The notes under the pieces: generated by a model
Seen by the model: the letters and a program-made list of their open reading frames with translations, nothing else
Told to the model about the DNA's origin: nothing
The model's database searches: none
Shown: positions 1 to 64,000 of the stretch, piece by piece
How the letters are laid out: every line of letters starts with the position of its first letter
Position numbering within the stretch: the first letter of the stretch is position 1
Program-made: the position numbers and the translations under genes
DNA from: a bacterium
GTDB lineage: Bacteria; UBA10199; 2-02-FULL-44-16; JAAZCA01
DNA length: 64,000 nt
Assembly: GCA_963674695.2 (NCBI GenBank)
Contig: CAXXGI010000001.1
Location: 320,001-384,000, forward strand
Direction of reading: 5' to 3'

Positions 1-1610
1 ACACCCGTCGCGGAACCGTTGAAGACATATGCCAACCCGGCCTGCCCCATGTCCCCGGGAGCACCGACGATGACGTCGTCGTACCCATCACCGTTGACGT
101 CGCCGGCAAAACCAACGGAGAAGCCCAACCACTTGTTATTGGGCCCCGTGATGCTCGCATTCGGTGTGCACGAACCGGAGAGATCACAGTCTGCGATCCC
201 GTTCGCCGAACCATGAAGAACATATGCCTGTCCATTAAAACTCGCCCCGGCCCTATATGCACCGATGATCACGTCGATGTACCCGTCGCCATTCACATCG
301 CCCGCCATATCAACCGAAATGCCGAAAAGACCCCCGGCGGAGGGACCGGTGAAGGTTGTGTCTGCCGTGCAGGTACCGGAGAGATCACAGTCGCTGATGC
401 CATCTGCCGCCCCAAGGAAGACGTACGTCTGGCCCGTACTGCTATCATGCCCCGATGCCCCCACGATGACATCATCATATCCATCGCCGTTGATGTCGCG
501 CGCATGGAGCGTGGTGAAGGTCGTCTCTGATCCCACCGCACTGGAGAGGTTCACCAGGGGCAGTTCCGCCGAATCCACCGTGATCGTGTACTGCGTGTTG
601 AAAGCGAAACGCTGCGTCGGCGTGAAGACCGTCGAGAGATAGTCGGCCGCCCATGCATAGGTTCCGGCAACCGCGGTCCCGTCCGGATCCGCAACCGTCA
701 CCGCTCCTTCAAACTCCGTGCGCTGCGCCTCTTCCGTCAGGGCCGTCGCCAGGGTATACTTGATCGTCGCCGACCGAGGAATGGGTAGGGTTCCATCGGT
801 CTCAAGCTCCGTACCGTCCTTGCGCACGAGTTTGGCCGATGAGATCACAACCGAACCGATCGTTGCGAAGGTCGCGGTGGTCGTGTCGAGCGCGCTCCCC
901 CCAGAAGTGGTAACGCCGCTGACGCTCGAGGTGTAACTGCTGCCCCTGCTGAGCGCATCGTGAACGCAGGTGGCCGTGCGCGTCGTGCTGTCGTAGGTCA
1001 CGCTGGTGCAGAGACTCTCGCCCGCGTTATCCGCCTTGAGCGTAAATGCCGTTGCCCAAGCGGCCGGTTCCGTAATGGCGCTGGCGAATACCGCTGTCAC
1101 CGCGGCATCGAGCGCCACTTCCGTAGCGCCGTCTGCGGGAGAGAGCGTTACGGCCGTGCCGGTCCCGGTCGTGAACTGGGCCATAAACCCCTCGAACGAC
1201 TCTCCAAAGCGATAGGAGATGCCATCGGTGAGACAGATCGTGTAATCGGTGTCGCCATCGAGGGCGTCGGTCGGACTCAGCGTGCAACTGAGCGCAGAAG
1301 AACAGTCCACCGCAGCACTCAGCGCGCTGTCCGGATCGCAGATCGAACCGTCGTATGCCGCCTTGACGGATGCCGCCGCGGCCAGCGCCGGCGTGGGCAT
1401 GATGAAGAAGGTCGAGGTCGTGACGGTCTGCTCCTGGACCATCTGAGAGAAGGTATATTCGAAGGTACTATCCGTGGCGACGGCCGTGGCTCCGTTGAGC
1501 GTATTCACACTCGTATCCCCCGTCGCCGCGCGATCGTGCCCGCCGCACCCTATCCCCAGCATCATTGAAAGCGACATCAGAATGGCTGCAACTCCAATAA
1601 AACGCTTCAT
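1..1610 (-). CDS. Lipoprotein with Ig-like (Big_5/SbsA-like) domains and FG-GAP/integrin-like repeats; runs off window start
   Basis: Not in ORF track (no stop in window). ATG at 1610 with AAGGGGGA RBS; MKRFIGVAAILMSLSMMLGIG-C lipobox; Thr/Ser/Ala-rich 'SPADGATEVALDAAVTAVF' Ig-like segments; repeated 'GD(V/I)NGDGY(D/I)DVI(V/I)GA' FG-GAP motifs at 1-500. Confidence 0.85.
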   Translation of the reverse strand, partial: MKRFIGVAAILMSLSMMLGIGCGGHDRAATGDTSVNTLNGATAVATDSTFEYTFSQMVQEQTVTTSTFFIMPTPALAAAASVKAAYDGSICDPDSALSAAVDCSSALSCTLSPTDALDGDTDYTICLTDGISYRFGESFEGFMAQFTTGTGTAVTLSPADGATEVALDAAVTAVFASAITEPAAWATAFTLKADNAGESLCTSVTYDSTTRTATCVHDALSRGSSYTSSVSGVTTSGGSALDTTTATFATIGSVVISSAKLVRKDGTELETDGTLPIPRSATIKYTLATALTEEAQRTEFEGAVTVADPDGTAVAGTYAWAADYLSTVFTPTQRFAFNTQYTITVDSAELPLVNLSSAVGSETTFTTLHARDINGDGYDDVIVGASGHDSSTGQTYVFLGAADGISDCDLSGTCTADTTFTGPSAGGLFGISVDMAGDVNGDGYIDVIIGAYRAGASFNGQAYVLHGSANGIADCDLSGSCTPNASITGPNNKWLGFSVGFAGDVNGDGYDDVIVGAPGDMGQAGLAYVFNGSATG

Positions 1611-1658
1611 ACGATCCCCCTTTTCTGAACATTGACAGGATTTTGATTGAACCCAAAA

Positions 1659-1687
1659 AAGCTACCTATTGATTCCGGCGAGGTCAA
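1659..1687 (-). promoter_or_regulatory. Putative sigma70 promoter of lipoprotein gene
   Basis: Minus strand TTGACC-N17-TAGCTT. Confidence 0.45.
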
Positions 1688-1786
1688 GCGTGTACCGCTG
1701 ATTCATCGAAAGGACGCTCATCCTGAGCCATCAGATTCCTCGACTTCCCCGGCATCAGACGATTCCGGAGCTGCCCGGAATGACAT

Positions 1787-2893
1787 CTACAACCCGCCAC
1801 CCATGCCGCGGACCTTGTTCACCGACGCCTCGATCTTCGGATAGAGTTTGACAGCGGTCGCGAATTCCTGCTCGGCGAGTTTATTGTCGCCGCGCTGCTT
1901 GGCTAATCTACCCAGCCAATAGTGCGCCGATGCGGGCCAGTACTTTCCGCCCTGCATCTTGATGAAGGCATTGAGTTCTTTCTCCGCCTCCGGATAGAGG
2001 GCGGGATCCTTCTTCAGCACGAGGGTGGCCCCGATAAAATAGTGCGGCTTTTTGAACGAACCATCGAGCGCCAGTATCGCGCGAAACTGAATGAGCGCAT
2101 CGTCAAAGCGTTTGAGCGCCACGAGCGCCTTGCCATAGATGAGCCGCAGGATGACGTTCTTCGGATAGCGCGTGACATACGTGTCAAGAATGGTGGCCGC
2201 CTTCTCATACCACTTCATCTCGAACGACATGATGGCGAGGTTGATCTCGGCGAGCGTCTTGGCAAAGCGCCCGCGCTGCGCCACCTGCTCGACGATGGCG
2301 ATCCCCTCGCGGCGTTTGTCGGGAAACATGCGCAGAAACCAGAGGTCCTGCGTGAAGACGGAGCGCCAGAAGAGATACATGCCCAGCCCGAAATCGGCGT
2401 CGATGAAACCAGGGTCGATCTCTTTGACGTGTTTGAATATCTGGCGCGACTTGTTGCCCGCGGTATAGGCCGCCCACCACTGGTCGCGCCGCGCCTTGTT
2501 GAACCCATCGAGGCCGAGGACCGAACCGCAGAGAAAGAGTTCCCAGGGCGAGGGATTGTAACGCTGCTGCACGCGCGCCACGATCGCGATCGCACGGTCG
2601 GCCTCGGCGCGAAAGACCTTCTGCTGGCTGAAGTCCTCGCGCTCGAGCATCTGGATTTCATAGGTCGCCATCGTGCCGAAGTATCCCACGGGCGATTCGG
2701 GATAATCGCGTTTGAGTTCAGAAAAGAGTTTGAGCGCCGCATCGTAGTCGCTCGCGAAGATGAGATGCTGCCCCTGCAGGGCCCGCGCCTCCTGATCGGC
2801 ACGCACATCCTCAGCCGTCTTGGCCCAGGCTGAGCTTGAGAGAAGGACCGTAACGAGGAAGACAATCAACACCTGCACCCTGAACACCGCCAT
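1787..2893 (-). CDS. Exported tetratricopeptide-repeat protein
   Basis: Signal peptide ending SSAWA; helical TPR patterns (AHYWLGRLA, ADFGLGMY, YPESPVGYF); GGAG RBS before ATG 2893. Confidence 0.8.
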   Translation of the reverse strand: MAVFRVQVLIVFLVTVLLSSSAWAKTAEDVRADQEARALQGQHLIFASDYDAALKLFSELKRDYPESPVGYFGTMATYEIQMLEREDFSQQKVFRAEADRAIAIVARVQQRYNPSPWELFLCGSVLGLDGFNKARRDQWWAAYTAGNKSRQIFKHVKEIDPGFIDADFGLGMYLFWRSVFTQDLWFLRMFPDKRREGIAIVEQVAQRGRFAKTLAEINLAIMSFEMKWYEKAATILDTYVTRYPKNVILRLIYGKALVALKRFDDALIQFRAILALDGSFKKPHYFIGATLVLKKDPALYPEAEKELNAFIKMQGGKYWPASAHYWLGRLAKQRGDNKLAEQEFATAVKLYPKIEASVNKVRGMGGGL

Positions 2894-2902
2894 CGACACT
2901 CC

Positions 2903-2928
2903 ACCGTTCACCGTTCACCGTTCACCGT
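2903..2928. repeat. Heptamer tandem repeat (ACCGTTC)x3.7
   Basis: accgttc accgttc accgttc accgt directly upstream of the TPR gene RBS. Confidence 0.85.
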
Positions 2929-3030
2929 AAAGGCCTCAAAAGGACCTGAGAAGTCAATGGCTTTAGCCAATCGCCACGGATGCTGCATTCCCGTTGAATG
3001 TGCGGCGACAATCGGCTAGAGTCCTCGGCC

Positions 3031-4593
3031 ATGCAGCGCTCGCCCGTGTCCAACACCGCACCTTCCTTTATCCTCACCACCGAACGACCGGAGTTGGCCC
3101 AACGCATCCGCGCCACGCTCGAACACGTCTATCCAGGATTGGCGATCGAGCAGACCGACGATCCCAAGTCGGTCGCGGGCATGAACGCCTCCTTGGCGCT
3201 CGTCGACACCGACTTCGTTTCCGGGGCCGCACTCGACCACCTCATGGGGACGCTGCCGGAGATGCCCGCCATCCTGTTGGTGGATGGGCTCGAAGCGATC
3301 CGACCGCTCAAGCACCTGCTCGTCAGCCGACGCAGCATGGTGACGGCCGATGATCTCGATGGCATGGGGCTGATTCAGGCGGTGCACCACCTGTTGGAAC
3401 GCCAGCAGCTCCACGATCAACTGCAGAAGGCCGCGCGCCATATCCAGAAGCTCGCGGTGAGGGATGACCTGACGCGCCTCTATAACCATCGACAGTTCAC
3501 CGAGATGCTCACGAATGAAGTCAAGAAGGCCACGCGGTATGCACGACCGCTGGCCCTGCTGATCGTCTCGATCAAGAACCTCTCCGAGATCAACAAGGCG
3601 CGGGGGCACACCGAAGGGGATCGCGTCCTCTCGAAGGCCTCCGACATCATCCGAGCCCTCGTGCGCGAAGTGGACATCCCCACGCGCTATGGCGACAACG
3701 AGTTCGGCATCATCCTGCCCGAGACGGAGGAGGCCGCCGCGATGGTCGTCGCCCGGCGTATCACCGAGGCGTTGGGCGCTATCACGATCGAGAGCGAGCG
3801 CGGACCGATGGCGCTCACCATCAGCACCGGCATCGCGGCCCTCTCCGAACGCGTGAATACGCGCGACGAACTGCTGCGCATGGCCATCGGCGCCCTCATG
3901 GAGGCCAAGCGCAACCCGGGCAGCCGGCAGTGCACCTCCCACGAACTGACCCAGCACGCCCAGGAGATGGTCATCGACCGCGCGCTCATCGAACGCTTGA
4001 GCCAGCGATGCGAAAAGCTGAGCACCAATACGCAGCGCGCCTATTTTCAGTCGGTGATGAAGGCGATCGGCGCATGCGAACGCTTTAAGCTCATTGCCGC
4101 GCATGCCGAGCGAACGGCGTTTTTCGCCAAACGCCTTGCGGAGAGCCTCGGCGCCGACACCGATGAAGCGCAGGTCCTCTATCGCGCGGGACTCCTGCAT
4201 GACATCGGGATGCTGGCCATCGATGAAGAGATCTTTGCGAAATCCGAAGCGCTCAGCCCGACCGAACGCGACGCCATCGAAGAACATCCGGGGCTGGCCC
4301 TCCAGATCATCGGCGACAGTCCGATGCTGACCCGGGAGTTGGCGGCGATTGCCCATCATCATGAACGTTTCGACGGCACCGGCTATCCGGAAGGGCTCGC
4401 CGGCAACGCCATCCCACGCTCCTCACAGATCCTGGCCATCGCCGAGGCCTGGGATGCGATGACATCGGTCCAACCCTTCCGCCGCGAGCCGCTTCCCTTG
4501 AATACCGCGCTCGAAGAGCTCACCCGAAACGCCGGTACGCAGTTCGATCCTCAGCTGGTCACGGCATTTACGAAGCTGGTGGCGGGCTCCTGA
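3031..4593 (+). CDS. Receiver-like + degenerate GGDEF + HD-GYP c-di-GMP signalling protein
   Basis: DDLTRLYN...GHTEGD...RYGDNEF (GGDEF site degenerate); LLHDIG, HHERFDGTGYP, AEAWDAMTS; start moved to ATG 3031 (TTGAAT-N17-TAGAGT immediately upstream). Confidence 0.9.
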   Translation: MQRSPVSNTAPSFILTTERPELAQRIRATLEHVYPGLAIEQTDDPKSVAGMNASLALVDTDFVSGAALDHLMGTLPEMPAILLVDGLEAIRPLKHLLVSRRSMVTADDLDGMGLIQAVHHLLERQQLHDQLQKAARHIQKLAVRDDLTRLYNHRQFTEMLTNEVKKATRYARPLALLIVSIKNLSEINKARGHTEGDRVLSKASDIIRALVREVDIPTRYGDNEFGIILPETEEAAAMVVARRITEALGAITIESERGPMALTISTGIAALSERVNTRDELLRMAIGALMEAKRNPGSRQCTSHELTQHAQEMVIDRALIERLSQRCEKLSTNTQRAYFQSVMKAIGACERFKLIAAHAERTAFFAKRLAESLGADTDEAQVLYRAGLLHDIGMLAIDEEIFAKSEALSPTERDAIEEHPGLALQIIGDSPMLTRELAAIAHHHERFDGTGYPEGLAGNAIPRSSQILAIAEAWDAMTSVQPFRREPLPLNTALEELTRNAGTQFDPQLVTAFTKLVAGS

Positions 4594-4594
4594 A

Positions 4595-4623
4595 TTGACA
4601 GACCGCCGCCTGCGGCGTATAAT
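4595..4623 (+). promoter_or_regulatory. Consensus sigma70 promoter of ftsK
   Basis: TTGACA-N17-TATAAT, perfect consensus. Confidence 0.85.
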
Positions 4624-4693
4624 CCGAAATATTTTACATTCTGAGTACTTACCTTCTCCCGCGACACGCGTCGCATAAGTACCATTCGAACCC

Positions 4694-7114
4694 ATGCCCC
4701 GAAACACGACCCATCATCGCATCGACTTCAGCCGAGACATCTTCGCCATCCTGTTTTTGGCGATGGGCGTCTTCGTCGCGCTCTGCCTCATCTCCTACAG
4801 CCCGACCGATCCAGCGCTCAACTCCGTCTCCAACGTCGAACACGTGCGCAACTTCGGCGGTGTGGTCGGCGCGTATCTCGCCGACATCCTCTTCATCATC
4901 TTCGGCATCAGCGCCTATGCGACGGCCGTCGTGCTCATCGTGATGAGCATCATGCAGTTTATCGGCCGCCCCATTGCCCTCCGACTGCGCCAAATCCTCT
5001 TCATCTGCGGCGTGATCGTCTTTGCTTCAGCGCTCATCCACCTGCGATTCGAGTCGGTGACGATCCGCGGTCACGCCCTCAGCGGCGGCGGTATCATCGG
5101 CGGGCTGATGGGCGACATCCTGGCGCGCTACCTCAACCGCCCCGGCGCCTATGTCATTGCGGTTTCGGGACTGGTGCTCTTCTTCACGCTCGCCACGCAG
5201 CTGACCCCGCGCGACATGCTCGTCGGCATCCATCGCGGAACCATCTGGTTCGGACGCAATCTCTTCAACGGGCTCGCGATCTTCGGACGCGCGATGGGGC
5301 AGACGACCGTGCGCGTCGCACGCGAGCTGCGGGCAAGAATTCCCACGCTGATGGCCGCCCTGCGCCGCATCCTCACCTTCAAACGCGAACGCGTGCGCCC
5401 GCCGAAGGCGGAGGCCACGGTCATGCTCGATCCGGTGCGCAGACAGACCGCTTCGCGCGAGAAGTCGGAGACGCGGGTCCACCTCGAACCGATTCGGAAG
5501 ACATCGGCCGCACCGCTCGCGACCAAGACGACTCCCGCAACAGCAGCAGCAAGCACCGAAGCCGACGGTCCCCGCATCCTCAAGCGTGCGGATACCAAGG
5601 CGCGACGCGCGTCCGATGAACAGCTGAAATTTCACATGACCGCTGAAGGGTATGAGCCGCCGCCGCTGTCGCTGCTCGATGCCGATGAACGCACGCGCAC
5701 CGAGGTGGATGAGGAGACGCTCAAGAAGAACTCGCTCCTACTCGAGCGCAAGCTCCTCGATTTCGGCGTAGAGGGTTCGGTGACGGCCATCCATCCGGGG
5801 CCGGTCATCACGATGTATGAGTTCGAACCGAAGGCCGGCACGAAGGTGAGCAAGATCTCCGGTCTGCAGGACGACCTCTCGCTCGCACTCGGCGGACGCA
5901 GCGTGCGCATCGTCGGACACCTTCCGGGCAAGGCCGCTGTGGGCGTTGAAATCCCCAACAGCGAACGCGAAACGGTCTGGCTCAAGGACATGATCGCTTC
6001 AGCCCCCTTTCACAAGACGAACTCCAAGCTTCCGATTCCGCTCGGCTCATCGGCCGCTGGACATCCGATGGTCGTCGACCTGACCAAGATGCCGCACCTG
6101 CTGGTGGCGGGCGCCACCGGGTCGGGAAAGAGCGTGGGGATCAACAGCTTCATCATCAGCATCCTCTACAAATCGGCGCCGGCCGATGTGCGCTTCTTGC
6201 TCGTCGATCCCAAGATGCTGGAGCTCTCCGTCTATGACGGCATCCCGCACCTGCTCTTGCCGGTGGTGACCAAGCCCAAGGAGGCGGTCAAGGCGATGCG
6301 CTGGGCGCTGCGCGAGATGGAAGAACGCTATCGCCGCATGGCCAACAGCGGCACGCGCAACATCATGGGCTACAACGAGAAGATCGCCAAGGGGATGTTG
6401 GAACTCGTCACCGAAGCGGAGGCGCTCGAGATCAAGGCAACCGATCGCGAGCGCGTCGTGCATACGGGCAAACTCCCCTACATCGTCATCATCATCGACG
6501 AGCTGGCCGATCTCATGATGACCGCCAGCCAGGAGATGGAAGAGTCGATCACGCGACTCGCCCAGATGGCGCGCGCCGCGGGCATCCATCTGATTTTGGC
6601 AACCCAGCGGCCGAGCGTGGATGTCATCACGGGGCTGATCAAGGCCAACTTCCCCGCGCGCATCGCCTTCAAGGTGACCGCACGCCATGACTCGCGCACG
6701 ATCCTCGACCACATCGGTGCCGAGACGCTGCTCGGTCATGGCGACATGCTCTTCATGTCGCCGCAGGGCGGAAACATGATGCGCGCACACGGTCCACTCG
6801 TGACCGATTCGGATATCTCGCGCGTGGTCGAACACCTCAAGGCGCAGGGTGCGCCCGTCTACAACGAGGAGATCCTCAAGGAGCCGGAGAATGCGCCCGG
6901 TGCCGGAGGCTCAGAAGGCGAAGAGGACGAGATGTACGATCAGGCGGTGAAACTCGTCGCGGAAACGAAGCAGGCCTCCATCTCCATGGTGCAGCGACGG
7001 ATGCGCATCGGCTACAACCGGGCCGCTCGCATGATCGAACGCATGGAGGCCGAGGGCGTAGTCGGTCCTCCCGAGGGCAGTAAGCCGAGGCAGGTGTTGA
7101 TCAATGAGATCTGA
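4694..7114 (+). CDS. ftsK: DNA translocase FtsK
   Basis: N-terminal TM domain, MPHLLVAGATGSGKS, IDELADLMM, ATQRPSVDV, gamma domain QRRMRIGYNRAAR. Confidence 0.98.
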   Translation: MPRNTTHHRIDFSRDIFAILFLAMGVFVALCLISYSPTDPALNSVSNVEHVRNFGGVVGAYLADILFIIFGISAYATAVVLIVMSIMQFIGRPIALRLRQILFICGVIVFASALIHLRFESVTIRGHALSGGGIIGGLMGDILARYLNRPGAYVIAVSGLVLFFTLATQLTPRDMLVGIHRGTIWFGRNLFNGLAIFGRAMGQTTVRVARELRARIPTLMAALRRILTFKRERVRPPKAEATVMLDPVRRQTASREKSETRVHLEPIRKTSAAPLATKTTPATAAASTEADGPRILKRADTKARRASDEQLKFHMTAEGYEPPPLSLLDADERTRTEVDEETLKKNSLLLERKLLDFGVEGSVTAIHPGPVITMYEFEPKAGTKVSKISGLQDDLSLALGGRSVRIVGHLPGKAAVGVEIPNSERETVWLKDMIASAPFHKTNSKLPIPLGSSAAGHPMVVDLTKMPHLLVAGATGSGKSVGINSFIISILYKSAPADVRFLLVDPKMLELSVYDGIPHLLLPVVTKPKEAVKAMRWALREMEERYRRMANSGTRNIMGYNEKIAKGMLELVTEAEALEIKATDRERVVHTGKLPYIVIIIDELADLMMTASQEMEESITRLAQMARAAGIHLILATQRPSVDVITGLIKANFPARIAFKVTARHDSRTILDHIGAETLLGHGDMLFMSPQGGNMMRAHGPLVTDSDISRVVEHLKAQGAPVYNEEILKEPENAPGAGGSEGEEDEMYDQAVKLVAETKQASISMVQRRMRIGYNRAARMIERMEAEGVVGPPEGSKPRQVLINEI

Positions 7115-7121
7115 GGATGAC

Positions 7122-7874
7122 ATGTTTGGTACAAACGCTCTTGTCTGTCATTCTGAGCGAAGCGAAGAATCCCCTGTCTCTACTGTTTGCACGGGATTCT
7201 TCGCTCTACTCAGAATGACAAAACTATCCCTGTCGGTGCTCATCATCTTATTCATCGGAATAAATGCTCACGCCGGAAAACCGACTGCATTGAACAAAGA
7301 GATCCAAACGGTCGAAAAGGCCTATCAAAAGACGAACGACCTCTCCGCAACGTTTGTGCAGACGACGAACGTCGCGCTGCTGGACAAGACCGTCACGAAG
7401 AAGGGGACGTTTCGCTTCAAGAAGGGCGGGCGGTTTCGCATCGAATACGAGGGACGCGACGGAAAGCACTACGTCTCCGATGGCACCACGCTCTGGGTCT
7501 TCATTCCGGGCGATGCGGCAAGCCTTCAGACGTTTGCGGTGGACGACCGCAATGTCCCGCGCGAGGTGCTCTCGTTTCTCGATGGGTTCGGCCGACTCCG
7601 CAAAGAGTTTCAGGTGAGCGCGTCCGTCGCCTTCCCCGAAGCCAAGTCGGATGAACCGGCGCTGCACCTGAAGCCCAAGAAGAGTTCGCCGCATTTCGAA
7701 TCGCTCGACGCCCTCTTTCGTGCCGACGGTCTGCTCGTCGAACTCATCATCCACAACAGCTCGGGCAACGTGAGTCGCTATCGGTTTTCGGATATCCGGA
7801 CAAACCAGTCGCTGCCCGACCGACTCTTCTCGCTGTCGAAGGGGAAGGCCACACCCGACACCATTCCAGAATAA
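7122..7874 (+). CDS. lolA: Outer-membrane lipoprotein carrier LolA (start 7122 or 7215)
   Basis: Directly after ftsK (conserved order); signal peptide ending AHA; SATFVQT, G.FRIEY, VSDGTTLW, F.DIRTN..LPD.LF motifs. Confidence 0.85.
   Translation: MFGTNALVCHSERSEESPVSTVCTGFFALLRMTKLSLSVLIILFIGINAHAGKPTALNKEIQTVEKAYQKTNDLSATFVQTTNVALLDKTVTKKGTFRFKKGGRFRIEYEGRDGKHYVSDGTTLWVFIPGDAASLQTFAVDDRNVPREVLSFLDGFGRLRKEFQVSASVAFPEAKSDEPALHLKPKKSSPHFESLDALFRADGLLVELIIHNSSGNVSRYRFSDIRTNQSLPDRLFSLSKGKATPDTIPE
7146..7220. repeat. REP-like palindrome (GTCATTCTGAGCGAAGCGAAGAATC type) in 5' end of lolA
   Basis: TGTCATTCTGAGCGAAGCGAAGAATCCC...GGGATTCTTCGCTCTACTCAGAATGACA inverted repeat. Confidence 0.85.
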
Positions 7875-7946
7875 TTCCTTATATATTCATCAGTTGCAAG
7901 CCTCCCTCGCGGGGGCCGTTTTCCGCTCTCGCCTCAAAAAATATGC

Positions 7947-7973
7947 GCAACTTTTTCCCTGAATGTGCGACAA
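7947..7973 (+). promoter_or_regulatory. Recurrent sigma28-like motif, copy 1
   Basis: GCAACTT-N13-GCGACAA, 15 nt before ATG 7989. Confidence 0.65.
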
Positions 7974-7988
7974 GGGGAGTGGAGGGTT

Positions 7989-8948
7989 ATGGGAAATCTC
8001 ACCTGCACCAACGATGCTCGAACAGAACGACTCGCCGCGACGCTCGAGAGGGAGCATGCGGTTTCACGCCAAGCGATGGATGCGGGCGCACCGCGCCTTC
8101 ACATCGCCGACAACGGCAGCGCCATCAGCACCGAATGGATTGACGCCGGCGATGGGTGTTCGACCTATCAGGAAGTGCTGGGCCCCACCATCGACATCGC
8201 TACACGTAAAGCCCTCTTCGCTGGAGATATCGCGCTGCTTCAAACCCTGAAGAATGAGCATGGCCTCACCCTTCCCTGGATCATTCCGAACTCGGACACC
8301 GGCGAGATCCTCAACCAGGAGACCTGGACCGCCATCGCCCTCCAGGCCGAAGCGATCGCCCTGTCGGTCATCGACTCCGGCCTTGCCGTCGGCTCGTCGG
8401 AGTACCGACTCGAGTTGGGAAAACGACTCTTCGAAACCTTCATGCCCATCGAAGAACTGCGCATCGGAGGCATCGATCCACAGATGGGCGCCTTCCGACT
8501 CTATACGGCCTGCCTTGCCGCCGGGCTCCCCGCTCATTTCGTCTTCGTGCCCAATGGCCCGCGCGGAGCAAGCCTTTCCACGCACGTCGCGCTGGCCATC
8601 GAACTCGACGCCGACAGCGAGATCATCGCCGATCCGGCCTGGGGCGTCTTCGGGCTGTCAGGGCTGGAAACGATTCCGATCACATCGTTGCAGGCGATCT
8701 CGCGCTATGAAACCCATCGCGCGCTGATGTCGAAGAAGGACTCGCTCAAACGACTGGAACGCGCAATCACATGCGATCCGTTCAACGCCTCTGCCCACGC
8801 CTATCAGATGCACGCCGCCGTCGACAGCATCACCGATCCGCTCTGGCCCTTTCGCCGCCTCCATCGCTGGCAGATACAGTCCGACCGTGCCTTCTTCGAC
8901 GATCCAGACGCCGCACCGAAGGATGTCCCCGCCCCATTTGTTCGTTAA
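7989..8948 (+). CDS. Orphan with degenerate transglutaminase-like region and TPR-like helices
   Basis: GGAGG RBS before ATG 7989; LYTACLAAGLPA..V..., THVALAI, IADPAWG resemble the His/Asp part of the 61420 protein; no obvious catalytic Cys. Confidence 0.6.
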   Translation: MGNLTCTNDARTERLAATLEREHAVSRQAMDAGAPRLHIADNGSAISTEWIDAGDGCSTYQEVLGPTIDIATRKALFAGDIALLQTLKNEHGLTLPWIIPNSDTGEILNQETWTAIALQAEAIALSVIDSGLAVGSSEYRLELGKRLFETFMPIEELRIGGIDPQMGAFRLYTACLAAGLPAHFVFVPNGPRGASLSTHVALAIELDADSEIIADPAWGVFGLSGLETIPITSLQAISRYETHRALMSKKDSLKRLERAITCDPFNASAHAYQMHAAVDSITDPLWPFRRLHRWQIQSDRAFFDDPDAAPKDVPAPFVR

Positions 8949-8949
8949 C

Positions 8950-9084
8950 GAGAACCTGTCGGAAAAAGGGTTTTTGTTGTCATTCCCGCGAAGGCGGGAA
9001 TCTCGAAGTACTTGAATAATCGAGATTCCCGCTTTCGCGGGAATGACAACAATCGGTAAAATCGTCATTTCCCGACAGACTCTC
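8950..9084. mobile_element. MITE-like element carrying a dRS3/REP-like palindrome
   Basis: Outer imperfect IR GAGAACCTGTCGGAAAA / TTTCCCGACAGACTCTC; inner TTGTCATTCCCGCGAAGGCGGGAATC...GATTCCCGCTTTCGCGGGAATGACAA (8977-9049); between convergent genes. Confidence 0.65.
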
Positions 9085-9085
9085 A

Positions 9086-12000
9086 TTATCGTCTGAGGAT
9101 TGTCTTCAGATATGCTGCGCGTTCCTGCAGAAAGAGGATATAGCCGAGCGTGAATCGATAGGGATCCTCGCTCAATCCCTCGGCATAGCGCCGCTCGAAT
9201 GTGGCCCGATTGATGCGCTCGGCCTGTGCCGCCGTCGGCTCCATCTCGACCGCCATCATCGGATCGCCTATGCCGCCGAGCACCTGACGATCGACCACCT
9301 CATCGACTTTGTTCTCCAGAAGAAAGCGATCATACTCCTGCGAAAAGGGGAGATGCATCTGCGTCGGTTTCCACCCCTCGCCCACATCCGCCATATGCTG
9401 CTCGAATTCGCGATTGGCCCGATCGATCACCTCGCCATAGCGATCCTTTTCGCGTTGGAGAAGATGACTGCGCGTCGCACGCAAGGAAGTGAGTTTTTTG
9501 GCCGAATACTGCGGACTCATCTTCATCAGGGTACACCCGCGTGGATTCGACGGCGTGCGCAAGCCTTTCTCGACCCACCCCACATCCTGTTCCGGGCTCA
9601 AGCGGTTGAGAAACTTCAGTTCAAACTCCTGCCGTTCGATCTCCTTGGCCTGCGGGTCAATACCCTTGTATTCCGGCGCGTGCGCGTAGCGCACGATCTC
9701 GGCATAGGACTCATAGGCTGCGGTCAGATCCGCATAGGCCTGCTGCACACGTGCCACTTCAGGCACCGTCGCGTTGGAGGGAATGGCAGCTAAATCCAGA
9801 TGCCGCAGAGCTTCAATCGCCTCATCGTATTCGTGCATGGCACCCGCCAGCGCCTCCTTCCGCTCGGAAATCGTGTAGCGCGCCACCGCATACGCCTCGG
9901 CACGCGCGAGCCCCTCCATGATCAGAAATTCCGCGAACAATTGATAGGCGCCGCCGGGTTTGATCCCCTTGAGTTTGGTCACCGCCCCCATCGCGCGCGT
10001 GATATAGCGCGCACTCGTGAGCAACGCGATCGTATTGCCGAATCGTTTGAGATCGATCTTGCCGGTGCGGACGACCTCGATCGCCTCCACGGTGAGCAGC
10101 GCGCCCAGCGTCGATCCCAGGCGCAGCGCCCCTCCCCTCCAACCGGTGTAGGTCTTGCCCAACGCCGCCCGGTTGAATGCAAACCCCTTTGTCGTCTTGC
10201 GCAGGAGGTTCTTGTGTTCAAGCGCCACACGCATGCCGGTGTCGAAGGTCATCGCGCCCTTGGTCATCGCCGCCCAGGTGGTGACGATCGACGAATCGAT
10301 CCCTTCGAAGAGCACATCGGCGTCCCCCGTCGCGCCCGCGACGACGGCATTGACGAAGAGTTTGGAAGCGACCGCTGCCGTTCCGAATGCGCGTGCCCCG
10401 TGCGCGAGGCGATAGCCCGAACGATATCTCGCGCGCTCTTCAAACGAGGGGCCATCCACCCAGACGACCTTTTCACCGCTGGCCTTGGCCTGGTCGATCG
10501 CCCTCGGGAGCGTATCCTGCGTGAGCGGCAACAGGTCCGGCGTCGTGCCGGCAACTCCGCGATTGAGCTTGGCCACGCCGAACTGGACCTTCAACGTCGT
10601 CTCCGGCCGTTCGGTCGTTTCCCGTGGCTGTTCATCGAAGAGATAGAGTTCGTTGCCCTGGCCGCCCCCCTTGAGTCGATGCACGTGGAGACGCTTGATC
10701 GGCAGCTCCTCCAGAGCATTCACCTCATACCCCTTCGGCCTCACTCCAAACTCGCGATAGACGATCTCCTGAAACGCCGAATCATTATAGACCTTCTTGA
10801 TTGTCGTGCGATGGGCGAGCCTCGCCCCCGGCTTGGCCGGCTTGAAGATGACGCGCCCATCGTTGCGCACGCTATAGTGCACGCCGTTCCACTTTCCGCC
10901 CGGCATCGCCGTCTTTTCCGTATAGGCATAGGGCCTGTTCTCGTGCACGCGCTCGATCTCATCGGCCACCTCCGTGACGGTGGCGATCACCTGCGCCTTC
11001 GACATCGTCTCCTGCGCACGCACCTTGATGCGAAACTCGTCGCCCCCCTTCTGGCAGAAGACCTCGACATCGAGACCACGTGACTTGAACCCTTCGATCA
11101 ACCGGGCGTACAGTTTTCCAAAGACCGGATCATGCGGGCCATCCTGATAGACGGCCGAACTCATCGCAGCATTGGCCTTCCAGATCTCGGCCTCGATCAG
11201 ATATTCCTGGCCCGCCCCCTTGGACTGAGTCGTTCGCACATCGACCACCGACTTCTTCACCGCGACGAAGGAACCATCCTCATGCTGAAAGCGAAAGACA
11301 TGGAAGGCATCCTGGGCGCGCCCCGCGAAGCGCTCAGCCACCGGCATACGCGCCGGGTCGACCTCGGCCGGAGGGTGTTCGAGATAGCCGAGCAGCGCAC
11401 CCTTCGCGGCATGCAGTTGTAATTTCGTGTCCGAAGTCGGCGTCTCCCGATGCGCCTTCGCGGCGACATCGAATGCGGCATAGAGCTTCTCCACGGTCTC
11501 GGCGTGGCGTTTGACGAGACCATAGTAGTGCAACTCGCGATTGATATCGCCGCTCTCGAGACGCGTCTGATCGACGACATCCCTGCCATGCCAGAGGGGC
11601 TCATTGGGAAGCCGATCCGCCTCGGCGGATTTATGAATGTCAGGAACGGTCGTGCGAAACATCGAGAAGAGTTTGCGCGACGTCGACCAGGCCTTCTTCG
11701 CGGAGACCCCATTCCCGTCCGCGCGTCCATCGAGCACAAGCGCCTGGTTCGGATTGAATCGCTTGGAGGCGATGTCCTCCCCCTGATGCAAGCGCCCGAG
11801 AAATTCCATCGCCTTCTCATAGGCCGTCCCCTTTCGGCTGCCTGGTTCAGGCACATCTTTTGGATCGAGGACGAGCTCTTCATAATAGCCCGCCAGCGGC
11901 AGCGGCGCACCGCGCACGACCGCATCCCCATCGACGATGCGCTTGGCGTCGCGCTGCAGGCCCTGCATCGCTGCCTGGGCTTCAGGGAGTTCCACATCCA

Positions 12001-13105
12001 TGGCCAGAAAGGTCATGTTCTTGAGCTGGGTCACGTTGTCAGCGGCCTGTCTTCCGCTGCCATCCAAACCGCGCTGCCAGACGCGACGACCAAAAACCTG
12101 GTTGAAGCGCTCGCGAATGGAGAGGCGCACGCGATCGCCCGCACCCTGCCCCCCCTTGCCGTCGCGCTTATTCAGATCCGTCATGTTCATGCCGAGGTTA
12201 AAACCCGTGATGCGGATCTCGCGAGCGAGCGGATTGCCCCGAGCAGAACGCGACGTACACAGGTGTTCATACGCGCGACGCATCTCCTCTTTATTCGTGA
12301 TCGTCTTCTCCGTTTCGATGGCATGCTCCACCTCGATGCGCACGGCCTCCACAAACGACTCGGTGCCGTATTCGTTCGCAAAGCGCACAGAGCCCATATC
12401 CTTGGACACCCGTTCGATGGCGGCATCTTCGAACGCAAAGAGGCGCTTCTGCTGATAGATGCGGTTGACGACATACTCGAGCGCCTTGCTGCCGTTGAAT
12501 CCCCAGCTCGTCCCTTCGCCGTAGACCTCAGCGCTGGCGTTAAGAAACTGGGTGAGCGCCTGGCGCATGCGCGCATGTTTCTGCGGGGAGAGTCGCTCGA
12601 CCTCTTCCGGCGAGAGGCGCAGAAAGGCCTGGAGTTCCTCGAGCCCCTCGCGGCCGAGGCGCACGAGCGGTTCAAAATCATGATTGACCCCGACGCGACC
12701 ATCCTCGAGGTGACTTCCGCCGATCCCCTCCTGAACAAACTGAGCGGACGGATCACGCGGCGGACGCCCGACGGCATAATCGACCGCCGCGGACGGTACG
12801 CCGCCGCCGCTGCGCAGTTGGTCGAGGATATCTCCGTAGATGGATGCCGTATCTGGAATCGGCGGCGAGGTTATCCCTGGAACATCGCTCGATGCGTCGG
12901 CAAAAAGCGCGTGCTGGCCGGGCATGATGACGGGGCCCGTCGCCGGACAGGACGGCGCCGGCTCCATCATCGACGTGGACATCATCTCCGCATCGCAGAC
13001 GACGTCATCCGTCTGCGGCGCACACGAACTCATGCAGGGATCGCAGACCGGCTCCGGTCGTGACACCCCGCCCTTGGGAATGGTGTTGTCGCCCCCGCAA
13101 TACAT
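9086..13105 (-). CDS. Large orphan (~1339 aa) with GGDEF-like motifs, hydrophobic helices and coiled coil
   Basis: Long uninterrupted ORF, GGAGG RBS before ATG 13105; QKGGDEF, TLKVQFGVA, AIDQAKASG motifs; Cys/Pro-rich N-terminus. Confidence 0.8.
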   Translation of the reverse strand: MYCGGDNTIPKGGVSRPEPVCDPCMSSCAPQTDDVVCDAEMMSTSMMEPAPSCPATGPVIMPGQHALFADASSDVPGITSPPIPDTASIYGDILDQLRSGGGVPSAAVDYAVGRPPRDPSAQFVQEGIGGSHLEDGRVGVNHDFEPLVRLGREGLEELQAFLRLSPEEVERLSPQKHARMRQALTQFLNASAEVYGEGTSWGFNGSKALEYVVNRIYQQKRLFAFEDAAIERVSKDMGSVRFANEYGTESFVEAVRIEVEHAIETEKTITNKEEMRRAYEHLCTSRSARGNPLAREIRITGFNLGMNMTDLNKRDGKGGQGAGDRVRLSIRERFNQVFGRRVWQRGLDGSGRQAADNVTQLKNMTFLAMDVELPEAQAAMQGLQRDAKRIVDGDAVVRGAPLPLAGYYEELVLDPKDVPEPGSRKGTAYEKAMEFLGRLHQGEDIASKRFNPNQALVLDGRADGNGVSAKKAWSTSRKLFSMFRTTVPDIHKSAEADRLPNEPLWHGRDVVDQTRLESGDINRELHYYGLVKRHAETVEKLYAAFDVAAKAHRETPTSDTKLQLHAAKGALLGYLEHPPAEVDPARMPVAERFAGRAQDAFHVFRFQHEDGSFVAVKKSVVDVRTTQSKGAGQEYLIEAEIWKANAAMSSAVYQDGPHDPVFGKLYARLIEGFKSRGLDVEVFCQKGGDEFRIKVRAQETMSKAQVIATVTEVADEIERVHENRPYAYTEKTAMPGGKWNGVHYSVRNDGRVIFKPAKPGARLAHRTTIKKVYNDSAFQEIVYREFGVRPKGYEVNALEELPIKRLHVHRLKGGGQGNELYLFDEQPRETTERPETTLKVQFGVAKLNRGVAGTTPDLLPLTQDTLPRAIDQAKASGEKVVWVDGPSFEERARYRSGYRLAHGARAFGTAAVASKLFVNAVVAGATGDADVLFEGIDSSIVTTWAAMTKGAMTFDTGMRVALEHKNLLRKTTKGFAFNRAALGKTYTGWRGGALRLGSTLGALLTVEAIEVVRTGKIDLKRFGNTIALLTSARYITRAMGAVTKLKGIKPGGAYQLFAEFLIMEGLARAEAYAVARYTISERKEALAGAMHEYDEAIEALRHLDLAAIPSNATVPEVARVQQAYADLTAAYESYAEIVRYAHAPEYKGIDPQAKEIERQEFELKFLNRLSPEQDVGWVEKGLRTPSNPRGCTLMKMSPQYSAKKLTSLRATRSHLLQREKDRYGEVIDRANREFEQHMADVGEGWKPTQMHLPFSQEYDRFLLENKVDEVVDRQVLGGIGDPMMAVEMEPTAAQAERINRATFERRYAEGLSEDPYRFTLGYILFLQERAAYLKTILRR

Positions 13106-13162
13106 TTCGTGCACCTCCAAACAGTCCCCTCCCGCGTGAGAGGGGGCTCCGCTCTTTGGAAA

Positions 13163-13178
13163 TGCAAGAATGGGTCCA
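13163..13178 (-). promoter_or_regulatory. Putative sigma54 promoter of the large orphan
   Basis: Minus strand TGGACCCATTCTTGCA (GG-N10-GC with TTGCA). Confidence 0.45.
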
Positions 13179-13320
13179 ACAGGGCAGGCAAAGCACCAGC
13201 GTAACTGGCTAAATTATAATGTCTTTTATGTTATAGAATTGCGCATGCCGCGCCAAGAGGTGTCGCGAGCCCCCATCGAAGGGGAATGGAGCATCCAGAG
13301 TGGAAGGGGAAACGAACCGA

Positions 13321-14394
13321 TCAGAGCGCGGCGTGGGCGTCACGAATGAGCCGACGCTCCTGGGAAACGGTGGGGAAGAGTCGTTCGATGCGCACGATGG
13401 CCTCACAGACAGCAGCGCTGGCGAAGACCCCATGCCGAAGAATCGAGCGGGCCAACGATCGCGCGCAGGCCTTGCGCACACGCCAGTTGTCATCGGAGAT
13501 CGCCGCGATGAGCGCCGCCTCGGATTCCGGGCTCGCCCAGAGCGGCAGCGCCTCGGCCACAACCTCGCGCGTCATCGCATCGGGATCCTGTTCGAGCATC
13601 GCGCAAACCACGATATTGGCGCGCGCCTCGGGAGAGAGGCGAAGCCCTCGCACGGCCGCCTGACGAATGAAGGGATTGCGCTCGTTGCGAACACGCGTTG
13701 TGCGCGAAAGTATTTTGAAGGCGCGATCGGCAATCTCGGGAGGAAAGTCGATCAGGTAACGCCCGAGGGAACGAACCGCCTCAGCGCGCACCCGAACATC
13801 GCTGTCATGCGTCGCACGCATAAGCACCGGCAGGGCATCACGGTGAGCGATGAAACCGAGGGCCGCTGCGAGGCCTGCGCGAAGACGCGCCGGCACATGC
13901 CGCTCGAGTGAGAGCAGGTCGATCATGATCGATGCCGCCTCCTGCACGCCCATCAATCCGAGCGCGCGCGCCGCCTTCTCGCGCACGCGTACCGAACGAT
14001 CATCGGTGAGCGATGCGATGAGCGAGGGATGGGCGCGCTCGTCGCCGATCTTCCAGAGAGCCCAAGCCGCCTCCTGCCGCACGCACTCGTCGGTGTCACT
14101 TGCCAGCGCAACCGTGAGCGGCACGACCGCCTCCGGGACCTTGACGCCATCCACATAGGCGATATCGCCGAATGCGCGCGCAGCGGCGACCCGCTCGTTC
14201 CGACGACCCGTGCGCAGCACAAGCAGCAGCCCGGCGATGCGCTTGCGTGTGGGCTTGCGATGATTCCGGGTCACGACGGGCAACACGCTCACACGCGCGG
14301 TCGCTTCGTCGTCGACTATCGGCGCAGAAGCCGTGGTCTTCTTCGGAGAACGATCCGGTGCCTCATGGACGAGGCTTTCGAAGGAGGTGGACAT
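13321..14394 (-). CDS. HEAT-repeat (PBS lyase-like) protein
   Basis: Repeats VRQEAAWALWKIGD, VREKAARALGLMG, VRAEAVRSLG, VRKACARSL; start 14394 or 14400. Confidence 0.9.
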   Translation of the reverse strand: MSTSFESLVHEAPDRSPKKTTASAPIVDDEATARVSVLPVVTRNHRKPTRKRIAGLLLVLRTGRRNERVAAARAFGDIAYVDGVKVPEAVVPLTVALASDTDECVRQEAAWALWKIGDERAHPSLIASLTDDRSVRVREKAARALGLMGVQEAASIMIDLLSLERHVPARLRAGLAAALGFIAHRDALPVLMRATHDSDVRVRAEAVRSLGRYLIDFPPEIADRAFKILSRTTRVRNERNPFIRQAAVRGLRLSPEARANIVVCAMLEQDPDAMTREVVAEALPLWASPESEAALIAAISDDNWRVRKACARSLARSILRHGVFASAAVCEAIVRIERLFPTVSQERRLIRDAHAAL

Positions 14395-14402
14395 GTACAT
14401 CC

Positions 14403-14429
14403 TTATCGCGGTTTGCTCAAAAAAGTTGC
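14403..14429 (-). promoter_or_regulatory. Recurrent sigma28-like motif, copy 2
   Basis: Minus strand GCAACTT-N13-GCGATAA, 8 nt before ATG 14394. Confidence 0.7.
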
Positions 14430-14545
14430 GGGGTTTATACCACCGTTCAACGCCAATACAGCCACATCAAATCAACACTGCAAACAGATGGGCACATCAA
14501 GAAACCCCACTTTTGGGGGACCTCTCAGAACGGCCCAGATGATAT

Positions 14546-14574
14546 AAAAATCCCCGCCCAGACGGGCGGGGAAA
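14546..14574 (-). terminator. Intrinsic terminator after rnpB
   Basis: CCCCGCCC/GGGCGGGG stem followed by T-run on minus strand. Confidence 0.75.
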
Positions 14575-14583
14575 ACGGAGATA

Positions 14584-15043
14584 TGCGAGACCTGTAAGCC
14601 GAGTTCTGTTCGGATCTTTTGAAAGACCCGAAACGGTCATTCATCTCGGTCCATCGTCACCGATGGCCTGTAGCAACCGACCCCCGAGTTCTCCTTGCGG
14701 AACGATGCGGATCGCATCTCTCTCGGTGCTTGGTCTTGCTCCCCATGGGGTTTGCCGTGCCGTCTCCGTCGCCGAAGACGCGGTAGGCTCTTACCCCACC
14801 TTTTCACCCTTACCTTGACTGAAGTGGGAAGTGGGAAGTGGGAAGCGCAAGAACGATTTCCTTCTCACTTCCCCCTTCACACTACAGTCAAGGCGGTCTA
14901 TTTTCTGTGGCACTGTCCGTCCCGATTATCTCCGACATGCGGCTCGGGCCTGGGTGTTACCCAGCATGGTATCCTGTGGAGCTCGGACTTTCCTCCGAGC
15001 ACTCAACCGAGGTTGAGTGCTTGGCGACCGTTCAGTCTCGCAC
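14584..15043 (-). ncRNA. rnpB: RNase P RNA (type A)
   Basis: Minus strand GAGGAAAGTCCGAGCTCC, AGTGCCACAGAAAA, GGTAAGGGTGAAA, ACAGAACTCGGCTTAC; P1 GCGAGAC/GTCTCGC. Confidence 0.97.
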
Positions 15044-15059
15044 TGCTCATGTCAAAGAA

Positions 15060-15467
15060 CTACCCCGCCTGTTCATCCATGGCGAGGTTGGCCAACTTAT
15101 CCGCACGCTTATTTTCTTCGCGCCGAACGTGATTCATCGCATAACTCCCGAACCCGCGCAGGAGCGCCATCGCCTTCAGATAGAGCGGCTTGAGCCCCTC
15201 GTTTTTCACACGGTACTGTCCACCGATCTGGCGAACGATGAGCTCGGAGTCCATGTGAATGCGCAGACTCGTTGCGCCGAGCCTCTTGGCCTCTTCAAGC
15301 GCCAGGAGCAGCGCATGATACTCCGCCTGATTGTTGGTCATCTCGCCCAGATACTGACTGACCTCCGCGACGGTCTTGCCCTTCGCATCGACGAGCGTCG
15401 CGCCGGCACCGGCCGGTCCGGGGTTGCCTCTGGCACCGCCGTCGGTATGGATGATGATTTCGGTCAT
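15060..15467 (-). CDS. rnhA: Ribonuclease HI
   Basis: TDGGARGNPGPAG, TNNQAEY, DSELIVRQ, HVRREENKRADKLAN. Confidence 0.96.
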   Translation of the reverse strand: MTEIIIHTDGGARGNPGPAGAGATLVDAKGKTVAEVSQYLGEMTNNQAEYHALLLALEEAKRLGATSLRIHMDSELIVRQIGGQYRVKNEGLKPLYLKAMALLRGFGSYAMNHVRREENKRADKLANLAMDEQAG

Positions 15468-15766
15468 GATTCGGTCAGGCCAAAGCGGGACAAGAGTTTT
15501 TTCTCTTCGAGCGGCGAGAGATAGGAGATGGCATTCTTCGTCTTGGGCGAGAGGTGCCGACTCTTGCGAATGGCCTCGACCTCGTCCTTCTGCGTCGCAT
15601 CAGCCTGACGGCCGAGCGTTTCCCCCAACTCGCGCAATAATGCGCGCACCTCAGTCTCGGTCACCCCATCGCCCAACGCCTCGATCGAGGAAAACCGTTC
15701 GTGGTCGGAGAGGTAGAGCAACAGCTCCGCTGCAGCGTCCATGGGCATGGTGCTCAACTTGATCAT
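15464..15766 (-). CDS. Small hypothetical protein translationally coupled to rnhA
   Basis: GGAGG RBS; ATGA overlap with rnhA; helical. Confidence 0.75.
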   Translation of the reverse strand: MIKLSTMPMDAAAELLLYLSDHERFSSIEALGDGVTETEVRALLRELGETLGRQADATQKDEVEAIRKSRHLSPKTKNAISYLSPLEEKKLLSRFGLTES

Positions 15767-15781
15767 GAAAAACCTCCCGGG

Positions 15782-16525
15782 TCAGCTGTCGGCTTCTTCG
15801 TTTACGCACGGCTCCTCGCCGACGTAGAGGAGGCGTTGACAGCTGGGACAGATCTTCAAATCGACGCGGCGGAGCATTTCATTGTGGAGCTGCGGGGGAA
15901 TGCGCCGCGAACACCCCTGACAGACACCGCTACAGACGGGCACCAATACATCGCTATAGTGCCGACGAACAGCGTCGTATTTGCGCAGGATCATCTTATC
16001 GATCCCGGTCACGAGTTCTGGGCGACGCTTTTCATCGACCGCCATATGCTCACGGAGGGAGGCCTCTTCCGCCTCGATCTTCCCACGTGCCTCCGTGTAG
16101 GCAGATTCCTTATCGGCAAACTCACCCTCAAGTTGCGTGATTTTTTGCGTCAGCGACTCGATTTCTTCCATGCTCTGCAAAATGCGATCCTCGCGATCGC
16201 GATTGAGCTTCTTGCCGTCGGAAACCTCCTTGATCGCCGCCTGATACTCCTTGTTGGTCTTGATGGCGTAGAGCTTCGACTCACGGGTGCGCAGGGTTTC
16301 TGTCGACTCGGCCAGATTGGCCTCATCCTCCTTCTTCGTCGACTCCACCTCGACGAGCTTTGCGCGCGTCCCCTCCAGATCGGCCTTGACCGACTGATAG
16401 GACTGCTCCACATCGCGCATCTTCTCCGGCAGATCAGCGATCTGCTGGTTGAAACGCTTCAGATTGGTATCGATATCCTGCAATTCTCGAAGAAGGGTGA
16501 GTTGCTCGTCAAAAGGCGTGCCCAT
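15782..16525 (-). CDS. Coiled-coil C4-type zinc-ribbon protein (DUF164 / zf-RING_7)
   Basis: LRELQDID N-terminus, long coiled coil, CQGC...CPSCQRLLY; AGGAG RBS before ATG 16525. Confidence 0.92.
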   Translation of the reverse strand: MGTPFDEQLTLLRELQDIDTNLKRFNQQIADLPEKMRDVEQSYQSVKADLEGTRAKLVEVESTKKEDEANLAESTETLRTRESKLYAIKTNKEYQAAIKEVSDGKKLNRDREDRILQSMEEIESLTQKITQLEGEFADKESAYTEARGKIEAEEASLREHMAVDEKRRPELVTGIDKMILRKYDAVRRHYSDVLVPVCSGVCQGCSRRIPPQLHNEMLRRVDLKICPSCQRLLYVGEEPCVNEEADS

Positions 16526-16678
16526 CGATGCTCCTATCTTTTCAAGGGTTTGCCTATCTACGCCGAGTGCCATGCCTTGTCAATCCCCCAAAAGCACCGA
16601 TTTAGCACACATTTGCGCCCGCCATACAGAAACGCTTGCCATCGAGACGCCTGAAAGCTAAGAATCCCCCGCTTCATA

Positions 16679-16751
16679 GGGCCCTTAGCTCAATTGGTAG
16701 AGCCCCCGGCTCATAACCGGCTGGTTCCCCGTTCGAGTCGGGGAGGGCCCA
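16679..16751 (+). tRNA. tRNA with CAT anticodon, most likely tRNA-Ile2 (lysidine type)
   Basis: Cloverleaf GGGCCCT/AGGGCCC, D arm GCTC/GAGC, loop CTCATAA, T arm CCCCG-TTCGAGT-CGGGG; paired 1-72 excludes initiator; CCA not encoded. Confidence 0.93.
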
Positions 16752-16753
16752 CA
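16709..16753 (+). repeat. attL core
   Basis: GCTCATAACCGGCTGGTTCCCCGTTCGAGTCGGGGAGGGCCCACA. Confidence 0.93.
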
Positions 16754-16816
16754 AGTTTTTCCAAAGAGAACGGGAGGTTGGCCGCGTGCCGATCTCCCGT
16801 TTCTCTGTTGGAGAAA

Positions 16817-16840
16817 TTTTGGGGCCAATTTGGGGCCAAT
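16817..16840. promoter_or_regulatory. Putative integrase arm-type sites (left)
   Basis: TTTTGGGGCCAATTTGGGGCCAAT, identical copy at 32166-32189. Confidence 0.7.
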
Positions 16841-16851
16841 GATTTCCTCGT

Positions 16852-17952
16852 TCACACATTGACGGCATCCCTTCCGAACGAAGCCTGCATTACATTGTCA
16901 GTCCGAAAACACACCGTATCCGCTTTATCGACAAGGAACGACTTCGACAAATGTGCATAGCGCTGCGTCGTCTTGATGTCGCTATGCCCCAGTATCTCCT
17001 TCAAATGGAAAATATTCCCGCCGTTCATCATGAAATGGCTGGCGTAGGTATGCCGCAGGTCGTGAAAACGAATCTTCCGCACCCCCGCCTCCACCGCGTT
17101 CTGCTGAAACTCGTGTGTGACATTTGCACCATCCAGAGGCTTGCCGGTTATCGTGAATACCAGTTCCTCTTTTCGCTTTACCTTCATCTCCCTCAGCATA
17201 TCGTGGATTGCTGAATTGATGGGAACATGCCGGATCTTCCACCCCTTCGTCGTCTCCTTTACCTGCCGTTGCGTGCCACAATACGCCCTCCGTACCGTGA
17301 TGAGGCGGTTCTGAAGATCTACTTCGTGCCACCCAAGGCCAAGAATTTCCCCCATGCGCATCCCCGTATTCATGGCGAAACGGAAAAGCCGAGGGATCGC
17401 CAGGCGTCCCGAACCCTCATATTTAGCCTCCACATGCGTTAAGAAGCACAGCGCCTCCTCCTGGGTCCAGAAAACCACGGGCGGAACCTGGGTTTTGAGC
17501 AAACCCACGATACTGACCGGATTCGACACCGCCCAGCCGCGTTTAATGCCAAAATTGAAGATCGCGCGGGCCAGTTCCAGATTGCGGTTGACGGTGCTGC
17601 GAGAGAGACCCTTTCGCATCAGATCCAGTATCAGGCCCTCAATCTGACGGGGGGAAACGTCCCGTAACGCGAGATGGCCAAATGCCGCCAAGAGATAATC
17701 CCGAAGCATTTGACGATCTGTCTTGAGGCTTGTAGGAGCCTTGTGGGTTTCCGCGTGCCTCATAAGCCACTCCTGTGCAGCCTGATGAAACGTGAAACGC
17801 ATCTCATCCGGAGTCGCCGACAACTGCATCTCACGCTCGTACTGCTGGGCATCGTACATCCGCGTAAAGGTCTTCGAGTGCCTCTTTCCCTCTCTCCAGA
17901 CGCGTACACGATAAGCCATCCCCTTCTTTAGTTTTTTTCTTATAATCGACAT
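16852..17952 (-). CDS. Tyrosine recombinase/integrase
   Basis: TGMRMGE, K, HDLRHTYAS, LGHSDIKTTQRYAH catalytic motifs; RBS before ATG 17952. Confidence 0.97.
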   Translation of the reverse strand: MSIIRKKLKKGMAYRVRVWREGKRHSKTFTRMYDAQQYEREMQLSATPDEMRFTFHQAAQEWLMRHAETHKAPTSLKTDRQMLRDYLLAAFGHLALRDVSPRQIEGLILDLMRKGLSRSTVNRNLELARAIFNFGIKRGWAVSNPVSIVGLLKTQVPPVVFWTQEEALCFLTHVEAKYEGSGRLAIPRLFRFAMNTGMRMGEILGLGWHEVDLQNRLITVRRAYCGTQRQVKETTKGWKIRHVPINSAIHDMLREMKVKRKEELVFTITGKPLDGANVTHEFQQNAVEAGVRKIRFHDLRHTYASHFMMNGGNIFHLKEILGHSDIKTTQRYAHLSKSFLVDKADTVCFRTDNVMQASFGRDAVNV

Positions 17953-18146
17953 CCGACACTCCTCTTTTTGAGCCATGTCGCGATGTCGGTTAAATCAAAA
18001 CGAATATGACGACCCACCTTGACGAACGGAATGGAGCGCTTATGCACCCAGTCCCGAAGCGTCGAAACAGGCACGTCGAGGTATTCTGAAAGTCGATTGA
18101 TTGACCATAGGTTATCAAAGAGCGGGGTCGTTGATTGCTGGCTCAT
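17940..18146 (-). CDS. Excisionase-like HTH protein (HTH_17)
   Basis: LSEYLDVPVSTLRDWVHKRSIPFVKVGRHIRF; overlaps integrase start. Confidence 0.9.
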   Translation of the reverse strand: MSQQSTTPLFDNLWSINRLSEYLDVPVSTLRDWVHKRSIPFVKVGRHIRFDLTDIATWLKKRSVGCRL

Positions 18147-18148
18147 GG

Positions 18149-18427
18149 CTATTCCTCTATATCGGTGTCTGCAACACCATATTTGGCGGCGCATTTCTCA
18201 CACATATCATGAGCCGAAAGGCCCTTATCTTTGATTATATTCAACCACTGCTCGTATGTTGTGTTTCGAAATGGCCAGACGACGAATGGATGATCTGCGC
18301 AATATCGAGCCAATTCCTCAGGACTATCAATAAAAGGCGTCAGTTGAGGATATCGACCATCGTCAGTTTCGACCGTCGTAAGGTAGATTGCCCAGCCATC
18401 CTCTGTTCTCATGGCACTTGGTCCCAT
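18149..18427 (-). CDS. Hypothetical protein
   Basis: GGAGG RBS, packed in island operon. Confidence 0.6.
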   Translation of the reverse strand: MGPSAMRTEDGWAIYLTTVETDDGRYPQLTPFIDSPEELARYCADHPFVVWPFRNTTYEQWLNIIKDKGLSAHDMCEKCAAKYGVADTDIEE

Positions 18428-18436
18428 AATTCCTCC

Positions 18437-18673
18437 CTACATAAGCGCCCGCGCCAACTTCTCCGCTTCTTCCCTGCTCATACCTCCGTCAAACTCCATA
18501 ATTGCGACCCTTTCCTCATAATCCTCAACCCTGCTCACATACGGTTCGGACGGTTCATTTTCAATTCTCTGACAATTGTCCGATCCACCGGGAGTGAGTT
18601 TCTCCTGGCAAGAAGTCGAAGTAGACCGTCCGAACCGTATGTTTGTCAGGACCTTGATGACCTTGCCGCTCAT
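18437..18673 (-). CDS. Hypothetical protein with EERVAIMEFDGG motif
   Basis: GGAG RBS; ER.AIME.DGG.SR.EAE motif typical of small primase-linked phage/plasmid proteins. Confidence 0.65.
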   Translation of the reverse strand: MSGKVIKVLTNIRFGRSTSTSCQEKLTPGGSDNCQRIENEPSEPYVSRVEDYEERVAIMEFDGGMSREEAEKLARALM

Positions 18674-18699
18674 AAAAAAACTCCACCGCACGCAATCGC

Positions 18700-20943
18700 C
18701 TAATCCTGAAGAACCACGTGCGAAAAACCTCGTTGCGATGTTCCGTTTCTCTTAATATCATTACGTTTAGCTACCCTGTGGACTTCCATCATGATATTGC
18801 TTACCTGATTCTCAAATTGCCTGATGGTGACGGCCTGCCATCCCTGCTCCTCGCAGAAGTTGTGATAGGCTGTTTGAAGCTCGTTTACTGTGACATCCAG
18901 ATGATCCGTTTTCTCGACCATTTCAGTGATAAAATGACGAACGCTGTCCGATTCACACAGCAACGCATCAATCCGTTTGGTCTGCTCATTGCTCAAAACG
19001 ATCCGTCCATGAGTATTGAGTTCATCAAGTAGATCGAGTGCCCCCACAACACACCAGTTGAGAATTCCCGGCCCTTCGGTTTCTACAAGTAATCTATCGA
19101 AGTTTGGGATCGGCTTATTGGCGGAGGGCCTCTCATAATCCACGATAAGAAGTCTGCGCTTCCATGCGCCAGAATCACCGTCGAGCCTTAAATGAAGGTG
19201 GCTGTTGGATGTGATTATGATGTTGAACTCACCCAGTAACTCAAATCGGTGCTTGACGTTCTTCTGCTCGGCATCCAAACGGTCACCGCCGACGAGGGCT
19301 TTGAGTATGTGAGCCGCTTTGTGATTCAGAACATTGCCTGGGACATCTTTCCCGGCAAGAAGCGTCTTGCCGACGAAGCCAGCGACCTCGAACCGTTCAC
19401 CCAGGTGTTGGACGCGAAGTTGCGTCACATTGTGTATACCAATGATTGACTCAAGAACATTGGCGAGCGTTGACTTGCCGCCGCCAGGGGTTCCCCGAAG
19501 TAGAAGTAGCTTCTGTGATGGATTTCTCCCCAGAAGGCATTGGCCAGCGTATCGTTGCAGCAGCGAGACATCCTCCTCACTAAGCGCCGGCCGTAGGAGT
19601 TCGCCGAGGAATCGGGGGCAGTCGGCTTGCTCGTCGAAACAGACTTCCGATCGATTCCGCGAGTAGTAGTCGGGACTGAACTCATTTAGAGTTGGAGGAT
19701 CGGTGTCCAGATGCAGAACGCCATTACCAACATGGATGATTGGAGTCGTTCGGCGGAAGATATCCGGTTTTTCAACAATACCTCTCAGGAGGCAAAGGAT
19801 TTGGCCGAGAAGATTTGCCGACCTTTTCTTTAGGAGTCTATTTGCCTTGTACTCGATGAACATTTCGTGCAGGGCATGGCCGAGCTTAATAATCAATTGC
19901 GCTTCCGTCGCTCTCATCCATAGTCCCGTCTCAGCCTCATATTCGTAGAAGAGATTCAATGAGGGTTCGTGCAACACCAAGTTGTTGTTTGCATATTTCG
20001 CTGCTGCGAACATCTGGTTAAATTGAGTGGGATTCCCGTCCTTATCGAACATGATCGGGGGGCCGTATTGCTTTTGAAGCAGTTCCTTCTCAGTGTTTTC
20101 GGCGGAAGGCGCGTCGATGGAGATATTCTGCTTCGGGTATTCGTTGATCGTTGGCAGTGATTCAATTTTGGCTACGAGCTCATCTTTGTCATGTTCTTCG
20201 AGCCAGTCGGCCACGTCGCCTTTTGGGGGGAGCTCTGAGTAGGATACGAGCTTTAACTCAGCAACCCTCCCGAAAAGGCTTGAGATAATGTCTTGTGCGT
20301 GTTTCCTTCCGGGCTCATCGTTGTCCTCGTGGATATAGACCGTCTTCCCGCGAAGGTGTTCTGAATACTCCGAAAGCCACTTACCAGCACCGAACGGATT
20401 TGTCGTCGCTATAAGACCGAACGAAGCAAGCCTATCGCAGCACTTCTCCCCTTCGGCAATATGTACAGTACCAGCATCAAGCAACTGAGGCAGATTGTAT
20501 GGGATTGCTTTTGTGCCGTTAAGGCCAGAAAGCCACTGCGTTCCATCCCATCTATATGCAGTGAAGCGCTTTGAACCGTTCGAAAGATCGCGCCTTACGG
20601 TCTTCATGACCGGTTTTCTATCCTGATCCAGATAGATATATTCTATGGATCCTCGATCGTCCAATATGTCCTTTTCGGGCAATATACCTGCGCGTAATGC
20701 TAATTGTTCAACTGCCTTTTCAAAATCCAATTGTTCATAGAGCATAACGAACTCAAAAACATCTCCACCCTTGCCACATCCGAAACACTTCCAACGCTGC
20801 TTTCTTGTATCCACCACCAGAGACGGGTTGTGATCCTCATGGAACGGACAGAGGCAGCGATTACGTTTGTCGAGCGCTAATCGGTCGCCGATTACAGTTT
20901 CGATCGTGTTTGCGCTACGAACCTGTTCCTTGTCGTACCTCAT
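18700..20943 (-). CDS. CHC2 zinc finger-TOPRIM primase fused to P4/D5-like SF3 helicase
   Basis: CPFHEDHNPS..WKCFGC; AEGEKC, EDNDEPG; GTPGGGKST; AWKRRLLIV. Confidence 0.93.
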   Translation of the reverse strand: MRYDKEQVRSANTIETVIGDRLALDKRNRCLCPFHEDHNPSLVVDTRKQRWKCFGCGKGGDVFEFVMLYEQLDFEKAVEQLALRAGILPEKDILDDRGSIEYIYLDQDRKPVMKTVRRDLSNGSKRFTAYRWDGTQWLSGLNGTKAIPYNLPQLLDAGTVHIAEGEKCCDRLASFGLIATTNPFGAGKWLSEYSEHLRGKTVYIHEDNDEPGRKHAQDIISSLFGRVAELKLVSYSELPPKGDVADWLEEHDKDELVAKIESLPTINEYPKQNISIDAPSAENTEKELLQKQYGPPIMFDKDGNPTQFNQMFAAAKYANNNLVLHEPSLNLFYEYEAETGLWMRATEAQLIIKLGHALHEMFIEYKANRLLKKRSANLLGQILCLLRGIVEKPDIFRRTTPIIHVGNGVLHLDTDPPTLNEFSPDYYSRNRSEVCFDEQADCPRFLGELLRPALSEEDVSLLQRYAGQCLLGRNPSQKLLLLRGTPGGGKSTLANVLESIIGIHNVTQLRVQHLGERFEVAGFVGKTLLAGKDVPGNVLNHKAAHILKALVGGDRLDAEQKNVKHRFELLGEFNIIITSNSHLHLRLDGDSGAWKRRLLIVDYERPSANKPIPNFDRLLVETEGPGILNWCVVGALDLLDELNTHGRIVLSNEQTKRIDALLCESDSVRHFITEMVEKTDHLDVTVNELQTAYHNFCEEQGWQAVTIRQFENQVSNIMMEVHRVAKRNDIKRNGTSQRGFSHVVLQD

Positions 20944-21572
20944 CAGAAGGGCATCTCCTGTTCATCGCCCAATTCTGGCTCTGATTCAGGAAAGCGCTTC
21001 CACGACAAATCCTCCACACGACAAATCAAACGCGCCAACGCCTTTAGCGCCTCCTTCTTGGTGACACCCTCCGCAATATGAATCCCGACAAGACCTTTAT
21101 CGACCTCCATGTGTTGCATTTCCCACAACTGAAATTCATTCGTGTCCTGGTTTTGCTCAAAATTGATCACCCCGTCGGGCAGATCCCAACCCCTCTTATA
21201 ATCGTAGGAACATTCACAAAATACATCATACCCTGAATACTCCGTAACACATAAGTAGAGCTGTGTTTTCTTATCCATGGCCGCAATAACACGATCCTCC
21301 TTATGAGGCTTCTTCGGAATCGGAGTGCGAAGAAACATCTTCCCGTTTCTGGTTTTCACGTCTTCTTTCTTCTCTTTCACATTTCCTCCTTCATGATGAT
21401 ATTGTGACACTTCTTTATATTCGATAACGTATGACGATAAATTATCGAGAGCTCTGGATAGGGGGTATGCCATCCCTTCAATCGAGCCCGTAAAACCACA
21501 GACCGATTCGATCTCAGATTCAATAAGCCCCATGGCCTCTTCTACCCGATGAGTAGAGCGAATGGTCTTCAT
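20943..21572 (-). CDS. Hypothetical protein
   Basis: Overlaps both neighbours; acidic tail ending DEQEMPF. Confidence 0.65.
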   Translation of the reverse strand: MKTIRSTHRVEEAMGLIESEIESVCGFTGSIEGMAYPLSRALDNLSSYVIEYKEVSQYHHEGGNVKEKKEDVKTRNGKMFLRTPIPKKPHKEDRVIAAMDKKTQLYLCVTEYSGYDVFCECSYDYKRGWDLPDGVINFEQNQDTNEFQLWEMQHMEVDKGLVGIHIAEGVTKKEALKALARLICRVEDLSWKRFPESEPELGDEQEMPF

Positions 21573-21865
21573 ACAAGCCTCACTGGAATTTTATCTTTGA
21601 GACATACATATACGGAACGCTCGATTGCCTGGCCCACTTCTCTCGAAAGAGGATGAAACAGGGATACAATAGAACCATCAACTAATGTCTTTTGTGGATA
21701 GACGAGACGAACACCTTCGGAATCGAGGCGCGTATGAACCCCAACGCCACCGACAACATAAGTATCATCAAGGACAAATTGGATAAAACCGAGAAGACCC
21801 GATCTGGGCCGAACAGGAGTGAAGTGAATTTGAGATACTCCGGGGGTTCTCACCTCATTTTCCAT
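21569..21865 (-). CDS. SpoVG-like nucleic-acid-binding protein
   Basis: LLGFIQFVLDD..VVGGV.V...LVYPQK...FHPLSRE pattern; GGAGGT RBS. Confidence 0.7.
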   Translation of the reverse strand: MENEVRTPGVSQIHFTPVRPRSGLLGFIQFVLDDTYVVGGVGVHTRLDSEGVRLVYPQKTLVDGSIVSLFHPLSREVGQAIERSVYVCLKDKIPVRLV

Positions 21866-21942
21866 TTTCCCACCTCCTGCCCGTGGAAAACGGAAAATAA
21901 GGTATGATCTTATTTGCGTCCCTTGCGGCTATCTTATTGTAA

Positions 21943-22887
21943 TTACTTACTATATAGCCATTCCGACATACTCTGTTTCTCTACCATGGCGTCATAAGTC
22001 TCGACAGAGTAGGGTTGATATTCTTGCCCACCAACCTGGTCTTGATCTATGTAAGCCAAAATCTCCGGACAAGGCATGGGATTAGATGAAGACCTCATAC
22101 CCCTCAAGCATGACTTATCTTTGCAGGTGGCACACGTTTTTTTCAACTCAAGTTTTTTGATCTCACGCTTTGTAAATGCCCTATATGGCTTCCCCGTAAT
22201 TAATTCATATGCCCTTATAAAAGACTTTCTTGCCCTTGCAGCCCCTCTTTTCACAGAGACACTTGGAAATAATTTTACGGCTATATCTGTGAATGGCATC
22301 TTAACTGCACGCATATCCCAAACCGAATATGCAATCTGATTTTCTTCAATGCGCATACGAAAAACCTGATCGCTCAGATTCAGCGCATCCCTTGCAACCT
22401 TAGCCGCCTTAACTGCAGTTTCTTGTACGAATTTATCAGGCATATTCACATCCAACAATACTGCAAGATAACGACTGTCCACGAGAGCCTCTTCTGGTTT
22501 GCATTTCCTATAGAGCGGTTCTCCCTTGCTGCTACGACCATCAATACAGTTAAACGAAGAGCCTCGAATTGGCATTGGCATTGTAAATCGGCCATCCCTT
22601 ATCGGGAAGGCAATATAACTATCTGTCAGGCCAATCTTTGGCGACATACTTTTTTTAAAGGACTTACTTGGATCTATAACATCACTAACGTCATATTCTT
22701 CGCATATCTCTATAAACATTGCGGCCAAATCACGACGCTGCTTACTTTGCTTGCGAGCACCTTCAACCTTTGTTTTCTCGAGCGCCCTAAATTTATTATA
22801 TGCTGCAATATACGCGGGATTACGTCTTATTCTCTCCCAACGATCCCTCTTCCAATTTCTTATCTCAAACTTCGTACCCTTGGCCAT
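21943..22887 (-). CDS. Hypothetical basic protein, possible regulator with C-terminal Cys cluster
   Basis: AGGAGG RBS; WERIRRNPAY N-terminus, HTH-like FTDIAVKLFP, CATCKDKSC..C. Confidence 0.7.
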   Translation of the reverse strand: MAKGTKFEIRNWKRDRWERIRRNPAYIAAYNKFRALEKTKVEGARKQSKQRRDLAAMFIEICEEYDVSDVIDPSKSFKKSMSPKIGLTDSYIAFPIRDGRFTMPMPIRGSSFNCIDGRSSKGEPLYRKCKPEEALVDSRYLAVLLDVNMPDKFVQETAVKAAKVARDALNLSDQVFRMRIEENQIAYSVWDMRAVKMPFTDIAVKLFPSVSVKRGAARARKSFIRAYELITGKPYRAFTKREIKKLELKKTCATCKDKSCLRGMRSSSNPMPCPEILAYIDQDQVGGQEYQPYSVETYDAMVEKQSMSEWLYSK

Positions 22888-22908
22888 TTGAACACCTCCT
22901 ATCACATC

Positions 22909-22937
22909 TTGACAATTCACGATTGTGAATATATAAA
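22909..22937 (+). promoter_or_regulatory. sigma70 promoter with palindromic operator in spacer
   Basis: TTGACA-N17-TATAAA; spacer holds ATTCAC-GATT-GTGAAT; near copy at 23156-23171. Confidence 0.75.
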
Positions 22938-22943
22938 CAGCGC

Positions 22944-23138
22944 ATGGTTGTCAAGATTGGTCATAAAATACGTGCTTTTCGACTCGATGCAGGGCTTACC
23001 CAGGCTCAATTGGCAAAGATGCTAAAGAAGAATCAAGCGTATGTAGCTAATTTAGAAAGGGATTATCGCAGCATATCTTTGAATACGCTTGAACGGATCG
23101 CAAAAGTGCTTAAGAAAAAAATGCGCGATTTCTTTTAA
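22944..23138 (+). CDS. XRE-family HTH regulator (C-protein-like)
   Basis: IRAFRLDAGLTQAQLA...YVANLER...ISLNTLERIAKVL. Confidence 0.9.
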   Translation: MVVKIGHKIRAFRLDAGLTQAQLAKMLKKNQAYVANLERDYRSISLNTLERIAKVLKKKMRDFF

Positions 23139-23183
23139 TTTTTTTATGCTTACACATTAACGATTGTGAATATAGGAGGACAG

Positions 23184-23756
23184 ATGAAAATCGCAATTTA
23201 TTGCAGAGTATCCACAGACGATCAAAAGACAGATCTGCAACTGGACGCTTTAAGGCAATACTCGGAAACTCGAGGGTTACATATTTTCGACGAATATATC
23301 GATCAGGTATCCGGTGCAAAAACGTCTCGACCTGCATTGGATCGACTTCTAGCAGATGCCCGCAGAGGAAAATTTGACGTGCTCGCCGTTTGGAAGATTG
23401 ACCGCCTTGGTCGTTCTGTTGCTCATCTGCTTAACGTTTTAACCGAACTGCAAACGCTAGGGATCCAGTTCGTGAGTCTCCAGGAGGCGATAGACACAGC
23501 CACCCCAGCGGGGCGTATGGTGTTCACATTTTTGGGAGCCGTCGCCGAGTTTGAGCGCGCCATTATTTCGGAACGTGTAAAAGCCGGTATGAAAGCCGCT
23601 CAATCCAGAGGGAAACACGTAGGAAGGCCAAGCGCACAACTCGATATGAATCGCGCCATACAGCTTAAATCTGAAGGTTTGACGGTACGAAAAATAGCAG
23701 TTCAGCTGGGAGTATCTCGTTCAACCATATCTAGATACTTGTCCCAAAACCCCTAA
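23184..23756 (+). CDS. Serine resolvase/invertase
   Basis: YCRVSTDDQ, SG...RPAL, DRLGRS, AEFER..I.ER, C-terminal HTH. Confidence 0.95.
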   Translation: MKIAIYCRVSTDDQKTDLQLDALRQYSETRGLHIFDEYIDQVSGAKTSRPALDRLLADARRGKFDVLAVWKIDRLGRSVAHLLNVLTELQTLGIQFVSLQEAIDTATPAGRMVFTFLGAVAEFERAIISERVKAGMKAAQSRGKHVGRPSAQLDMNRAIQLKSEGLTVRKIAVQLGVSRSTISRYLSQNP

Positions 23757-23822
23757 AAATAAGCGGCCTGAAACCTCAATGATTTCAAACCGCCATTCAT
23801 TCATATTTGCTGTCCCAGAAGG

Positions 23823-24614
23823 TTATGGTTTTGACTCCTCCAACTTCACTAATTCGACATATCCGTTTGCCCAACGTGGCGACACATCATCACGATATAT
23901 GCTTTGATCAATGCTAAAATCTAAACGCACCTCATTATTAATATAGGAAACTAACTCTAAAAGTTTCGCAAAGAGATCGTCAGCTAGTATGGAGCACTCG
24001 CCGACATAGCAGTCTTTTATTTTTCCCTGTTCTTCCAGAATTTCCTTTGCGAGAAGCTGTTGCCCAAATTTCATATAATTATGGCGCGTCACCCTTTCAA
24101 TCATTTCTATAAATTCATAATCTAAATACCCAACATAACTATGAAGAATACCATCCACGTCTTTTTTGAATCCATCGATTCTGTCGTTAAAATAGCTATA
24201 CCAAGTAACTTCCGGCATTATTGGGGCCGTCGTCCGTAAATTAAAATGGGCATACTCCTCATAATAGGCTCCTGAAAGAAATTCTATATAGTTCGCTGGC
24301 AAATGATCAGGTTTTTGTTTTATTGCAGCCTTCCACATTTGCAAAAACATCAACAGCAGATCACGCATGGAAACGTGCAATCGCGCAGTCGCCAAAATTG
24401 TTAGCCTCTGTTTTCTGGATCGTTCTCTGTATACGGAAGCCAATTCGATTCCTAAAAAAGCAACAACAGCTGCAACAATGCCACCCGCGATACTCGGCGC
24501 ATACGCTTCAATCCACCAGACATATGGATACTTGCAATCCATGATAAAGAGCACCACCGCCAGGGACACTAGCAACGCTGCGCTTATGATATACCGCCAA
24601 AGTAGTTTAATCAT
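23823..24614 (-). CDS. Hypothetical membrane protein (2 N-terminal TM helices)
   Basis: Hydrophobic N-terminus, AT-rich cargo ORF. Confidence 0.7.
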   Translation of the reverse strand: MIKLLWRYIISAALLVSLAVVLFIMDCKYPYVWWIEAYAPSIAGGIVAAVVAFLGIELASVYRERSRKQRLTILATARLHVSMRDLLLMFLQMWKAAIKQKPDHLPANYIEFLSGAYYEEYAHFNLRTTAPIMPEVTWYSYFNDRIDGFKKDVDGILHSYVGYLDYEFIEMIERVTRHNYMKFGQQLLAKEILEEQGKIKDCYVGECSILADDLFAKLLELVSYINNEVRLDFSIDQSIYRDDVSPRWANGYVELVKLEESKP

Positions 24615-24635
24615 CAGATTGCTTTCGAAATTGCT

Positions 24636-25130
24636 TCATTCTTTCCTTCTTTCCTTGTATCGTTTAGTTCTCAATATCTCATCGTTTATTAGGGCCAAAC
24701 ACTCGATTGGAGTAACGGCATTTAGACCATATTCCGCCTTCAATACATCCCTTTTTGAAATTATATGTTTCTTATCATACGTAACAAAATACCTGCATCC
24801 GTATTTTTGTGCGCAGAATATATGCTCAACGTCATATTGTTCATTCTTCTTCAGGGCCGCTTTATCAGGAAAAATAACATTCTCTATTTTTTGAAGGGTA
24901 TTTCGCTCATCATTGGTTGTAATTAGACTTTCAGCAATAACCCTGCAGATACAGTATTTACGAATACTCTCAGGCGCATTATTCAACTCATCAACTACAG
25001 ATTGTGTGATCTGAAGTTGAATAATATCTTGTTCCTCTAATTTGAGGAGTTCCAATATGGCTTCTTGCTCGTCCCTCACCGGCGGATAAAAACCGCATGA
25101 ATCAATGAATATTTGGATGTGCTTCAACAT
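24636..25130 (-). CDS. PIN-domain protein
   Basis: IFIDSC, V.DEL, DVEHIFCA, YFVTYD..HI acidic PIN pattern. Confidence 0.75.
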   Translation of the reverse strand: MLKHIQIFIDSCGFYPPVRDEQEAILELLKLEEQDIIQLQITQSVVDELNNAPESIRKYCICRVIAESLITTNDERNTLQKIENVIFPDKAALKKNEQYDVEHIFCAQKYGCRYFVTYDKKHIISKRDVLKAEYGLNAVTPIECLALINDEILRTKRYKERRKE

Positions 25131-25146
25131 AGTTTCTCCAACAGCA

Positions 25147-28100
25147 TCACGCCGCTACCGCGTACACACTCTTCCCCGCTCCATAATAACTATCGTAAAC
25201 GTGTTGGAAGATCGCTGTGGTTTTGGCTTCATAAATATCAGGGCTATATGATTCCGGTAATTCCTGATCGAGAATCGTTTCAATGGCAACGCGAACGTCA
25301 GCCCTCGCCTGCTGTCTTTTGCGCCAATCGAGAACCAGCTTTTCCTGTTTTAAGGTGCTCAATAAATCCTTAGCCGCCTTCTTGACCTGTTTTCGTTCCT
25401 TGGCCGTCAGTTTCATCTCGGGCTTTGTAAGAAGATCAAATATGGCTAGTTCCTCTTCAGACAGCTGCTCACCTACAGTTCGCTGTTCTTCTTCGGTTAG
25501 ATCCTTAGTGAATGTAACGAGCCGCTTGAAAAACTCCTCAACATTAACGCTTCCGGCATTATAGTCGTCGATCATCTTCTGAAAACGCTCCAGGTAATCG
25601 GCTCTCGTTCTATTGAGGCGCACCATGCGCCGCAGTTTCCCTGCAACCGCACCCTTTAGACGCTCTACTTCTGTGTGCTTACGTCCGCGTTCAAACCGTG
25701 CCTTCAAGGCATCGAAGTCGATGCCACTTAAATCTATCAATCTGTCGGGATCAGGTTCCGCTGGATTCTTGATTACATACCCCTCAGCTGCAATCGAGCG
25801 GTCAAGGAGATCCTCAATCTCCTGCTTTATTTCCGTTATATCAGCCTCCGACTTCATTGAGATAATCTTTAGCGCAATAACCCTTATAAGCACGCTGTCT
25901 GGCCGAACATCATGTGCTCTTGGATCAGGCAGGATGGCTTTAAAGATACGCCAGACAGCCGCAGCATGGTCAAGATAGCGTCTTTTCACATCTTCAGATG
26001 CGACAATAGCATCGACCGCGTCATCCAAGAGTTTTACGCGATCGAAGCCCTCGGCAACCTGAATATTTTCGAGCTTAATCCCACGTTCAGCACATAGCGC
26101 TTTGGTCTGGGAGATCTCCTCTTTGAGTCCTGCGAGAAGGGCCGTCTTATCTTCAACAGGTCTTTCACCGCCAGTACCGCCAGTGCCATAAATGGATAGC
26201 GCCTTCTCCAGATTCCTGAATACGCCCACATAATCTACGATCAGCCCGCTGACCTTGCCGTGATAAACCCTATTTGCCCTTGCGATTGTCTGCATGAGCG
26301 TATGGTTCCGCATGGGTTTATCGAGATAAAGGGTAGAACAGGATGGTACATCAAATCCCGTCATCCACATGGCACATACAAACACAAGCCGCAGGGGATC
26401 TTTAGAGTCCTTGAACTTGGTATCCAGATCTTCCCTAACAAGCCTTTCACGATGTGGTTTTATGTCTAAACCCTTTTCCGCCATATCCCTGATCTCATTT
26501 TGAGATTGAGAAACGACGACGGCCATGTCGGTGGATTCCATAAGTTTTATCTGCTCTTCAAGGGCGGAACGCTCATCACCGGTCAACAACCCCAACTCTT
26601 TACGCAACCGCGATATTTTTTCACTCCAATGCTTTTTGACTTTATCGTGCATCCGCACTGCCGCCGCTTTATCGATGCAGATTACCATCGCCTTGCCCTG
26701 ATAACCCCTGCTCGTAAAATGCTCCACTATATCCGCTGCCACCGTATCCAAACGATCATCGCGGGTAATTAGATGGTATTCACGCGAAAACTCCCTTTCG
26801 AGCTTTTTCTCCTGATCCTCATCCAACAGAGCTGCTTCAAGGAGGTTCTCCATATCTTCATTGAGGTTCTCATTTGTAAGCTGAAGTTCCGGTATTCGAT
26901 TTTCGTAATAAAGCGGAACGGTCGCACCATCCTCAACCGATTGCTTGAAGTCATAAACGCTAATATACTCGCCAAACACTTCGCGCGTTCTTTCTTCGCC
27001 CACAATCAGCGGTGTTCCAGTAAAGGCTAAAAATGATGCATTTGGCAGGGCAGTCCTCATATTGAGAGCAAGCGTGTCATATTGGCTTCTATGTGCCTCG
27101 TCGGTAATGACGATGACATCATCCCTCGTGGATAAAACCGGATGTTTCTCTCCGTGTTCGGTGCGAAACTTATGAATCAGCGTAAATACATAGCGATGAT
27201 CTTCGGTCAGAAGCCTACGCAGATCGGCAGAACTTTCCGCCTGTGCCTGCGCCTCTGTAATTACGCCGGCAGCAGCAAAGTTCTTGTAGATTTGATCATC
27301 GAGTTCACGTCGATCTGTAACTACAACAAACGTCCAGTTGCCGATCATCTTCCGCAACACTTTCTGTGCAAAGAAGATCATCGATATACTCTTACCGCTA
27401 CCCTGCGTATGCCAGAACACACCGAGTTTGCCTTGCCGTTTTTTGATGTCCTTTAAGGCTTCTATCGCATTTGTTACGCCGAGACATTGATGGTTCTTGG
27501 CAATAATCTTTATTTGGCCGCCCGGTATAGCCTGAAACAGCGTAAAGTTCTCTACAAGATCTATCAACCGCTTCTTATCACATACACCGCGGAGCATCGT
27601 TTCAAGAGACACCCTGCCTTCTTCAGATTCACTACCTATCTTTTTCCATTCGGCAAAGTGTTCCCATCCAGCAGATATACTGCCAATGCGGCTTTGGCTG
27701 CCATTGGAGAGAATAATCAGAGCGTTATACCAAAAGAGGTGTGGAATGGTGTCCTTGTAATCTGTCAGATTGCCGGAATATGCCGTCTCAAGTCGTCTGT
27801 GGGTGGCCTTGAGTTCAATGAATACAAGCGGAAGTCCATTTACAAAACCGATGAGATCCGCACGTCTCGTGTACATCTCACCGGTGATCCACAACTGCGA
27901 ACATAAGAGATAGTCGTTATTTTCTGGATTCTCCCAATCTATGACCTTGATGCGATAGTCGACCTCCCCACCCGTATCGGGATCATTTACCTGCGTGCGT
28001 ATTCCATTTTTGATCAGGTCATAGACCTCACGATTAGCGGCTACAAGGCTCATTCTGGAGCGATCTCTTACCAGATCATCAACGGCCTGGCCTATGGCCT

Positions 28101-28311
28101 CTGTGGGAGCATCTGGATTCAGTTTCTCAAGTGCTGACCAGAGGCGAGTTTTAAGGAATACCTCGGACTTTGTTTCTCTGCCGAGTGGGCTTTTGTCGCG
28201 GTCAAACTCGTTATAGGCATTATAGAAATCCCATCCGAGTTCCTTAAACAGGGCAATTGCGGGCTGTTCAACCAGCATATCTTCAGAATATTCACCGGGC
28301 GGAGGTGTCAT
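25147..28311 (-). CDS. hsdR: Type I restriction endonuclease subunit R
   Basis: RRADL..NGLPLVFIELK, HTQGSGKS, DEAHRSQY, FTGTP, TGFDVP, QTIARANR. Confidence 0.97.
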   Translation of the reverse strand: MTPPPGEYSEDMLVEQPAIALFKELGWDFYNAYNEFDRDKSPLGRETKSEVFLKTRLWSALEKLNPDAPTEAIGQAVDDLVRDRSRMSLVAANREVYDLIKNGIRTQVNDPDTGGEVDYRIKVIDWENPENNDYLLCSQLWITGEMYTRRADLIGFVNGLPLVFIELKATHRRLETAYSGNLTDYKDTIPHLFWYNALIILSNGSQSRIGSISAGWEHFAEWKKIGSESEEGRVSLETMLRGVCDKKRLIDLVENFTLFQAIPGGQIKIIAKNHQCLGVTNAIEALKDIKKRQGKLGVFWHTQGSGKSISMIFFAQKVLRKMIGNWTFVVVTDRRELDDQIYKNFAAAGVITEAQAQAESSADLRRLLTEDHRYVFTLIHKFRTEHGEKHPVLSTRDDVIVITDEAHRSQYDTLALNMRTALPNASFLAFTGTPLIVGEERTREVFGEYISVYDFKQSVEDGATVPLYYENRIPELQLTNENLNEDMENLLEAALLDEDQEKKLEREFSREYHLITRDDRLDTVAADIVEHFTSRGYQGKAMVICIDKAAAVRMHDKVKKHWSEKISRLRKELGLLTGDERSALEEQIKLMESTDMAVVVSQSQNEIRDMAEKGLDIKPHRERLVREDLDTKFKDSKDPLRLVFVCAMWMTGFDVPSCSTLYLDKPMRNHTLMQTIARANRVYHGKVSGLIVDYVGVFRNLEKALSIYGTGGTGGERPVEDKTALLAGLKEEISQTKALCAERGIKLENIQVAEGFDRVKLLDDAVDAIVASEDVKRRYLDHAAAVWRIFKAILPDPRAHDVRPDSVLIRVIALKIISMKSEADITEIKQEIEDLLDRSIAAEGYVIKNPAEPDPDRLIDLSGIDFDALKARFERGRKHTEVERLKGAVAGKLRRMVRLNRTRADYLERFQKMIDDYNAGSVNVEEFFKRLVTFTKDLTEEEQRTVGEQLSEEELAIFDLLTKPEMKLTAKERKQVKKAAKDLLSTLKQEKLVLDWRKRQQARADVRVAIETILDQELPESYSPDIYEAKTTAIFQHVYDSYYGAGKSVYAVAA

Positions 28312-29570
28312 GCAGCCTCCTCTGGTATAGTTATATCAAGGTCTGATACATTGAGTTCGCCAGAAATGAGCTTGGGGAGTAGTAAATCGCGAGTTTTGCG
28401 CAGTATACAATTTTTAAAGTAGATATTAGCTATCTGAGCAATCGTTGGCTGCACAATATCCTCATATCGCGCTGCTAACTCTTGAGTAGGAACAGTGACT
28501 AACATCCCGTCCATTGCTCCAGGCCACACAGCATATGGAATTGTGGCGCCTTTACTATGCGAATTTGCAAAAGCGACTGTTGACTCCTGGAAAAACGTTA
28601 GCACAGAAAACGCATAGTATTCTGGTTCTTTAGCTTTAAAAACAAAGCATGTTTTCCGAGTCACACCCTTAAAGGGTGCAACAACAACCTTGTGAAAATA
28701 TGGACGCATGGCTCCAAATAAGATGTCCCCTTCATCAAATAAATGAAGACTGCTTTGTGCTTCTTCCCAAGACTTGACTTCATTTATCGCAAGGCTCTTT
28801 CGAGGCAAGCAATCAATAGGTAAATATATACGTTCCTTTAAATGCCCACCTGCCTTCGCACCTCTATTCTGAAAAATAACAATTTCATCAAGTCTTTTGA
28901 CCTCCCACCCGTCAGGAATCTTTCCGAGCGGGGAATCAACCATCTCGACTTTTTCGTGGCCGGGGAAGCGGAAGTTGACGAACCACTCACGGTAAATGCC
29001 CTGTGCCATCTCCTCCAAAATCTTAATCCGCTGCAGGTTGTTTTCGATTAAATCATCGTAGGTGGAGAGAATAGAGGTAATTTTGCGTTGGACAGGGAGA
29101 CCTGGCAAATTGATCTCCATCTTATTTAGTAAAACAATCGTGTACGCTGATTGAGATGATCCAATGGTACTTTTTTTAAGCTCGGCCTTTCCCTGCGGCG
29201 ACAGAAGCCAGTAATAAAGATAGTAACTATCGAGATCCTTGAAGTTTCTGAACCATGTTAGATTTCCGTCCTTGAAGTAAAATTCTTCACCCTCATCAAC
29301 CACGTACGGAGATCCGAGAGTGCCAACCGAGGTCAGCAATAGATCACCTGCCTTGGGTGCACCAAACTTGGCACGGATTTGCTCATACTTCGACCTATCA
29401 ATAAACAACTCCGTCGAAACATCAAGATTACCTCGGTGTTTTTCACTAATCTCTTTTCCTCGATAAAATGGAACTCCCTCTGCCTTATAGTCGGCAGCAT
29501 AAATACGCTTGCTGGAAGTAATCTCACATAGCTCGCACATCTTATGGAGGGTACGCAGGGTAGCCATCAT
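28308..29570 (-). CDS. hsdS: Type I R-M specificity subunit S
   Basis: Two TRDs with conserved [34 protein letters not shown]. Confidence 0.95.
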
Positions 29571-31126
29571 TCTCCCTCCAATAGAGTCACTACATTCTTG
29601 GCGATTCGCTCTTCTAGTTCCCGCGCCTCGGCATTGAGCGATTCCAACTCCTCGTTCATCTCCTCCAATCGCTCCTTGAAATCAAAATCATCTTCCTCAC
29701 GATCGGCAACTCCCACATAACGCCCTGGATTGAGGCTCCATCCCTGTTTTTCGATCTCTTCGAGAGTGGCAACATTGCATAGTCCAAGCATATCAACATA
29801 CTTTCCGTCTGGGAACTTTTCAGACGTAAGGTCTTTGCTGTTGTGGAGATTTTCGGTCTTTTCTCCACGGTAAAGTCGAACGATGTTGGCGAGAAACTCG
29901 ACCTGTTCCGGCGTCCATTCCCGATGTGCACGATCGATCTGGTTGAAAATTTTGCTGGCATCGATGAACAGTACCTTATCAGCCCTATCGGTATCTTTTT
30001 TGCCCTTATCTAAAAACCAGAGCGTACATGGCAGCGTTACCGTGTAGAAGAAGTTGGAGCCAACGGCGACCATCACATCAACAGCATTGGCTTCGATCAA
30101 CTGTTTGCGAATTTCCAGTTCCGAGGCACGAGCATCCGAGGCCGAGTTCGCCATGACAAACCCCGCTCGACCTTTCTTATTCAATGCACTGTAGAATTGC
30201 TGAATCCATAGATAGTTGGCATTGTCCGTACGCGGCATACCAAAGGGAAAGCGTTTATCGTCCTTCAGTCTGTCCTTATCCACACGATCCACGTTGAAGG
30301 GTGGATTGGCCATAACGAAGTCGAATTTGCCGCCACCAGCCGTGCTTGTGTGCAGATCCTCGTAGTAAGTGTTCCCTTGTTTGATGTCACCAGCCAGGCC
30401 GTGAACTGCAAGGTTCATCTTTGCCAAACGAACGGTTTCCGACACGCGTTCCTGTCCATAAATACTTATTTCGGCTCCAGGATTCTTTTTATGCTCCTCG
30501 ATAAAGTGCGCACTCTGGACAAACATACCGCCGGAACCACAGGCCGGATCGAATATCATACCGTGGAATGGTTCGATAATACTGACAATCAGTTTAACGA
30601 TGCTGGTCGGTGTAAAAAACTCTCCGCCCCTTTGCCCTTCAGTCATCGCAAAATGGCCGAGGAAATACTCATAGATCTTACCAAAAGCGTCGCCCTCGAT
30701 GTCCATAGGTATCGAGTGCATGACCTTGAGCAACTCCGCCAAGGTCGCGTTCTCCAGCCTGTTATAGGTTTTGGGCAGCACATCCTTCAGATCCGGATTC
30801 TCAGCCTCAATGGCCCGCATGGCATCGTTTATGGCCTGTCCCAGATTCGATCCCTCTGGGATTCTCAAGAGTTGGCTGAAACGCGCTTTATCGGGTAGAT
30901 AAAGAACACCTTTGGCATGATAATCCGCTGGCCCAATCTTCTTGCGCCCAGAGCCTTTGCCCTCGAGTTCAACCTCAACCGCCGAAAATTTCTTATCTGC
31001 ATACAAAAGAAATATCAGCCCGAGGACGGGTATGGCGTATTCAGATGATTTGAGTTTGGAGTTTGCCCGCAGCTCGTCGGCTGCAGCCCACAAGCGCGCT
31101 TCGATATTATTTCCGTTCTTATTCAT
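29567..31126 (-). CDS. hsdM: Type I R-M methyltransferase subunit M (m6A)
   Basis: [34 protein letters not shown]. Confidence 0.97.
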
Positions 31127-31256
31127 GGCCCCTCGCAGAGTTTATGGAGCCGTTTTTCTAGCATTTTTATTGAGCACTCTGCAAGATCAGAAGATATATA
31201 AGGAATTAGTCTTTTTGGATCCGGTAAAGGGGCTAATTTTCAGGCTTCATGATCAA

Positions 31257-31583
31257 TCATGAACCATCATAAATCTCATCAAGAAATGAACTGCAGCGTT
31301 TGAGGAGTTGAGAAAACATCCTGCGTTGCCTCACGGCTTCCTCCGAACACAAACCATGCTTATAATTGGCTAATTTAGCCCTCTCAAGACCTTCCGGCGT
31401 GCGCGGCCCCGTGCTACAGCCACCGTGCATCCGACATCGGCCGTTTTTCATGGCTGGTGACTTACAGGAGGCTCCTGAGCGGGTCTTTGCACCGCACCTG
31501 GAGGCTTTGGATGGATCTCCCGGTGGATTGCCGTTTTTGAGCCATCCACGCCGCTTTGCATGGGGTTCATCGATCTTTTCCAT
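31257..31583 (-). CDS. HGGxSTG-motif protein
   Basis: CGAKTRSG..C...AMKNGRCRMHGGCSTGPRT.EG. Confidence 0.88.
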   Translation of the reverse strand: MEKIDEPHAKRRGWLKNGNPPGDPSKASRCGAKTRSGASCKSPAMKNGRCRMHGGCSTGPRTPEGLERAKLANYKHGLCSEEAVRQRRMFSQLLKRCSSFLDEIYDGS

Positions 31584-31585
31584 AT

Positions 31586-32146
31586 TTACCCCCGCCCCCC
31601 CTCGACGGTGCCGACGATGGCCTGACCGCCCTCATTGACGTGGACGTGTTCCACGGTAACTTTTTGCTGACCACCACCACGATACCGATTCAAAGCCTCG
31701 ATCTGCGCCGTGAATGTCCGGAGGAGCTTCGTCGCTCTTGCCACGTTAGCGTCGGCACCTTCAAATGTCTGCTCCGTACGAACGGCCCTGCCCATGAAAG
31801 CCATTGCAAGGTTGTGAACGCCGATCATCTGAACAGCGAGCATTGCCTCCAACTCATCGCGAGGCTTGATTCCATGAAGAACCGCCAATGCGAGATTTGA
31901 CCTGTCCACAGAATCCACCTCGCTAAACGCAAACGCATTGATGACCTGACGAAGCAGATTATTACAGAGAGCAACGTCAGACGTCCCCATTGCCTCGAAT
32001 AATTTTTGGGTATCGCTTTCAGAGGTTGTTACTTGCCCATCCTTGTTGCTCGGTATGAGCTTTGGCGGGCGTCGCGAAGCTCCTCTTTTCATTTTTTCAT
32101 CCCGTTTGTTGTTCTCGTTCAACACGGCAGGTAGTTTTCTCGGCAT
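31586..32146 (-). CDS. Hypothetical protein partnered with HGGxSTG gene
   Basis: PRDELEAMLAVQM, KLLRTF..Q.EAL, QQKVTVEHVHVNEGGQAIVG; GAGGG RBS before ATG 32146. Confidence 0.78.
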   Translation of the reverse strand: MPRKLPAVLNENNKRDEKMKRGASRRPPKLIPSNKDGQVTTSESDTQKLFEAMGTSDVALCNNLLRQVINAFAFSEVDSVDRSNLALAVLHGIKPRDELEAMLAVQMIGVHNLAMAFMGRAVRTEQTFEGADANVARATKLLRTFTAQIEALNRYRGGGQQKVTVEHVHVNEGGQAIVGTVEGGRG

Positions 32147-32165
32147 GAAGGTATCCCTCGCAATT

Positions 32166-32189
32166 TTTTGGGGCCAATTTGGGGCCAAT
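32166..32189. promoter_or_regulatory. Putative integrase arm-type sites (right)
   Basis: TTTTGGGGCCAATTTGGGGCCAAT, same as 16817-16840. Confidence 0.7.
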
Positions 32190-32316
32190 CGACTCAAAAA
32201 TGACCGTTTCTATTCGTCTGTAACCGACAACTCGAAATGGGGTAAGTTATTGTTATCCTTCACAAACATCTGACATTGCAGCACTTTTGAAATTCTGCCA
32301 AATATAGCCGGGAGCC

Positions 32317-32361
32317 GCTCATAACCGGTTGGTTCCCCGTTCGAGTCGGGGAGGGCCCACA
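32317..32361 (+). repeat. attR core (duplicated tRNA 3' part)
   Basis: 44/45 identical to 16709-16753. Confidence 0.93.
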
Positions 32362-32398
32362 GAACAAAAGCCCCGCCGAATGGTGGGGCTTTTGTTCT
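32361..32398 (+). terminator. Terminator hairpin (probably original tRNA terminator)
   Basis: AGAACAAAAGCCCC..GGGGCTTTTGTTCT. Confidence 0.75.
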
Positions 32399-32781
32399 GT
32401 GGACACGCTCCGACGAGAACTGCAGCCCGCAGGGCTGCTGTTCGATGACCTTCCGACAAGTAGCTCGCCGATCAGGCGAGCTTTGTAATGCTGAAATGCC
32501 GGCGAGTGGGTACCGCGAGCCGGCGCCGGGGAGGGCCCCTTGCGCCTGCCGTTTGTGTTGTGAGCCTTGCCAGACGAGAACTGCCGACCGAAGGGCGGCT
32601 GTTGTCACTTCGTTCTGACCTATAAGGATTTTTGTTCCCCGCCTGACCTTACCCCATTTTCTATACCAATCGTAACCTTACAAGTCCAGGGTTTGACCCA
32701 ACCCCAATTTCTGGACCAGTTTTCGGGGGGAAGATCATGTCTTGTGGGCCTTGCATGCCGACTTCGGCGAAGACTTCGGAA

Positions 32782-33615
32782 TCAATGACGATCCAACGGT
32801 TTGAGCAACGTTCTCAATTCATGTTCGACGTTTTTGAATGACGGAATATCCCGTAGTTGGTGTTCAAGTGAGCGCCCCCAGGCCCGGGATACTTTTCCCA
32901 ACAGGACGTCATCGAAAAAATCATCGGTGTGCTCAAAAGCAACATTCTTAAACGCGCACTTCTGACGAAACAGCGTCCGTATCTTCGGCCAATCAAACTC
33001 CTCGTTCGTCAACAAATACCAGATGTCATACCAATCCCTCGGTCGCGCGACACGCTTGACCTGCTGCAACATCGAACGCAGCTTCTCCGCGATGATCTCC
33101 TCGAGCTTGTAGACCTGAATACTGACCTCTTCCGCATCGCTGTAGCGCTGGATGATTGGCTTCAGATCTGGCCCCTCCATAACCTTCTCGTAATACGTGA
33201 GGTCCAGCTTGATCGTGGGTTTTATGGTGACCGGCTTCGAAGGACCCACAAAGGCAAGTCGTCCCTTGAGTGCCTCTTCCCCCTCTTCATCCCTCGTCTG
33301 CGTGAGTTCGGCCAACGACATCTCCATCCCGCTGGCCTTCGAAATGGAATCAGCACACTCCTTGAGGTCCGCCTCGAGCCTGCCGATATCGAATGCCGCC
33401 CCCTGAATCGTAAAATCCAGATCTTCGGAGAATCGATAGTGCTTGAAGTAACATTTTCTGAGCGCGGTACCGCCCTTGAAGACAAGCGCCCTGGACAACG
33501 CCGGATGGTTGGCTATTCCCCACAACGCCCATCCGAGCACGTAATCTTTCTCGGCAGAATGAAAGGGGATCCCCTCTTCCGCCGCAGCCTTCTTGAGCTC
33601 TACCGTGCGAATCAT
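32782..33615 (-). CDS. AbiEii/AbiGii nucleotidyltransferase toxin (type IV TA)
   Basis: EKDYVL, FKGGTALRKCY...RFSEDLDF, AEKLRS, RPRDWYD. Confidence 0.93.
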   Translation of the reverse strand: MIRTVELKKAAAEEGIPFHSAEKDYVLGWALWGIANHPALSRALVFKGGTALRKCYFKHYRFSEDLDFTIQGAAFDIGRLEADLKECADSISKASGMEMSLAELTQTRDEEGEEALKGRLAFVGPSKPVTIKPTIKLDLTYYEKVMEGPDLKPIIQRYSDAEEVSIQVYKLEEIIAEKLRSMLQQVKRVARPRDWYDIWYLLTNEEFDWPKIRTLFRQKCAFKNVAFEHTDDFFDDVLLGKVSRAWGRSLEHQLRDIPSFKNVEHELRTLLKPLDRH

Positions 33616-33619
33616 CGTC

Positions 33620-34429
33620 TCATCCTATATCGATGTTTATCCGGAGTCGCCACGTTGAATCCACCGGCCCGTCCTTCGGGCCGTCCGGGTCGAGCAGGTT
33701 GTAGTTCCTATCGACCGCTCCCAACCACGCCTCCGCCTCTGGTATCTTCCATCCCATGCGATCGGACAGAAAACCAAACCGCTTGAAGAGCACCGTCCTG
33801 TCAAGCCTGTGCAGATACTCGTCGAGTCGCTTGTGATCGAGCTTCGATACGGAATCGGTATCGAGGGAGCCAAGGATCAACGCCATCCCTCCGCAGTGCT
33901 TCGGCATCCAGAGGGCATCGATGAGCGTCCTCTCCTTATCCGTAATGCGCACCTTCTCGTTCTCGACCCAGATATCCTCGTGACCAAAGAAGCTTTCCTT
34001 CCCCATGCATACGAATGTGTACTGCAGATCCAGAACCTCACGATTGTGCATGCGCCTGGTGCCGCTCACATAGACGCCCCGTGGAAGTTGGTCTGTAAAT
34101 CCGTGAAAATTGAAGGCTGACCAGTGACTCACGGCGCCGTCCGGCATGAGGTGTTTTGCGATAACAAACGAAGACTCGGTGAAGAGCCGATTCGTGCCCG
34201 CCTCCACAGGCACGATCATGTAGAGCCCCCGGTTGATCCGCTTGAGCCAGCCGCGCTTGGTCAACGCCATGAGCGCGGGACGCAGGCGTTCGCGACTGAG
34301 CCCGCTCCCCTCTCGGATCTCATCGAAGGTGACGATCGGCTTGCCCACGTCAGCCGCGGAGAGGAGGACATGGGACTGCATTTCGCTTAAGGCATGGGAA
34401 ATGGCCACTTTTGTCTTGTTATGTGTCAT
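33620..34429 (-). CDS. AbiEi-family antitoxin / transcriptional regulator
   Basis: L.KRGWL.RI.RGLY, SHWSA...HG.TDQ.P, TDKERTLID; upstream of toxin. Confidence 0.9.
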   Translation of the reverse strand: MTHNKTKVAISHALSEMQSHVLLSAADVGKPIVTFDEIREGSGLSRERLRPALMALTKRGWLKRINRGLYMIVPVEAGTNRLFTESSFVIAKHLMPDGAVSHWSAFNFHGFTDQLPRGVYVSGTRRMHNREVLDLQYTFVCMGKESFFGHEDIWVENEKVRITDKERTLIDALWMPKHCGGMALILGSLDTDSVSKLDHKRLDEYLHRLDRTVLFKRFGFLSDRMGWKIPEAEAWLGAVDRNYNLLDPDGPKDGPVDSTWRLRINIDIG

Positions 34430-34470
34430 GATAATGTCCAAAACAAATATTATTGTATCACATAACAAGA
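34414..34470. promoter_or_regulatory. Inverted-repeat operator of abiE operon
   Basis: TCTTGTTATGTG (34414-34425) / CACATAACAAGA (34459-34470). Confidence 0.65.
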
Positions 34471-34564
34471 AACAGGCAAGAAACAATCTTATTCATTGTG
34501 TAGATAGTAGTGTTTTATGAACATTATTTAAACACATTTTAAGACAGAACCCGATTCAACAGGC

Positions 34565-35092
34565 TTAAATGCCATCCGTATTATGAAGTGCCCCCTCACC
34601 CCCCGGCCATTCGAAGAGGTTTTTGAGGCGTTCCCAGAACTCGCCGCCGAGGACGATGAGGGAGGTCATGAAGAGCAGATCGCCCGCGATGAGCAGGGCC
34701 ACCAGCGCATAGTGCTGCATTTGGCTCGGCTGTCCGAAGATCAGCACAATCTCGGTGATGTAATAGGGAGCCACGCTGATGAGGAGCACGGCGATGCCGA
34801 TCCGATGACGCGTTCGACTCACGCGCGCGGGCAAGGCGCCCTTTCGTCGAAAGAAGATCGCTTTGATCTTGGCGGTGAGCATCTGCACGAAGGGTTTTCC
34901 CAGAAGCACGGCACAGAGGAGAAAGGCCACCTCGGCCGAGGCCATCAGGATGGCCGCGATCGAGAGCATCTGTGCATCCGTCAGCGACAGAAATGGCAGG
35001 ATGAAGAGCGTGACGACATAGGGAATGAAGCTATAGATGAAGAGCCCCATCCCCAGGTAATACTTCCCGTTCTTCTCGAAGACGGCCCCCAT
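34565..35092 (-). CDS. Membrane protein, duplicated 'transporter suffix'-type domain
   Basis: Four TM helices in two similar halves, (A/S)..(L)LG(K/G)(P/E)F...LK. Confidence 0.75.
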   Translation of the reverse strand: MGAVFEKNGKYYLGMGLFIYSFIPYVVTLFILPFLSLTDAQMLSIAAILMASAEVAFLLCAVLLGKPFVQMLTAKIKAIFFRRKGALPARVSRTRHRIGIAVLLISVAPYYITEIVLIFGQPSQMQHYALVALLIAGDLLFMTSLIVLGGEFWERLKNLFEWPGGEGALHNTDGI

Positions 35093-35258
35093 ACCACCCC
35101 CCTCTGCGTGCAGTTCATTTCGGCCATCCTTCCTCTTCTGCAGACAGAACTCAACAGGAACCAACATTTGGAAAACAACCCCCCGTATTCACACGCCCCC
35201 CCCCGGAATCGCCGACATCAGGCTCATCCGCGCCGATCACGTCGATCACACCGAAGCT

Positions 35259-36140
35259 TTAGCGGAAATGCGAAACGCCAAAACCCATCGGAAGAAATGC
35301 GTGTGGAAATCCAATCGATTCGAGATAGCCGTTGATGACAGAAACCATAAATTCACGGGGGATTATCTGCTCTGTCCAAACATATGGCCTTATTTCCGCA
35401 GGGAGATCGGCGCTTTCGTATTGGGTCATTTTCTCATCGGAGGACAACGCGCTCCATGTGTTATCAATCATCGGAAACAGATAACGCGCAATATTGCGCA
35501 ATTCATCTACAGATAGTGCAGCGGGAATAGCTTTGGCGGCATTGTCGTTCGCAACGATAAAATGCATCAGGGAGATCACACAGTCGGAATAGGTAGTGTT
35601 ATTCCTTGATATCTGCACCTTGTGCAACCATGTCAGATCCTTTTCGATGTCTTCCATCTCCTTCGAGAGGTAGTAAAGAATGAGCGCCGTTTCGATGAAT
35701 GCGTCCCCCAACAGCGTCAGGGCCATTCCATCATTGGGCTTCGATTTCGGCACGGATGGCAGCGAATGAGTCGATTGCACAAGCCTCACTATCGGGAGAC
35801 CTCGCAATGCACGAGAATGAACGGGCTCCAGAGATGCGGCTTTGGTGCCATCAATGTTCAGACGATAGGATGTCGCCTCTGGAATATATGACGATTGAAA
35901 ACGATCGACCCCCTTGATTTCAACACCCAGCTCATCGAGATATATTGCAGCGTCTCGTTCGAGGATCATTTCATTGAAGGGGGCCTCTTCAATCGTGTGC
36001 GTTACGATACCTCCCGGCAAGAGCGATACCGTGTGACGCAGCTCCGTCGGACCGAAGCTCTCCACCATTTCCGGACTACTCAGAAAGACAGCGGATGCCC
36101 CACTGATGCCAATGGTCGTCGGTGTGATAAACGGATTCAT
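35259..36140 (-). CDS. Orphan protein
   Basis: Long ORF, GGGA RBS, preceded by recurrent motif; ends FLPMGFGVSHFR. Confidence 0.65.
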   Translation of the reverse strand: MNPFITPTTIGISGASAVFLSSPEMVESFGPTELRHTVSLLPGGIVTHTIEEAPFNEMILERDAAIYLDELGVEIKGVDRFQSSYIPEATSYRLNIDGTKAASLEPVHSRALRGLPIVRLVQSTHSLPSVPKSKPNDGMALTLLGDAFIETALILYYLSKEMEDIEKDLTWLHKVQISRNNTTYSDCVISLMHFIVANDNAAKAIPAALSVDELRNIARYLFPMIDNTWSALSSDEKMTQYESADLPAEIRPYVWTEQIIPREFMVSVINGYLESIGFPHAFLPMGFGVSHFR

Positions 36141-36160
36141 ATTATTTGCGTCCCGATAAT

Positions 36161-36187
36161 GTATCGCCAATAGCACACAAAGGTTGC
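36161..36187 (-). promoter_or_regulatory. Recurrent sigma28-like motif, copy 3
   Basis: Minus strand GCAACCT-N13-GCGATAC. Confidence 0.6.
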
Positions 36188-36349
36188 GCCGATTTCCAAA
36201 CGCAAATCCAGCCGTTCGGAAAACGCATACTATTCCGCTTTGTTACCAGGTGAGTTTTTTTTACATGGCAACCGGTTCGTTCAACTAATGTCAGACCGAG
36301 CAAATGAAATAACCATGCACCACTTTGAAATATATGCCCATTTTTCCAC

Positions 36350-36376
36350 GCAACTTATCCCTCGAAACGTCGATAC
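36350..36376 (+). promoter_or_regulatory. Recurrent sigma28-like motif, copy 4
   Basis: GCAACTT-N13-TCGATAC. Confidence 0.6.
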
Positions 36377-36436
36377 CAAGCTTGTCTGGACAAATGGCCC
36401 CTTTGTACGCTCTGTTCTCACGGGAGAGGTACACCC

Positions 36437-37798
36437 ATGTCGGAGGTGGCGCCGAACATCGGCCCGTTCACGCGGAAGCTGCCGGAGAAGGCAGCCAACG
36501 AACCGATCAATGCGATGGTTCGCGGGGCGCTGGCGAACGCCGTCGCGGCGGAACAAGCCAAACCGCATGCGTCGCGTGAAGCATACGTCGACGCCGTGAT
36601 CGACACCTTCTACCTCGAACTCGGCGCGGGTGCGCTGGGCGCCGTCATCGAGTTCAAGGCCCTCTCGCTCCCCGATGCATATGTCGGCCGCATGCCGCGC
36701 CGCGACAGCGCGCTGAAGTTCCTCGATCGCGCCGACTTTCGGGGATACGCAAATCCCGTCATCTTCAGCCCCATCCTGGGCCTGGCCTCCCGCGATGAAC
36801 ATCGCGTCTGCTACGTCGGCTCCGACAAGTTCGGCCACTTCATCCAGCAGGGGTACGACTATCACACCATCCTGCGTGCGATCGAACGCAAACGCCCCGG
36901 CTACGGACTGCTCTATGCACAGGCCTGGGGCGCATGGCTCGAAGGCGAAGAGCTCTCCGCCGAGGCAGTCGAGCGCTATCTCGCATCGCACGATCTGCCC
37001 GATAATGCCGCGAGCGTCGCGCAGGTTCAGCGCGAGCTGCACGCCTTTCTCACGCAGGACGATCTCATCTCGAGCTTGAGTCCCATGCCCGAGTTCGCCA
37101 AGGGCAACCGCTTCCTCAAGAGCCTGGCCCGAACCGTCGGCGTCCATCAGCGCGGCATCATGGGGCTCACCACCACCGGCATCTATTCCAACGCGGATCT
37201 CGCGGCCAATGAAGCGGGGCTGCGCTTCTATCTCGACCTCGAACGCGATCCGGAGAAACTGGCTGAACGCTTCGACATCGCCGATTACGCCGACTGTTCG
37301 TGGGACGAGGAGGTGCTCCCCTCGAAGTTTTCCCCGGAGGTCAAAGCGCGTATCGATGAAGCCGTGCGCGGAGAAAAACGCGCACACTTCGCCACGGGTC
37401 TGGCCTTCGGCTTCAACCTGCCGAACTATCAGTTCTCGCTCTCCACGCCGCTGGCCTACTACGCCTCGCTCGATGAAGACTACGAGATCCGCCTGCGCCT
37501 GGGCGCGTCGATCCCGCTGTCCGGAAACGAGAAGGCCTATGCCGAGGACAGCCAGCTCTTCACGGCGCTGGACGCAAGCGTGCGATTGACGGGACTCAAC
37601 TATCTCTATTTTTCGGGAGAGCTGGGGATCACGCCGCAGATCATATCGGATGATCCCGCGCGCGCGGTGCGCCCCGCCGTGGAGACGGGCTATGAGGTGA
37701 TGCTGGGCGGCTGGGGCTCGCTGCAGTTCGGCCTCAACTACGACATCATCAAGCAGCTCCCCAGCGCCGCGATCGGCGCCCTGCTCCTGTGGCGATAG
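36437..37798 (+). CDS. Orphan with DKFGHF motif and C-terminal beta-strand-rich domain
   Basis: GAGG RBS; VGSDKFGHF..GYDY, TTGIYSNADLAANEAG; alternating hydrophobic strands in last ~140 aa. Confidence 0.78.
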   Translation: MSEVAPNIGPFTRKLPEKAANEPINAMVRGALANAVAAEQAKPHASREAYVDAVIDTFYLELGAGALGAVIEFKALSLPDAYVGRMPRRDSALKFLDRADFRGYANPVIFSPILGLASRDEHRVCYVGSDKFGHFIQQGYDYHTILRAIERKRPGYGLLYAQAWGAWLEGEELSAEAVERYLASHDLPDNAASVAQVQRELHAFLTQDDLISSLSPMPEFAKGNRFLKSLARTVGVHQRGIMGLTTTGIYSNADLAANEAGLRFYLDLERDPEKLAERFDIADYADCSWDEEVLPSKFSPEVKARIDEAVRGEKRAHFATGLAFGFNLPNYQFSLSTPLAYYASLDEDYEIRLRLGASIPLSGNEKAYAEDSQLFTALDASVRLTGLNYLYFSGELGITPQIISDDPARAVRPAVETGYEVMLGGWGSLQFGLNYDIIKQLPSAAIGALLLWR

Positions 37799-37825
37799 CC
37801 CGCACGACATCGGGACGATTCAGTC

Positions 37826-39523
37826 ATGGCAGATATCCGACACATCGAGATCGAGGGCCATCGGTACCGGATCGATGAAAGCGATCCCTTCCTCCGCCGG
37901 ATCGTCAACCTGGTCGGCCCCCTCGACCGCGACGGCGATGGGCTCCTCACGGAGGAGGAGGTCCGAACCGGCCTGACCGCCGATCCCCGCGTGGAAACGG
38001 CCGTCGAGGCCGAGCTGGATCAGGCGCGCCGCGACCGCGACCGGCGGATGGACGACTCGAACCGACGCTTCGTCCCTGCCCCTGTTCGCGATACTGCGGA
38101 TGCGCTCGGGGCCCTCCTGGGCGACGCCGAACGCGCCCGCCGTCTGACGATCGCCGTTCCCGCCGGCAGCTTCGGCGCCTTCCCCGCGGAGCGCGTGAGG
38201 GAAATCCTCGCCGGACAACCGCCGCTCGCACTCCGCTCCCGCTCCCTCGGAGCGTACGCCGAAGAGGAAGACGGGATGCGACAGTTCTGCCAGGAGCACG
38301 ATTCCATCGAATGGTGCCACCTGCTCAACGATCGGTTCAGCACCATGTTCTCCTACCTGGAGGCCTACACCTCGCGGGAGATCTCTCCCCTGCTCGCCGA
38401 TCGCAATCCGTTCGACCTGTTCTCGGTGCCCGCAATGGTCATCCCCCTCGACGTCGGCAAAACGCCGCCGCTCCAGCGCGGGATGCCGCTGGCGACGATC
38501 GCCGAAGAGGGCGCGGCGGCCAGCAGGGCGCTCTATCTCTACGCCGACTCCGAAATGAAGATCGACGACATCGTGGGCTACATGAACACCATCCGCGCCG
38601 TGAGCATCACGATGCGGTTTGCCGCACCTGCGGCCTACGCCGAAAAATACGCGGACGCGTTCGACGAAGCCGCAGCGATCCTGTCCCGGTCGCATCCGAA
38701 CATCCATCCGAACAACCTGAAACTCATGCTGCTCTACCGCCTCTTTCGGGAATCGTTCGCGCTCGACGCCACCGACGTCTGGCAGGACATGGCGGCCTGC
38801 CGCTCGACGTCCTGCTCCACGCTCGAACGCTTTGAAGAAAAATTTCCGACTGTCGACGCGGGGTGGGCCGAATACACATGGCTGTCGGCGAGCCTTCTGA
38901 TCGGCAAGCAGCAGCAGGGGTTCGGGCCGATGCAGCTCATCCTGGGGCTGGCGCTGGAGGCCGCCTCGCACGAGGCCACCTGCGCCCGCTACCGCGGCGT
39001 GCTGACGGAGGAGGAACTCACCACCGAGGAGGGGGCGCTCCGGGCGCTGCTCGATCCCCGCAAGGCGGTCTTCTTCGCCGCCCTCATCTACGACTTCATC
39101 CTCACCCGCCTTCAGGAAACGACGTACCGCGATCCGCGCGTTATGGCGCCGAGCGATGCCTACCCCTTTCCCGTCTCGCCGAAAGCGGCACGCGAACTCG
39201 CCCTGATCGAATCGGCGCAGGTCCTCTCCGCGTTCCCCGAGGAAGCGCCGTATGCGAAGGAACGCATCATCTCCGGCGCATCGTCGTCCTACTGGGCCGA
39301 TTTCTTCTTCATCGGCGAGATCCTCGGCATCGAACCGGCCTTCCCCGAACTGCGGATGGTCACCGCACGCTACGACTTCCTCTCCCTGTTTCAGCCGGAG
39401 AGCGACCCGCGCCTTCGTACCATCCGCTCGCAGCCCAGGGTCGACATCCGCTTCCTCGCTCCGACCTCCAGAGCCGACGCGGACGCAGCAGCTTCGGCGC
39501 CTTCCCCTATCGCACGCCCATGA
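37826..39523 (+). CDS. Orphan with N-terminal EF-hand-like loop
   Basis: DRDGDGLLTEEE; GC3-rich codons; follows 36437 gene. Confidence 0.75.
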   Translation: MADIRHIEIEGHRYRIDESDPFLRRIVNLVGPLDRDGDGLLTEEEVRTGLTADPRVETAVEAELDQARRDRDRRMDDSNRRFVPAPVRDTADALGALLGDAERARRLTIAVPAGSFGAFPAERVREILAGQPPLALRSRSLGAYAEEEDGMRQFCQEHDSIEWCHLLNDRFSTMFSYLEAYTSREISPLLADRNPFDLFSVPAMVIPLDVGKTPPLQRGMPLATIAEEGAAASRALYLYADSEMKIDDIVGYMNTIRAVSITMRFAAPAAYAEKYADAFDEAAAILSRSHPNIHPNNLKLMLLYRLFRESFALDATDVWQDMAACRSTSCSTLERFEEKFPTVDAGWAEYTWLSASLLIGKQQQGFGPMQLILGLALEAASHEATCARYRGVLTEEELTTEEGALRALLDPRKAVFFAALIYDFILTRLQETTYRDPRVMAPSDAYPFPVSPKAARELALIESAQVLSAFPEEAPYAKERIISGASSSYWADFFFIGEILGIEPAFPELRMVTARYDFLSLFQPESDPRLRTIRSQPRVDIRFLAPTSRADADAAASAPSPIARP

Positions 39524-41033
39524 TGGGGCGCATCTGTGTATCGCATGCATCGCCGACGGTCACCGATTGCATGCGCTCGGGCGAATCGCAATCCGCACCC
39601 CGATCGCGAACGCGACAGCCGATCGCCAGCGGTCGCCCGGCACGTAGCCAACGCGGCGTCTTGCGATAGCGCTCGACGCGTTTGAAGTGACACCCGCGCG
39701 GGATCCCATAGGGCGGACAGGATGCGGGGCGACGGAGACTCACCTTGCGATCATCGATGACAAATCCCGGATAGCGATTCTCGATGGCCACGACATCGCG
39801 ATCCGGATCGTATTGCACGCGAAACTCCTCGAAGCGATAGCCGCCCGCAACCTTTTTTCCCACCTTGATGCGCGTATTGGCAATCAATGCGAAGTCCTTG
39901 CCACGGCGCGCCACCGCACCCGAGACATACTCGACGCGTTTGTACTGCGGAAAACACTTCCCCATGGCCGGGGCGTGATAATAGTGACGCAGGTTTTTGA
40001 GATGCGAAATCGGCGTTCCCGGAAAGATCTTCGCGAGCGCGCGATCGTCACCATAGAGGATCTGCTCGATGTCACCGACGCTCTGCTCATACATGCGGCG
40101 CACGCGAGGACTCTCGCGGCTGGAGCGATCGCTCATGAAGCAGGTGGCCAGCCCCGAGATCTGGGCGAGGAACTCATCCCAGATGTTGTACTGCGAGACC
40201 TTCGAGGAGACCCCCTGAAAGTCACCGGGGAAAGAACACCCCTGACCTAACGAGCAGGTCTCTCGCGCCCGATTGCGGATCGAGAGCGCGATGACGTTGC
40301 GCTCGCAAGCGCCGTAGGCGCTACAGCCGCGATCGAGGTGCCCTTCGAAGAGGGCGGTGCGCATCGTATAGTCGAGGTGTTTTGCGCGTTCGAGATCCTT
40401 CGCTTTCCAACGCCGTGCGTTTTCAGCGATGAATTTTCCCCAGGCGGCGTTCAAGGCATCGCGGCGGCCGATGAGGTTTCGGTTTGCCCTCTCACACGGC
40501 GTGGAATTGTGAAAGGCACGAACGATCGCGTCGAGCGCGCTTGACGCCTTGCCCTGCGCAAACGGCGATACCTCGGTCCCGGGCGGATCGAAGAAGGGGG
40601 GCTTTTCCAGGTCGTAGAGATCGCGCACGCTGATGACATGCTGCACACGGGCATCGCAGTGATGATTCGGAACCGTCATCGCCGCGAGTTTGGCGACGGT
40701 CTCCTCGAACACCGTGGTCGATGCGGGTGTGGCCGTTCGGGAATCGACCACGATCTCGAACCCGACAAGCGGGGTTCCGCTTGTATCGGTCAGCGGCACT
40801 CCATCGCGCATGACGAGACAGGGGATGAGGGAGCTGCCCTGCTTGAGTGTCCCAGCGGGCCGGCCCCTGCGACCCCGCAGGGCTTCATCGGCCGTGTAGT
40901 AGGGGATATCCGCGGCACCATTGAAGCGATAGAGCGTCATGACGGGGGTTGCCGGAATGCCCGAGGCAAAAGCAGATGGGGAAAGGGCCAAGGCCAATAG
41001 CGACAGGAAAATCGTAGCGAAGAAAGCGCGCAT
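39507..41033 (-). CDS. Secreted Cys-rich hypothetical protein
   Basis: Signal peptide MRAFFATIFLSLLALALSPSAFA; many Cys. Confidence 0.8.
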   Translation of the reverse strand: MRAFFATIFLSLLALALSPSAFASGIPATPVMTLYRFNGAADIPYYTADEALRGRRGRPAGTLKQGSSLIPCLVMRDGVPLTDTSGTPLVGFEIVVDSRTATPASTTVFEETVAKLAAMTVPNHHCDARVQHVISVRDLYDLEKPPFFDPPGTEVSPFAQGKASSALDAIVRAFHNSTPCERANRNLIGRRDALNAAWGKFIAENARRWKAKDLERAKHLDYTMRTALFEGHLDRGCSAYGACERNVIALSIRNRARETCSLGQGCSFPGDFQGVSSKVSQYNIWDEFLAQISGLATCFMSDRSSRESPRVRRMYEQSVGDIEQILYGDDRALAKIFPGTPISHLKNLRHYYHAPAMGKCFPQYKRVEYVSGAVARRGKDFALIANTRIKVGKKVAGGYRFEEFRVQYDPDRDVVAIENRYPGFVIDDRKVSLRRPASCPPYGIPRGCHFKRVERYRKTPRWLRAGRPLAIGCRVRDRGADCDSPERMQSVTVGDACDTQMRPIMGVR

Positions 41034-41108
41034 AACATGTGCACGGTATCGCGTTCGCATGGAAAATACCACCGCCAACGGACATTTTTATTCTGTGTTT
41101 AAAACCAC

Positions 41109-41135
41109 ACAACTTATTCGCGCTGCGACCGATGA
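41109..41135 (+). promoter_or_regulatory. Recurrent sigma28-like motif, copy 5
   Basis: ACAACTT-N13-CCGATGA, 25 nt before ATG 41161. Confidence 0.55.
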
Positions 41136-41160
41136 AATCGAGGGGCATCGGGGAAAGAGA

Positions 41161-43407
41161 ATGACGACCAGGATTCATGACAGCCGCGAACAGGTAACAT
41201 CGCTGACGCAGCGGGCTCTGCCCAATGCTGAACGCGAGCAGGCACTGGCCATGGAGCCGATGAGGCAGGGGCCGTACATCGACCTCCGATCGATCGAACG
41301 GGGAATCGCGAAGAACAAACACCTCCTCGGGCATTATGCACTCAAACACGGGCTCGTTCGCGGCGTCCTCAAGGAGTTCAAAAACAAGGGACATCTCTGG
41401 CAGATCGCGGATGTCGCCCGCGCGCTGGGCATCCACCCCTCCATCCTCTTCTGGCTCACCAAAGGGGAGGAGATATCATCATCCTTTCAGACAAAACCGC
41501 TCCTCCTACGCGATTGGGGGCATCCGCCTCGAACGGTCCCGATCGGCGCCGTCGAAATTCCCCCGGCTTTTTCGAACCTCTTCGTTCAGATCGATGAAGC
41601 ACTGCTCAAGGTTCACCATCAACCGCTGATCCGAAAAACGGATGATAAAATACGGCACGGATGGTTCTATACCTATGCCTTCTTCCGACGCGAAAACCCA
41701 CCCCTCATGGGTGCATTCGATGAACGGCGTTTCAAGAAAAAGATCCTGCGCCCCATCGCCGAAACGCTTGGGCCGGATGATCTGAATCTCATCCCGAACG
41801 CCAGCGTCGATGCCATCGTGCAGGGGCTCAAGATCTTCTGCGGCTATTATTTCGATGCGCGTTATGGTTTTCTCTATGACCGCAATCGCAACCTCGTGAT
41901 CGGACCGAACGACCTTGGGCTTACGCTCCTCTTCGATCAGGACGGCATTCCGCAGCCCTATCGCTCGATCGCGCACTATACCGACGATGCCTCACTCGAA
42001 CCGATCGGCGTTCCTCAAAAGACGGGGCTCGTCCCGTTCCTGGATCAGTTCACCGAACGCTATGGCTTTCCGGGAGAGAAACGGATGGATTTCTTCGAGC
42101 GCCATGGCGCCAGCAAACGAACAACCAAAAATGCCTTTAGCGAACTCAATTCCAATTTCGGTGCACTGAACGCGCTCGTCCATTCAGTTGGTGGAAACCC
42201 GACCCCCTTCTATTGGGCGCGCTATGGGCGCCAGGTGCGCGATGTGCTTGGACCCGATGCCATCACGATGGTCATGACGAGCGATCACGCCAAACGAAGA
42301 ACCCACAGCAACAGAAGCCCGAGCGGTGTCATCTCGATGCCACGCGGTTTCTGTGACCCGACGAGCGAAATCTTTCACATGCTGCGAACAGCCTGGGATA
42401 ATAAACGCATCTTTCGCATGCGCGATTCAAGGGCGTATCGTGCCGTTGGAAGATGGAAGGACAATCCCCTGAGCTATCATCCCCAAGAGCATACAACCTA
42501 CGATAAGGTATCGCGTTTTCTCTTCGACGAATTTCGACTGGAGGGGGTAACGAGCCTCAAGGATGTGGAACGGGCCCTTCGCATCGCGTGGAACTGGAAT
42601 CGTATCCGCGACTACCTCCCCGTCTTCTCCGCGCAGCGGGCGCAAGCCTTCGGGGCAAGCGGCCTCGGCGACCTCTGGTTCGAGGGGGAAGGCATTCCGG
42701 TCAACACGTCGATTGTCTTCGACGATCATTTGGAACAGACCAACCTCGAACGCAGCTGGCGCTTTTCCACGCAGCACCAATTGCTGCTCGAACGGGATTT
42801 CCGCACCCGGCTCTGCTCTCTTCGGGAAAACCGTTTGACCTCCTATCCGGTCCGCGCCGTAGAGATGCCCGGCGGAATGAAGGGCGTGAGAAAACTCTTC
42901 AACCTCCTCAACGGTCTCACGCGCCGAGCCAAACCGGTGCGCGCCCTCCTGGAAGGGAGGGGAAATGAGCTCTCCGAGTGGAAGCTCCTCGAAACGACCG
43001 CCCTCCTCACCAAGCACCCACTCCGAACGCAGGGTCCGCGCAAACAGCTCCCGCGACAGCTCTGGATGGGCCCGCTGCTGCTCATGGCGAACCATGACAG
43101 CATCCTCGATCATACGCCGATCTACGATCCGTCCGCCAACACCTATGAGATCCCCCCCGCGCTCGAAGGACGCTTCAAACCCATCGAGAGCTTGCACGAC
43201 AGCGGTCGTGCCCAGAATCCACAGATCGTCGTCAACGACATCGACCAACAGCAGTGGATGGATCTCAGCGAAACAGCGATAGCAACAGAGGAGATGATCA
43301 TTCCGGAGGGCGCGCTCTTGCCCACCGATGACGTTTGGCTTTGGATGGAGGACCCCACCTTCGCCCCGCTCTATGAGATCCTCAACCTTCCGATGCGCCT
43401 GCGATAA
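41161..43407 (+). CDS. Large basic orphan with HTH-like segments and acidic tail
   Basis: IADVARALGIHPSILFWL HTH-like; ends ...YEILNLPMRLR; start moved to avoid overlap with the divergent gene. Confidence 0.72.
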   Translation: MTTRIHDSREQVTSLTQRALPNAEREQALAMEPMRQGPYIDLRSIERGIAKNKHLLGHYALKHGLVRGVLKEFKNKGHLWQIADVARALGIHPSILFWLTKGEEISSSFQTKPLLLRDWGHPPRTVPIGAVEIPPAFSNLFVQIDEALLKVHHQPLIRKTDDKIRHGWFYTYAFFRRENPPLMGAFDERRFKKKILRPIAETLGPDDLNLIPNASVDAIVQGLKIFCGYYFDARYGFLYDRNRNLVIGPNDLGLTLLFDQDGIPQPYRSIAHYTDDASLEPIGVPQKTGLVPFLDQFTERYGFPGEKRMDFFERHGASKRTTKNAFSELNSNFGALNALVHSVGGNPTPFYWARYGRQVRDVLGPDAITMVMTSDHAKRRTHSNRSPSGVISMPRGFCDPTSEIFHMLRTAWDNKRIFRMRDSRAYRAVGRWKDNPLSYHPQEHTTYDKVSRFLFDEFRLEGVTSLKDVERALRIAWNWNRIRDYLPVFSAQRAQAFGASGLGDLWFEGEGIPVNTSIVFDDHLEQTNLERSWRFSTQHQLLLERDFRTRLCSLRENRLTSYPVRAVEMPGGMKGVRKLFNLLNGLTRRAKPVRALLEGRGNELSEWKLLETTALLTKHPLRTQGPRKQLPRQLWMGPLLLMANHDSILDHTPIYDPSANTYEIPPALEGRFKPIESLHDSGRAQNPQIVVNDIDQQQWMDLSETAIATEEMIIPEGALLPTDDVWLWMEDPTFAPLYEILNLPMRLR

Positions 43408-43440
43408 AAAAAAGGACGCCGAAGGGGCGTCCTTTTTTTT
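43406..43440. terminator. Bidirectional intrinsic terminator
   Basis: A-run GGACGCC-gaagg-GGCGTCC T-run between convergent genes. Confidence 0.9.
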
Positions 43441-43457
43441 ACTCACAGAGAATATGA

Positions 43458-44987
43458 TTACCCGCTGCGACCGGAATCGCGCGTGGCCTGACGCAGCCAG
43501 GGGTGTTCGAGCAGGGCATCGAGCTGATTCGGCGTCATGCGCCAACGCCAGTTGCCGTGCACCGTCGAGGGGTGGTTGATCGCCGCCTCGGCGCCGAGGT
43601 TCAGCACGTCCTGCACCGGCGCGATCGCCATGAACGCAGGAGAGTTCAAGCCCATCTCCACCATGCGCCGCGCCACATTCTGCTCCGTCGTGCGGGAATC
43701 GTAATGCTGATCGAAGCTCACGCGCGTTTCGCGATCGATGGAGCCAAACCAGGCACGCGTCGGGACGTTGTCATGCGTACCCGTATAGACGACTGCTTTT
43801 GCGCTCAGGTTTTCCAGGGCATGCGGATTATCTGCGCCGCCCCCGAAGCCATACTGCAACACCCGCATGCCGGGGATGCCGAAACGCTCCATGATCGGCG
43901 CCAAGCTCTGCATCTCATTTCCCAGGTCCTCAGCGATGAGCGAGAGATCCGGAAAGGTCGCAAACGCCGATTTTAGGAATCGATCGGCAGGCGCATCGAC
44001 CCACTTTCCGTTCTCCGCCGTCGCATCCGATCCCGGCACATCCCAAAAACGGACGAGCCCCTGAAAGTGATCGAGGCGCACGTGATCGAAGAGCTCGCGG
44101 TTGCGGCCGAGTCGATTCAACCACCAGGAGAACCTATCCTTTTCATGCTGATCCCACCGATAGGTCGGGTGGCCCCAACGCTGGCCGGTCTTGCTGAAGG
44201 CGTCCGGCGGCGTTCCGGAAACGGTGTAGACCCACCCCTCGTCGCTCATATGAAAGAGGGAGCGGGATGCCCAGGCATCGGCGCTGTTGCCCTGAACGTA
44301 GAGCGGCACATCGCCGAAGAGGCGAACGCGGTTCCCGGCGCAATGCTCGCGCAGGCGAGCCCACTGATCGGAAAAGACAAACTGCAACATCCGCTCGCGC
44401 GCAATCTCCTTCGACAGCTTCCGTGACCATTTCTCGATCACACTCGAATCGCGGCGAACGAGCCCTTTGGGCCACTCCTGCCATGCGCGGTTCTTGAAAT
44501 GGCGTCGAAAGACCGCGAAGCGGGCATAATCTTCCAGCCATACCTGATTGCCTTGGCAGAAATCCTCAAAACGGGGATCGCCCTTCAACCCCTTGGTCTC
44601 CTTGAGGAGGCGATCGAAGAGACGCACGCGCGACTTGGCGACAAGATCGTAGTCGATCGTCCCCTGTGCAAACGCCGGCATCTTCTTGAGCACTTTGGGG
44701 GAAAGATACCCATCCTTCACGAGCAGCTCGGGACTGATCAGAGAGGTCTCGCCGGCAAAGGCCGACATCGCGCTGTAGGGACAGTTCCCGGTTCCCGCAT
44801 CGGTCGGGTTGACGGGAAGGACCTGCCAGACCTGCTGATCGTTTTCCGCGAGCGCATCGGCAAAGTCGTAGGCCGCTGGACCCAAATCACCGATTCCAAA
44901 ATCGGATGGGAGGGATGTGACCGGCATGAGCACACCGGACGAAGGCTGAATTCCAGGAGCCGCAATCGGCAAGGCAGCAGACATCAT
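43458..44987 (-). CDS. malQ: 4-alpha-glucanotransferase (GH77)
   Basis: SGVLMPVTSLP..GIGDLG, WQVLP, PPDAFS.TGQRWG.P, RLDHF, AEDLG, YTGTHDN, NWRWRM. Confidence 0.97.
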   Translation of the reverse strand: MMSAALPIAAPGIQPSSGVLMPVTSLPSDFGIGDLGPAAYDFADALAENDQQVWQVLPVNPTDAGTGNCPYSAMSAFAGETSLISPELLVKDGYLSPKVLKKMPAFAQGTIDYDLVAKSRVRLFDRLLKETKGLKGDPRFEDFCQGNQVWLEDYARFAVFRRHFKNRAWQEWPKGLVRRDSSVIEKWSRKLSKEIARERMLQFVFSDQWARLREHCAGNRVRLFGDVPLYVQGNSADAWASRSLFHMSDEGWVYTVSGTPPDAFSKTGQRWGHPTYRWDQHEKDRFSWWLNRLGRNRELFDHVRLDHFQGLVRFWDVPGSDATAENGKWVDAPADRFLKSAFATFPDLSLIAEDLGNEMQSLAPIMERFGIPGMRVLQYGFGGGADNPHALENLSAKAVVYTGTHDNVPTRAWFGSIDRETRVSFDQHYDSRTTEQNVARRMVEMGLNSPAFMAIAPVQDVLNLGAEAAINHPSTVHGNWRWRMTPNQLDALLEHPWLRQATRDSGRSG

Positions 44988-45038
44988 TCCTCCTCGACGG
45001 CCGAAGCGATCTCGGCCCTATCATATAAAGTCATCTCC

Positions 45039-45065
45039 TTATCGCGCGGGATGAAGGAAAGTTGC
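45039..45065 (-). promoter_or_regulatory. Recurrent sigma28-like motif, copy 6
   Basis: Minus strand GCAACTT-N13-GCGATAA upstream of malQ. Confidence 0.7.
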
Positions 45066-45319
45066 GCGGTTTTTCCCAAAAAAAGGCAATTATTACAACG
45101 TTGTTTTGGCTGATCGCCCCCTCATCGGCTCAAAACTGATCTTTTTGTCATATTTTTCTTGTCTCTCCCCCCCTGCCTGGCTATAAGGGGCAAAGATGTG
45201 AAGAAGATCGATCGATGGGTGTGGAAGATGGCGCAATGGTTGCGCTTGAGAACAGCCCGAGAAAACGGGCTGTTTTTTATTGAGCACCCATCGGCGATCA
45301 AACGAAAGGATTGGATTTT

Positions 45320-45535
45320 ATGTCGAACGCAAGAAAAAAGGGTCAGGTAAAGTGGTTTAACGACGGCAAGGGCTTCGGCTTCATCGCTCCGGAAGATGGC
45401 GGTGAGGACGTGTTCGTGCACTTCCAGGCCATCCAGGGCGAAGGCTTCAAGACGCTCCAGGAAGGTCAGACGGTCGAGTTCGAGGTGGTGCAGGGCCCGA
45501 AGGGTCTGCAGGCTGCCAACGTCACAAAAGCATAA
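45320..45535 (+). CDS. cspA: Cold-shock protein
   Basis: [31 protein letters not shown]. Confidence 0.97.
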
Positions 45536-45561
45536 AAAAATGATGTTCAGCGTGACTGTAC

Positions 45562-45592
45562 AAACCCCCGGCCTCACGGTCGGGGGTTTTTC
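45562..45592 (+). terminator. Intrinsic terminator after csp
   Basis: AAACCCCCGGCC-tcac-GGTCGGGGGTTTTT. Confidence 0.85.
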
Positions 45593-45654
45593 TTTTCCAT
45601 TGTACTTCCCCTTCAGCTTTCCTATGAAGCCATCACACGAAAGGAATCAAGCCG

Positions 45655-46296
45655 ATGGAAAAGACAACGCGTCATCCCGGTGGGCTCGCCCGCGCTATCC
45701 TGCGACGTTGCCTCGGCCCCCTCATCAGCGTCATCCTGTTGGCCGCCTTCTACAGCGCCTATCTCACCCGCGTGCGCCACTCATTTGCGATCAACTGGAA
45801 CGCGATCGCCGACAAGGCCTTCTTCGTCGTCGCCATCATCGTGCTCGCCTACTGGGCGCGAACCATCGTGATTGCCCTCTTCAACTGGTACGCAACCCGG
45901 TTTGCCGGACGAACGCGCTCGGATCTTGATGATGCTTTCCTGCCGCTGTTTCGACGCATCGCGAGTATCCTCATCTGGCTCATCGCCCTGATCGCCGTCC
46001 TGAGCTACCTCGGCATCAACATTAACGCGCTCATCGCCACGCTGGGCGTTGGCTCCTTGGCCATCGCGCTGGCCGCGCAGGATACTATTGCCAATATCAT
46101 CTCGGGATTTCTCATCATGATCGATCGGCCCTTTCGCGTGGGCGACGAGGTCAAGCTGGCCACGGGTGAACAGGCGATCGTCACCAGCATCGGCATCCGG
46201 CGTTCGGTCTTTCGCGGATCGGATGGATCGACCCTCTTTGTCCCCAACATCGATCTCGCTAAGAGCCGCATCGTCAATCTCTCGATGAAGGGGTAG
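45655..46296 (+). CDS. Small-conductance mechanosensitive channel family protein (short)
   Basis: LGVGSLAIALAAQDTIANIISG..I..DRPFRVGD, VPN; lacks C-terminal cytoplasmic alpha/beta domain. Confidence 0.9.
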   Translation: MEKTTRHPGGLARAILRRCLGPLISVILLAAFYSAYLTRVRHSFAINWNAIADKAFFVVAIIVLAYWARTIVIALFNWYATRFAGRTRSDLDDAFLPLFRRIASILIWLIALIAVLSYLGININALIATLGVGSLAIALAAQDTIANIISGFLIMIDRPFRVGDEVKLATGEQAIVTSIGIRRSVFRGSDGSTLFVPNIDLAKSRIVNLSMKG

Positions 46297-46315
46297 GCAT
46301 CTGCAAGGAACCCTT

Positions 46316-47563
46316 ATGAAAAAACGTTCTCCCATCATCACCGTGGCGCTACTTATCGCCGGCAATCTCGTCGGCGCGGGGATATTGGCCCTCCCCATCA
46401 ACACGGGACCCGCGGGCTTCATCCCCGCCATGGTCAGCATGGTCCTGGTGGGCAGTGCGATGTATGTCACCGCGCTCATCCTCTCGCATGAGGCGATCCG
46501 CACACAGGAATCGACGTTCAACTATCCGAGCCTCTACCACAATTACCTTGGCGCCTTCGGCAAATGGATCGGCATCGCCGCGAACCTCCTCATCCTCTAT
46601 GGGTTGCTCGTCGCGTATCTGTCCGGCGCCTCCACGATCATCGCGCACCTCATCCCCTATGACATTCCGCGGCCGCTCATCACGATCGGCTTCTTCCTCG
46701 TCATCACCGGGCTCAACCTGACCGAGATGGAATACATCCGGCGTCACAATGCGTTGCTCATGGTGTTTTTGTGGGCCTCGTTTGCCCTCATCGTCTTCCT
46801 GGGCGAGCAACACGTGGAACCGGTCCGACTCCTGCGCATGAACTGGACCTGGATCCCGATGACCGTGCCCATCGTCATCACCGCATTTCATTTCCACAAC
46901 ATCATCCCGCACGTCTGCGAGAGCCTGCATTGGAACCGCCGAACCATCGCGCTCACTATGGCATTCGGCATGATCGTCGGGTTCATCATGAATGCCATCT
47001 GGATTCAGGTCGGCATCGGCGTGCTCCCGCTGACAGGAGAGACAGCGAGCATTCTGGGCTCCCTCACGAGCAACCTGCCGGCGACGATCCCCATGGCCCG
47101 CATCATACAATCACCGCTGTTCACGACGGGGGCACTGCTCTTCGCGCTTCTGGCGATCGCCACCTCTTACCTCGCCAACGGCACGGGGCTTCTCGGCTTC
47201 ATCGAGGATCTCACCAAGAACCATCTCAAGCGGCACACCAAATCGCTGGAAATCCTGCTCACCTTCGGGCCGCCACTGGCCATCACGCTGCTCTATCCAG
47301 ACGCCTTTCTCAAAGCGCTCAACATCGTCGGCGGCGTGGGCATCGTGCTCCTCTTCGGCCTGTTGCCGGGTGTCATCGCGCTGAAATGGGCGCGCGGCTT
47401 TTTCGGCCACGCCATCGGGGTGGTCCTGCTGCTCCTCTTCGGCTCCTTCCTCATCGTCGAGATCGCCCAGGAGGCGGGGTTCCTCACAATCGACCCGCAG
47501 ATAGAGCACTGGAACACGATCTATCTGCAGTTCAAGGCCAACGTTCGGGGACTTCTTCCCTAG
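46316..47563 (+). CDS. Aromatic amino acid permease (TyrP/Mtr, HAAAP family)
   Basis: LLIAGNLVGAGILALP, FHFHNIIP, AIATSYL; ~11 TM. Confidence 0.92.
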   Translation: MKKRSPIITVALLIAGNLVGAGILALPINTGPAGFIPAMVSMVLVGSAMYVTALILSHEAIRTQESTFNYPSLYHNYLGAFGKWIGIAANLLILYGLLVAYLSGASTIIAHLIPYDIPRPLITIGFFLVITGLNLTEMEYIRRHNALLMVFLWASFALIVFLGEQHVEPVRLLRMNWTWIPMTVPIVITAFHFHNIIPHVCESLHWNRRTIALTMAFGMIVGFIMNAIWIQVGIGVLPLTGETASILGSLTSNLPATIPMARIIQSPLFTTGALLFALLAIATSYLANGTGLLGFIEDLTKNHLKRHTKSLEILLTFGPPLAITLLYPDAFLKALNIVGGVGIVLLFGLLPGVIALKWARGFFGHAIGVVLLLLFGSFLIVEIAQEAGFLTIDPQIEHWNTIYLQFKANVRGLLP

Positions 47564-47642
47564 GACCCTGAAAACCTCTCTTCTCGAGGCGGCCAAACGC
47601 CACCTTGCAATCGGAGAGACGTGCGCTACAATCCCGCCAATC

Positions 47643-49877
47643 ATGAACGACTTCGGGCTGTTGGTAAAATTTCATCGCCTCCTCGTCCCATTTCTCGGAG
47701 CCTTTCTCGCGACGATCCTCTTCGACGCCGTGGCCACCGCACTGTTAGTCCTGCTTCCGCTGCTCGCGCGCGTCCTCCTGGATAACGCCTACCCCTTCCG
47801 CAATCTTTCGCTGCTGAACCTGACCATTCTGACCAGCGTCGCTGCATGCGCGCTCTATTTTCTCTTGAGCGCAGCATCCGAATTTCTCAAGGCTTCCATA
47901 GATTCGGAGTCAAAGGCCACCCTGACCACACGCGTCTTCCGGGCATTGACACATCTGCCCCTCGCCTTTCATCAGCAGCACCCATCGAGCGACCTCATGG
48001 CGCACATCACCGATGACGTCGACGTCACCACAAACATGGTGCAGCGCGCACTGCCGACGCTTCTCATCGGCGGCGGCCGTCTTGCCCTCATCCTGATGGT
48101 CGTCCTCTCGATCGATGCCAAGCTGGCGCTTGTGACGGTAATTTCGATTCCGCTCTTCATCCTGGAAGCGCGGTTTCAAGCAGACCGGTCTTCCGGGAGG
48201 GCGCGCGAAACGCTCGATGCCCAGACAGACCTCTCCTGCCGCGCGCGTGAGCGACTTGAAAACATCCGGCCGGTCAAAGCATTTGGACAGGAACGGGTCG
48301 AGACCCGTGGCTTTGCGCAATGGCTTCATCGGCGCGACCGCATGACGTTCACAGAAAACCTCATCGATACCGCCCGATTCTTCAGCCATTCCATCATGCT
48401 TCAGGTGTGGGGAATCCTTCTCATCTGGATCGTGGGGCAACAGGTCGTCCGCGGGCACCTCACGATCGGGGAAAGCGTTTCCTTACTCCTGCTGGTCATA
48501 TTGATGGTCAGCCCGATGCGCTCGATCATCGAACTCCTCCACAACGGAAAAAATCGATTGGCCTCGATTTGCCGCATCGAACGCGTCCTGAATGAATCGT
48601 CCGAGGAGGAGAACGCTGCGGAGAAATCCCCCTTGAAGATCGCCGACGGCGTCATCGCCGCGGAGCGCATCTCCTTCTCCTACGAACCCAGCCAAGAGGT
48701 TCTCCATAATATCGATCTGCGTTTCGCTCCGAGAAGCATCACCGCCATCGTCGGCGATTCGGGAAGCGGAAAGACGACGCTGGCAAACCTCTTATTGCGT
48801 TTTCTTCATCCGACGACCGGCGCCATCTTCGTGGATGGGCAGGATATCTCACAAGTCCGGCTGCACGACCTGCGCGACCGCGTTGGAATCGTTGAACGAA
48901 ACATGGCCCTCTTCGACGCCACGGTCATGGACAATATTCTCTATGGCAACGAGGAAAAATCGCGCGGTGATGCGATGCAGGCGGCGATGCTTGCCGGTGC
49001 GCACGACTTTATCGAAACGCTGCCTGGAAAATATGATACCACCGTCGGCCCCTGTGGCTCGCTTCTCTCAAACGGCCAATGCCGACGCATCCTCATGGCG
49101 CGCACGCTCCTGCGCGACCCAAAGGTCATCATCTTTGACGAAGCCGGCGGAGATCTTGATGCGGAGAGCGAGTTTCACATACAGGAGATGCTTACGAAAC
49201 TGCGACGCAGCAAGACCATCATCGTCATCGCTCGACGTCTCTCCACCATCAAAACAGCAGACGCCATCCTGATGCTCGAGGAGGGACGACTTGTCGAGCA
49301 AGGCCCATTCGACAAACTGATCGCTGAGCGTGGCGACTTCTACCGCTTTTTTTGGCGACAATTCGGAGGGCTGGCTACATTTCGGCGACACCTGGGACTG
49401 GAGTTGGAACGCACGGCACGCTATGGATCGCGTTTCTGCCTGGCCGTTCTCAAAATCGCTGCATTTGCGCACGTGACCGAAACACAGGGGCCCGGCACCG
49501 CGGAACAGCTCATGGAGGATGTGGATCTGCTCGTGAAGAAGACCGTGCGCATGGGGGATGACTGTGCGCGACTCGATCGAAACCTCATCCTGATCCTGCT
49601 GCCGGAGATCGACACCGAACAACTCGCAGCCTTTTTCGAACGCATGCGCCGGGTCCTGGCGGAAACGGACATAGCGCTCCTGGGCGCGCCCCTCCCCATC
49701 GAAGAGCTGCACTTCGTCGGCACCCGGATCACCGGGAAACACTTTCGGACGCCGGAGGAACTGCTGCAGGCGCTCACCGAACAAGCCGACGCAATGCCCG
49801 CCGACGCAACGATGCAAATTTTCGACGAAGAGGAACTGGCACAGAGCACCGCCGCTGAAGGAGGGCGCCCCACATGA
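47643..49877 (+). CDS. ABC exporter (TMD+NBD) fused to C-terminal degenerate GGDEF-like domain
   Basis: GDSGSGKTT, LSNGQ, IIFDEA; tail ELERTARYGSRFCLAVL...VRMGD..AR....LILLPE. Confidence 0.88.
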   Translation: MNDFGLLVKFHRLLVPFLGAFLATILFDAVATALLVLLPLLARVLLDNAYPFRNLSLLNLTILTSVAACALYFLLSAASEFLKASIDSESKATLTTRVFRALTHLPLAFHQQHPSSDLMAHITDDVDVTTNMVQRALPTLLIGGGRLALILMVVLSIDAKLALVTVISIPLFILEARFQADRSSGRARETLDAQTDLSCRARERLENIRPVKAFGQERVETRGFAQWLHRRDRMTFTENLIDTARFFSHSIMLQVWGILLIWIVGQQVVRGHLTIGESVSLLLLVILMVSPMRSIIELLHNGKNRLASICRIERVLNESSEEENAAEKSPLKIADGVIAAERISFSYEPSQEVLHNIDLRFAPRSITAIVGDSGSGKTTLANLLLRFLHPTTGAIFVDGQDISQVRLHDLRDRVGIVERNMALFDATVMDNILYGNEEKSRGDAMQAAMLAGAHDFIETLPGKYDTTVGPCGSLLSNGQCRRILMARTLLRDPKVIIFDEAGGDLDAESEFHIQEMLTKLRRSKTIIVIARRLSTIKTADAILMLEEGRLVEQGPFDKLIAERGDFYRFFWRQFGGLATFRRHLGLELERTARYGSRFCLAVLKIAAFAHVTETQGPGTAEQLMEDVDLLVKKTVRMGDDCARLDRNLILILLPEIDTEQLAAFFERMRRVLAETDIALLGAPLPIEELHFVGTRITGKHFRTPEELLQALTEQADAMPADATMQIFDEEELAQSTAAEGGRPT

Positions 49878-50311
49878 ACGCCTTCGAACGGCTGATCGAT
49901 TTCTTTTCGACCCAAAACCGACGCGCGCGCAGAGCTGCGGTGATCGTCGTCGGCATCATCGCCTGTACCCTGCTCATCGGCATCGGTGCGCTTTTTTTCA
50001 CCCAGACCGTGGACATCGACATCGAGGGCATCGGCCGCGGTCGCAGCCCCGAGACGATTGCCGTCTCGCTCGATGACGGCGACATCATACGCATTCCGAT
50101 CACTCAGCGCACGGTCGAAGTACAACGCCGAAAAAGCGATGGCTGGTCGCCGGCGGTCGCCGCACGCATCGAAGCGATCGAGCTGACCGAACCCACCGTG
50201 CTACTGCGGTTGACCGAATCACCTGAAGGGTTTGCAGAGACAACGCCCTATCGCCTCCGCCTGATCCTCGAACGCAAACCGTTTTGGAAACTCTTGTGGG
50301 GGCAATCATGA
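49874..50311 (+). CDS. Single-pass membrane protein coupled to ABC exporter
   Basis: ATGA overlap; one TM; C-terminus LILERKPFWKLLW recalls membrane-fusion-protein tails. Confidence 0.7.
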   Translation: MNAFERLIDFFSTQNRRARRAAVIVVGIIACTLLIGIGALFFTQTVDIDIEGIGRGRSPETIAVSLDDGDIIRIPITQRTVEVQRRKSDGWSPAVAARIEAIELTEPTVLLRLTESPEGFAETTPYRLRLILERKPFWKLLWGQS

Positions 50312-50883
50312 AGCGAATACCGCTCGAACGATCGGCGCTCATCGTCATCGATATGCAGCGCTACTTTCTCGACCCGAAGGCGCGCGCCTTTCTCGATACA
50401 CCGGCTTCGCTCATCCCCAACGCCTGCGCCCTCATCGAGGCCTTTCGTCGCGCGAACCTTCCCGTCCTCTTCACGCGTCATGCCCACCGCCGGGATCGAC
50501 CGACTGGACAGATGGGCCGATGGTGGGGTGACGATCTGCCCTTTGAGGATGATCCGTTTTCCCAGTTGTATCCCGCCATCAAACCGGAGGCGGGAGAGGT
50601 GGTGCTGATCAAGACCCACTACAGCGCCTTCGAGGAGACCGAACTCGACCATCACCTCCGCACCCAGGGCATCGACACCCTGGTCCTGTGCGGCGTGATG
50701 ACCAACGTCTGCGTCGAGACGACCGCGCGCCATGCCTTCATGAAGGAATTGCAGCCGGTCATCGTCGCCGATGCCTGCGCAACCAAAAGTGATGACTATC
50801 AGAACGCCTCGCTGACGAATCTCGCCTACGCCTTCGGCCCCACCCCCAACACGAAGAGCATCCTTGCAATGCTCCCGCGGTAG
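50308..50883 (+). CDS. Isochorismatase-family cysteine hydrolase
   Basis: ALIVIDMQ, KTHYSAF, GVMTNVCVETTARHA (D-K-C triad). Confidence 0.93.
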   Translation: MKRIPLERSALIVIDMQRYFLDPKARAFLDTPASLIPNACALIEAFRRANLPVLFTRHAHRRDRPTGQMGRWWGDDLPFEDDPFSQLYPAIKPEAGEVVLIKTHYSAFEETELDHHLRTQGIDTLVLCGVMTNVCVETTARHAFMKELQPVIVADACATKSDDYQNASLTNLAYAFGPTPNTKSILAMLPR

Positions 50884-50939
50884 AGATAGAAAACGAGAAA
50901 ATCACAGGCACCGTCGATTCATACACTATTTATTTTTTC

Positions 50940-51860
50940 ATGTCCCCATCGACACCAGACATACAGACTCCGATCGATTGCGCGATCATCGGCGCCGGCC
51001 CCGCCGGCATGGCGGCTGCAGTGCATGCCGTTCGCCGTGGGCTCAGCACCATCCTCTATGAGGCGAGCGAACCGGGCGGCCAGGCGCTTGCCGCCAACTG
51101 GATTGAGGACTATCCCGGCTTTCCCGAGGGGCTCTCCGGTCCGGATCTGATGACCCGCTTCTTTGCGCAGGTCGAAGCACACCAGACCACCATTCACCGT
51201 CAACGCGTTCAAACGATCGAGCAGCATGAGAAAGTTTTTTGCATCACGACCGCATCTATCATGACAACGGCACGAACGGTCATTCTGGCCACCGGCCTTG
51301 TGCCCAAACAACTCGGCGTTCCCGGAGAGAGCGCGCTCATCGGTCGACGCATCTTCGCCTATGCCGATCCGCGCTCCATCCCGCATGCGAACAAACGCGT
51401 GCTCATCGTCGGCAGCGGAGACGCCGCCTTCGATCAGGCGCTGAACTATGCGCGCCAGGCCGCGCGCGTTTCAATCGCCGTACGCGGCACTACCCCTCAC
51501 TGCAACGCCGCACTCGCACGCCGTGTGCGTGAGGCAAACATCGACGTCATCCGGAACTGCCAGATCCAGGCCATCTCCGAGATCGATAACAATCTCGCCA
51601 TGGCCTGCCAACGCGACGAGATGGAGATGCTCATCGAAGCCGACCTCATGATCGCCTGCATCGGGAAGATATCGGATCTGAGCTGTCTCCCGCATGATCT
51701 GCGTCGTGGGGAGACACCGGGGCTCTTCCGCGCCGGCGATTGTCAACGCGGACGCAGCCGACATATCGCTATCGCCGTCGGCGATGGCACGACCGCGGCG
51801 ATCGCCGCATCGGATTATCTACGAAGGCTCTCTCGCGCAAACGAAGGGGGAAGAGGTTGA
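50940..51860 (+). CDS. Thioredoxin-reductase-like FAD/NAD(P) oxidoreductase lacking CxxC
   Basis: IIGAGPAG, IEDYPGF, ILATG, VGSGDAA, GLFRAGD; YADP where CxxC is expected. Confidence 0.88.
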   Translation: MSPSTPDIQTPIDCAIIGAGPAGMAAAVHAVRRGLSTILYEASEPGGQALAANWIEDYPGFPEGLSGPDLMTRFFAQVEAHQTTIHRQRVQTIEQHEKVFCITTASIMTTARTVILATGLVPKQLGVPGESALIGRRIFAYADPRSIPHANKRVLIVGSGDAAFDQALNYARQAARVSIAVRGTTPHCNAALARRVREANIDVIRNCQIQAISEIDNNLAMACQRDEMEMLIEADLMIACIGKISDLSCLPHDLRRGETPGLFRAGDCQRGRSRHIAIAVGDGTTAAIAASDYLRRLSRANEGGRG

Positions 51861-52771
51861 TGCAGATTATTTCTCAACAGGGCGACCCCACGCTGGCCGA
51901 AGTTTTTGTCGCGCGCTTCCGCGATAACGATCGTTTCTTGGCCGAGTTCGTGGATGCCCGCGACCCGGATCTCCCCGCCGATGCCAAATGGGTCGTCATC
52001 ATCTCATCCCAGTTCGGCTGCCCAGTGGCTTGTCCCATGTGCGACGCCGGCGGCGACTATCGCGGCGATCTGACGCGCGATGAGATGCTCGCCCAGGTCG
52101 ATCATGTCGTCACGCGCCATGGAGCTGAGCGCTTGTCACGGGTCGAGAAGTTCAAGGTCCAATTCGCGCGCATGGGCGAGCCAGCGCTCAATCCGGCGGT
52201 GCTCGACGCCCTACGCGAGCTGCCCATCCGCTACGACGCGCCGGGGCTCATCCCCTGCATCGCGACAACAGCACCCACCGCATCACGCACATGGCTCGAT
52301 GCATTGTGCGACATTCGCCATACCATCTATGGCGATCGCCTCTTTCAACTCCAACTCTCGGTGAATTCCACGGACGAGACCGCGCGCAACCGACTCATGC
52401 CGGTGGCGAAACTCTCGCTTCCGGAGTTGGCAATGTATGCGCGTCGTTTCTCCGCGGGCGGCCCGCGCAAGGCGTCTCTCAATTTCGTCATGACCGACGA
52501 GGTGCCGATCGATCCAGATGTCATCGCGCGCCACTTCGATCCGGAATCGACCTGTGTCAAGATCACGCCGCTCAACCCCACAAACCGCTCGGTCGAACAA
52601 CACCTCTCCACCGCGCTGCCGCCACACGCGCCCGAAGCGGCCGACGCCCTCTGCGACGCGCTCGCGCGCCATGGCTTCGACATCATCCTCTCCATCGGCG
52701 ATGTGCGGGAAAACGAAATCGGCAGCAACTGCGGCATGGCGGTACGGCGATACCAAAGCGAGTCAGGCTAA
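51860..52771 (+). CDS. RlmN/Cfr-like radical SAM protein
   Basis: SSQFGCPVACPMCDAG, ARMGEP..N, C-terminal GSNCG; TGATG overlap. Confidence 0.9.
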   Translation: MQIISQQGDPTLAEVFVARFRDNDRFLAEFVDARDPDLPADAKWVVIISSQFGCPVACPMCDAGGDYRGDLTRDEMLAQVDHVVTRHGAERLSRVEKFKVQFARMGEPALNPAVLDALRELPIRYDAPGLIPCIATTAPTASRTWLDALCDIRHTIYGDRLFQLQLSVNSTDETARNRLMPVAKLSLPELAMYARRFSAGGPRKASLNFVMTDEVPIDPDVIARHFDPESTCVKITPLNPTNRSVEQHLSTALPPHAPEAADALCDALARHGFDIILSIGDVRENEIGSNCGMAVRRYQSESG

Positions 52772-52804
52772 AAACGACTTTGATTTATACTGTCAACCTT
52801 TCTC

Positions 52805-52880
52805 GCTTGACTGGCTTGACTGGCTTGACTGGCTTGACTGGCTTGACTGTCCTGACTGGCCTGACTGGCCTGACTGGCTT
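52805..52880. repeat. Nonamer tandem repeat (GCTTGACTG)x~8
   Basis: Five exact plus three (G/T)CCTGACTG units between convergent genes. Confidence 0.92.
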
Positions 52881-53290
52881 CATCCCGCCAGAATCTCGTG
52901 GATCTTGGCGATGAGGTCGTCGAAGTCGAGTGGCTTCTGTGCAAAATGGGCAATCTGCTCGTCGGCTGCCTCGACCTGATCACGCGGCAGGCGCTCGACG
53001 ATCTCGTCGGCACCAAGCCCGGAGACGGCGATCACCGGGATAAGGGCTGTGGGAGATGCCGTGCGCAGGCGTTCGAGCACCGTGAAGGCCGAACCGCCGG
53101 GGAGCATGACGTCGAGGATCACCAGGTCCGGCCCTTCCTTGTGCGCCACCGCCACCGCCTGGATGGCATCGAAGGCGGCGACGATCTTGAAGCCCGCCGC
53201 ACTGAGACGATCGTCGAGCAGCTCGATGATCGTCGGATCATCATCGACGATCAGAATCTTCGGTCTTCCCTCATTCCCCTGTGCCATCAT
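52880..53290 (-). CDS. Single-domain response regulator
   Basis: ILIVDDD, PDLVILDVMLPG, AVSG, QKP. Confidence 0.93.
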   Translation of the reverse strand: MMAQGNEGRPKILIVDDDPTIIELLDDRLSAAGFKIVAAFDAIQAVAVAHKEGPDLVILDVMLPGGSAFTVLERLRTASPTALIPVIAVSGLGADEIVERLPRDQVEAADEQIAHFAQKPLDFDDLIAKIHEILAG

Positions 53291-54750
53291 GCCTCCGTGC
53301 GCGGAAGTGAAAGAACCATGCGCGCCCCGCCGTTATTGCCTTCTTCGGCCCAGATCTTTCCGCCGTGCATCTCGATAATTCCACGGGCGATGGCCAGCCC
53401 CAGGCCTCGTCCCTTGTAAACGTTGTGCCGATCCTCGGAACGATAGTATTTCTCAAAGATCCGGTCGCGCTCCTCGGGAGAGATGCCGGGACCTTCATCC
53501 TCGACGCTGATCTGAACGGCATCCGGAAGAGCCTTCCCTGAAACCGTAACATGTCCCGTCGGCGGGCTGACCTTGATCGCGTTGTCGACGATATTGACGA
53601 TAACCTGCCGCATACGATCGGGGTCGACCTTCACCGTCGGCATTGATTCCGGGAAATCCAACTCCACATGCACGCCGGAGGTCATCTTGATGGCGCGTAC
53701 CGAATCGGCGCAGAGCTTGGCCACGTCGGTCAGCTTCTTCAGAAGCCTGATCCCACCCGACTCGATCTTGGTGATATCGAGATAGGCCTCGATGATGTCG
53801 GTCATGCGCACTCCCTCCGACTTGATCATGTCGAGATAGTGCATCCGCTTCTCCTCGGACAGAGGCATCCTCTGCATCGAGTCGGCCAGGCCGATGACAG
53901 CGGTGAGCGGATTGCGCAGATCATGCGAGACGATCGAGAGGAACTCGGTCTTCATCCGGTCGAGTTCCACCAGGCGCCGGTTGCCCCGCTCGAGCTCCTG
54001 TTTTTTCTCGGTGAGCAAGGCATTGGCCGCCGCGAGTTTCGCAGTGGCCTCGTCGATGCGCTCCTGCAGGTGCCGGGTCATGTCGTCGAGCTCATGGGCC
54101 ATATGGTTGAAGGAGCGCCCCAACGCGCCGATGACATCCTGGCTCTGCACCAGAATTTCGCGGGAGAAGTCACCGCGCGCGATTCCTTCGGCGGCCTGCC
54201 GCATCGCCTCGAGGGGTTTCAGAAGACGCCCAGAGAGTTTCCAGGAGACGCCGATGATAAAGACGAGCATCAGCACGCTCAAGACCGCCGACCAGATGAA
54301 GAGAACGACCAGATCGCGATGCATCTGCTCAAGCGAGAGAGCGAGTTGCAAGGTGCCAAATGACACATCGTGATCAAGCAGCGGAAAAGATTGAATCAGA
54401 ACCTGCTCATCACCCAAACGCTGCTGTCCGTCATGATAGGGCACGGGGAGACCAACGAACCTCTCATCGGAGGCAGAACGAACAATCCCATTTTGGTCAT
54501 AGATAAGCGCTAACGAAATGCGTTTTTGACTGGCCAAAAATCCGAGGGCATCTCGGACACGTTCAATTCTGTCCTGGACCAAATCATCGATAATCTCGCG
54601 ACTGAAGACACCGCCCGCGCTGACAAGACGCGTCTGGGCACGTTCGAAGAGGATCTCCTCGACCAGCAACATGCGATTGATCATGAGGGCAGCCAGCGTG
54701 AGCACGCTGACGGCACAGATGGCGATGATGAGTTTTGCGCGATAGGTCAT
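53287..54750 (-). CDS. HAMP-domain sensor histidine kinase
   Basis: Two TMs, [32 protein letters not shown]; ATGA overlap with kbl. Confidence 0.95.
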
Positions 54751-55931
54751 AGGTGTTTTTTGCATACCTTCGCGAATGCGGCGACGGTGCGATCGAGTTG
54801 ATCCTTCGTATGCACCGCACTCACCTGGCAGCGAATACGCGCGGCGCCCTTGGGCACCACCGGATAGAAAAACCCCTTCACATAGATCCCCTCGGCGAGC
54901 ATATCATTGGCAACATCGGAGGCGAGTTTGGCATCGCCGAACATGATGGGTGTGATCGGGTGCGTCCCCTCGAGCACCTTGAGTCCAGCCTTATTCAACT
55001 CGGCGCGAAAGTAGGTCGTGTTCTCCTCGAGCCGATCGCGAAGCGCCGTGCTCCCCTCGAGCATCCCCAGAACCGCGAGGGTGGCAGCACAGATCATCGG
55101 CGGCAATGCATTGGAAAAGAGATACGGACGTGATCGCTGCCGAAGGAAGGCGACGAGTTCACGCCGACCGGTCGTAAACCCTCCGGCGGCTCCGCCCATC
55201 GCCTTGCCCATGGTGCTGGTAATGATATCGACCCGATCCATCACGCCGCAGTATTCGGGCGTACCGCGACCGGTCTTTCCCACGAATCCCGTCGCATGAC
55301 TGTCGTCGACCATCACAAGCGCGTTGTATTTTTCGGCCAGATCACAGATCGCATCGAGTTTGGCGATATAGCCATCCATGGAGAAGACGCCGTCGGTGGC
55401 GATGAGCTTGACGCGCGCACCGGCCGCATCGGCCTCTTTGAGCTTCGCCTCGAGGTCGCTCATATCGGAATTGGCATAGCGAAAGCGCTTGGCCTTGCAC
55501 AGACGCACGCCGTCGATGATCGAGGCATGGTTGAGCGCATCGGAGATGATCGCATCGTCGGGACCGAGAATCGTTTCGAAGAGTCCCTCGTTCGCCTCAT
55601 AGCAGGAGGAATAGAGGATGGTGTCTTCGGTGCCGAAGAACCGAGAGAGTTCCGCTTCCAGCGTGCGATGGATGTCGAAGGTGCCACAGATGAAGCGCAC
55701 CGACGCCGTACCGAAGCCATAGCGATCGAGCGCTGTCTTTGCCGCCGCAATAATCTCGGCGTTATCGGCCAAACCCAGATAGTTGTTCGCGCAGAAGTTG
55801 ATGACCTCGCCATCGGCCACGCGGATGGTCGCATTCTGCGGCGAGAGGATTTCCCACTCCTCTTTCCAGAGCCCCTGTTCTTTGATTTCACCGAGTTGTG
55901 CATCGAGAATCGGTTTGAGTGTGTCGAACAT
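54747..55931 (-). CDS. kbl: 2-amino-3-ketobutyrate CoA ligase
   Basis: [43 protein letters not shown]. Confidence 0.97.
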
Positions 55932-55961
55932 AACGTCTCCTTCGTGAACGGTTAACCGTGA

Positions 55962-56042
55962 ACGGTTCACGGTTCACGGTTCACGGTTCACGGTTCACGG
56001 TTCACGGTTCACGGTTCACGGTTCACGGTTCACGGTTCACGG
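55962..56042. repeat. Heptamer tandem repeat (ACGGTTC)x11.6
   Basis: Perfect array between tdh stop and kbl RBS, with inverted units at 55943-55963. Confidence 0.95.
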
Positions 56043-57083
56043 CTTTAGAATGATCTTCCCCGCCTTGATCTCCGGGGCGTTGAGAATGGCCATTGCCTCG
56101 TCGATTTTGCCCAACGGAAATTCATGCGTGAGGACCGAGGAGATATCCAGGCGACCCGACCCGAGGAGTGCGGCCACCTCATACCAGGTCTCGAACATCT
56201 TTCGTCCGTTGATCGCCAAAAGCCGGATCCCCTTGAAGATCACCTCTTCGGCCATATTCAGCGCAATTGGTTTTCCGGGGATGCCGAAAGCGGTGAAGGT
56301 CCCGCCGCGCTTGATCACGGCTAACCCATCATGGATGGCCGCCTCCGCTCCGCTCATCTCAAGGACCACGTCCACGCCCTCGCCATGGGTCAGATCGCGG
56401 ATCGCCTCGCGCGCATTCTGCTTCGAAACATCGATCACGTGATCCGGGTCGAAGCCCCGCATGAGATCCATGCGATAGGACTGCATCCCACAGACGATGA
56501 GCGTGGTCGCACCATATGCGCGCGCAATGCCGGTGGCGAAGATACCGATCGGCCCATCGCCGAAGATCGCGACCGTCTTCCCGGCCACGTTCGATTCGCT
56601 CACGCAGTAGACGGCATTGCCCAGCGGCTCCTGGACGGAAGCGATCTCCCAGGGCAGCGCGGGATCGTTTTTGATGCAACAGATTTCAGGGATCGCGACA
56701 TACTCGGCAAAGCAACCGTCGCGATCCACACCGATGATCTCGACATTCTGACAGATGTGCATCTTTCCGGTGCGACACTGAAAACAACCACCGCAGGGGA
56801 TGTGTGTCTCAGCCGAGACGTGATCGCCCACCGTGATGTGTTCGACCTGCGCACCGATGGCGACAACCTCGCCACCGAACTCGTGGCCGAAGATCATCGG
56901 CGGTTTGATGCGCCCGGCCGACCATTGGTCCCAATTGTAGATATGGATGTCGGTCCCACAGATCGATGTGGCGAAAACCTTGACGAGGACCTGGTGGGAG
57001 GTGGGAGTCGGAACTGGCCGCGACTCGATCGCGGCACCCGGACCGGGGGAGAGCTTTCGTACCGCCTGCATCGTGCTGCTCAT
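56037..57083 (-). CDS. tdh: L-threonine 3-dehydrogenase
   Basis: SICGTDIHIY, GHEF, ETHIPCGGCFQC..G..HIC, G.GPIG; upstream of kbl. Confidence 0.96.
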   Translation of the reverse strand: MSSTMQAVRKLSPGPGAAIESRPVPTPTSHQVLVKVFATSICGTDIHIYNWDQWSAGRIKPPMIFGHEFGGEVVAIGAQVEHITVGDHVSAETHIPCGGCFQCRTGKMHICQNVEIIGVDRDGCFAEYVAIPEICCIKNDPALPWEIASVQEPLGNAVYCVSESNVAGKTVAIFGDGPIGIFATGIARAYGATTLIVCGMQSYRMDLMRGFDPDHVIDVSKQNAREAIRDLTHGEGVDVVLEMSGAEAAIHDGLAVIKRGGTFTAFGIPGKPIALNMAEEVIFKGIRLLAINGRKMFETWYEVAALLGSGRLDISSVLTHEFPLGKIDEAMAILNAPEIKAGKIILKP

Positions 57084-57207
57084 GATAACTCCTCAGAATA
57101 GTTACTCTTATCAGACAGCGACTGTATCCGCCCCCTTCGATCATTGTCAAACGAGAAAATGGGACCGCCAGCTTGCCATCGCGCACCGCCTGCCCTACAG
57201 TACGCTC

Positions 57208-57582
57208 ATGCCCAGCGCCCTGATCGTCAGCCCTGACCCCCAGACCACCCGCCTCTTCGAACTCGGCCTTGAACTGCGCGGCTGGACGGTCGAAACCGCC
57301 GCTCAATTGCCCTCAACAGCAGTTCGCCAAGAAGCCGATATCCTCCTGGTCGACCTGGCGGACATCGATCACGAACAGTGGGAGTCCTGCCCGACGGTGC
57401 GCCAGCGCGCTGAGGACCCGCGCACGACGGTGCTCATCCTTCCCCGCGGACTCTCCCCCGACCACGTGCCACGTGAATGTCAGCTGGCGACGATGTTCGT
57501 GCACCGACCATTCGATTTCTGGAACGTGGTCGACCAGATCGATCAACTCGGCCGTGGAAAGAGCACGCTGCCGGCGGGATAA
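57208..57582 (+). CDS. Atypical receiver-domain protein
   Basis: ALIVSPD, DILLVDL, FVHRPF; acidic pocket and Lys degenerate; TTGCCA-N17-TACAGT 6 nt upstream of ATG. Confidence 0.7.
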   Translation: MPSALIVSPDPQTTRLFELGLELRGWTVETAAQLPSTAVRQEADILLVDLADIDHEQWESCPTVRQRAEDPRTTVLILPRGLSPDHVPRECQLATMFVHRPFDFWNVVDQIDQLGRGKSTLPAG

Positions 57583-57612
57583 AAAAAGGCCCGCCGCTTT
57601 CGCGACGGACCC

Positions 57613-57774
57613 AGACTGCTGACAAAATTATCTCATACGGTCAACCAAGGTTTGTCATTCCCGCGCAGGCGGGAATCTCGCTTGTAATGGTACATCGAGA
57701 TCCCCGCTGGAGCCTACCCTCGAATGATTGAATCGGGGGCGGGGATGACAAAAACACAGGTTTGTCATCAACCT
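57613..57774. mobile_element. MITE-like element with internal dRS3/REP-like palindrome
   Basis: Ends AGACTGCTGACAAA / TTTGTCATCAACCT shared with 60340-60471; inner GTCATTCCCGCGCAGGCGGGAATC...GCGGGGATGAC. Confidence 0.72.
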
Positions 57775-57803
57775 CGGTCTTTTTCTTTTTCGCCCTATCG
57801 AAA

Positions 57804-58841
57804 TCAATATCCCCAAAAGGTCTTGGTCAGATCATAAAGATCCATGTCGAGCGTCTTGAGCCCCTCGGCCACGGTCGACAGCGGAATCTCGACAACATCC
57901 TTCCCCTGCAGCGCGACCATCTTGCCCCACCGACCGGCATGGGCCGCATCCATCGCCGCCACGCCGTAACGCGTGGCCAGCACGCGATCGTAGGCGGTCG
58001 GCCGACCACCGCGCTGAATGTGACCGAGCACCGTCACGCGCGTATCATAGCCCGTCTTCTGTTCGATCATCTTTCCTAACACGTTACCGATGCCACCGAG
58101 CTGCACATGACCAAAGTCATCGACGTGTTTCGAAGAAAGCACTTCGTCCGTCCCCTTGATCTTGGCCCCTTCAGCCACGACGATGATGGAAAAGAAAACA
58201 CCCGACTTGTGTCGTTGCAGAACCATCTCGCAGACTTCATCCGTGTCGATCGGTTTTTCCGGGATGAGGATGCAGTCAGCACCGCCGGCCAGCCCCGCAT
58301 ACGCGGCGATCCATCCGGCATGCCGCCCCATCACCTCACAGACGAGAACGCGGTCATGCGACTCGGCCGTGGTGTGCAGCCGATCGATCGCTTCGGTCGC
58401 GATCTCGACGGCGGTATCGAAACCGAAGGTGAAGTCGGTTCCCATCAAATCGTTGTCGATCGTCTTCGGAACACCGACGACGTTGATGCCGTTGTCGTTC
58501 AACCTCTTGGCGATCCCCAGCGTATCCTCGCCGCCGATGGCGATGATGCCGTCGAGCTGTAATTTTTTGATGTTGGCGATCGCCTGTTTGGCCGTCGCAT
58601 CATCTTTGAAGATGTTCGTGCGGCTCGTGCCTAAAATGGTGCCGCCCCGATGCAAAATACCCTGTACATCGCGCCGGGTAAGCGAACAGGTGTCCATCTC
58701 CAACAGGCCGCGCCACCCGTGCTTGACACCGATGGCCTCATACCCGCCGTGCATGATGGCCCGTCGCACGACCGCGCGGATGACCGCATTGAGTCCTGGG
58801 CAATCGCCGCCGCCGGTGAGTACTCCAACTCGCTTTGTCAT
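57804..58841 (-). CDS. pfkA: 6-phosphofructokinase
   Basis: LTGGGDCPGLNAVIR, GGTILGTSR, GGEDT, PKTIDND, EVMGRHAG, LGHIQRGG. Confidence 0.97.
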   Translation of the reverse strand: MTKRVGVLTGGGDCPGLNAVIRAVVRRAIMHGGYEAIGVKHGWRGLLEMDTCSLTRRDVQGILHRGGTILGTSRTNIFKDDATAKQAIANIKKLQLDGIIAIGGEDTLGIAKRLNDNGINVVGVPKTIDNDLMGTDFTFGFDTAVEIATEAIDRLHTTAESHDRVLVCEVMGRHAGWIAAYAGLAGGADCILIPEKPIDTDEVCEMVLQRHKSGVFFSIIVVAEGAKIKGTDEVLSSKHVDDFGHVQLGGIGNVLGKMIEQKTGYDTRVTVLGHIQRGGRPTAYDRVLATRYGVAAMDAAHAGRWGKMVALQGKDVVEIPLSTVAEGLKTLDMDLYDLTKTFWGY

Positions 58842-58884
58842 AATACGCCTCCCTCTTTCGGACGCCTACCTCCGCGCCCATTTG

Positions 58885-60261
58885 TCATGGTTGTGAAACC
58901 GGTTGCTGTTGTGCAGACGATACGGTCGCTTTCTGCAGAAACTCGATCGCCCGCTTGAGTTGATAGTCTTCCCCCTCTTTCTGAACCGGCGGCTTCGGCG
59001 CGACCTCTTCCCCTTCGTCCACCGAGGCGCTCGGCGCCGCCTTCGCCACACCCTTCTTCGCTGAAGCCTTCGGCTTCGGCTGATCCTTGGGAACCACGAT
59101 ATCCGGAACGACTCCCAGGTCCTGGATGAATCGACCGCTCGGAGTCTGATACTTCGCGATCGTGAGTTTGAGCCCTGAGCCGTCGTCGAGGTCGATCACG
59201 GTCTGCACCGATCCCTTGCCGAAGGAGGTGGTTCCCATGATGGTCGCACGCTTGCTGTCCTGCAGGGCGCCGGCCACGATCTCAGAGGCGGAGGCCGACC
59301 CTCGATCAATGAGAACGACCACCGGATAGTCCGGCTCGGTCTCCTCCGCATGCGCCTCATGCCGATCGATCTCACGACCACGACTGGCCGTCGTGACGAT
59401 CACGCCCTCGTCCATAAAGAGATCGGAGACCACCACGGCCTGGTCGAGCAACCCCCCCGGATTGTGGCGCAGATCGAGGATGAGGCCATCGAGCGCATTC
59501 TCTTTGCGCAACTGCTTGAGCGCACGACGCAGCGCGCGCCCCGTTCCCTGCTGAAAGTTGCTGATGCTCACATACCCGAAACGATCGCCGACCACCTCGG
59601 CCTTGACGCTGGGCACCTTGATGATGCTGCGCTTGAGCGAAACGTCGAAAGGCTTGTGCCCCTCCCGCCCAATGGTGAGCGTAATGCGGCTACCGCGCTT
59701 GCCGCGCATGAGCGAAACCGCCTGGGAGAGCATCATGTTCTTGGTGCCCTTGCCGTCGATGCGCAGAATCACATCGCCCGCCTGGATCCCCTCGCGCGCA
59801 GCGGGCGAGCCCTTGATGGGAGAGACGACCGTGAGGTATCCCTTACGCACCGTCACCTCGATGCCGATGCCATCGAAGCGCCCGCGCGTATCCACTTTCA
59901 ATTCACGATAGATCTCGGGCGACATATAGACGCTGTGCGGGTCGAGCGTGCCGAGCATCCCCTGCATGGCACCCTGGATGAGTTCGTCCTCGTCAATCTC
60001 GTCGGCGTAGTTTTCCTCGACGTAATGGAGCACCTTGCTGAACGTGTGCAGGGCCTCAAATCCCTTCTCGGTCAGCGCCTGCGCCCGCATCGGCGCTCCG
60101 AGCACCACCAGGATGAGAAAGAGACACGCCCCGTGCAGGAATAGACGCCTGTGGCTGGAAGACTGCGTGCGGCCCACGAAAACCCCTTGTTCCGGAGATG
60201 AACGAAAAACAAAAGCGGATACCAGCAACCAAGTTCTTACAATGGCGCCCTTTTCTCGCAT
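58885..60261 (-). CDS. ctpA: Carboxyl-terminal processing protease (S41), start uncertain
   Basis: LDPHS, PDZ GIGIEV, DLRHNPGGLL, SASASEIVAGALQD, FGKGSVQ. Confidence 0.95.
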   Translation of the reverse strand: MREKGAIVRTWLLVSAFVFRSSPEQGVFVGRTQSSSHRRLFLHGACLFLILVVLGAPMRAQALTEKGFEALHTFSKVLHYVEENYADEIDEDELIQGAMQGMLGTLDPHSVYMSPEIYRELKVDTRGRFDGIGIEVTVRKGYLTVVSPIKGSPAAREGIQAGDVILRIDGKGTKNMMLSQAVSLMRGKRGSRITLTIGREGHKPFDVSLKRSIIKVPSVKAEVVGDRFGYVSISNFQQGTGRALRRALKQLRKENALDGLILDLRHNPGGLLDQAVVVSDLFMDEGVIVTTASRGREIDRHEAHAEETEPDYPVVVLIDRGSASASEIVAGALQDSKRATIMGTTSFGKGSVQTVIDLDDGSGLKLTIAKYQTPSGRFIQDLGVVPDIVVPKDQPKPKASAKKGVAKAAPSASVDEGEEVAPKPPVQKEGEDYQLKRAIEFLQKATVSSAQQQPVSQP

Positions 60262-60288
60262 ACACCGCCAGAAAGGTCAAAGCTGAAA

Positions 60289-60517
60289 ACAGTTGAAAGT
60301 TGAACGTTAAAAGTTGAAAGAAAGGGGGTTTCCCCTTTCAGACCGCTGACAAAGTCCCAACGATGTCATTCCGAGTGAGCCGAAAGGCGAGTCGAGGAAT
60401 CTCATGAGATCCTTCGACTCGTCCGTTCCGGCCTCGCTCAGGATGACAACAGCAGGGTTTGTCATCAACCTCGAAGGGGTTTCCCCTTTCAACTTTAAAC
60501 TTCCAACTTTCAACTGT
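60289..60517. repeat. Inverted heptamer arrays (AAGTTGA)n/(TCAACTT)n forming a long hairpin
   Basis: ACAGTTGAAAGTTGAACGTTAAAAGTTGAAAG (60289-60320) nearly complementary to 60486-60517. Confidence 0.85.
60340..60471. mobile_element. MITE-like element with internal REP-like palindrome and flanking direct repeat
   Basis: AGACCGCTGACAAA...TTTGTCATCAACCT; inner TGTCATTCCGAGTGAG...CGCTCAGGATGACA; GGGGTTTCCCCTTTC on both sides. Confidence 0.75.
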
Positions 60518-60518
60518 C

Positions 60519-61319
60519 TTACAGGTCCACCCGGGTCACCTGCGGCAGATCCCCTTCGAGAAAGCGATGCGCGATGACCTCGAAGCGAGCGGGCAGGTCG
60601 GTGACATAGATCTGACATCCCGCGGGGGAAGCGCCATCTCCGCTCAATCCGCGCTCATCGAGCAGCGCCTTCAGGGCCAGGGCGGTGGTCTCGGCGGAAT
60701 CAACGACGGTGATCCCCTCGCCCAGTTCCCGCTCGATCGTGGAGGCCAGGAGCGGATAGTGCGTACATCCGAGGATGAGCACATCGATCCCCTCGGCGCG
60801 CACGCCGTCGAGATAGCGATGCACGATGGACTCGGTGATCTCACCACCGAGCCACCCCTCTTCGATGAGCGGCACGAAAAGCGGACAAGCGCGACTGACA
60901 ACCCGCACGCCGGGATTGAGCTCGCGCAGAGCAGCGCCATAGGCGTTGCTCGAAATCGTTCCGGCCGTCCCGATCACGCCGATGCTCCCCCCGCGGGTCG
61001 CTGCAAGCGCCGCGCGAGCACCGGGCTCAACGACACCGATGACCGGAACCTCGAGCTCGCGCGCAAGTGCGGGCAGGGCATAGGCGGAGGCCGTATTGCA
61101 GGCGACCACCACCGCGCGCACACCGCGATCGACGAGAAAATGCGAGCATTCGCGCGCATAGCGCACGACCGTCTCGGCCGACTTGGTCCCATAGGGGACG
61201 CGCGCCGTATCGCCCAGATAGAGGAGCGACTCCTGCGGCAGATGCCGGCGAATGGCGGCAAAAACCGTCAAACCGCCGATACCGGAGTCGAAGATGCCGA
61301 TGGGACCGGAAGCGACCAT
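60519..61319 (-). CDS. murI: Glutamate racemase
   Basis: GIFDSGIGGLTV, DTARVPYG, ACNTAS, LGCTHYP. Confidence 0.97.
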   Translation of the reverse strand: MVASGPIGIFDSGIGGLTVFAAIRRHLPQESLLYLGDTARVPYGTKSAETVVRYARECSHFLVDRGVRAVVVACNTASAYALPALARELEVPVIGVVEPGARAALAATRGGSIGVIGTAGTISSNAYGAALRELNPGVRVVSRACPLFVPLIEEGWLGGEITESIVHRYLDGVRAEGIDVLILGCTHYPLLASTIERELGEGITVVDSAETTALALKALLDERGLSGDGASPAGCQIYVTDLPARFEVIAHRFLEGDLPQVTRVDL

Positions 61320-61366
61320 GCGCGGCGCTATAGCGCAGCATCCCCCGGAGGGCCAGTAAAAAGGGG

Positions 61367-61393
61367 GCAACTTTTGGGAGCGATATGCGATAA
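61367..61393 (+). promoter_or_regulatory. Recurrent sigma28-like motif, copy 7
   Basis: GCAACTT-N13-GCGATAA upstream of GTG 61420. Confidence 0.7.
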
Positions 61394-61419
61394 GGGGGAA
61401 CAAGGAGGGGGTTTTCATC

Positions 61420-62517
61420 GTGTCCGATCATGCGTGTCAATTCGCTGCCGCCCGCGACGCTGAAGCCGGCGCACTCTGCCGCCTGCTCATCGACGAGATG
61501 AAGATGGCACCGAATGCCATCGATGCGGGCGTGCCCTTCGTCGCCTGCGAGACCACGACCCCCGGCACCTGCGATGACGGCTGGAACTGCTCCGTCCAGG
61601 TGGAATCCCACACCGCCGGTGACAAAACGCTGCAGCCCGGTGAAATCTACACCTCCGCTCTGGCCCTCCTCGAAGAAGAGGAGGATCGATTCGTCGCCAG
61701 CCAAGGGAAGACATCGCGCCCCTTCACCGACCTGGTCTCCACACGCACGACCTTTCGCCACCCGGGGCTCTTTTCCGATTTCGATCCAAAGACGCATGAC
61801 GACGACAAGCTCCTGCAGCGCATCGGCCGGACGTTCGCGCGCATGCGCGCCGACCTCGTCGCACAAGGGTATGCGAAGGACACCCCCGATTTTCGTATCG
61901 TGCTGGCCCAACGCATCTGCGACTGGATGTTCGACCCGAAGGGATTGGGCGTTTCGAAGATTGATCTGGCTGGCCGCGAACGCGCGGTCATCGAGCTCAT
62001 GCGCCTGCCTCCCGGAGAACGCCAGGGAGACTGCTCGGAACTGGCCCGCCTGCTTTGCGGCCTTATGCGCCTGGCCGGACTCGATGCGGAGATCCTCGAT
62101 GTCCAGTGGGACAAACTCGATGTGACGATCTTCTGGCACATGGCGGTGGCGCTCTTTCCCGATCCGAACGATCGCTCGCGCATGATCACGATCGACCCGT
62201 ATCACAAGGGGTGGATGTCGGAGCAGGGCCACTTCGCACAGTCGATCATGCCCGCCGTAAGCGCGCTGGCCGCCTTCAACGCCAACGCCGAACATGCAGC
62301 AGTAGAGCCAAGCGCGCTCTTTTCCAGCACCGAACCACCGCTTGCGCACGCCCTACGCTACGACCCCCACTACGCGCTGGCCCTCTACATGCGCGCCCTG
62401 CGCGCGCACGAGCACGGGGATACGACACAAGCACGCACCGCGATCGAAGCGGCTCGTCGCGCCCGCCCCTGCACACCAAATGTGAAAAGCCTGGAACGCG
62501 AAATCATAACGCCGTGA
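61420..62517 (+). CDS. Transglutaminase-like (Cys-His-Asp) protein with C-terminal TPR
   Basis: AGGAGG RBS; GDCSELARLL..LMRLAGL, WHMAVA, TIDPY; ALRYDPHYALALY. Confidence 0.8.
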   Translation: MSDHACQFAAARDAEAGALCRLLIDEMKMAPNAIDAGVPFVACETTTPGTCDDGWNCSVQVESHTAGDKTLQPGEIYTSALALLEEEEDRFVASQGKTSRPFTDLVSTRTTFRHPGLFSDFDPKTHDDDKLLQRIGRTFARMRADLVAQGYAKDTPDFRIVLAQRICDWMFDPKGLGVSKIDLAGRERAVIELMRLPPGERQGDCSELARLLCGLMRLAGLDAEILDVQWDKLDVTIFWHMAVALFPDPNDRSRMITIDPYHKGWMSEQGHFAQSIMPAVSALAAFNANAEHAAVEPSALFSSTEPPLAHALRYDPHYALALYMRALRAHEHGDTTQARTAIEAARRARPCTPNVKSLEREIITP

Positions 62518-62568
62518 ATCGGCATCACGCGTGAACACCTCTGTTCTTGCCCGTCATCCCCTTGTGTA

Positions 62569-62653
62569 TGTCATCCCCGAGGGTGTTATCGGGGATCTCG
62601 ATCGTAATATGCTGTGATCACCGGGATTCCCGATTACCCCCTCGGGAATGACA
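62569..62653. repeat. REP-like palindrome
   Basis: TGTCATCCCCGAGGGTGTTATCGGGGATC...GATTCCCGATTACCCCCTCGGGAATGACA. Confidence 0.82.
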
Positions 62654-62657
62654 GCGT

Positions 62658-62686
62658 AAAAAAACCCCCGACACGCATGTCGGGGG
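62658..62686 (-). terminator. Intrinsic terminator
   Basis: CCCCCGACA/TGTCGGGGG stem with T-run on minus strand. Confidence 0.75.
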
Positions 62687-62714
62687 CTCCCCTACCGAAT
62701 GGAATGGACGCCGC

Positions 62715-63242
62715 TCACTTTCGAAAGAGTCCTGAGCTTTTGAAGGTGGCATCGGCGTCCTCGTTGACGAGCTTCTTCAACTCGTCGGCTTTCTGTTTCG
62801 GATCGGCCTTCTTTCCCGCCATCGCCGCATCCTGCGCCTTCTCCGCACGCGCCACATGAAACGCACCCATCTCGGCCTCGGAAATATAGCTTCCTTCAAT
62901 CTTATAGCCGATCGGGCCGGAGAGTTCGCGTCCCTCGCCATCGAAGAGCCCCATCTGGTCGAGCGTCTCCCAGCCTCCGAAGAGTCGATCGACCTCCTTC
63001 TGGGCGTCGGCACGCGACAACCCCCCTTGCAGCATCACCGTATCGACCAACACGCTCCAGGGGACGGCGAATCCGCGCCGCTGCGTCTTGCCCTCGATCG
63101 CATCGTGCACGGAAAAAGAGTAGGGAACGGACATCCCCTTGCCCTCCGCAATCTTAAGCGCCGAACCGAAGACGGCATTGGCATCGAGCTTCACCGATTC
63201 CTGTTTGGCCTTCACCCCGCCAATGGGTTTGACGTCTACCAT
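62715..63242 (-). CDS. Orphan protein
   Basis: AGGAGG RBS, GC3-rich codons. Confidence 0.75.
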   Translation of the reverse strand: MVDVKPIGGVKAKQESVKLDANAVFGSALKIAEGKGMSVPYSFSVHDAIEGKTQRRGFAVPWSVLVDTVMLQGGLSRADAQKEVDRLFGGWETLDQMGLFDGEGRELSGPIGYKIEGSYISEAEMGAFHVARAEKAQDAAMAGKKADPKQKADELKKLVNEDADATFKSSGLFRK

Positions 63243-63263
63243 GACCCCTCCTTTCGGACCCCG

Positions 63264-63464
63264 TTATCGCCGCATCATTGCGCGCGGTCGCTCCACCAGA
63301 AAGTGCATGTGCGTCTCCTGCCCGTCGAGATCGGAGATCATCGGATCGGCCAAAAGCCCCAGATCCTCAAACCCCTCCTCCTCGTGCAGGAGTTCCCACG
63401 CCTTGGTGGAGTGACGATAATTTTCGTAGCGATGTTCCATCTCCTCGTTCCAGATCATGCCCAT
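63264..63464 (-). CDS. Small hypothetical protein
   Basis: AGGAGG RBS before ATG 63464; sigma54 motif upstream. Confidence 0.65.
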   Translation of the reverse strand: MGMIWNEEMEHRYENYRHSTKAWELLHEEEGFEDLGLLADPMISDLDGQETHMHFLVERPRAMMRR

Positions 63465-63501
63465 GGCTTTCCTCCTTTTTCCGACTCCATGCCCAAAATA
63501 G

Positions 63502-63517
63502 TGCAAGGAGCGTGCCG
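63502..63517 (-). promoter_or_regulatory. sigma54 promoter
   Basis: Minus strand CGGCACGCTCCTTGCA versus consensus TGGCACG-N4-TTGC. Confidence 0.7.
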
Positions 63518-63689
63518 AGGAAACAGCCATGGAACCCATTGATTTGATTGTGGTTGAGAAATGAACCGGGTGGAGAAAGAAGCGGATGGCCCCGCGAACG
63601 ATCAAAAAATTGACGATCGCGAGCGGTGAACCCAAGACATCCAATCGGACCCTGAAAGAACAATTTTTGTGAAACGCTCGAATGATCGA

Positions 63690-63962
63690 TCAGGATTTAT
63701 TGCGGGATTGTTTCTGAACGCCTGCCAGGTCGCGTTCGATATCCTGTTTGAGCACATCCTGCCTCTGAAGCGTTTTTTGACTTCCGTCGAGGAGCCGATC
63801 CAATACGCCCAGCGCCGCCCGGTAGAACGCTTCGGCCTGAGGCCATTGGCTCATAAACTTGTGGTATTCTTGTCCCTTCCGATGGAGGGCCTCGGCCAAT
63901 TCCATCGCCTCTATGACCGGCAGCGTCCCCTTCTGATCCCGAAGAGAGGTGGCCATCGCCAA
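63690..63962 (-). CDS. Small helical hypothetical protein (TPR-like hairpin)
   Basis: AEALHRKG..., QAEAFYRAAL. Confidence 0.55.
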   Translation of the reverse strand: MAMATSLRDQKGTLPVIEAMELAEALHRKGQEYHKFMSQWPQAEAFYRAALGVLDRLLDGSQKTLQRQDVLKQDIERDLAGVQKQSRNKS

Positions 63963-64000
63963 CGCCTTTTCCCAATCACTCGTTCGACAGAAATACAGGG

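Follow-up and report, generated by a model that had tools for sequence, protein, structure and literature searches.

Canonical promoters of the sigma-28 family follow the pattern TAAAGTTT-N11-GCCGATAA. The accessible part of a structural study of the Pseudomonas aeruginosa factor gives the -10 consensus as GCCGATAA and the -35 box as TCTAAAG (PMC12784957). In Bdellovibrio bacteriovorus, the accessible text on FliA describes it as a global attack-phase regulator, with TTAAG-N16-CCGATA at 92 of the 140 attack-phase promoters that were mapped (PMC3627812). The principle is not new: sigma-28 regulons that are both large and non-flagellar have already been described in this organism. The same excerpt attributes to FliA a regulon of surface proteins, proteases and many uncharacterised proteins (PMC3627812), and the targets reported below form a list of the same kind. 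As far as that text goes, however, Bdellovibrio is flagellated, FliA acts there on flagellar genes too, and the -35 box belongs to the canonical type (PMC3627812), whereas the genome under study (G000) has no flagellin or rod genes, a -35 box containing GCAAC, and a sigma gene that sits in an injectisome-type cluster.

Two further systems invite comparison. Chlamydia trachomatis is likewise non-flagellated, with type III secretion and a stage-specific programme, but the accessible ChIP-seq account of its sigma-28 reports only two bound promoters (hctB and tsp) as against the approximately 190 predicted here (PMC12282069). HrpL of Pseudomonas syringae is an ECF sigma factor with a different box, whereas the candidate described here belongs to group 3 and is FliA/WhiG-like. 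HrpL is encoded in its secretion cluster. It is also alike in that, in the portion of the literature available, an alternative sigma factor acts through one box on the secretion machinery, on effectors and on further genes that make up a variable set (PMC3879358). A limited search of open-access text found no description of the motif reported here or of a sigma-28 gene within an injectisome cluster. We consider it probable, at roughly 0.8, that this motif defines a class of promoters recognised by RNA polymerase when a divergent sigma-28 factor of the FliA/WhiG family is bound to it.

The motif in the window and across the genome

The window, the whole 64-kb stretch of DNA that was analysed, had been given an initial annotation listing seven promoter-like sites of the form GCAACTT-N13-BCGATAA. 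All seven are present, but the consensus as written is exact in only three of them (14403-14429 and 45039-45065 on the minus strand, 61367-61393 on the plus strand), the other four deviating by one or two bases. An eighth site, again with the exact consensus, was absent from that list. The sites are:

7947 to 7973, plus strand: promoter site GCAACTT-N13-GCGACAA (deviation CGACAA), 32.1 bits, 15 nt before a start codon
14403 to 14429, minus strand: promoter site, exact consensus, 34.0 bits, ATGs 2 and 8 nt past the -10 box
16110 to 16136, minus strand: eighth site, exact consensus, 34.1 bits, within a CT398-like gene (262 aa)
36161 to 36187, minus strand: promoter site GCAACCT...GCGATAC (deviations GCAACCT and CGATAC), 25.8 bits, 20 nt before a start codon
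36350 to 36376, plus strand: promoter site GCAACTT...TCGATAC (deviation CGATAC), 29.6 bits, 60 nt before a start codon
41109 to 41135, plus strand: promoter site ACAACTT...CCGATGA (deviations ACAACTT and CGATGA), 27.0 bits, 25 nt before a start codon
45039 to 45065, minus strand: promoter site, exact consensus, 33.2 bits, 51 nt before a start codon
61367 to 61393, plus strand: promoter site, exact consensus, 32.8 bits, 26 nt before a start codon

The common spacer proposed for the original seven is identical in all eight sites, and the proposed orientation holds for seven of the eight, which face a start codon 2-60 nt downstream. Four matches to the strict pattern in the window compare with 0.02 expected by chance, and eight matches to the looser CAACYT-N14-CGAY compare with 0.65, a count that none of 100 shuffles reached. 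In the low-GC island of the window (about 17-35 kb), where the initial annotation had not seen the motif, nothing is at threshold, but two sub-threshold matrix matches (19.2 and 16.2 bits) are present. The genes associated with the sites are:

7989 to 8945, plus strand: target, 319-aa protein without a Pfam family even at E<=0.1
13324 to 14400, minus strand: target, HEAT-repeat protein (PF13646, 113.8 bits)
15785 to 16570, minus strand: CT398/Zn-ribbon coiled-coil protein (PF24481, 33.5 bits; PF02591, 29.8 bits), containing the eighth site
35262 to 36140, minus strand: target, 293-aa orphan without a Pfam family
36437 to 39520, plus strand: two-gene orphan unit (453 aa and 565 aa), no Pfam family above cut-off
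41161 to 43404, plus strand: target, 748-aa orphan without a Pfam family
43461 to 44987, minus strand: target malQ, 4-alpha-glucanotransferase (PF02446, 487.7 bits)
61420 to 62514, plus strand: target, 365-aa protein with only a weak Transglut_core match (17.4 bits against a cut-off of 23)

The HEAT-repeat protein was correctly named as a target, and its promoter is kept at nine of the ten orthologue loci scanned, all nine scoring at least 19.9 bits; the remaining locus (L157) has no motif on the gene strand. Its closely spaced ATGs give a leaderless layout that is also seen in relatives. The site upstream of malQ, another target named at the outset, is present in the window, but it is not kept in relatives (0/4 orthologues) and is also missing at a second malQ copy in the same genome. 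Because neither this promoter nor that of the 453-aa orphan (motif at 0/2 orthologues found) is conserved, regulon content is fluid. Two targets had been called transglutaminase-like, a description that is not confirmed beyond a weak, sub-threshold match in the 365-aa protein. The eighth site may be an internal promoter for a downstream 100-aa orphan and an RNase H-like gene.

A position matrix built from 224 sites gave a genome consensus of AAAAAnnaCGCAACTTTT-N10-GCCGATAA, with G-C-C-G-A-T-A-A as its -10 part. A weight-matrix scan of G000 recovered 196 sites of at least 20 bits, compared with 5 in a Markov control, and 185 compared with none at 22 bits. With genes called by a crude home-made caller, 167 of the 196 sites lie just upstream of a same-strand gene (127 intergenic and no more than 300 nt upstream, 40 within the longest ORF's 5' extension). 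Within genes or facing the opposite way, the motif is not as common. The distance from -10 box to start codon peaks at 5-10 nt and 20-50 nt. The spacing claimed from the window is also the rule genome-wide: the main spacer occurs in 148 of the 196 sites, with 23 longer by 1 nt and 20 by 2 nt. Copies of GCAACTT..CGATAA number 33, 8, 15 and 1 at gaps of 14, 15, 16 and 17 nt, respectively, and there are none genome-wide at gaps of 8-13 or 18-21 nt. The main spacing leaves approximately 11 nt between two 8-base elements, as in a sigma-28-type promoter. Sites with spacers of 15 or 16 differ from spacer-14 sites in having a stronger -10 box and lacking the A-tract, and therefore two readers are possible in genomes with more sigma factors.

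The initial annotation had not seen the motif before housekeeping genes, and this extends to the stable RNA genes (rRNA and tRNA) of the genome, none of which (0/44) carries it. These genes use TTGACA instead, found exactly at 11/44 as against 2-3 in reversed and reverse-complement controls. A strict sigma-70 pattern (TTGACA with at most one mismatch, N16-18, TANNNT) matched 75 of 1235 upstream regions, compared with 33 when reversed, and 4 of the 44 stable RNA genes; such strictness makes it unsuitable for estimating how large the sigma-70 regulon is. Judged from the DNA alone, the motif is a real promoter signal, with about 190 predicted uses in the genome.

A divergent sigma-28-family gene in a type III secretion cluster

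The sigma28-family gene anticipated by the initial annotation exists outside the window, at G000:C3:8530-9399. It encodes a divergent FliA/WhiG-family protein of 289 aa with the build of a group 3 factor (regions 2, 3 and 4, no region 1.1), PF04542 matching region 2 and PF08281 region 4. Its best NCBIfam match is TIGR02479 FliA_WhiG (E=2e-38; 132.4 bits, below the curated cut-off of 189.6), which aligns residues 57-267 with model positions 1-219 of 224, and WhiG and FliA account for all seven of its best solved relatives.

Compared with the sigma-28 systems of E. coli and P. aeruginosa, the promoter retains the same -10 box, the extended GC and the 11-nt gap, and the sigma factor retains equivalents of D66 and R97, which contact the extended -10 element. 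The resemblance of the downstream box to a FliA -10 element is thus an identity that includes the extended GC (matrix GCCGATAA). The upstream box, as initially noted, is not the canonical TAAA: its consensus is GCAACTTT, only AA and TTT are common to both, and 3 of 8 -35 positions are changed (T to G, A to C and G to C). The recognition helix of region 4.2 differs as well, reading SKSWTSRLH rather than SESRVSQLH. The equivalents of E223, R225 and Q228 of FliA are K, W and R, and are so in 14/14 aligned cluster-linked sequences from the phylum, whereas flagellar FliA paralogues of the same phylum retain E, R and Q. According to the accessible description of the P. aeruginosa structure, Q228 touches -35 bases (PMC12784957). 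Also in contrast to the two FliA systems, no FlgM anti-sigma match (PF04316) was found in this 100%-complete genome, nor were flagellar targets; in this family FlgM, or RsiG in the case of WhiG, restrains the sigma factor.

A conserved cluster of non-flagellar type III secretion genes surrounds the sigma gene. Within the reach of each locus, 18/19 loci of relatives keep the order SctJ, orphan, sigma, orphan, FliG-like, SctL, SctN, and a site upstream of the orphan that precedes the sigma gene is kept, with an unusual 16-nt spacer, at 11/19. SctV (TIGR01399, 793.7 bits, cut-off 692) and SctR exceed their cut-offs; SctN passes the SctN cut-off, but also a FliI cut-off. SctJ, SctL, SctQ and SctS are best or second-best matches in the cluster. 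Core export and ring components are therefore found without flagellin, rod or hook, as in an injectisome, and no flagellin or rod/hook domain (PF00669 or PF00460) was matched in G000. With FlgM also missing, these results agree with the non-flagellar character proposed initially. A conserved 141-aa protein encoded just upstream of the sigma gene has no match in Pfam at E<=0.1 or in a protein atlas. FliG-like and FliO-like genes are also present, and the genome contains three secretins.

Among 93 species-level genomes of the phylum, the strict motif was found in 93/93 and the divergent sigma gene in 91/93, including 63/63 of high quality; with both near-universal, their co-occurrence cannot discriminate between readers. 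Two genomes are more informative. G023 (97% complete) has 52 strict sites and G081 (96% complete) has 17, and each contains, by PF04542, only RpoD and the divergent sigma factor, with no other ECF-type region 4 (PF08281). These genomes keep the motif, which leaves no other sigma-70-family candidate in them. Flagellated members of the phylum have a separate FliA paralogue, and their flagellin genes use another promoter; TAAA-N15-GCCGATA was not enriched in five such members (1-5 matches, compared with 0-5 in the control). A Myxococcota-labelled MAG used as outgroup, whose sigma factor is 40% identical, gave 7 matches compared with 3 in the control, which is no clear enrichment.

Which factor reads the motif

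We infer that the divergent sigma factor is the reader of the motif. The -10 box, including the extended GC, would be read as by canonical sigma-28, while the -35 box (a)CGCAACTTT, in place of TAAAGTTT, would be read by the re-specified helix of region 4.2. The upstream A-tract is probably an UP element. Transcription would start approximately 7-8 nt after CGATAA, and some targets would then be leaderless. The comparative evidence supports the earlier proposal of a lineage-specific sigma28-family factor running a non-flagellar regulon.

It is improbable that the boxes are instead a dispersed repeat, or an operator at which a DNA-binding regulator works together with RpoD. GATAAT, which is close to the sigma-70 -10 box, does occur in some spacer-16 sites, but no conserved T follows CGATAA in spacer-14 sites, and no TTGACA-type -35 box accompanies the motif even though the stable RNA genes have one. 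The sequence between the boxes is not conserved, and orientation and distance to the start codon are promoter-like; the dispersed repeat was rejected.

In the typical ECF promoter, 16 nt separate an AAC-type -35 box from a CG-type -10 box. A sigma factor of the ECF type (group 4) could accordingly take GCAAC as the -35 and CGA as the -10 element, and both the pair of boxes and the 16-nt spacing fit. G000 has three ECF-size sigma genes, and the one at C1:31327-31905 has an SLT gene 121 nt upstream of it that is itself preceded by a 32-bit site. That ECF gene, however, has matches in only 18/93 genomes at E<=1e-10, with only three genomes besides G000 exceeding 40% identity, and G023 and G081 are rich in sites while having no ECF factor by PF04542 or PF08281. 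Moreover, the whole 8-base -10 box, GCCGATAA, equals the sigma-28 consensus as given in the accessible text (PMC12784957), and we regard an ECF reader as very unlikely and rejected it. Scarcely any weight is left to reading by a 923-aa sigma factor with a long N-terminal extension (G000:C3:147921-150692), likewise rejected, or by an RpoH-like one, since the former, although it has regions 2-4, weak matches to FliA models and a 31.6-bit site 7 nt before its own start codon, is best matched by RpoD-type models and has no counterpart by PF04542 in the motif-keeping G023 or G081, from which RpoH-like genes are also absent.

Predicted regulon content and implications

The predicted regulon of the divergent sigma factor comprises approximately 190 promoters, or about 1 gene in 11 by crude gene calls. 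Its members are above all lineage-specific proteins of unknown function, and 73% of targets have no Pfam family, compared with 28% of controls. Along with these, the predicted targets include part of the secretion cluster, another sigma factor, proteases, cell-wall hydrolases, giant proteins, c-di-GMP proteins and glycogen enzymes. A crude N-terminal hydrophobicity heuristic for signal peptides, on which we do not rely, flagged 30/194 targets and 474/1959 other genes. The programme may serve host or prey interaction, a character that we infer from gene content only.

A more speculative scheme, which we think has only an outside chance of being correct, draws on analogy with the flagellar system. 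The sigma factor would be a sigma-28 paralogue inherited, with the FliG-, FliO- and FliJ-like genes, from the flagellar ancestry of the injectisome, and would act as a master switch held by an exported type III substrate until host or prey contact led to the activation of some 190 promoters. By analogy with FlgM, the 141-aa protein, itself apparently motif-driven, would be a candidate for the exported check on the sigma factor. If this were true, the promoter box would amount to a near-complete effector catalogue of organisms that have never been grown.

The candidate reader of the box has a genetic link to a type III secretion machine, and the system bears on the descent of the injectisome, and of its regulation, from the flagellum. 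It also offers a putative natural case of -35 re-specification in the sigma-28 family, in which three helix substitutions are paired with three base changes, and some members of the phylum have a canonical FliA paralogue alongside the divergent factor. Collectively, one box marks a predicted 190 or so transcription units, most of which encode proteins without a known family, and could help to draw up lists of candidate proteins, secreted or stage-specific, across 93 species-level genomes; for a phylum that only metagenomes have revealed, this makes gene regulation approachable from sequence alone.

A fixed-spacing motif across the genome

All seven window sites listed in the initial annotation are present, although four deviate by one or two bases from the consensus as it was written there, GCAACTT-N13-BCGATAA. 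This strict pattern matches four times in the window (0.02 expected), and the looser CAACYT-N14-CGAY eight times (0.65 expected), a count reached in 0 of 100 shuffles. An additional perfect, previously unlisted site (34.1 bits by weight matrix) lies at 16110-16136 on the minus strand, within the coding sequence of the following gene:

15785-16570, minus strand, CT398-like coiled-coil/zinc-ribbon gene, 262 aa (PF24481, PF02591)

The site faces a 100-aa orphan and an RNase H-like gene, both downstream. Chlamydial CT398 binds sigma-54 and type III secretion components. As had been noted for the island, the low-GC stretch at ~17-35 kb (17000-35000; GC 43-53% versus about 59%) is devoid of sites above threshold, holding just two weak matrix matches of 19.2 and 16.2 bits.

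The window corresponds to C1:320001-384000 of the studied genome, which comprises 3.03 Mb in three contigs and is rated 100% complete. In this genome, the words GCAACTT and CGATAA are separated by 14 nt in 33 cases, 15 nt in 8, 16 nt in 15 and 17 nt in 1, and never by 8-13 or 18-21 nt. The consensus extended from 76 seed sites consists of an A-tract, aCGCAACTTTT, approximately ten unconserved bases and GCCGATAA. A two-block weight matrix found 224 sites of at least 16 bits; at a threshold of at least 20 bits there were 196 sites versus 5 in a third-order Markov copy of the genome, and at least 22 bits was reached by 185 versus 0, such that the genome-wide scan proposed in the initial annotation places the motif strongly above this control.

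Most of the 196 sites (127) are intergenic and no more than 300 nt upstream of a gene on the same strand, while only 7 lie deep within a gene; the motif is therefore not equally frequent inside genes. Another 40 fall within the 5'-extended part of a longest ORF, the real start codon of which probably lies downstream, and 22 are farther upstream of a gene, which we think mostly reflects genes missed by a crude gene caller. The single spacer seen at every window site holds for 148 of the 196 and not for the other 48, which are longer by one (23) or two (20) nucleotides or otherwise different (5). Sites with longer spacers carry a stronger -10 box (CTGCCGATAATA) and no A-tract. Distances between the -10 box end and the first start codon in the downstream ORF show two peaks, 5-10 nt and 20-50 nt; at 35 sites a start codon follows the box by 4-11 nt, being ATG in 22 cases.

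The initial annotation saw no motif before housekeeping genes, and none of 44 stable RNA genes (43 tRNA genes, 150 nt upstream; the 16S gene, 300 nt) has a copy. Exact TTGACA occurs upstream of 11 of the 44, compared with 2 for the reversed control, 3 for the reverse complement and ~0.6 predicted from genome frequency, and the 16S leader contains TTGACA-N17-TAGAAC. The motif is not the housekeeping promoter of this genome.

The sigma factor that probably reads the motif

Sigma-28 promoters have the consensus TAAAGTTT-N11-GCCGATAA. Numbered from its -10 box, the motif reads GCAACTTT (-34 to -27), N11, GCCGATAA (-15 to -8). The architecture is thus the same, with a canonical -10 box, extended GC and spacing, but three -35 positions are changed, in keeping with the first description of a FliA-like downstream box and a non-canonical upstream one. 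In PMC12784957, the fliC promoter of Pseudomonas aeruginosa is described with TCTAAAG (-36 to -30) and GCCGATAA (-15 to -8).

The genome encodes seven sigma-70-family proteins: RpoD, an RpoH-like protein, three of ECF size, and the following two, the first of which answers the search for a fliA/whiG-like gene:

C3:8530-9399, FliA-like sigma, 289 aa, assigned by its best NCBIfam match, FliA_WhiG
C3:147921-150692 (locus L090:1-2769), 923-aa sigma, with an N-terminal extension of ~690 aa of no known family

The FliA_WhiG match (E=2e-38) scores 132.4 bits, under the curated cut-off of 189.6 bits, and among solved proteins its seven best relatives are WhiG or FliA. Through S224 and Q228, region 4.2 contacts -35 bases in the P. 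aeruginosa structure, and R97 contacts the extended -10 box (PMC12784957). Equivalents of D66 and R97 are conserved in the FliA-like sigma, whose recognition helix is SKSWTSRLH versus SESRVSQLH in P. aeruginosa. These E to K, R to W and Q to R substitutions, found by the region 4.2 comparison that had been suggested, are shared by all 14 aligned cluster-linked sequences of the phylum.

Two relatives narrow the choice of sigma factor. In G023 (97% complete, 52 strict sites) and G081 (96% complete, 17 strict sites), PF04542 matches only RpoD and the FliA-like sigma; PF08281 matches only the FliA-like sigma in G023, and in G081 this protein plus one weak sub-threshold match in a 121-aa frame. Since both genomes carry the motif and RpoD is assigned to TTGACA promoters, elimination from these sequences indicates that the FliA-like sigma most likely reads it. 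An ECF sigma is a very improbable reader: a motif-driven SLT gene does precede an ECF gene in the studied genome, but this ECF gene is matched in just 18 of 93 phylum genomes, and G023 and G081 keep the motif with no further PF04542 match. The 923-aa sigma, which has no PF04542 match in either relative, or the RpoH-like sigma, is less probable still. A 31.6-bit site lies 7 nt ahead of the 923-aa sigma's own start codon, and this protein may thus form a second tier of the cascade.

A type III secretion cluster and its conservation

The gene order around the FliA-like sigma on C3 is an orphan, a TPR chaperone-like gene, SctJ, a second orphan, sigma, a 165-aa orphan (its start overlapping the stop codon of sigma), FliG-like, SctL, SctN, FliJ-like, SctQ, FliO-like, SctR and SctS. 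Features of this cluster, along with SctV on C1, are:

C3:4428, orphan, 27.4-bit motif site upstream
C3:7680-8168, orphan before the sigma gene, 23.7-bit motif site upstream
C3:9988-11052 (locus L118), FliG-like gene (PF14841, PF01706)
C3:16558-16893 (locus L118), FliO-like gene (TIGR03500, slightly under cut-off)
C1:140901-143066, SctV, above the hrcV cut-off

The orphan immediately downstream of SctV has a 21.7-bit site in front of it. The FliG-like and FliO-like genes in an otherwise injectisome-type cluster hint at a secretion system that retains flagellar features. Flagellin, rod/hook proteins and FlgM had no match in this 100% complete genome, which, with the sigma gene in an Sct cluster, agrees with the non-flagellar sigma-28-family programme first proposed. 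Paired GC-rich hairpin-like repeats (C3:8227-8307; locus L006, 1030-1110) occupy part of the 362 nt that separate sigma from the orphan upstream of it; in relatives this interval spans about 500-1000 nt.

The strict motif occurs in all 93 phylum genomes, which represent 24 families of a single class (3-74 matches each; 0-2 for the backward-read control). The FliA-like sigma, postulated as lineage-specific, is found in 91 of the 93, including 63 of 63 high-quality genomes, at 50-76% identity, and FHIPEP (SctV) in 91, often on the sigma's contig. As far as each locus extends, gene order around the sigma is conserved in 18 of 19 MAG loci, the exception being a Myxococcota-labelled MAG whose sigma is 40% identical. 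The site before the orphan upstream of sigma is kept, with a 16-nt spacer, in 11 of 19 loci scanned.

Some phylum members (loci L121-L131, from G002:C1, G083:C9, G063, G071 and G079) have flagella-related genes. Flagellin genes occur in five tested members. A second FliA-like gene (27-29% identical) is present in three genomes; it retains the canonical E, R and Q residues, and in two of the three it adjoins a second FHIPEP gene. Six flagellin upstream regions, compared by eye and without statistics, mostly carry TAAAG/TTAAG and CCGTT-type boxes rather than GCAAC/CGATAA, which suggests, at the level of sequence, that the two sigma paralogues are insulated from one another.

Predicted targets and known parallels

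We scanned 192 of 194 first downstream ORFs against Pfam (E<=1e-5). The proposal that the motif serves orphan genes extends genome-wide: 140 of 192 targets (64/98 and 76/94) have no Pfam family, versus 31 of 110 control genes (Fisher p=5e-14), which were randomly drawn non-targets from the same loci, with three duplicate entries and several orphans that are operon mates of targets. Families that were recognized include proteases (Peptidase_S8 (5), S41 (2), C25, M15, S66), cell-wall and envelope proteins (SLT (2), LysM, AmiA-like, OmpA (2)), repeat or adhesion-type domains (TSP3, RHS, PKD, VWA, HEAT), SET and serpin, signalling proteins (GGDEF, PilZ (2), histidine-kinase ATPase (3)), glycogen enzymes (GH77 malQ, alpha-amylase, starch synthase) and the 923-aa sigma. 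Twenty targets are longer than 1000 aa. Three giant genes, their full ORFs spanning ~3,200-3,770 aa, lie close together at C1:243881-280366; each has a motif site of its own and no Pfam family in its first 1200 residues, the part scanned.

Conservation of individual sites varies. The HEAT gene keeps the motif in 9 of 10 orthologue loci scanned, and an ATG lies ~8 nt after the -10 box here (window 14392-14403) and in most orthologues (loci L147-L154), suggesting a conserved leaderless mRNA. No motif was found upstream of four malQ orthologues or of either orthologue of the 453-aa orphan; unlike the window copy, a second malQ (C3:780688-782136, 41% identical) has no site nearby.

The nearest precedent is Bdellovibrio, where TTAAG-N16-CCGATA is described at 92 of 140 attack-phase promoters, and where a global regulatory role over surface proteins, proteases and unknown proteins has been proposed for FliA (PMC3627812). 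Chlamydial sigma-28 is described as binding just two promoters (PMC12282069). Among secretion regulons, HrpL and the hrp box are functionally analogous, but this sigma is of the ECF type (PMC3879358); in Bordetella, as the title of PMC10732220 has it, the anti-sigma factor BtrA needs a type III chaperone for its secretion. From its gene content, we infer that the programme linked to type III secretion concerns a host or prey.
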